Below, one piece after another: positions 1 through 14,776 of a DNA stretch of 14,776 nucleotides. The notes under the pieces are model-generated. The model saw only the letters and a program-made list of their open reading frames with translations. It made no database searches and had not been told where the DNA came from. Numbering within the stretch: the first letter of the stretch is position 1; each line of letters opens with the position of its first letter. Source of the DNA: a virus. The stretch lies in IMG/VR virus record IMGVR_UViG_3300042807_000125. One strand, 5' to 3'. Made by a program: the position numbers and the translations under genes.

Positions 1-104
1 AAAGAAAGCACCGACATGAACCCGACAACAAACAACACTCACACAAACCGAGGACAAGGCGCGCAAGCGCCGCGTCAGCGCAAGCGAAGCGCGCGAGCAT
101 GACA
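1..104. repeat. Left copy of an exact 104-bp direct terminal repeat (identical to 14673..14776)
   Basis: Base-by-base comparison shows nt 1-104 (aaagaaagcaccgacatgaacc...gcgcgagcatgaca) equal nt 14673-14776. The repeat runs to both window edges and includes the terminase ATG (99-101 = 14771-14773). Confidence 0.95.
16..102 (+). CDS. Candidate 28-aa Arg/Lys-rich leader ORF (MNPTTNNTHTNRGQGAQAPRQRKRSARA), stop overlapping the terminase start (ATGA)
   Basis: ATG at 16 lies 7 nt after the purine tract GAAAG (4-8). The TGA at 100-102 overlaps the terminase ATG at 99-101. It is below the ORF-track length cut-off, and the only evidence is its geometry. Confidence 0.2.
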   Translation: MNPTTNNTHTNRGQGAQAPRQRKRSARA

Positions 105-1832
105 CGCAAACTAACCGAACACGACACAGCGATCTACAAACAGGCACGTGCTGAACTACTGCGCGACCAACCATTGTGTCATTGGTGCAAACGCAACACA
201 GCAACAGAACTAGACCACCTAGTCGAATCGGACAAAGGCGGAACAATAGAAGACGGATACGTCGCAGCATGCAAACCATGCAACTCTGCGCGCGGAGCAA
301 CATACCGAAACAAAAAACTAGCCAACGCAAAACACGCAAGGGAAAAAGCAATAAACGATTTTTTATACAGCTCCGAGATGCCCCCGAGCCCCATCCATCA
401 TTTTGTCGCCACCAGCCCTGATCAGCCTAAACTGGCGCCAACTGGCCATGATCGGCCGAGACTGGAAACGATCATCCCAGACCATGCCGGCTCACTAGCT
501 GGACTTGTGGGGGACATGGCTAAGAAGGTGCTTCAGATTGATTTGATGCCTTGGCAAATACATGCTCTTGAGGGAATTCTGGCGGTTGACGCTGATCAAA
601 AGTTTGTGCATCGTTCGAGCCTTGTGTCGGTTGCGCGTCAGAACGGTAAGACAACAATTATTCAGGCGTTGATCTTGTTTTGGCTTGTGGAGATGCCAAA
701 GATTCGAGGCGGTAAGCAGACTGTTGTTTCGGGCGCGCACCGCTTGGATTTGGCTTGCTTGTTGTTTGATGATTTGGCACCAATCCTTGAGGAGTATTAC
801 GGAGCCAAGATCGTAAAGTCGTACGGCCGTTATCAGGCCACAATGCCAGACGGCAGCAAGTGGTGGGTAAAAGCATTAAAGCCAAACCAAGGTCACGGTA
901 TGAGCATTGACCTAGTGATCGTTGACGAACTTTTTGACGTCAACCCTGACTCTGTAGAAGGCGGTCTGTTGCCGGCACAGCGCGCACGTAAAAATCCCTT
1001 GGCGTGTTTCTTTAGCACGGCTGGCACGGAAGAATCGGTGCTGTTTCAGCGTTGGCGTGAGGCTGGCATTCGAGCAATTGACAAAGGTGAGCCGTCAACG
1101 ATGTATATGGCGGAATGGTCGCCTGACCCAAGTCTTGACCCGTTGCATCCAGCGTCATGGGCGTGGGGTAATCCTGCACTTGGCCACACGTTGGACATGG
1201 ACACCATCAGGCAAGAGTCCACCAACCCTGATCGTGCATCATTTTTGCGCGCATCCCTAAACCTTTGGGTAAGTGTTGTGCGCGGATGGATTGAGCCAGG
1301 TCGTTGGCCGTCATTGGAATACACAGGTGACATCCCTAGCGGTGGGGTCGTGGCGATCGAGTCTTCGCTGGACGATTCCCGATACAGCGCGACCAGATGC
1401 GTCAACCTGTCAGACGGTCGGGTGCTTGTCACCGTGGCATTTATTGCCGAGTCAATTACAGAGCTGTGGGAAAACGTGCATGAACTTGCCAAAGACCCGA
1501 CGATCAGGTTCGCCCTGTCGCCGACCGTGGACGCAACGTGCCCACCGAACATTGAGCGCCGCAGGGTCGTGGTCGGCTACGCCGAACTTGGACGGTTTAC
1601 ACCGCTAGCCAAAAACATGATCGCCGAAGCACGCTTACTGCACACAGGAGAAAAACTGTTAGCCGAACACGTTCAGCGCGCGGTTGCGGTACGCACGGAT
1701 AACACCATAGTTTTGTCCAGTAAGCGGAGTCCAGGGCCTATTGAATTAGCGCGAACAATGGTCTGGGGAATTGGCATGTGTGCCCGTCCAGTTAACAGCG
1801 GAAAGCCCATGCTTGTCGCGGTAAATAACTAA
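99..1832 (+). CDS. HNH endonuclease fused to large terminase subunit (577 aa)
   Basis: N-terminus has a Zn-finger HNH motif: C27-x2-C30, D39-H40, C58-x2-C61-N62 (nt about 177-296). From about residue 145 it shows Terminase_1-type TerL features: DLMPWQ, Walker A VARQNGKT (630-653), Walker B-like DLVIVDE, and a C-terminal RNaseH-like segment (VVAIESSLDDSRYSATRCV). The ORF is single and uninterrupted. Confidence 0.9.
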   Translation: MTRKLTEHDTAIYKQARAELLRDQPLCHWCKRNTATELDHLVESDKGGTIEDGYVAACKPCNSARGATYRNKKLANAKHAREKAINDFLYSSEMPPSPIHHFVATSPDQPKLAPTGHDRPRLETIIPDHAGSLAGLVGDMAKKVLQIDLMPWQIHALEGILAVDADQKFVHRSSLVSVARQNGKTTIIQALILFWLVEMPKIRGGKQTVVSGAHRLDLACLLFDDLAPILEEYYGAKIVKSYGRYQATMPDGSKWWVKALKPNQGHGMSIDLVIVDELFDVNPDSVEGGLLPAQRARKNPLACFFSTAGTEESVLFQRWREAGIRAIDKGEPSTMYMAEWSPDPSLDPLHPASWAWGNPALGHTLDMDTIRQESTNPDRASFLRASLNLWVSVVRGWIEPGRWPSLEYTGDIPSGGVVAIESSLDDSRYSATRCVNLSDGRVLVTVAFIAESITELWENVHELAKDPTIRFALSPTVDATCPPNIERRRVVVGYAELGRFTPLAKNMIAEARLLHTGEKLLAEHVQRAVAVRTDNTIVLSSKRSPGPIELARTMVWGIGMCARPVNSGKPMLVAVNN

Positions 1833-1917
1833 GATAAACGCGGCGACCGCGCACCTTGCCTTTTGTCGGAATCGGATAAGTCATGCGCGGTTGCCACTTG
1901 TATGACAAAGTAGGAAC

Positions 1918-3024
1918 ATGGCGATCTTTAACAAAACCAAAAAAGCAGCAATAAGCCCAGCGCCAAGCGTGGCAGCTGCGGTTGCTGGCGGTTACACAAG
2001 TAACGCTGCCGGCGTAAGCATGATCGGCCAGTACTACAGTTACCAAGAAGGCGAAGCACGCAACCGCGCAATTAGCGTTCCAACAATCAACCGCGCTCGA
2101 GATTTGATGGCATCAGTAATTGGTTCAATGCCATTGCGTATGTACAACGAAATGTGGAACGGCGACGAAATGGAAAAAGTGTACATTGCGCCACGTTCAT
2201 GGTTGCGCCGACCAGACCCAACCGTGCCATATCAGTTCATCATGTCTTGGACACTTGACGATCTCATGATGTTTGGTCGCGCATTCTGGTACATCACATC
2301 ACGCACCGCTGACGGTTACGCCGCGTCCTACACCCGTTTGCCTGCCGGCTCAATAACCACGACCGACATGGTTGGTCCCGTCTGGTTCGCACCATCCAAA
2401 GAAGTGTATTTCAACGGCGGAATGTTAGACCCAGCAAACCTTGTTCAATTTCTATCACCAGCGCAAGGCATGATCTACTCGGCACCAGGCGCAATAGAAA
2501 CCGCGCTAAAACTTGAAGCAGCACGCAACCGTAACGCATCGTCAAGCATCCCTGCCGGCGTACTAAAACAAACTGGTGGCGAACCATTAAGCGCGCAAGA
2601 GTTGGCTGATTTGGCTAGCGCGTTTAATGCCGCTCGAGCAACAAATCAAACTGCTGCGCTTAACGAGTATTTGACATACACGGAAACAAACAGCACGCCA
2701 GACAAGATGCTATTGATTGAAGCATCGCAATATCAGGCGCTTGAAATGTCACGCCTAGCAAATGTACCCCCATATTTGGTGGGCGTGGCAACTGGCGCAT
2801 ACTCGTACCAGTCAAGCCAACAGGCGCGTGCGGATCTGTACTTGTTTGGCGTGAAGTTGTATGCCGACGCAATTGCAAGCGCATTGTCAATGGACAACGT
2901 GCTACCGCGTGGCACTTATGTTGAGTTTGACGCTGACGAATACCTAGAAGAAAACTTTATGGCCGACCGCGCAGACGACGAAGTAATTGTTAGAGAAAAC
3001 ACACAAGAGGAGTTATCACGATGA
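1918..3024 (+). CDS. Portal protein, HK97-type (368 aa)
   Basis: It sits directly after the terminase. Portal-like blocks are present: WLRRPDP, MFGRAFWYI, IPAGVLK, LSAQELADL, and QALEMSRLANVPPYLVG (the typical eIa..fgVPp.llg block). Its stop overlaps the next start (ATGA at 3021). Confidence 0.88.
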   Translation: MAIFNKTKKAAISPAPSVAAAVAGGYTSNAAGVSMIGQYYSYQEGEARNRAISVPTINRARDLMASVIGSMPLRMYNEMWNGDEMEKVYIAPRSWLRRPDPTVPYQFIMSWTLDDLMMFGRAFWYITSRTADGYAASYTRLPAGSITTTDMVGPVWFAPSKEVYFNGGMLDPANLVQFLSPAQGMIYSAPGAIETALKLEAARNRNASSSIPAGVLKQTGGEPLSAQELADLASAFNAARATNQTAALNEYLTYTETNSTPDKMLLIEASQYQALEMSRLANVPPYLVGVATGAYSYQSSQQARADLYLFGVKLYADAIASALSMDNVLPRGTYVEFDADEYLEENFMADRADDEVIVRENTQEELSR

Positions 3025-4619
3025 TCAAACTAATTGCAGGAGAGTTCACGCTTGACGCTGCCAAAGGCGACGCACCACGACGCACCATAAGCGGAGTAGC
3101 CGTCCCATACAACGTGCCGGCAGTAGTCAGCGATGGCACAGCTGTGATCTTTCGTCCAGGCTCATTGCCAGTTGAAGGCAAAGCACCACGTCTATTTATG
3201 TACCACCAGGCTGATATGCCAGTCGGCGTTGTCACGGAACGTGCAGAAACCGAGCAAGGAATGTTGTTTAGCGCCAAAATCAGCGCAACCAGCCTCGGCA
3301 ACGACGCTCTTGTCATGGCCATGGATGGCACCATTGACCAAGTATCCGTTGGCGTAAATCCAACCAAGTTCTCGTACGACGAAGAAGGCACAATGGTCAT
3401 TGAGGCCGCCGACTGGATGGAATTGTCCCTAGTTCCGATCGGCGCTTTTGGCGATGCAGCAAACATCACCAAAGTCGCAGCGAGTATCCACCAAGAGCCC
3501 GAAGAAGTAGTGTTAAATGAAGAAGCAACCCCAGTAGAGGAGAAACAAGAAATGTCCGAAGTAAACGAAAACGCAGTCGAGGCAACCATCCCTACTGCAC
3601 CAGTATTTGCACAAGCAAAGCGCAAGTTTGATCTGCCAACCGCAGGCGAATACCTCGCAGCAATGCACATCGGCGGAGAAACATTCCGCAACGTTGCAGC
3701 AGCCGCACGCGAGTTTGCAATCTCAAAGCAAACGGCATTACAAGCAGCTGCAGGTGACGTGCTCACCACCGATACACCTGGTCTTTTGCCAGTACCAGTT
3801 CTTGGCCCAGTATTTGAGGACTTGAACTACATCCGTCCAGTAGTCGCAGCAGTAGGCGCTCGCGCAATGCCAGACGGTGGCAATCAAAAAACTTTTATCC
3901 GTCCAACGTGGACAACCCACACGTCGGTAGGCGCACAGTCACCTGAACTTTCAGGAGTATCAGCAACAACCCCAATTATTGCCTCGAACGTGTGCACAAA
4001 AACAACCCTAGCTGGGCAGGTCACCCTCTCAGTTCAGGATGTTGACTTCACGAGCCCCGCAGCAATGGAAATTATTTTGCGTGACCTTGCAGGACAGTAC
4101 ATGTTGCAAAGCGACAACGTGGCAGCAGACGCCATCGTCGCCGGTGCACAAGCATCGGGCGCAACTTGGACAGTCAACCAGACAGACCCATCATCGTTGA
4201 TCACCGCGCTTTACGGTGCAGCAGTCAACATTTTGACCGACACCAACTTCTTGCCTGATCACATTTTTGTGTCACCAAACGTTTGGGAATTGTTGGGTCG
4301 TCAGCTTGACGTGGACAAGCGTCCAGTATTCCCTTACACGGGCGCAGCAGGACTCATGGGCGTAAACGGCATGGGCACAGGCGGAGTTACACAAGCAAAC
4401 GTATTCAACCCATTCGGATTGAACCTCGTTGCAGACCGCAACTTTGCCAGCAACACCATGGTCGTTGCACGCGGAACCGCAATCGAGTTTTACGAGCAGG
4501 TACGAGGATTGATGTCAGTAGAAGCACCATCAACCCTTGGCCGCACATTCTCGTATTACGGATACGTGTCCACATTCATCGCTGACGCCGACCAGGTGCA
4601 GTCGATCGCTTTGGCTTAG
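3021..4619 (+). CDS. Prohead protease (S78/HK97 family) - linker/delta-like region - HK97-fold major capsid protein, one 532-aa ORF
   Basis: Residues about 20-150 match the S78 protease pattern (ISGVAVPYN, LFMYHQADMPVGV with His62, IDQVSVGV with Ser109, ELSLVPIGAFGDA). Residues about 150-250 form an acidic/helical linker. Residues about 250-532 match the HK97 capsid pattern (LLPVPVLGPVFEDL, LAGQVTLSVQDVDF, HIFVSPNVWELL, FGLNLVADRN). Confidence 0.9.
   Translation: MIKLIAGEFTLDAAKGDAPRRTISGVAVPYNVPAVVSDGTAVIFRPGSLPVEGKAPRLFMYHQADMPVGVVTERAETEQGMLFSAKISATSLGNDALVMAMDGTIDQVSVGVNPTKFSYDEEGTMVIEAADWMELSLVPIGAFGDAANITKVAASIHQEPEEVVLNEEATPVEEKQEMSEVNENAVEATIPTAPVFAQAKRKFDLPTAGEYLAAMHIGGETFRNVAAAAREFAISKQTALQAAAGDVLTTDTPGLLPVPVLGPVFEDLNYIRPVVAAVGARAMPDGGNQKTFIRPTWTTHTSVGAQSPELSGVSATTPIIASNVCTKTTLAGQVTLSVQDVDFTSPAAMEIILRDLAGQYMLQSDNVAADAIVAGAQASGATWTVNQTDPSSLITALYGAAVNILTDTNFLPDHIFVSPNVWELLGRQLDVDKRPVFPYTGAAGLMGVNGMGTGGVTQANVFNPFGLNLVADRNFASNTMVVARGTAIEFYEQVRGLMSVEAPSTLGRTFSYYGYVSTFIADADQVQSIALA
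3552..4619 (+). CDS. Candidate nested in-frame product: delta/scaffold-like region plus major capsid protein without the protease (355 aa)
   Basis: In-frame ATG (codon 178) at 3552 is preceded by GAGGAG (3537-3542) with 9-nt spacing. It falls at the protease/capsid domain boundary. Confidence 0.35.
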   Translation: MSEVNENAVEATIPTAPVFAQAKRKFDLPTAGEYLAAMHIGGETFRNVAAAAREFAISKQTALQAAAGDVLTTDTPGLLPVPVLGPVFEDLNYIRPVVAAVGARAMPDGGNQKTFIRPTWTTHTSVGAQSPELSGVSATTPIIASNVCTKTTLAGQVTLSVQDVDFTSPAAMEIILRDLAGQYMLQSDNVAADAIVAGAQASGATWTVNQTDPSSLITALYGAAVNILTDTNFLPDHIFVSPNVWELLGRQLDVDKRPVFPYTGAAGLMGVNGMGTGGVTQANVFNPFGLNLVADRNFASNTMVVARGTAIEFYEQVRGLMSVEAPSTLGRTFSYYGYVSTFIADADQVQSIALA

Positions 4620-4623
4620 TCAA

Positions 4624-4640
4624 GAGCGGGCTAACCGCTC
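4624..4640 (+). promoter_or_regulatory. Stem-loop GAGCGG-gctaa-CCGCTC between the capsid stop and the next ATG
   Basis: Perfect 6-bp stem (4624-4629 / 4635-4640) with a 5-nt loop. It starts 5 nt after the capsid TAG and ends at the base before ATG 4641. There is no U-tract, so it is not a classical intrinsic terminator. Confidence 0.4.
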
Positions 4641-5273
4641 ATGGCAACATACACAGTTACCAACAAGTACCTGATTGACAACTTTGCCGTACTGCAACTC
4701 CTGACCCCATCGGAGATTGCAGTCGGCAATTCAATCACGGTTGCTGGGGTTGATGCAACATTTAACGGTACCTACACGGTGCGCGCATTGCCACAGTATT
4801 TGTTTATTGGTATTGATACGCAAGGCGATCTGCTTTACGACTACCAGTTTCCTATTGCCGATCAGGTGTTGTATGCCAAAACCGCTAATGGCGTTGATCG
4901 AGTGGCGGCGTCTGGCACCGTGTCCTATGCGCCAGTTTGCACATGGGTAACGGCCTCGGATGTTATGATTTATCTTGGCATTACCATTGCTAACCCGTCA
5001 GACGATTACACGTTGCTCACGCAATCCGTGTCAGCAGGCAACCAGTTCTGTTATCGCAGGCGTCAGGAAAGCGGTTATATCGACTCCCTAACGACCTCGC
5101 CAGGCGGAGACGCAACATTAGGCACCTTGATGTATTGCGCCGCTCTATGGCGCTCTAGAGGGTCAATAGAGGCAACCTACGCCACGTTTGACGGCATGGG
5201 TTCGGCACCACAGCAAAGCCTGACCCCGATCGTCAAGCAGCTGCTTGGCATCCCACGTCCAGCGGTTGCCTAA
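4641..5273 (+). CDS. Head-tail adaptor/connector (gp6-like C-terminal half) with an extra ~100-aa N-terminal domain (210 aa)
   Basis: It sits directly after the capsid gene. The C-terminal half (WVTASDVMIYLGI...DDYTLLTQSVSAGNQFCYRRR) resembles the Phage_connect_1/gp6 pattern. The N-terminal half has no match I recognise. Confidence 0.5.
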   Translation: MATYTVTNKYLIDNFAVLQLLTPSEIAVGNSITVAGVDATFNGTYTVRALPQYLFIGIDTQGDLLYDYQFPIADQVLYAKTANGVDRVAASGTVSYAPVCTWVTASDVMIYLGITIANPSDDYTLLTQSVSAGNQFCYRRRQESGYIDSLTTSPGGDATLGTLMYCAALWRSRGSIEATYATFDGMGSAPQQSLTPIVKQLLGIPRPAVA

Positions 5274-5635
5274 TGGCTTACACCGACCTGTTCAACGAAG
5301 CAATTGATGACGTCACCGCAACGCTGACCGCTGTGTCTGGGCTCCGTGTTGTCAACGACCCAACAAAACTTGTGCCAAATTGCGTGTATTTGGATGCACC
5401 AAACTTCACAACAATTGCTGGCAACGGCAACGTGATACGCCTCGAGTTCCCTGTAAAGGTGATCGGGTCAGGCCCAGCAGGTCTGCCGGTACTGCGTCAA
5501 ATTTTAAGCATTGTGGCAAGCGTGCTTGGCTCGCCGATTATTGTTATGGCTGGCCGTCCGTCAAGCCTTGAGATTGGTGGCGCGCTATACCCGTGCTACG
5601 ACCTTGATTGCGCTATCCAAGCCCAGACTTCGTAA
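5273..5635 (+). CDS. Small head-tail joining / tail-terminator-like structural protein (120 aa), function uncertain
   Basis: TAATG overlap with the adaptor gene. Its size and its position between the adaptor and tail tube genes fit this role, but no diagnostic motif is present. Confidence 0.45.
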   Translation: MAYTDLFNEAIDDVTATLTAVSGLRVVNDPTKLVPNCVYLDAPNFTTIAGNGNVIRLEFPVKVIGSGPAGLPVLRQILSIVASVLGSPIIVMAGRPSSLEIGGALYPCYDLDCAIQAQTS

Positions 5636-5693
5636 TCCACTACGAGCGAACATAAATAATCTAATATCAGAACAGAACTAAGGAGCAACACAC

Positions 5694-6107
5694 ATGGCTA
5701 GCGCAACATACCTCTCGAATCCAGTCCTCACGATCAACAGCGTTGATTTGACCGACATGTGCACCGCAGCGACATTGACCTACCTGGTTGAAGCGCTCGA
5801 AGACACCGCATTTGGCACCAACTCACGCAGTTACACCGCAGGCCTTGCCAACAACGAAGTAACCTTGACGATGTACGCATCATTTGCTGCAACCGAAACT
5901 TACGCAACATTGCAGCCTTTGGTTGGCACCAAAACCAACATCACCTTGCAACCAGCATCAGGCAGCGAATCAGCAACCAACCCAAAGTTTGTTTTGACTG
6001 GTTGCTACCTTGAATCATTGCCAGTTATCAACGCATCCCTTGGCGAATTGTCAACCTATGACCTCACGTTCATGGGTGGCGCGTTGACGATTGACACCAC
6101 CGTATAA
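5694..6107 (+). CDS. Major tail (tube) protein (137 aa)
   Basis: It has the strongest SD in the window (AAGGAG 5680-5685, 8 nt before the ATG), after an AT-rich spacer. It lies directly upstream of the chaperone/frameshift pair and the tape measure. The protein is small and rich in beta-forming Thr/Ala residues. Confidence 0.6.
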   Translation: MASATYLSNPVLTINSVDLTDMCTAATLTYLVEALEDTAFGTNSRSYTAGLANNEVTLTMYASFAATETYATLQPLVGTKTNITLQPASGSESATNPKFVLTGCYLESLPVINASLGELSTYDLTFMGGALTIDTTV

Positions 6108-6137
6108 ACAACGGCTCCAAGCCGACATAGGAGAAAC

Positions 6138-6437
6138 ATGAAAATCAAGTTGGAATTAAAGCGCACGCCCGACAGCGCGCCCGAGTACTACTACACCAAC
6201 CTGTTTGTGGTTACCGAATGGGAACGGCTTGAGCGTCGCAACATTCAGCAACTATCAACGCAACCGCTTTACAGCGATTACTGCTGTTGGATGCACACGA
6301 TTTTAAAACTTAAAGGCGAGCAAGTTGGCGACAACTGGCGTGAATGGATTAGCAAGAACCCAGAGCTGGAGATCATTCCGGTATTGGACGAGACTGACCC
6401 AAACCCTACGGACGCGGCACCTACCGCCGCCAACTAG
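6138..6437 (+). CDS. Tail assembly chaperone, zero-frame product (G-like, 99 aa)
   Basis: SD AGGAG lies upstream. The gene sits between the tail tube and tape measure genes, has an acidic C-terminus, and contains a slippery heptamer near its 3' end. Confidence 0.7.
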   Translation: MKIKLELKRTPDSAPEYYYTNLFVVTEWERLERRNIQQLSTQPLYSDYCCWMHTILKLKGEQVGDNWREWISKNPELEIIPVLDETDPNPTDAAPTAAN

Positions 6438-6547
6438 CAGAAATACTGGTTGCGGTCGGTTGGTGGCCTAGCGACATTGTGTTTGACGCTCGAGACATAG
6501 CAACGGTCATTAAAGTGCTTAACGAGGCAAACAAAAAACGGAGATGA
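6138..6547 (+). CDS. Tail assembly chaperone, -1 frameshift product (GT-like; join 6138..6404, 6404..6547; ~136 aa)
   Basis: After the slip the -1 frame reads PYGRGTYRRQLAEILVAVGWWPSDIVFDARDIATVIKVLNEANKKRR and stops at TGA 6545-6547. It lies in the conserved position upstream of the tape measure. Confidence 0.6.
6398..6404 (+). promoter_or_regulatory. -1 programmed ribosomal frameshift site C_CCA_AAC
   Basis: A canonical X_XXY_YYZ heptamer in the chaperone zero frame (GAC CCA AAC). The -1 frame has a TGA at 6395-6397 and opens exactly at 6398. A GC stem (6414-6418 GCGGC / 6426-6430 GCCGC) lies 9 nt downstream. Confidence 0.65.
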
Positions 6548-6548
6548 C

Positions 6549-7061
6549 GTGGCGGTTGTATCGGCAAGGGTTGAGGTTGTAGGGCTCAAGGATGCTTTAA
6601 AGACCCTAAACAAGATTGATAAATCTTTGCGCCGAGAAATTACCAAGGATTACAAGCGCATTGTTCAGCCTGTTATTGACGACGCAAACAAGCTTGTGCC
6701 TACTGGCGTCCCGTTGTCTGGTATGGCGCGCAACTGGCAGACCAAGTCTGGGTTTCAGATTTTGCCGTGGATACCTGGCATGAAACAAAAAATTGCTGCC
6801 AAAATCAATACTCGAGCGATCAAAGAGTACGGCGGTAACACCACAAATGTGGGCACGTTTGCTATTCAATGGAAAGGCGCAACAGGCACGATGTTTGACA
6901 CGTCTATGGCTGGCTCGCTTGGCCGTGCGTTAACTGCACGCTATGGGAGTCGTTCGCGAGTAATGTGGAAAGCGTACGAGCAACGCCAAAGTGATGTCAT
7001 GTCCGAGATGGAACAATTGGTCAAGCGCGTCATGGAAGAAGCGAACAGAGAGACCGCGTAA
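6549..7061 (+). CDS. HK97-gp10-like tail-completion/head-tail joining family protein (170 aa), GTG start
   Basis: GGAG (6540-6543) lies 5 nt before the GTG. The N-terminus (VSARVEVVGLKDALKTLNKIDKSLRREITKDYKRIVQPVIDDANKLVP) fits the gp10-family pattern v.v.G...l...L........a..v...Ak...P. Confidence 0.5.
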   Translation: MAVVSARVEVVGLKDALKTLNKIDKSLRREITKDYKRIVQPVIDDANKLVPTGVPLSGMARNWQTKSGFQILPWIPGMKQKIAAKINTRAIKEYGGNTTNVGTFAIQWKGATGTMFDTSMAGSLGRALTARYGSRSRVMWKAYEQRQSDVMSEMEQLVKRVMEEANRETA

Positions 7062-8380
7062 TGGCAATTAATATCCCGATCATTTCAGAGTTTGACGGCA
7101 AAGGGATTAAGAAGGCTATTGCCCAATTTAAGCAACTGGAAACAACGTCAGAAAAAGCCCAGTTTGCTATCAAGAAAGCGGCGGTGCCGGCAGCTGCGGC
7201 GCTTGGCGGTTTGGCGTTGGCGCTTGGTGACGCAACCAAGGCTGCAATGGAAGATCAGCAGGAACAGGCGGCGTTAGCGCTTACTTTGCAGAATGTGACT
7301 GGCGCGGGAGCCGCGCAAACCGCACAGATTGAAGATCAGATCAGCGCAATGTCTCGAGCGTCTGGCATCGCTGACACCGAGTACCGCAAGAGCCTTGAGG
7401 CTTTGGTGCGCGGTACAAAAGATGTTGACCTTGCCATGAAAGACATGAATCTTGTCATGGACATCAGCACAGCGCTCCAGATGGACAGTTCCACCGTGGC
7501 CGACGCATTGGCCAAGGCATACCAGGGCAACTTTAAGGCGCTCCGATCATTGACTCCAGAAATGGCAACAATGATTAAAGAAGGCGCAAGCCTGAACGAA
7601 GTCATGGACGTGCTTGGCGGTACGTTCGGCGGAGCAACCGCAGTTGCAGCAGACACCGCTGCAGGAAAAATGAAAATCTTGTCTAACTCAATTGGCGAAA
7701 CAAAAGAGTCAATCGGTGCAGCGCTGTTGCCCGTGCTTGAAGCCGTTTTACCTGTGCTAAACAAATTTGCTGCATGGGCTCAAGACAACCCCAAAGCATT
7801 TCTTTTCATTGCTGGAGCAATTGGCGCAGTCGCCGCAGCAATTGTCGCCACTAACATTGCAATGGCACTCAACCCATTCAGCCTTATTGCAGCAGGCATC
7901 GCATTGCTAATTGTAGGTTTAGTTGCCGCATACAACAAGTTTGAGTGGTTTCGCGATGGAATTAACCTTATCGTTAACACCGTTATCGGGTTTTTTGCTG
8001 GCATGGTCAACGCTGCAATTGGCGCGGTCAACGCAATTATTAGCGCGTACAATTCAATACCGTTGTTGCCAGATATTCCAAAAGCCCCAACAATGCCAGT
8101 ACCACAGTTAGGTGCAACAGGCCCAGCAACACAAGTTCCGCGCAAGATTCCGCGCATGGCTGAAGGTGGCATCGTAGATCAGCCAGGTGGGATGCTTGCT
8201 GTGATTGGTGAAGCAGGCCCAGAAGCAGTCGTGCCATTAGACCGAATGCAAACAGGCGGCGGAATAACTATCAACGTCACAGGCGGACTTGCCACAAGTG
8301 CCGAAATCGGTGAATCGGTCGTTAACGCTTTGCGCGCCTATTCGCGTAGCGCTGGGCCGTTGCAGTTACAGGTGGCGTAA
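7061..8380 (+). CDS. Tape measure protein (439 aa)
   Basis: It follows the chaperone region. The N-terminal half is long, Ala/Leu-rich and helical. There is a central hydrophobic block (FLFIAGAIGAVAAAIVATNIAMALNPFSLIAAGIALLIVGLVAAY). TAATG overlaps occur at both ends. Confidence 0.85.
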   Translation: MAINIPIISEFDGKGIKKAIAQFKQLETTSEKAQFAIKKAAVPAAAALGGLALALGDATKAAMEDQQEQAALALTLQNVTGAGAAQTAQIEDQISAMSRASGIADTEYRKSLEALVRGTKDVDLAMKDMNLVMDISTALQMDSSTVADALAKAYQGNFKALRSLTPEMATMIKEGASLNEVMDVLGGTFGGATAVAADTAAGKMKILSNSIGETKESIGAALLPVLEAVLPVLNKFAAWAQDNPKAFLFIAGAIGAVAAAIVATNIAMALNPFSLIAAGIALLIVGLVAAYNKFEWFRDGINLIVNTVIGFFAGMVNAAIGAVNAIISAYNSIPLLPDIPKAPTMPVPQLGATGPATQVPRKIPRMAEGGIVDQPGGMLAVIGEAGPEAVVPLDRMQTGGGITINVTGGLATSAEIGESVVNALRAYSRSAGPLQLQVA

Positions 8381-9669
8381 TGCCAGGCACAGCCGTAGTC
8401 AATTCAGGCAACTATGACCTAAAGATCGCAACAGGTTTTCAAGTTGACGCGTTCGTGCTCGACGACTCATTAAAGGGCGTGCTTGACAATACGACCTATG
8501 TGCTGGACGGCACAACCGAGTTTTCCGATGTCATGGACTCAACTATCAGCATCAATGTGCGCCGCGGTCGCCGTGACGTGGGCGATCAGTTCAGCGCCGG
8601 CACAATGACATTTACCATTCAGGACGTGGACGGGATATTTAACCCGTTTGACCAGAACAGCCCGTTTTACGACACTCCGCAATCTAAGCCTGGGCTTGCC
8701 CCATTGCGCGCAGTACAGCTCATCCGTTACAGCAACACCAATGTGCCCGAATCATTGTTCAGCGGTTATGTCGTCAATTATGATTACAACTTTGCGCTTG
8801 GCGGTCTAGACACCGTTACCGTGTATTGCGCTGACCAGTTTTATCTATTGGCACAAACCTACTTAGACGAATTAAACGTCACTACGGAAACATCAGGAGA
8901 ACGCATAGAAACAGTCCTAGATCTACCAGAAGTTGACTTTCCTGCAGGCGCTCGAAGCATCGCTACAGGCACCGTCAACCTAGGCCACGACAGCCCTTAT
9001 ACCGTGCCGGCAGGAACAAATGCGCTGCAATACCTAACCCAGATCAACGAAACCGCCGAGTTTGGGCGTTTGTTTATGTCAAGGGCTGGGGTGCTTACAT
9101 TCCAAAATCGCATCGGTACAACTTTAAGCGCGCCTATGGCAGAGTTTAAAGATGACGGCACAGGGTACAAGTTTGATGGCGTAGGCATCTCATTTGAAGC
9201 GGATTCGGTAATCAACAGATCAGTTGTTACAGGCTTAGACGGGGACAGTTACACAGCAACGGACGCTGGCTCAATCGCCACATATTTTATACAAACCTCA
9301 AGCATCACTAACAGCCTGTTGCATGAAGCTGCGCAAATACAAGCAGCTGCCGAATACTTGCTAAACCCAGAGCCCGAACCGCGCTATACGTCCGTGGCAA
9401 CCAAATACCTAATGCTGACCACAGCCCAAAAAGACACCTTGGCAACTGTTGATATTGGTGACACAATCAGCGTAGAAAAGACGTTTGCTAGCGGTACTGG
9501 CACAAGCCAGTTGGCTCAAGAGCTGTCAGTTGAGGGCATAGAGCATCGTCTGGATTTCAGCACAGGCCACAGCGTGCTGTACTCAACCGCGCCAACCACG
9601 ATCGTCTATGAACTCATCTTGGATGACGCGGTGTATGGCACACTCGACGCAGAGAATGTTTTAGGATAA
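8380..9669 (+). CDS. Distal-tail (Dit)-like minor tail protein with C-terminal extension (429 aa)
   Basis: It lies immediately after the tape measure. The N-terminal pattern ISINVRRGRRDVGDQFSAGTMTFTIQDVDGIFNP...LRAVQL...LFSGYV...VTVYCADQFYLL matches the motif common in the first minor tail protein of actinobacteriophages. Confidence 0.6.
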   Translation: MPGTAVVNSGNYDLKIATGFQVDAFVLDDSLKGVLDNTTYVLDGTTEFSDVMDSTISINVRRGRRDVGDQFSAGTMTFTIQDVDGIFNPFDQNSPFYDTPQSKPGLAPLRAVQLIRYSNTNVPESLFSGYVVNYDYNFALGGLDTVTVYCADQFYLLAQTYLDELNVTTETSGERIETVLDLPEVDFPAGARSIATGTVNLGHDSPYTVPAGTNALQYLTQINETAEFGRLFMSRAGVLTFQNRIGTTLSAPMAEFKDDGTGYKFDGVGISFEADSVINRSVVTGLDGDSYTATDAGSIATYFIQTSSITNSLLHEAAQIQAAAEYLLNPEPEPRYTSVATKYLMLTTAQKDTLATVDIGDTISVEKTFASGTGTSQLAQELSVEGIEHRLDFSTGHSVLYSTAPTTIVYELILDDAVYGTLDAENVLG

Positions 9670-9678
9670 GGAGCACTT

Positions 9679-10062
9679 ATGGCAACTAGGCAAAGTTTCA
9701 CCGCTGGACAGGTACTAACCGCCGCGCAACAAAACGCTTTGGCTACCGCGCAAATTGCGTTGAACGCACAAACAGGCACGTCGTACACCGCTGTGCTCGC
9801 AGACGACGGCGATCTCGTAACGCTTGACAATGGTTCAGCAATTACTTTTACAATTCCACCATCCAGCAGCGTTAACTTTGGTATCGGCACCCAGATCAAC
9901 ATCATGCAACTAGGCGCAGGTCAGGTCACAATTACGCCTGGCGCTGGCGTCACAATCCGATCGGCCAACTCACGACTCAAAACCACAGCACAGTATTCTG
10001 TTGCAACTTGCGTAAAAATCGCAACGGACACTTGGGTCGCTGTCGGCAGTCTCAGCGCATAA
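9679..10062 (+). CDS. Small minor tail / fibre-like protein (127 aa)
   Basis: SD AAGGAG lies upstream. The N-terminus (SFTAGQVLTAAQQNALA) resembles the conserved N-terminal motif of many phage tail-fibre proteins. It sits within the tail-tip block. Confidence 0.45.
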   Translation: MATRQSFTAGQVLTAAQQNALATAQIALNAQTGTSYTAVLADDGDLVTLDNGSAITFTIPPSSSVNFGIGTQINIMQLGAGQVTITPGAGVTIRSANSRLKTTAQYSVATCVKIATDTWVAVGSLSA

Positions 10063-10066
10063 CGCT

Positions 10067-10924
10067 ATGCAAATCTTGGCCATTGACGGCATACCTGCAT
10101 TAGATGTTGAATATCTATTAGTTGCTGGCGGTGCTGGCGGTGGCGGCGACATCGGCGGTGGCGGTGGTGGTGGCGGTGTATTAAACGCAACGATTGCTCG
10201 AGCGGTCAGCACAAACTATTCGTTAACAATTGGCGCAGGTGGTGTAGGCGGATTGAACTTGCAGCGCGGTGCAGACGGCAACTCAACAACAGGGTTTGGT
10301 CTTACTGCCACATACGGCGGAGCTGGTGGTGCCACCACGTTGCTCAATGGTTCACCAGGTGGCTCAGGCGGTGGTGGTTCACAAACAGGTACCGGTGGCG
10401 CTGGAACATCAGGCCAAGGAAACAACGGCGGTGCAGGTGTCTCGTCAACAAGTTTTGCTGGCGGTGGTGGCGGCGGCAAAAACGCTGTCGGTTCAGATGC
10501 AACTGCTTCACTTGCCGGCGCTGGCGGTGCTGGAATTACCACAACTATTAGCGGTTCAAGTCAGGTTTACGGCTCAGGCGGTGGTGGTGGTTTCTTAAAC
10601 ACAACTTCAGCAAATACTGGGAACCGTGGCATCGGTGGAACTAACGCAGGTTCAGGCGGCGTTTCATCGGGCCCGAGTGGAACGATTATTAACACAGCAT
10701 CCGCTGGATCTGCCAACTTTGGCGGCGGTGGTGGTGGCGGTGGTTGGAACACAGGGTCAAACTCTCAAGGAGCGTCTGGTGGTTCTGGCGTGATTGTTCT
10801 CAAATACCCAGAGCAATACACCATTACGGTCGGCGCAGGTCTAACAGGTTCAACAGCAACAGTTCCTAACGGTTTTAAAGTTACAACAATTACCGCTGGT
10901 ACAGGAAACGTGAGTTGGGTGTAA
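10067..10924 (+). CDS. Glycine-rich minor tail / putative receptor-binding protein (285 aa)
   Basis: My hand count gives about 91 of 285 residues as Gly. There are two 8-Gly runs, plus 5- and 6-Gly runs each followed by x-N. The C-terminal block is GGSGVIVLKYP. It lies at the end of the tail module. Confidence 0.6.
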   Translation: MQILAIDGIPALDVEYLLVAGGAGGGGDIGGGGGGGGVLNATIARAVSTNYSLTIGAGGVGGLNLQRGADGNSTTGFGLTATYGGAGGATTLLNGSPGGSGGGGSQTGTGGAGTSGQGNNGGAGVSSTSFAGGGGGGKNAVGSDATASLAGAGGAGITTTISGSSQVYGSGGGGGFLNTTSANTGNRGIGGTNAGSGGVSSGPSGTIINTASAGSANFGGGGGGGGWNTGSNSQGASGGSGVIVLKYPEQYTITVGAGLTGSTATVPNGFKVTTITAGTGNVSWV

Positions 10925-11151
10925 TGGCACACTACGCATTTTTAGACGACAACAACATTGTGACCGAAGTAATTGTCGGCATTGACGAAACTGAACTTAT
11001 TGAAGGCTTAAGCCCAGAAGAATGGTATGCAAATTACCGCGGCCAAACATGCAAACGCACGTCTTATCACGGCAACATTCGAGGCCGCTACGCCGGCAAA
11101 GGTATGCGCTATGACGAAACACTTGACGAATTCGTAGAAATTACAGAATGA
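10924..11151 (+). CDS. Hypothetical protein (75 aa), MAHYAFLDDNNIV... type often seen beside phage tail-fibre genes
   Basis: ATG 10924 overlaps the upstream stop (TAATG). I prefer it to the track's TTG at 10915. Confidence 0.6.
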   Translation: MAHYAFLDDNNIVTEVIVGIDETELIEGLSPEEWYANYRGQTCKRTSYHGNIRGRYAGKGMRYDETLDEFVEITE

Positions 11152-11152
11152 A

Positions 11153-11317
11153 ATGGCTGTTGAGATTGTGGTTTCTCTGGTCGGTGGGGGTTTCGCTGTG
11201 GTGGTGGCGCTCATCAGCAAAATCGGATACGACAACAAAAAAGACCACGGCATCGTACACAAAGCCTTAGGGCGAATAGAAGAAAAGATAGACAACCATG
11301 TTGAAAATCACCGATAA
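11153..11317 (+). CDS. 54-aa single-pass membrane protein (lysis-cassette accessory / holin-like)
   Basis: It is not in the ORF track (under 60 aa). The ATG lies 1 nt after the upstream stop. It has an N-terminal TM segment (AVEIVVSLVGGGFAVVVALI) and a charged C-terminal tail. Confidence 0.45.
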   Translation: MAVEIVVSLVGGGFAVVVALISKIGYDNKKDHGIVHKALGRIEEKIDNHVENHR

Positions 11318-11501
11318 AGACAAAGCAATGTTTGCTAGTTACCTGCGTTCAGTTGTCGGCGCACTCATTGCTGTTTACTCGACAGGCACCACAGACCCAG
11401 CCGACTACGGCAAAGGCGCGATCGCTGCAATCATCCCACCATTGCTCCGCTGGGTAAACCCAAAAGACGCAGGATTTGGTCGTGGCGACAGCCAAAGCTA
11501 A
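11298..11501 (+). CDS. Putative holin (67 aa, two hydrophobic segments)
   Basis: Hydrophobic segments VVGALIAVYSTG and GAIAAIIPPLLRWV are followed by a polar C-terminus. It lies directly upstream of and overlapping the endolysin gene. Confidence 0.5.
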   Translation: MLKITDKDKAMFASYLRSVVGALIAVYSTGTTDPADYGKGAIAAIIPPLLRWVNPKDAGFGRGDSQS

Positions 11502-12003
11502 CCCCAACTCACGGCCATATATTGGCAATAGTGACGGCCCAGCAGCAGGCCCACGTGCCGGCATGAATGAGTTTATTAAACAAGTGATTAATCATTCTGG
11601 TGGCGCGCTTTGGAACAACGGGTCGTACGGTCAGCGCGACATGAAAGGCAAGCCAGGCAGTTTGTCCGTGCATGCAACTGGTCGCGCGGTTGACATGTCG
11701 TATCGAGGGAGTGCACGTCATCCGCAATCGTCACGCAAATCAGCATTGCCATTTATTGAGCGTATGGTTGCCAACGCGAACGATCTTGGAATCCAGATGG
11801 TGATTGATTACTTCCCATCGCCGTACGGTCGCGCATGGAAATGTGACCGACAGGCTTGGCAGAAGTACAGCAAGCCAACAGTCAGCGGTGCACCTGGCGG
11901 AGACTGGTTCCACATCGAGATATCACCACAAGCTGCGGATTCGGTGATCTTCGTCAAAGCCGCATTCTTAAAGGTGTTCGGGGAAATCCCACCCAAGGCT
12001 TGA
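11482..12003 (+). CDS. Endolysin, LAS-family (M15-like) zinc peptidase
   Basis: It carries an exact S-x-H-x-x-G-x-A-x-D motif (SVHATGRAVD) and a distal DWFHIE histidine motif. The start is uncertain: GTG 11482 has AGGA 7 nt upstream, and the alternatives are TTG 11476 (ORF track) and ATG 11563. Confidence 0.85.
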   Translation: MATAKANPNSRPYIGNSDGPAAGPRAGMNEFIKQVINHSGGALWNNGSYGQRDMKGKPGSLSVHATGRAVDMSYRGSARHPQSSRKSALPFIERMVANANDLGIQMVIDYFPSPYGRAWKCDRQAWQKYSKPTVSGAPGGDWFHIEISPQAADSVIFVKAAFLKVFGEIPPKA

Positions 12004-12043
12004 TCTATGTTCTAGGGTCGGAGTACCGACAAAAGGACAGGCA

Positions 12044-12220
12044 ATGACTGAACCGCAGATCGTTGATTACAGCGTCTATACAGGAGTGATGGACAACGGC
12101 CAAGAAATCTTGGTACAGATCTTTACCAGCCCAGAGTCGGGCAAGTTCTTATTAGGACAAATCGCATTTAGATCGGCAACCTCAACTTGGGGTCAGCCCA
12201 TACCTTTGGAGAAAAAATGA
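12044..12220 (+). CDS. Hypothetical 58-aa protein
   Basis: It is not in the ORF track. Its sequence is MTEPQIVDYSVYTGVMDNGQEILVQIFTSPESGKFLLGQIAFRSATSTWGQPIPLEKK. The stop overlaps the next ATG (ATGA at 12217-12220). Confidence 0.45.
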   Translation: MTEPQIVDYSVYTGVMDNGQEILVQIFTSPESGKFLLGQIAFRSATSTWGQPIPLEKK

Positions 12221-12726
12221 ACTATTTTGCAGAGAAAATTATAGGGCTAGTGCTTTGTACGGTCTTTGGCTTTACGGTCGCTGTGGGGGCTCCTGACGCG
12301 TCTGGTAGCCCGTCTGACACTATCGCCCTAGCGCCGTTAGCAGTACAGCCGTACCTAATTGAGCCAACCACGACCACCAGCTCAACGATCTTTATAGACC
12401 CGGACGCATCGGCTTGCAATCAGTTCAGCGCGTTAGCAGTCAACCTTGGCTGGCCTGCCGATCAGCGCACCGTACTCGAATCAATCATGTTCCGCGAATC
12501 GCGCTGCATACCAAACGCGGTCAACAGCAAAGACCCAAACGGGGGCAGTCGTGGGCTTATGCAAATTAACGGATTCTGGACACCATGGCTAACCGATGCC
12601 GGCATTATCAACCAGGTGGATGATCTGTTACAGGCTCAAACTAATCTGCTCGCAGCATTAGCAATTTACAACTACGGGGTCGAGCGTCATGGCTACGGCT
12701 GGGGACCATGGAGCGCAACAAAATGA
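12217..12726 (+). CDS. Membrane-anchored / secreted lytic transglycosylase (SLT domain, 169 aa)
   Basis: I prefer ATG 12217 (ATGA coupling) to the track's TTG at 12187. The N-terminal hydrophobic segment is IIGLVLCTVFGFTVAVGA, followed by a Thr/Ser-rich linker. SLT motifs are present: FRESRC (catalytic Glu-Ser), GLMQIN, AIYNYG. Confidence 0.8.
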   Translation: MNYFAEKIIGLVLCTVFGFTVAVGAPDASGSPSDTIALAPLAVQPYLIEPTTTTSSTIFIDPDASACNQFSALAVNLGWPADQRTVLESIMFRESRCIPNAVNSKDPNGGSRGLMQINGFWTPWLTDAGIINQVDDLLQAQTNLLAALAIYNYGVERHGYGWGPWSATK

Positions 12727-12986
12727 GCGAAGGCGTGTCATACAACCAAGGCGAACTAACAGAAGAAACACGCAAAATGGTGCTTGATTCAACACTCAAC
12801 GCAAACCATTCAATGGCAGTCTTTAGTTTGATTGACGACATCATGGCGATCAGCAAAAACCCACACGCAAGCATCATCCAACGTCTAAAGACAATGAAAA
12901 ACCAGTTGTCATTAGAAGACCCGATGCCGCTTTACGATGTGACTACACTCGACTTAGCAATCAAAGCATTACAAGCACATTCCTAA
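12723..12986 (+). CDS. Hypothetical acidic protein (87 aa)
   Basis: ATG 12723 overlaps the upstream stop (ATGA), with GGAG 9 nt upstream. ATG 12708 is the alternative start. Confidence 0.6.
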   Translation: MSEGVSYNQGELTEETRKMVLDSTLNANHSMAVFSLIDDIMAISKNPHASIIQRLKTMKNQLSLEDPMPLYDVTTLDLAIKALQAHS

Positions 12987-13007
12987 CCGACAAGGGAGAT
13001 TCCGACA

Positions 13008-13406
13008 ATGAAAACCTGCACAATTTGCAAAGGCTCAATTGCCTACCCAGAGATCACAGGCAAAACACATTTCGTTTGTGACGGCCGTGTACCGGCAAGA
13101 AAACATGCGCCATTTATCCAAGGAATGTTGGCGTCACAATCGTCTGCTGATGCGCGTTGGACACGCGATGAACAAAACAAAGTTGATGCAGCGATCTTGC
13201 ACGTTGCGCGCACAAAAGGGTTCTTCACATCGGACGACATTTGGCAACACCTGGGCGACCAGTTTCCCGTCACCAAAGGCATCGCTGGACGGTTGAACGC
13301 AGCTGCGCGTCGTGGCATTATCCGTAACACGGGCGAACTGGCATACGCACAGCGCGGTGGCGCACATGACCATGCACAACGTTTAAGCGTCTGGGCAGGC
13401 ATCTAA
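13008..13406 (+). CDS. Putative Zn-ribbon plus winged-helix-like DNA-binding protein (132 aa)
   Basis: SD GGGAG lies upstream. The N-terminus has C4-x2-C7...H21-x2-C24. The C-terminal half (FFTSDDIWQHLG...GIAGRLNAAARRGIIRNTGE...RLSVW) looks like a wHTH. The function is inferred only. Confidence 0.4.
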   Translation: MKTCTICKGSIAYPEITGKTHFVCDGRVPARKHAPFIQGMLASQSSADARWTRDEQNKVDAAILHVARTKGFFTSDDIWQHLGDQFPVTKGIAGRLNAAARRGIIRNTGELAYAQRGGAHDHAQRLSVWAGI

Positions 13407-13951
13407 TGGGCTTTGATCTAAGCAACTACGAAACAGTCGAATCGCGTCTAGTCCGCTGGTGGGCTGCATACCCGAACGGGCGCGTGTACACAATGATGAT
13501 GAACTACACAGGCGACGCTTGCGTGTTCTATTGCGAACTATACGCCGACAAAGAAGACAAGGTGCCAGTCGCTACAGGCTACGCAGAAGAAATCAAAAGC
13601 GACCGCGGTGTCAATGCCACATCGTTTGTAGAGAACTGTGAAACGAGCGCGATCGGTCGCGCGATCGCTAATTGCCCTTTACAGGCGCCTGCTAGTGGCC
13701 CTAGACCGTCACGCAATGAGATGCAAAAGGTTGAGCGTTTAACAACTCCACCGCAACCGCAACCGCACACACCCTCTGGCGCGTTTGCCACGCCTAAGCA
13801 GATCGGCTACATCAAGAAACTGGCTAAAGATGCCGGCATGGACGATCTTCGACTGTTGGAGTTAATCCAGCGCGAACTGAACAGCGATGAAGCGGTGTTA
13901 GAGCTGTTGAAATCACATGAAGCAAGCAGAATCATTGAGGTACTGAAATGA
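13406..13951 (+). CDS. Possible Rad52/Sak-like single-strand annealing or ssDNA-binding protein with a PQ-rich linker and helical C-terminal tail (181 aa)
   Basis: The core pattern YETVESRLVRWW...ATGYAEE...ENCETSAIGRAIAN resembles the beta-beta-beta-alpha core and the (K/E)xAxS/TxAxxRA helix of Rad52-superfamily SSAPs. The call is tentative. Confidence 0.3.
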   Translation: MGFDLSNYETVESRLVRWWAAYPNGRVYTMMMNYTGDACVFYCELYADKEDKVPVATGYAEEIKSDRGVNATSFVENCETSAIGRAIANCPLQAPASGPRPSRNEMQKVERLTTPPQPQPHTPSGAFATPKQIGYIKKLAKDAGMDDLRLLELIQRELNSDEAVLELLKSHEASRIIEVLK

Positions 13952-14094
13952 CGTTAGAAGAACTGATCACAAACATTGAGCGCTTACAGAGCGTGTACAA
14001 CAGCATGGTTGACCCTGAACAGCACGAAGCAAGGCAATACGTGCGTTGGGCAATCAAGCACCTTGCAGACAAGACGTACATGGCTGCGCTGTAA
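13948..14094 (+). CDS. Hypothetical 48-aa helical protein
   Basis: It is not in the ORF track. There is an ATGA overlap upstream and a TAATG overlap downstream. Its sequence is MTLEELITNIERLQSVYNSMVDPEQHEARQYVRWAIKHLADKTYMAAL. Confidence 0.45.
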   Translation: MTLEELITNIERLQSVYNSMVDPEQHEARQYVRWAIKHLADKTYMAAL

Positions 14095-14438
14095 TGAAAC
14101 TTGACCCGAAGATCAGCGAAACCGACTTCAAGGATGTCGTCATTAGCATCGCCAAACGTTACGGCTGGCTAATTCACCATGACTTGCCGGCACAAAACAG
14201 TCGAGGGCGTTGGGCAACGCATGTGCAGGGTGATGTGGGGTTTCCTGATCTGTTTATGGTGCACCCATTCCAAGGCGGTCGGCCGTTAGTCATTGAGTTA
14301 AAAGCAGAGAAGGGCAAGACGACACCTGGGCAGAAGGTTTGGTTAAAGGCGTGTGAGTTGGCTGGATGTCATGCAGCGGTTTGGAAGCCAAGTGACATGG
14401 AGTACATTCTCTACACCTTGAGCAATCCAAGAATGTAA
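14094..14438 (+). CDS. VRR-NUC domain nuclease (114 aa)
   Basis: PD-(D/E)xK signature: GFPDLFMV ... LVIELK, followed by TPGQKVWL. I prefer ATG 14094 (TAATG overlap) to the track's TTG at 14046. Confidence 0.85.
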   Translation: MKLDPKISETDFKDVVISIAKRYGWLIHHDLPAQNSRGRWATHVQGDVGFPDLFMVHPFQGGRPLVIELKAEKGKTTPGQKVWLKACELAGCHAAVWKPSDMEYILYTLSNPRM

Positions 14439-14451
14439 ACAATCGGCTAGT
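14435..14451. repeat. Box A copy 1: GTAAAC-AATCGGCTAGT
   Basis: The 11-mer AATCGGCTAGT (14441-14451) recurs exactly at 14576-14586. The GTAAAC prefix also recurs (14568-14573), with a 2-nt insertion in copy 2. Confidence 0.8.
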
Positions 14452-14474
14452 AGCAAGCACCTATCAGAGTCGCG

Positions 14475-14489
14475 TCTGGTCGGGTAGAG
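14475..14489. repeat. Box B copy 1: TCTGGTCGGGTAGAG
   Basis: It recurs at 14614-14627 as TCTGGT-GGGTGGAG (one indel, one mismatch). Each box B lies about 40-46 bp after a box A, so the A...B unit appears duplicated. Confidence 0.65.
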
Positions 14490-14509
14490 GTCGCGGTAAC
14501 GCGGGTAGA
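14481..14509. repeat. Three helically phased short boxes: CGGGTAGA (14481), CGCGGTAA (14492), CGGGTAGA (14502)
   Basis: The exact 8-mer CGGGTAGA occurs twice, 21 bp apart, with a related box midway (about 10.5-bp phasing). The palindrome GGCGCGCC follows at 14512-14519. Confidence 0.6.
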
Positions 14510-14567
14510 TCGGCGCGCCCCAAATCATGCAAGACGAAATGAAACGGGCAAAGCGTCGAGGCGAGCC

Positions 14568-14586
14568 GTAAACATAATCGGCTAGT
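14568..14586. repeat. Box A copy 2: GTAAAC-at-AATCGGCTAGT
   Basis: See copy 1. The two 11-mers are 135 bp apart. Confidence 0.8.
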
Positions 14587-14613
14587 GAGTGCAAAGGGAA
14601 CCAGGTTGGGCAA

Positions 14614-14627
14614 TCTGGTGGGTGGAG
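14614..14627. repeat. Box B copy 2: TCTGGTGGGTGGAG
   Basis: See copy 1. Confidence 0.65.
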
Positions 14628-14672
14628 CATTCACACATCTCTTGACCTGCAGATGACATACAGTTAACAAAC

Positions 14673-14776
14673 AAAGAAAGCACCGACATGAACCCGACAA
14701 CAAACAACACTCACACAAACCGAGGACAAGGCGCGCAAGCGCCGCGTCAGCGCAAGCGAAGCGCGCGAGCATGACA
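14673..14776. repeat. Right copy of the exact 104-bp direct terminal repeat
   Basis: It is identical to 1-104 and ends with atgaca, which is the start of a second copy of the terminase ORF. Confidence 0.95.

Follow-up and report, generated by a model that had tools for sequence, protein, structure and literature searches.

The window, the whole stretch of DNA analysed here (14,776 nt; IMG/VR virus record IMGVR_UViG_3300042807_000125), holds a unit of 14,672 bp with 51.7% G+C. Its bases 1-104 are exactly identical to bases 14673-14776, with identity ending at 104 nt; both the terminal identity and the unit length had been noted earlier and were borne out. The unit carries 23 genes, all on the plus strand and separated by short gaps, which run from terminase to lysis and then into a few small genes, in keeping with the original prediction of a one-strand late module plus small genes. 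The sole long minus-strand ORF (14464-14772) was rejected; its translation is Cys/Leu-rich and not conserved in relatives. The features are as follows.

1-104, no strand: left copy of the repeat, read as an overlap left by assembly of circular or concatemeric DNA
16-102, plus: 28-codon upstream ORF, present in most relatives, its stop overlapping the g1 start (ATGA)
99-1832, plus: g1, 577-aa fusion of HNH endonuclease, linker and large terminase (TerL) (PHROG, Pfam, AF2)
99-370, plus: HNH domain of g1 (aa 1-90), without its own stop codon, at the predicted right end of the virion DNA
383-393, plus: predicted cos cohesive end, 11-nt 3' overhang CCCGAGCCCCA, encoding part of PPSPI in the g1 linker
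384-460, plus: DNA of the disordered g1 linker, aa 96-120 (AF2 and alignment)
1918-3024, plus: g2, portal protein (Pfam Phage_portal, E 1e-25)
3021-4619, plus: g3, fusion of prohead protease (S78), linker and major capsid protein (phrog_2263, E 4.5e-95; Pfam Peptidase_S78)
4641-5273, plus: g4, probable head-tail connector/adaptor with an N-terminal extension of ~100 aa (phrog_5938, E 0.003, weak)
5273-5635, plus: g5, candidate head-closure or tail-terminator protein (position; synteny with Naby gp7 and Root gp8)
5694-6107, plus: g6, major tail protein (phrog_4574, E 5.9e-23)
6138-6547, plus: g7, tail assembly chaperone of 99 aa (stop at 6437) with a -1 frameshift extension
6549-7061, plus: g8, tail completion/Neck1-like protein (phrog_5, E 7.9e-5)
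7061-8380, plus: g9, tape measure protein, 439 aa (several PHROG tape-measure families, best E 1.5e-19)
8380-9669, plus: g10, distal tail (Dit-like) protein (phrog_1887 tail protein, E 9.5e-7)
9679-11151, plus: g11 (minor tail/fibre C-terminal domain), g12 (Gly_rich_2) and g13 (family matches)
11153-11501, plus: g14 and g15, holin candidates, with one hydrophobic segment each in their translations
11476-12003, plus: g16, candidate endolysin (LAS/M15-type motifs H-x3-G-x-A-x-D and W-F-H; weak)
12187-12726, plus: g18, lysozyme-like transglycosylase (SLT_3/SLT) with an N-terminal hydrophobic segment (Pfam SLT_3, E 4.1e-9)
12708-14094, plus: g19-g22, small putative non-structural proteins, with no replication or TerS family match
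14046-14438, plus: g23, VRR-NUC nuclease, resolvase-like (Pfam VRR_NUC, E 1.1e-6; phrog_5702 Holliday junction resolvase, E 1.2e-8)
14439-14672, plus: main non-coding region, highly conserved, continuing into 1-98 (332 bp in total)
14673-14776, no strand: right copy of the repeat, redundant sequence identical to 1-104

The head and packaging set comprises a large terminase, a portal and an HK97-fold capsid with its maturation protease, as in siphoviruses. The anticipated protease-capsid fusion in g3 is supported by its family matches and by annotation of the same fusion in clusters AN and EE, and PF25209 (Phage_capsid_4) is precomputed for this protein. In g4, the connector match is confined to aa 103-175 of 210, which hints at the adaptor with an extra domain that had been proposed. 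PHROG and Pfam searches gave no family match for g5. The chaperone gene g7 has a slippery heptamer (CCCAAAC, 6398-6404) followed by a -1 frame open to 6547; of 91 relatives, 89 have the extension in that frame. The tail set is likewise that of a siphovirus: it includes this frameshifted chaperone pair and the major tail, tape measure and distal tail proteins, and no window protein matches a tail sheath family (PHROG/Pfam).

The g11-g13 block is hypervariable, most relatives having no nucleotide match across ~9,740-11,150, and is likely a host-recognition module. Neither g14 nor g15 has a PHROG or Pfam match, and g16 falls below the cutoff against Pfam Peptidase_M15_4 (E 0.074). Of the small genes beyond the lysis module, g21 matches phrog_11717, a family without known function (E 7.5e-40), and carries PF27148; its homologues number 7,860 when counted as 90%-identity clusters. 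PHROG and Pfam searches of the window proteins identified no phage replication genes. This is consistent with the suggestion that such genes were dropped, as is also reported for cluster AN.

The main non-coding region has a column conservation of 0.9-0.99, higher than that of the flanking genes, and appears to be regulatory, although a promoter scan found no sigma-70-like promoter in it. The 28-codon ORF may be translationally coupled to g1; its C-terminal half shifts frame between relatives. An earlier estimate of about 330 bp of non-coding DNA matches this single large intergenic region, but the sequence without gene assignment totals ~710 bp, of which ~110 bp (6438-6547) is coding in the -1 frame of g7.

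Closure of the genome unit

The 14672/1 join is crossed unbroken by 67 independent related metagenome contigs. The mapped relatives of 25-30 kb are head-to-tail walks of more than one unit and have no host or foreign flanks, and unit periods among relatives are 14.1-15.0 kb. The unit is therefore self-closing and not part of a larger replicon, and the proposal of a complete genome stands.

Relative L084 also has a terminal repeat, of 127 nt, which lies elsewhere in the genome (~window 11,995). Its length equals a common assembler word size; the 104-nt overlap of the window is not a standard k-mer length. As a further candidate, a capsid-forming satellite of the cf-PICI type was ruled out by the full tail module, the lack of an integrase and the lack of host flanks in relatives. 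Satellites of that type bring their own packaging and capsid genes, lack tail genes and sit integrated in a host chromosome.

Contig ends and DNA-level constraint inside the first gene

We read the termini from contig ends in the assemblies of relatives, rather than from the window contig or from reads. Among 119 mapped distinct contigs, 17 start exactly at window 394 and 11 end at 382/383, against a chance expectation of about 0.008 per position. The starts and ends leave an 11-nt gap, CCCGAGCCCCA (383-393), rather than an overlap, which fits 3' overhangs lost to end-polishing. This sequence matches 8 of the 11 bases of CCCGCGCCACC, the published 11-base 3' extension of Arthrobacter cluster AN, and the T-tracts flanking the window cos resemble the genome ends of Kels, Naby and Root. 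The synonymous diversity of g1 falls to a minimum of 0.06 at codons 91-105, compared with ~0.3 elsewhere, at the same codons where amino-acid conservation is lowest; the constraint at cos thus acts at the DNA level. In sister lineages, those of P0001 and P0005, many contigs start at one fixed linker nucleotide.

With the pile-ups and the likeness to AN ends as proxies for fixed cohesive ends, we infer a linear virion DNA whose 11-nt 3' cohesive ends lie at 383-393, 290 nt inside the first gene. A few contigs of relatives end at 393 or start at 379-381, which leaves the overhang unproven in polarity and exact length. The original question of whether the repeat reflects an assembly overlap, a direct terminal repeat (DTR) or cos ends is thus answered in favor of cos, at a site away from the window ends. 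The 104-nt repeat itself is an assembly overlap and not a biological terminal repeat: the source of the window is a cos-joined circle or concatemer, and the contig therefore overlaps itself by 104 nt. The DTR labels that such contigs carry in databases are misleading.

Three other accounts of the unit and its ends were weighed. The identity of the 104-bp repeat is exact, and databases often give a DTR label to contigs with terminal repeats, both of which would agree with a true short DTR and virion ends at the window ends. However, relatives show no contig-end pile-up at window 1 or 104, the 67 contigs read through the repeat region, the L084 repeat sits at a different genome position, and the fixed ends are seen at 382/394 instead. 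A repeat at a fixed position at both physical virion ends was not found, and we regard a true DTR as extremely improbable. Headful packaging of circularly permuted DNA without fixed ends would make the 382/394 pile-up an artefact at a C-rich motif; many of the relatives' contigs are indeed mutually permuted, and the C-rich run CCCCCGAGCCCC could lower coverage. Yet diverged sequences, sampled independently of one another, share the exact nucleotide at which they end, and the gap that results is 11 nt, whereas a graph break would leave an overlap. Moreover, the pattern recurs in sister lineages with a different site sequence, the motif matches an experimentally defined cos end, and an HNH beside an HK97-type TerL is a cos-packaging arrangement, all of which makes headful packaging very unlikely. 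Finally, the very small genome and the lack of recognised replication genes and TerS might point to a helper-dependent satellite, or to a larger genome of which the unit is a fragment or chimera. Against this, the same unit occurs in hundreds of contigs with no other flanks, the head, tail and lysis set is full (including major tail, chaperone, tape measure and distal tail proteins), PHROG/Pfam searches found no integrase, and phages in culture that share this minimal plan are autonomous; we give such an origin almost no credence.

A complete siphovirus genome of 14,672 bp, with cos ends located inside the HNH-TerL frame, is in our judgement a highly probable explanation of the window as a whole.

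The HNH-TerL gene across the predicted cos site

The fusion of HNH and TerL, which had been predicted as one of the routes to compaction, is supported by PHROG matches of g1 to terminase (E 2.6e-50) and HNH (E 1.9e-10), a Pfam TerL_nuclease match above cutoff, and an AF2 model with a pLDDT of 89.9, whose best PDB match is HK97 TerL 6z6d (E 2e-22). The Walker A (R180, Q181, K184) and Walker B (D276, E277) residues are nearly invariant. The HNH domain, which adjoins the terminase in the circular map as aa 1-90 of the same gene, is similar to the HNH proteins RRH1 gp20 (40% over 45 aa, E 2e-5) and Naby gp26. Between the domains, aa 96-111 form the sole segment of the AF2 model with pLDDT <50.

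The frame across cos is open for 560-640 codons in 77 of 77 loci of relatives (~60 distinct proteins, one of which has an in-frame 11-aa insertion). Fused proteins of ~555-635 aa fall into at least 25 clusters (50% identity clustering) with 26-51% identity to g1, and the sister lineages of P0001 and P0005 have fused proteins on contigs spanning the site. In the window, no gene lies between cos and the TerL core, and sequence searches of the window proteins found no TerS family or homologue, TerS families being very diverse. Judged by sequence, the phage may lack TerS, and g1 would be translated as a single fused HNH-TerL protein.

It is also conceivable that cos is real but HNH and TerL are separate proteins, with TerL arising from internal M149 or by cleavage and the open frame having no functional meaning. 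The database proteins P0030, P0035, P0040 and P0049 begin at the residue corresponding to aa 150, the linker shows disorder and poor conservation, and cultured relatives have separate proteins. However, starts at aa 150 are the expected gene-caller output on contigs beginning at cos, and M149 is not preceded by a convincing ribosome-binding site. Nowhere is HNH followed by a stop, and although the linker has many indels, the frame remains open in each of the 77 loci and in lineages with identities as low as 26%. We therefore consider separate proteins unlikely.

A more far-reaching reading of the fused gene, which we put forward tentatively and at somewhat less than even chances, is that this 14-16 kb phage group has a single-chain HNH-TerL that works without TerS, and whose gene holds its own cleavage site and is encoded only by end-joined DNA. 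If so, because the cleavage site lies inside its gene, the enzyme would be encoded only by circular or concatemeric DNA and never by linear virion DNA. The cos sequence and the protein linker would then co-evolve, with the C-rich overhang read as Pro-Pro-Ser-Pro, and end-joining would be a built-in switch for terminase expression. A fused terminase without TerS would amount to a minimal cos-packaging machine. A gene split by its genome's own termini is unusual, and we found no description of an HNH-TerL gene split in this way in the searchable literature.

In the life cycle that we propose, the virion DNA would encode the HNH part at its right end and the HK97-type TerL part at its left end. 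After injection, the ends would anneal and be ligated, restoring an intact HNH-TerL gene. Host enzymes would replicate the DNA, perhaps with contributions from the VRR-NUC nuclease and the small proteins. The HNH-TerL protein would then cut concatemers at the cos inside its own gene, and one unit would be packaged into a small capsid built from the self-processing protease-capsid fusion, to which a short tail would be added. Lysis would involve two small membrane proteins together with the peptidase-like and lysozyme-like enzymes.

Distribution, virion size and comparison with known phages

The lineage is very common, with more than 300 related contigs in IMG/VR; it is uncultured and comes from metagenomes only. 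Megablast found no nucleotide match in 50,697 phage records, and g1 had no match when 185,579 species genomes were scanned with it. This uncultured siphovirus is probably virulent, and its host is probably an actinobacterium.

The size of the genome is relevant to capsid geometry and to the question of why tailed phages with T=3 have so far not been observed. In a published genome-length model, a genome of this length is compatible with T=3 or T=4, and genomes of 14.1-15.0 kb lie where its predicted T=3 and T=4 ranges overlap. The earlier expectation of a capsid below T=7 follows from this model. If the fused-terminase reading is true, the lineage would be a natural place to seek the long-sought T=3 tailed-phage capsid. 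By a rule of thumb, the tape measure would give a tail of ~65 nm.

The complete genome adds an uncultured lineage to the smallest long-tailed phages. Its placement near the lower size limit was correct, but the size is less exceptional than it had seemed, because siphoviruses that share this plan have already been cultured, with genomes of 14.3-17.5 kb (RRH1, Kels, cluster AN, cluster EE and Curtobacterium phages). Indeed, the overall plan of cos, terminase, protease-capsid fusion and far-end HNH is already known from RRH1, Kels and clusters AN and EE. Rhodococcus phage RRH1, given earlier as ~14.3 kb, is 14,270 bp in its record and is the smallest published siphovirus genome. Its order is that of the window (terS, terL, portal, fused capsid gene, tail genes, HNH last), but it has a separate annotated TerS and a separate HNH where the window has a fused HNH-TerL, and, unlike the window, it carries an endolysin gene between the portal and capsid genes. 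RRH1 is cultured, whereas the window phage is known from metagenomes only, and the two have no close sequence similarity.

Cluster AN (genus Decurrovirus; Decurro, 15,524 bp; Kels, 14,830 bp) shares the siphovirus plan in genomes of 14.8-15.6 kb. The circular order is common to both: HNH, cos, terminase, portal, protease-capsid fusion, adaptor, major tail, tape measure, minor tail, lysis and small DNA-binding genes. The 11-base 3' cohesive ends of AN are C-rich and similar to those proposed for the window, and DNA-metabolism genes are absent from both. However, only five of 23 Kels proteins show identity to window proteins, at 27-36%, with no megablast match, and the window has neither the nucleotide similarity nor the high gene sharing of Decurrovirus/cluster AN members. 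The HNH gene of AN terminates ~26 nt short of the right end, and cos is separated there from the terminase gene by one to three small genes, of which TerS is probably one; the window instead has an HNH frame that continues through cos into TerL, with no gene between. AN genomes also have ~60% G+C, compared with 51.7%, and one leftward gene, compared with none.

Microbacterium cluster EE (Orlajensenviridae, ~17.4 kb) and the Curtobacterium phages Root and Penoan (~15.1-15.3 kb) have a protease-capsid fusion and a small genome, as does the window. HNH is the last gene in cluster EE, and Naby has an annotated chaperone frameshift comparable to that of g7. This group also has a C-rich right end, and window 394-415 is similar to GTCTTCATTTTCACCAG, the left end of Naby. 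Unlike the window, they have larger genomes and a regulatory block that runs leftward, and their HNH and terminase genes are separate; identity (30-39%) is confined to the protease domain.

HK97, whose TerL (gp2) is the best structural match to g1, has three separate proteins (TerS gp1, TerL gp2 and HNH gp74) and an intergenic cos, whereas the window has HNH and TerL in one cos-containing frame and no TerS was found. According to a review, the HK97 HNH gene adjoins the terminase genes in the circular map and its product stimulates cos cleavage.

Genome closure and gene content

Direct comparison confirmed that the first 104 nt of the window exactly match the last 104, with the match ending at position 104, leaving a non-redundant unit of 14,672 bp (51.7% G+C). 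The original prediction read this unit as a complete, self-closing genome, to be checked against a chimeric join or a fragment of a larger genome. We found more than 300 related contigs in IMG/VR, and unbroken alignments cross the 14672/1 join in 67 loci. Many of the ~14-16 kb contigs are permuted relative to the window, and self-overlap periods in relatives are 14.1-15.0 kb. In one relative, an exact terminal repeat of 127 nt maps to the counterpart of window position 11,995, away from the window's ends; the 104-nt repeat is therefore an arbitrary overlap from assembly of a circular or concatemeric molecule. In the mapped 25-30 kb contigs, the terminase gene g1 recurs after the last gene, g23, and foreign flanks are absent. 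We rejected these long contigs as a sign of a larger genome, as they are multi-unit walks through related strains. Together, the 67 crossing loci, the multi-unit contigs and the shifted repeat exclude a chimeric join for practical purposes, and the 14,672-bp unit is complete.

The multi-unit walks mixing related strains include the IMG/VR contigs L051/L141, L137/L162, L151/L199, L149 and L187 (24.7-30.5 kb), whose internal overlaps are 75-97% identical and whose database lengths exceed the true genome size about two-fold. Another contig, L202 (10,169 nt; JGI 3300007165, Ga0079302_1000499), comes from a different data set and is 100% identical to window 8-10176; its g1 gene call runs to the contig edge (607 aa, a partial call).

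The unit is filled by 23 plus-strand ORFs separated by short gaps.

Features assigned in the window, by family searches unless other evidence is given
99-1832, +: HNH plus large terminase fusion (g1)
+: portal protein
3021-4619, +: S78 protease plus major capsid fusion (phrog_2263, E 4.5e-95; PF25209)
+: connector protein
+: major tail protein
+: tape measure protein, 439 aa
+: distal and minor tail proteins
+: Gly-rich protein
12187-12726, +: SLT lysozyme-like protein (g18), with an N-terminal hydrophobic segment
+: VRR-NUC nuclease

On the minus strand, the one long ORF (14464-14772) was rejected as a gene, being noise-like and not conserved in relatives, and a tRNA scan of the window found no tRNA genes. 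The ~330 bp of non-coding DNA noted originally corresponds to a single 332-bp intergenic region spanning the join (14439-14672 plus 1-98). Promoter, terminator and repeat scans of the window gave nothing above chance, and a sigma-70-type promoter scan found no site in the intergenic region. Within it, per-column conservation at 14600-14672 and 1-28 is 0.93-0.99, above that of neighboring genes. An upstream ORF at 16-102 (MNPTT..., 27-28 codons) ends with a stop codon overlapping the start of g1 (ATGA). Most relatives have this ORF, though its C-terminal half shifts frame among them, and it may be a coupling leader rather than a protein.

A canonical slippery -1 heptamer, CCCAAAC, lies at 6398-6404 near the end of the tail assembly chaperone gene g7. 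From there the -1 frame stays open through 6547, and 89 of 91 relatives have their extension in that frame. This is the usual tail-chaperone frameshift, and the apparent 111-bp gap after g7 is coding. Further downstream, most relatives have no nucleotide match in the tail-tip block g11-g13 (~9,740-11,150), yet are 80-90% identical elsewhere, a pattern typical of the exchange of a module for host recognition.

From NCBIfam and relaxed Pfam searches of the window proteins, the sole addition was a below-threshold M15 peptidase signal in g16, a separate peptidase-like candidate endolysin upstream of g18. The phage may carry two wall-degrading enzymes (g16 and g18), as in cluster AN. Among the small non-structural genes, g21 (13406-13951) has 7,860 homologues in a 5.8-billion-protein set; these carry the Pfam family PF27148. 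An AF2 model of g21 on a shallow alignment had a pLDDT of 51, too low for a fold search, and PDB sequence searches with g20 and g21 gave no significant match. The N-terminal motif of g21, ENCETSAIGRA, may resemble Rad52-type annealing proteins.

A published genome-length model gives means of 11.8 kb for T=3 capsids (8.1-17.1) and 18.0 kb for T=4 (13.2-24.5), and puts Rhodococcus phage RRH1 in the overlap between them (PMC7762592). At 14.67 kb, the window phage would fall in the same T=3/T=4 overlap under this model, so the earlier suggestion of a capsid well below T=7 is a fair one. Applying the rule of 0.15 nm per residue to the 439-aa tape measure, the predicted tail length is ~65 nm.

Probable cohesive ends within the HNH-terminase gene

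To locate physical termini, we mapped the true contig ends of relatives on the window (119 distinct left and 119 distinct right ends). Left ends fall exactly at 394 (TCCATCATTTTG...) in 17 of 119 cases and right ends at 382 or 383 (...GAGATGCC) in 11 of 119, where chance predicts ~0.008 per position; at least 13 contigs ending in ...GATGCC were counted by eye. The two sets do not overlap, and leave out the 11 nt CCCGAGCCCCA at 383-393. A break in an assembly graph produces overlapping ends, whereas end-polishing that removes 3' overhangs produces a gap; the 11-nt gap thus points to polished 3' overhangs rather than a graph break.

Cluster AN Arthrobacter phages have experimentally defined 11-base 3' extensions, CCCGCGCCACC (PMC5679792), which match window 383-393 at 8 of 11 positions. 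The record ends of the cluster AN phage Kels (L200) and of two other cultured small actinophages, Naby (L286) and Root (L287; Curtobacterium), share a cos-flank layout with window 355-415: a T-run that precedes the C-rich overhang by ~18-21 nt, and another T-run 5-8 nt inside the left end. The Naby left end, GTCTTCATTTTCACCAG, is similar to window 394-415. From the clustering of other assemblies' contig ends at 382/383 and 394, plus the likeness to cluster AN, we infer that this is a cos phage with a predicted 11-nt 3' overhang at 383-393. The original prediction had posed assembly overlap, short direct terminal repeat and cos as possible termini. Contig ends and homology favor cohesive ends, while the 104-nt repeat itself is an overlap only. 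The original observation holds and its interpretation is supported, with the refinement that the cohesive termini (382/394) lie inside the fused HNH-TerL gene.

Positions 383-393 fall within g1 codons 95-99 (P-P-S-P-I), in the stretch that joins the HNH domain to the terminase. The frame across the cos motif is open for 560-640 codons in all 77 loci with enough flank (~60 distinct proteins, one with an in-frame 11-aa insertion), and the ATG at 99 is the first start codon past an upstream in-frame stop. Synonymous diversity drops from ~0.3 to 0.06 at codons 91-105, where amino-acid conservation is minimal (52 indel-free sequences), the pattern expected where a DNA element underlies a peptide with little constraint of its own. 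In the AlphaFold model of g1 (pLDDT 89.9), residues 96-111 form the only segment below 50; the remainder best matches the HK97 large terminase (6z6d, E 2e-22), and the Walker A and B residues are nearly invariant. The main rival reading, that TerL is also, or only, made from an internal start at M149, we consider unlikely given an open frame in every one of these loci.

Under the fused reading, the right end of virion DNA would carry the HNH part without a stop codon, and the left end the terminase part without its start codon. Full-length g1 would exist only in concatemers or after annealing and ligation of the cohesive ends, and the terminase would then cut inside the gene that encodes it.

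Searching 1.84 billion representative proteins, we recovered at least 25 clusters of fused proteins (~555-635 aa) with 26-51% identity to g1; their linkers vary, and a Pro-rich patch is kept at the same place. In the sister lineage named for homologue P0001 (51% identity; contigs of 15.4-16.7 kb), no fewer than 16 contigs begin just past ...CCCCCGCGCCCA, within L-P-P-R-P codons. The P0005 lineage and others again have identical contig starts a short way upstream of the TerL core. Because fused proteins occur in so many clusters and linker starts recur in sister lineages, the arrangement characterizes a broad group and is no accident of the window contig. The phages concerned (L244-L285 in the P0001 lineage; L290-L343 in P0005 and further lineages) are 14.3-16.7 kb, and each of several sister lineages has many contigs from different samples with one identical start nucleotide shortly before the TerL core. 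Throughout the group, then, the cos ends would be fixed, and the spacing suggests that the overhang differs in the P0005 lineage.

Relationship to known phages

No cultured phage among 50,697 INPHARED records matched the window at the nucleotide level, and the best protein matches are all to actinophages. TerL matches reach at most 28% identity and none covers the HNH domain; the protease domain is 30-39% identical to those of clusters EE and AN and of Curtobacterium phages, and five Kels proteins match the window's at 27-36% identity. Given no nucleotide match and low protein identity, the window lies outside these known genera and represents a new lineage, so far uncultured, of phages of this kind. 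This lineage is very common and only distantly related to known tiny actinophages. A scan of 185,579 species genomes with g1 found no host or prophage; based on its nearest relatives, the host is probably an actinobacterium.

Family, profile and blastp searches of the window proteins gave no match to TerS. Nor did blastp queries with RRH1 TerS, or with the genes at the start of the Kels, Naby and Root genomes, find a credible counterpart among all window proteins. In Kels, Decurro (also cluster AN), Naby, Root and RRH1, one to three small genes separate cos from TerL, whereas the window has none between cos and the TerL core. It is possible that this phage has no TerS.

Searches of the open-access literature for an HNH-TerL fusion, or for any gene that runs through cos, gave nothing relevant. 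The general genome plan is already well known from cluster AN, RRH1 and Kels. Cluster AN phages (~15.5 kb) are described as some of the smallest siphoviruses, in which protease and capsid are fused in one gene and genes for DNA metabolism are lacking (PMC5513430). RRH1 is 14,270 bp (PMC5513430, in agreement with its database record) and Kels 14,830 bp (database record). In HK97, the HNH nuclease is a protein of its own, gp74, which binds TerL, stimulates cleavage at cos, and is encoded beside the terminase genes when the map is closed into a circle (review), whereas the g1 frame predicts HNH and TerL in one covalent chain. The wrap-around HNH-TerL gene is the distinguishing variant of this lineage.

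What the first reader, a model, noticed from the sequence alone, without database searches (positions are those of the whole stretch)
99..1832. HNH endonuclease covalently fused to the large terminase, with no recognisable small terminase
Seen in sequence: one uninterrupted 577-aa ORF carries a full Zn-finger HNH motif (residues 27-62) and then a Terminase_1-type TerL (from about residue 145). In the circular map the gene upstream is VRR-NUC followed by about 330 bp of non-coding DNA, so the usual TerS position is empty. Base composition changes near nt 400, the domain junction. My spot counts of T per 60 nt are 10 at 121-180 versus 18 at 541-600 and 19 at 661-720, which hints that the two modules have different histories. 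Established knowledge: in HK97-like cos phages a separate HNH protein (HK97 gp74) next to the terminase genes is required for terminase-mediated cos cleavage. Inference: a physical fusion would hard-wire that partnership and might make up for a missing TerS or a weakened TerL nuclease. The first acidic position of the RNaseH-like block reads AIESS where related terminases usually have Asp.
Basis: partly seen in the sequence, partly recalled or inferred. Interest (0 to 1): 0.65.

Follow-up and report, generated by a model that had tools for sequence, protein, structure and literature searches.

The report
HNH nuclease fused to large terminase
A very abundant, tiny (14.7 kb) freshwater tailed phage makes its DNA-packaging motor and the helper HNH nuclease, which related phages encode as a separate gene, as one protein; the fusion is real, old and conserved, and no small terminase subunit can be recognised.

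Summary
ORF 99-1832 is one 577-aa protein: a Zn-finger HNH nuclease (res 8-66), a basic helix (59-89), a disordered linker (91-116) and an HK97-type large terminase (from about 120).

It is not an assembly error. All 66 full-length IMG/VR relatives keep the ORF open. dN/dS is 0.10 (HNH), 0.27 (linker) and 0.04-0.05 (TerL). Fused homologues reach down to about 26% identity. Every "short" relative with full upstream context proved to be a mis-called start.

The HNH domain hits the same PHROG families as HK97 gp74. The TerL part is closest to HK97 TerL (6Z6D). Cultured small-genome actinophages (clusters AN, EE) keep a separate HNH as their last gene.

- The A-rich, T-poor composition is real but conserved in relatives, and the two modules co-diverged (Mantel r 0.58). 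It is not a sign of different histories.
- E421 replaces the first catalytic Asp, but it is invariant nearby and alternates with Asp further out. That does not indicate a weakened nuclease.

No TerS was found with Pfam, PHROGs or NCBIfam, so a divergent one is not excluded. I read this as a Rosetta-stone variant of the known HNH-assisted cos terminase. I found no paper describing it.

The parts
99..1832 (+). HNH-TerL fusion gene, 577 aa, one uninterrupted ORF
   Evidence: Intact in 66 of 66 full-length IMG/VR loci. Under purifying selection along its whole length.
120..296 (+). HNH beta-beta-alpha metal-finger domain (res 8-66). Zn ligands are C27, C30, C58 and C61. D39-H40 holds the catalytic His. 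N62 is the metal ligand. Gly53 sits where most relatives have the central Asn.
   Evidence: AF2 pLDDT is 72-90 across the domain.
273..365 (+). Long basic alpha-helix (res 59-89, sequence RGATYRNKKLANAKHAREKAINDF) that extends from the HNH finger
   Evidence: AF2 secondary structure. R65, G66 and R81 are conserved.
369..446 (+). Disordered linker (res 91-116), variable in length among relatives
   Evidence: pLDDT below 50. Indel-rich columns in alignment A2. dN/dS 0.27, so still coding.
456..1298 (+). TerL ATPase domain (res ~120-400). Q-motif W152-Q153. Walker A is A179-R-Q-N-G-K184-T. Walker B is D276-E277. The S306-T-A-G-T motif follows.
   Evidence: HK97 equivalents are Q33, K60, D153/E154 and T186 (PMC9410871).
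1299..1829 (+). TerL RNase H-like nuclease domain (res ~401-577). E421 aligns with HK97 D302 and E549 with D471. The second acid is unresolved: E496 is invariant, and D478 is mostly D or E.
   Evidence: Pfam TerL_nuclease at 26.8 bits, above the cutoff of 24. Alignments.
14439..14770 (.). 332-bp non-coding region upstream of the fusion gene. Blocks at 14497-14545, 14547-14575 and 14607-14640 are largely >=95% conserved across 54 sequence variants. It contains the only G/C run of 9 or more bases (CGGCGCGCCCC, 14511-14521), which is a candidate cos or terminase-recognition region (inference).
   Evidence: for conservation; the 28-aa ORF here is not conserved in frame. G/C-rich right ends of phages Yank and Stem for comparison. 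No Rfam hit and no fold signal.
14094..14438 (+). VRR-NUC nuclease gene, the last gene before the non-coding region. It is absent from several relatives.
   Evidence: Its presence or absence in relatives is shown.
13406..13951 (+). 181-aa protein of unknown function (phrog_11717; precomputed PF27148). It is the most conserved non-structural gene, and in relatives that lack VRR-NUC it is the last or second-to-last gene before the fusion gene. It is not recognisable as TerS.
   Evidence: The AF2 model is unusable (pLDDT 45).
1918..3024 (+). Portal protein
   Evidence: Pfam Phage_portal at 1e-25.
3021..4619 (+). Prohead protease and major capsid fusion protein (HK97-type module)
   Evidence: Peptidase_S78 and phrog_2263 at 4.5e-95.
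14673..14776 (.). Exact copy of 1-104: the assembly overlap of a circular or concatemeric contig, not a biological repeat

Best explanation
ORF 99-1832 encodes a single-chain packaging enzyme. A gp74-type HNH nuclease is tethered by a basic helix and a roughly 25-residue flexible linker to the N-terminus of an HK97-type large terminase, which carries an ATPase motor and an RNase H-like nuclease.

Shown:
- The two modules are translated as one protein.
- Both keep their catalytic and metal-binding residues.
- Both are under strong purifying selection.
- The architecture is fixed in a large, old clade of ~14-16 kb freshwater siphophages.

Inferred, by analogy with HK97 and the staphylococcal cos phages, where a separate HNH protein binds TerL and is needed for cos cleavage:
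- The tethered HNH acts together with the TerL nuclease to cut concatemeric DNA at a cos site. That site most probably lies in the conserved 332-bp non-coding region just upstream.
- The ATPase then pumps the genome into the HK97-like prohead.
- Fusion guarantees 1:1 stoichiometry and co-localisation, and it saves a gene start in a minimal genome.

In the closest cultured analogues (Arthrobacter cluster AN, Microbacterium cluster EE) the HNH gene is the last gene and TerL lies near the left end. In the concatemer the two are therefore neighbours across cos. Bringing them together on one side of cos would create this gene.
For: One gene:
- 66 of 66 full-length relatives have an open ORF.
- dN/dS is 0.10 (HNH), 0.27 (linker), 0.05 (ATPase) and 0.04 (nuclease) over 58 unique CDS.
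- No indel in 300-520 in contigs from 4 runs.
- 102 of 120 close homologues and 31 of 149 cluster representatives at the 50% identity level are fused as called.
- Every 'short' homologue with full upstream context is a mis-called start: L002 is 584 aa and L102 is 599 aa.

HNH of the packaging type:
- Its top PHROGs (589, 144, 2323) are all among HK97 gp74's top four hits (2323, 5956, 589, 144).
- C27, C30, D39, H40, C58, C61 and N62 are invariant in the 34 closest homologues.
- It is the only HNH motif in the genome.

TerL of the HK97 type:
- 6Z6D at 6.5e-25 by profile and hhalign probability 98.7.
- Foldseek top hit at 2e-22.
- Walker A and B, the Q-motif and the acidic residues are conserved.

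Architecture: AF2 pLDDT is 84, with two folded modules joined by a disordered stretch at 91-116.

Co-evolution of the modules: Mantel r 0.58, with 0 of 5000 permutations reaching it.

Context:
- The portal and the protease-capsid fusion follow directly.
- Cultured small-genome actinophages have a separate terminal HNH (PMC5679792, PMC7302621).
- The role of gp74 in cos cleavage is described in PMC13595911 and PMC9410871.
Against: - There is no biochemical or end-mapping data, so cos packaging and the position of cos are inferences.
- In the window's own subclade the central Asn of the H-N-H motif is Gly53. The Pfam HNH scores are below gathering. Full HNH activity is therefore not certain.
- In three relatives (L071, L082, L083) a Dam-like methylase gene abuts the fusion gene with no gap. 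In those phages cos is not directly upstream.
- The second catalytic acid of the TerL nuclease could not be assigned.
- The host is unknown.
Confidence: 0.72

Rival explanations
1. Assembly or sequencing artefact: two adjacent genes (HNH and TerL) were merged by a missed frameshift or stop in the linker region.
For: A few singleton database proteins (P0199, P0229, P0260, P0253) carry the HNH part followed by an out-of-frame tail. Each has one member on one contig.
Against: The ORF is open in 66 of 66 independent IMG/VR contigs and in every complete distant relative examined. The linker is under purifying selection in this frame, with dN/dS 0.27. No indel was seen in contigs from four runs, one of them at a depth of thousands. 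Intact clusters hold hundreds of member sequences.
Confidence: 0.02
2. The HNH module is a selfish homing endonuclease that landed at the 5' end of TerL and plays no part in packaging.
For: HNH homing endonucleases are common in phages and often sit next to or inside terminase genes (general knowledge; PMC10448857). The local base composition is atypical.
Against: The module is present in every clade member with full upstream context, down to 26-37% identity, rather than sporadically. It co-diverges with TerL. Its dN/dS is 0.10. It resembles gp74-type packaging HNHs. No other HNH in the genome could serve the HK97-type terminase. The composition signature is conserved, not a fresh scar.
Confidence: 0.06
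3. The HNH fold has become a non-catalytic DNA-binding or protein-docking module, for example a cos-recognition domain, and TerL alone does the cutting.
For: The central Asn is lost (Gly53) in the window's subclade. Pfam scores are below threshold. A long basic helix follows the finger. No TerS is recognisable.
Against: The catalytic His40, the preceding Asp39, the metal ligand N62 and all four Zn cysteines are invariant in the 34 closest homologues. H-N-N type fingers of this pattern are active nucleases in solved relatives, such as the 4H9D-like proteins and the Cas9 and IscB HNH domains that the profile hits.
Confidence: 0.12
4. A conventional but highly divergent TerS is encoded elsewhere (candidates: the 181-aa, 132-aa or 92-aa right-arm proteins). 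The system would then be an ordinary three-component HK97-like terminase in which only the HNH-TerL linkage differs.
For: TerS families are very divergent and often go unannotated in actinophages; clusters AN and EE are annotated only with 'terminase'. The 181-aa protein is conserved in every complete relative and lies last or nearly last before the fusion gene.
Against: No TerS family was hit in Pfam (E up to 5), PHROGs (E up to 1) or NCBIfam. There is no similarity to HK97 TerS (hhalign probability 0.1). Two members of the 181-aa family lean weakly towards RecT-like annealing proteins instead.
Confidence: 0.45

Closest known systems
HK97 terminase with its accessory HNH protein gp74 (Kala et al. 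2014; HK97 TerL structure 6Z6D, PMC9410871)
   Same: The TerL is HK97-type by sequence profile and by fold. The HNH is from the same PHROG neighbourhood as gp74. An HK97-like portal, protease and capsid module lies next to it. The HNH and terminase genes are neighbours.
   Different: Here the HNH is covalently joined to the TerL N-terminus, whereas in HK97 it is a separate gene on the far side of cos. No TerS equivalent of gp1 is recognisable. The metal ligand is Asn62 where gp74 has its essential His. TerL has Q181 where HK97 has its critical second lysine K57, and Glu at two of the three HK97 catalytic Asp positions that could be aligned.
Small-genome siphoviruses of Actinobacteria (Arthrobacter clusters AN, AX and FE; Microbacterium cluster EE; Gordonia clusters CW and DM; Rhodococcus RRH1; PMC7302621, PMC5679792)
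   Same: A 14-17 kb genome with the same gene order, a protease-capsid fusion, no replication genes, no annotated TerS, and TerL 24-30% identical.
   Different: Those phages keep a stand-alone HNH of 88-99 aa as the last gene at the right end, and they have 1-3 small genes between the left end and TerL. The window phage has none of these. It is an uncultured freshwater lineage with about 52% GC.
Unannotated fused proteins already in UniProt/BFVD from 'uncultured Caudovirales phage' (A0A6J5T5X6, 578 aa; A0A6J5RK67, 602 aa; A0A6J5QUV0, 586 aa)
   Same: The match runs over the full length, including the N-terminal HNH (576-625 aligned columns, 20-36% identity, E 1e-61 to 7e-39).
   Different: They are named only 'Terminase large subunit' or 'HNHc domain containing protein'. 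I found no description of the fusion in the literature searched.
HNH domains attached to other packaging-associated proteins, such as Lactobacillus phage Lrm1 gp54 (HNH plus a Walker-A domain, annotated TerS; PMC3592412) and PHROG 4581 'terminase small subunit', which gp74 also hits
   Same: They show that packaging HNH modules do get fused to other proteins of the packaging region.
   Different: The partner there is not the TerL motor. Lrm1 gp54 lacks Walker B, and separate TerS and TerL genes exist.

Membership tests
HK97-type large terminase (Pfam TerL_ATPase and TerL_nuclease; COG4626) | ASCE ATPase with Walker A (GKT/S), Walker B (hhhhDE) and an adenine-binding Q-motif | tested here: met
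   A-R-Q-N-G-K184-T, D276-E277 and W152-Q153 are invariant across 30 sequences down to 26% identity. They align with HK97 K60, D153/E154 and Q33.
HK97-type large terminase (Pfam TerL_ATPase and TerL_nuclease; COG4626) | C-terminal RNase H-like nuclease with three catalytic acidic residues | tested here: inconclusive
   Pfam TerL_nuclease is above gathering. E421 aligns with D302 and E549 with D471. The partner of D388 is not resolved (E496 is invariant; D478 is mostly D or E). E549 is not invariant in the wider family.
HK97-type large terminase (Pfam TerL_ATPase and TerL_nuclease; COG4626) | Overall fold like solved TerL structures | tested here: met
   The AF2 model has pLDDT 84. The Foldseek top hit is 6z6d at E 2e-22, followed by T4 gp17, D6E, Sf6 and P74-26 TerL.
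HK97-type large terminase (Pfam TerL_ATPase and TerL_nuclease; COG4626) | ATP-driven DNA translocation and DNA cleavage activity | not testable with these tools
   Needs biochemistry.
HNH (beta-beta-alpha metal finger) endonuclease | Catalytic His on the first strand (the D/N-H dyad) and a metal-binding His or Asn at the start of the helix | tested here: met
   D39-H40 and N62 are invariant in the 34 closest homologues. H40 is invariant in all 30 diverse sequences.
HNH (beta-beta-alpha metal finger) endonuclease | Structural zinc site [CxxC]x2 | tested here: met
   C27, C30 and C61 are invariant, and C58 is conserved in at least 90% of sequences.
HNH (beta-beta-alpha metal finger) endonuclease | Central Asn of the H-N-H motif | tested here: not met
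   The window and its closest subclade read D-G53-Y-V-A-A-C where most relatives have D-N-L-V-P-x-C. The residue is structural, not catalytic.
HNH (beta-beta-alpha metal finger) endonuclease | Score above the Pfam gathering threshold | tested here: not met
   HNH_5 scores 21.2 bits against 27.5, and HNH scores 16.2 against 21.4. PHROG HNH families match at 1.6e-11, the family profile hits PDB HNH 4H9D at 4e-9, and many relatives carry precomputed PF01844 and PF14279.
gp74-type packaging HNH system (HNH plus HK97-like terminase and morphogenesis module) | HNH gene next to the terminase genes, together with HK97-type portal, protease and capsid genes | tested here: met
   The HNH is fused in cis to TerL. 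The portal and the S78 protease-capsid fusion follow directly.
gp74-type packaging HNH system (HNH plus HK97-like terminase and morphogenesis module) | HNH sequence related to gp74 | tested here: met
   The window HNH hits phrog_589 (1.6e-11), phrog_144 and phrog_2323. HK97 gp74 hits phrog_2323 (4e-46), phrog_589 (6e-24) and phrog_144 (1e-18).
gp74-type packaging HNH system (HNH plus HK97-like terminase and morphogenesis module) | Separate TerS subunit that recognises cos | tested here: not met
   No TerS family is hit by any ORF in Pfam, PHROGs or NCBIfam, even at lax E-values. There is no coding ORF between the non-coding region and the fusion gene. A divergent TerS is not excluded.
gp74-type packaging HNH system (HNH plus HK97-like terminase and morphogenesis module) | Cohesive (cos) genome ends, and HNH-stimulated cos cleavage | not testable with these tools
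   Only assembled contigs were available, not raw virion reads. The candidate site at 14511-14521 is an inference.
Small-genome actinophage architecture (clusters AN, EE and similar) | Genome of about 14-17 kb with a protease-capsid fusion and a compact structural module | tested here: met
   The unit is 14,672 bp. The fusion protein at 3021-4619 is supported. Gene order matches phages Yank and Stem.
Small-genome actinophage architecture (clusters AN, EE and similar) | Stand-alone HNH as the last gene; actinobacterial host | tested here: not met
   The HNH is fused here rather than stand-alone. The host is undetermined: the only genome hits are mis-binned MAG contigs from seven different taxa.
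HNH homing endonuclease | Sporadic presence or absence among close relatives, with evolution independent of the host gene | tested here: not met
   The module is present in all relatives with full upstream context. It co-diverges with TerL.

The most novel reading that the evidence does not exclude
The fused HNH finger plus its basic helix has taken over site recognition. This lineage would then package DNA with a single-polypeptide terminase holoenzyme that handles recognition, both strand cuts and translocation, with no small terminase at all. That would be the most compact cos-type packaging machine known in a tailed phage.
Probability: 0.15. Interest if true: 0.75.

Novelty: new variant of a known kind. 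Interest (0 to 1): 0.45.

Why it matters
The physical and functional partnership between HK97-type terminases and their HNH helper was worked out genetically and biochemically for separate proteins. A natural, ancient and strictly conserved covalent fusion is independent evolutionary (Rosetta-stone) evidence that the two act as one unit at a 1:1 ratio.

It also offers a convenient single-chain object for structural work on two open points: how the two nucleases divide the two strand cuts at cos, and where the HNH docks on TerL.

The lineage is extremely abundant in lakes (word depth in the thousands in one run; more than 300 IMG/VR contigs). It has one of the smallest tailed-phage genomes and no recognisable TerS, which makes it a good system for asking what the minimal packaging machinery is.

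There is a practical point too. Gene callers often start this gene at an internal Met, so public annotations list 440-510 aa 'terminase' proteins and miss the HNH domain.

Tried and rejected
- Near-identity DNA search of GenBank phages found nothing. tblastn with the N-terminal 161 aa against phages also found nothing.
- I looked for split relatives. Every 'short' TerL I could place in full context was a mis-called start (L002, L102). The rest were cut by a contig end with the frame still open (L084, L085, L100, L101).
- The frameshifted HNH-only proteins are singletons.
- The 28-aa ORF that overlaps the ATG (14689-14775) is rejected as a gene, because its frame is broken in many close relatives.
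- TerS hunt on the 181-aa protein: the AF2 model is unusable (pLDDT 45) because the alignment is shallow (87-97% identity). A profile search of the PDB found nothing. hhalign against HK97 TerS gave probability 0.1. I ran no further search on that model.
- Host identification through GTDB genomes returned only mis-binned MAG contigs from seven different taxa. The 26-kb contig is a concatemer, not a prophage.
- The search for related loci with the diverse alignment A2 failed because it has no conserved stretch.
- The window has no Rfam match, and the intergenic region does not fold better than shuffled sequence (z -0.73). No sigma-70 promoter or terminator consensus was found there.
- RNA runs hold too little of the sequence and are available only as contigs. 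DNA runs are also contigs only, so read-level ends could not be mapped.
- Literature searches for an HNH-TerL fusion found nothing. Kala et al. 2014 (PMC4000778) is not held in the library.
- The hhalign placement of HK97 D388 onto E486 is rejected, because that column is not conserved.
Full report
**What the window is.** The 14,776-bp window starts and ends with the same 104 bases (1-104 = 14673-14776). It is therefore a circularly assembled unit of 14,672 bp. All long ORFs lie on the + strand and follow the usual order of a small siphovirus:
- HNH-TerL (99-1832)
- portal (1918-3024)
- prohead protease fused to the major capsid protein (3021-4619)
- connector and tail genes, a tape measure protein and a glycine-rich fibre
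- lysis genes (a weak, sub-threshold M15-like peptidase match, an SLT lysozyme)
- five small right-arm genes, ending with a VRR-NUC nuclease (14094-14438)

No GenBank phage is close at the DNA level. The sequence is common in freshwater, lake, subsurface and drinking-water metagenomes. IMG/VR holds 305 related stretches, and one lake run covers it at a word depth in the thousands.

**Check of the observation.** ORF 99-1832 is a single 577-aa frame.
- Residues 27-62 carry C27-x2-C30, D39-H40 and C58-x2-C61-N62.
- Pfam HNH_5 and HNH match residues 27-70 but below gathering. PHROG HNH families match at 1.6e-11. The family profile hits the solved HNH 4H9D at 4e-9.
- The remainder matches PHROG 9 TerL at 2.6e-50 and Pfam TerL_nuclease above threshold. 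It matches the HK97 TerL structure 6Z6D at 1.2e-10 with the single sequence, at 6.5e-25 with the profile, and at hhalign probability 98.7.
- An AlphaFold model built on 34 homologues has mean pLDDT 84. It shows a folded HNH finger, a long helix (59-89), a disordered stretch (91-116) and then TerL. Its best structural match in the PDB is HK97 TerL at E 2e-22.
- TerL homology begins near residue 120, with the invariant P120-R121 followed by the Q-motif W152-Q153.
- The gap between the VRR-NUC stop and the ATG is 332 bp.
- The T counts are 10, 18 and 18.
- E421 in AIESS aligns with HK97 catalytic D302 (PMC9410871).

**One gene or two?**
- All 66 IMG/VR loci that cover the full gene (82-100% amino-acid identity) have an ATG, no internal stop, and 577-589 codons.
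- Over 58 unique coding sequences, dN/dS is 0.10 in the HNH part, 0.27 in the linker, 0.05 in the ATPase and 0.04 in the nuclease. The N-terminal third is therefore read in this frame and is constrained.
- Contigs from four runs show no indel between 300 and 520.
- Among the 120 best database homologues (48-97% identity), 102 are fused as called.
- The shorter ones are artefacts. P0094 (511 aa) lies inside a 584-aa ORF with a complete HNH (L002). P0162 (518 aa) lies inside a 599-aa ORF (L102). Others are cut by a contig end with the frame still open.
- JGI calls of 440-482 aa, named 'terminase large subunit-like protein', share a 90% cluster with the 576-aa form.
- A few HNH-only proteins with out-of-frame tails are singletons on single contigs.

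The frameshift explanation is effectively excluded.

**How far the fusion reaches.** In a library clustered at 50% identity, 31 of the best 149 representatives are fused as called, down to 26-32% identity (P0193, P0268). BFVD holds three full-length fused matches from 'uncultured Caudovirales phage'. They are named only 'Terminase large subunit' or 'HNHc domain containing protein'. I did not find a relative with full upstream context and at least 37% identity that is split.

The nearest clearly unfused terminases are those of cultured actinophages (24-30% identity). Arthrobacter phage Yank (cluster AN) and Microbacterium phage Stem (cluster EE) share the tiny genome, the gene order and the capsid-protease fusion. 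Both keep a separate HNH of 88-99 aa as the very last gene, and both are annotated with a 'terminase' and no TerS (PMC5679792, PMC7302621). In a concatemer that HNH lies just upstream of the terminase region, across cos. Bringing the two onto one side of cos gives the gene seen here.

[quoted passage not shown] It is the only HNH motif in the genome. The Zn cysteines, D39-H40 and N62 are invariant in the 34 closest homologues. One deviation stands out. The central Asn, found in most relatives as D-N-L-V-P-x-C, is Gly53 in the window's subclade. N62 in place of a final His is the H-N-N pattern also seen in 4H9D and in the Cas9 and IscB HNH domains that the profile hits.

**The TerL part.** The following are invariant:
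- Walker A (A-R-Q-N-G-K184-T)
- Walker B (D276-E277)
- S-T-A-G-T
- the Q-motif

Q181 sits where HK97 has its unusual critical K57 (PMC9410871).

In the nuclease domain, E421 aligns with D302 and E549 with D471. I could not place D388. hhalign puts it on E486, a non-conserved column, while E496 is invariant and D478 is mostly acidic.

E421 is invariant in the 34 closest sequences, and the position alternates between Asp and Glu across the wider fused family (for example AVDSS, AIDSS and ACDVS). That is a conservative, selected substitution. It is not a sign of decay.

**The composition shift.** It is real. The first ~400 nt, together with the upstream non-coding DNA, have the highest AT skew in the genome (0.5-0.6 against a mean of 0.11, sd 0.115). 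T makes up 12.6% of the HNH part and 23.7% of TerL. The difference holds at third codon positions, where A3+C3 is 0.69 against 0.45.

The same pattern appears in relatives at 57-87% TerL identity (L001, L002, L079, L082). It also appears, more weakly, in the stand-alone HNH genes of Yank and Stem. The pairwise identities of the HNH and TerL parts across 30 diverse fused proteins are correlated (Mantel r 0.58; 0 of 5000 permutations reached it), and their means are similar (0.43 and 0.40). The two modules have therefore travelled together for a long time. The skew is a maintained local property whose cause I cannot name. It may also be why gene callers skip this region.

**Small terminase.** No ORF hits a TerS family in Pfam (E up to 5), PHROGs (E up to 1) or NCBIfam. 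The 28-aa ORF that overlaps the ATG is not conserved in frame.

The most conserved non-structural gene is the 181-aa protein at 13406-13951. It is present in every complete relative, and where VRR-NUC is absent it is the last or second-to-last gene before the fusion. Its function is unknown (phrog_11717). Two family members lean weakly towards RecT-like proteins. It has no PDB relative and no similarity to HK97 TerS, and my AF2 model of it failed. A divergent TerS is therefore not excluded.

**The upstream non-coding region.** Across 54 sequence variants, blocks at 14497-14545, 14547-14575 and 14607-14640 are largely at least 95% conserved. That is tighter than synonymous sites in the neighbouring gene (pS 0.3-0.47). 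The only long G/C run (CGGCGCGCCCC, 14511-14521) lies in the first block. It recalls the G/C-rich right ends of Yank and Stem (...CCCCGCGCCACC and ...CCCCGCCCCA). I propose this region as the cos and terminase-recognition site, but that is inference only. In three relatives a Dam-like methylase gene abuts the fusion gene instead, so the layout is not universal.

**Verdict.** The finding is a genuine, conserved HNH-TerL fusion. It is best read as a cis-linked version of the known HNH-assisted HK97-type cos terminase, in a lineage of minimal freshwater siphophages. Fused sequences already sit in public databases, unremarked and often mis-started. I found no paper that describes the architecture. 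It is a new variant of a known kind and of moderate interest. The open and more interesting question is whether a TerS exists at all.

Noticed in passing
window 1-104 and 14673-14776: There is an exact 104-bp terminal direct repeat. The window is a circular assembly with an overlap, so the true unit is 14,672 bp and the start codon of the fusion gene appears twice (at 99 and at 14771).
   Followed up: yes
window 3021-4619: The prohead protease (Peptidase_S78) is fused to the major capsid protein in one 532-aa ORF. This is the hallmark of small-genome actinophages (clusters AN, EE, CW and others) and is a second gene fusion in the same packaging and head module.
   Followed up: partly
L002 9782-11536; L102 5897-7696; the 90% cluster of P0023: Public gene calls often start this gene at an internal Met. 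They give 440-518 aa 'terminase' proteins that lack the HNH domain. The atypical A/C-rich codon usage of the first ~300 nt may be the cause.
   Followed up: yes
window 1-400 and 14439-14770: The strand is strongly asymmetric here: the + strand is about 60% purine with 13% T, and AT skew is 0.4-0.6. The asymmetry spans the non-coding region and the HNH coding part, includes synonymous sites, and is conserved in relatives. Its cause is unexplained.
   Followed up: partly
L071, L082, L083 (directly upstream of the fusion gene): In these relatives (82-91% TerL identity) a Dam-like N6-adenine methyltransferase gene (DDYYTP...NPPF) ends in an ATGA overlap with the HNH-TerL start. It takes the place of the non-coding DNA next to the fusion gene.
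   Followed up: no
window 14497-14640: These non-coding blocks are conserved more tightly than synonymous sites of the neighbouring gene. They include the G/C run CGGCGCGCCCC (14511-14521), a direct repeat AATCGGCTAGT at 14441 and 14576, and CGGGTAGA repeated at 14481 and 14502.
   Followed up: partly
window 630-653 (Walker A): The Walker A region reads A-R-Q-N-G-K-T. Gln181 sits where HK97 TerL has K57, a second lysine reported as essential and proposed to define a subfamily. Q181 is invariant in all 30 diverse fused homologues.
   Followed up: no
L088 (26,422-bp contig), also L062, L066, L077, L079: Contigs of 26-30 kb are head-to-tail concatemers of the ~15-kb genome, not prophages. No integrated copy was found in 185,579 reference genomes.
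   Followed up: partly
L103 and L104 (P0207, an unfused 478-aa TerL at 32% identity): Contigs from two different samples start at the same base, 30 nt upstream of the TerL start. This looks like a physical genome end, as expected where TerL sits at the left cos end.
   Followed up: no
window 13406-13951: This 181-aa protein has an N-terminal domain with an E-T-S-A-I-G-R-A motif, a Pro/Gln-rich linker and a C-terminal helical A-T-P-K-Q-x-G domain (weak GemA and RecT-like hints). It is the only non-structural protein conserved across the whole clade, in a genome with no recognisable replication gene.
   Followed up: partly
window 10067-10924: This 285-aa glycine-rich protein (Pfam Gly_rich_2, 1.5e-16) lies in the tail-fibre region. 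On the opposite strand there are long proline-rich pseudo-ORFs, which are an artefact of the GGN repeats.
   Followed up: no
lake-water run X25 laid on window 1-2000: Word depth is 1,000-13,000 with many co-existing variants, so this phage lineage is among the dominant sequences in that lake sample.
   Followed up: no
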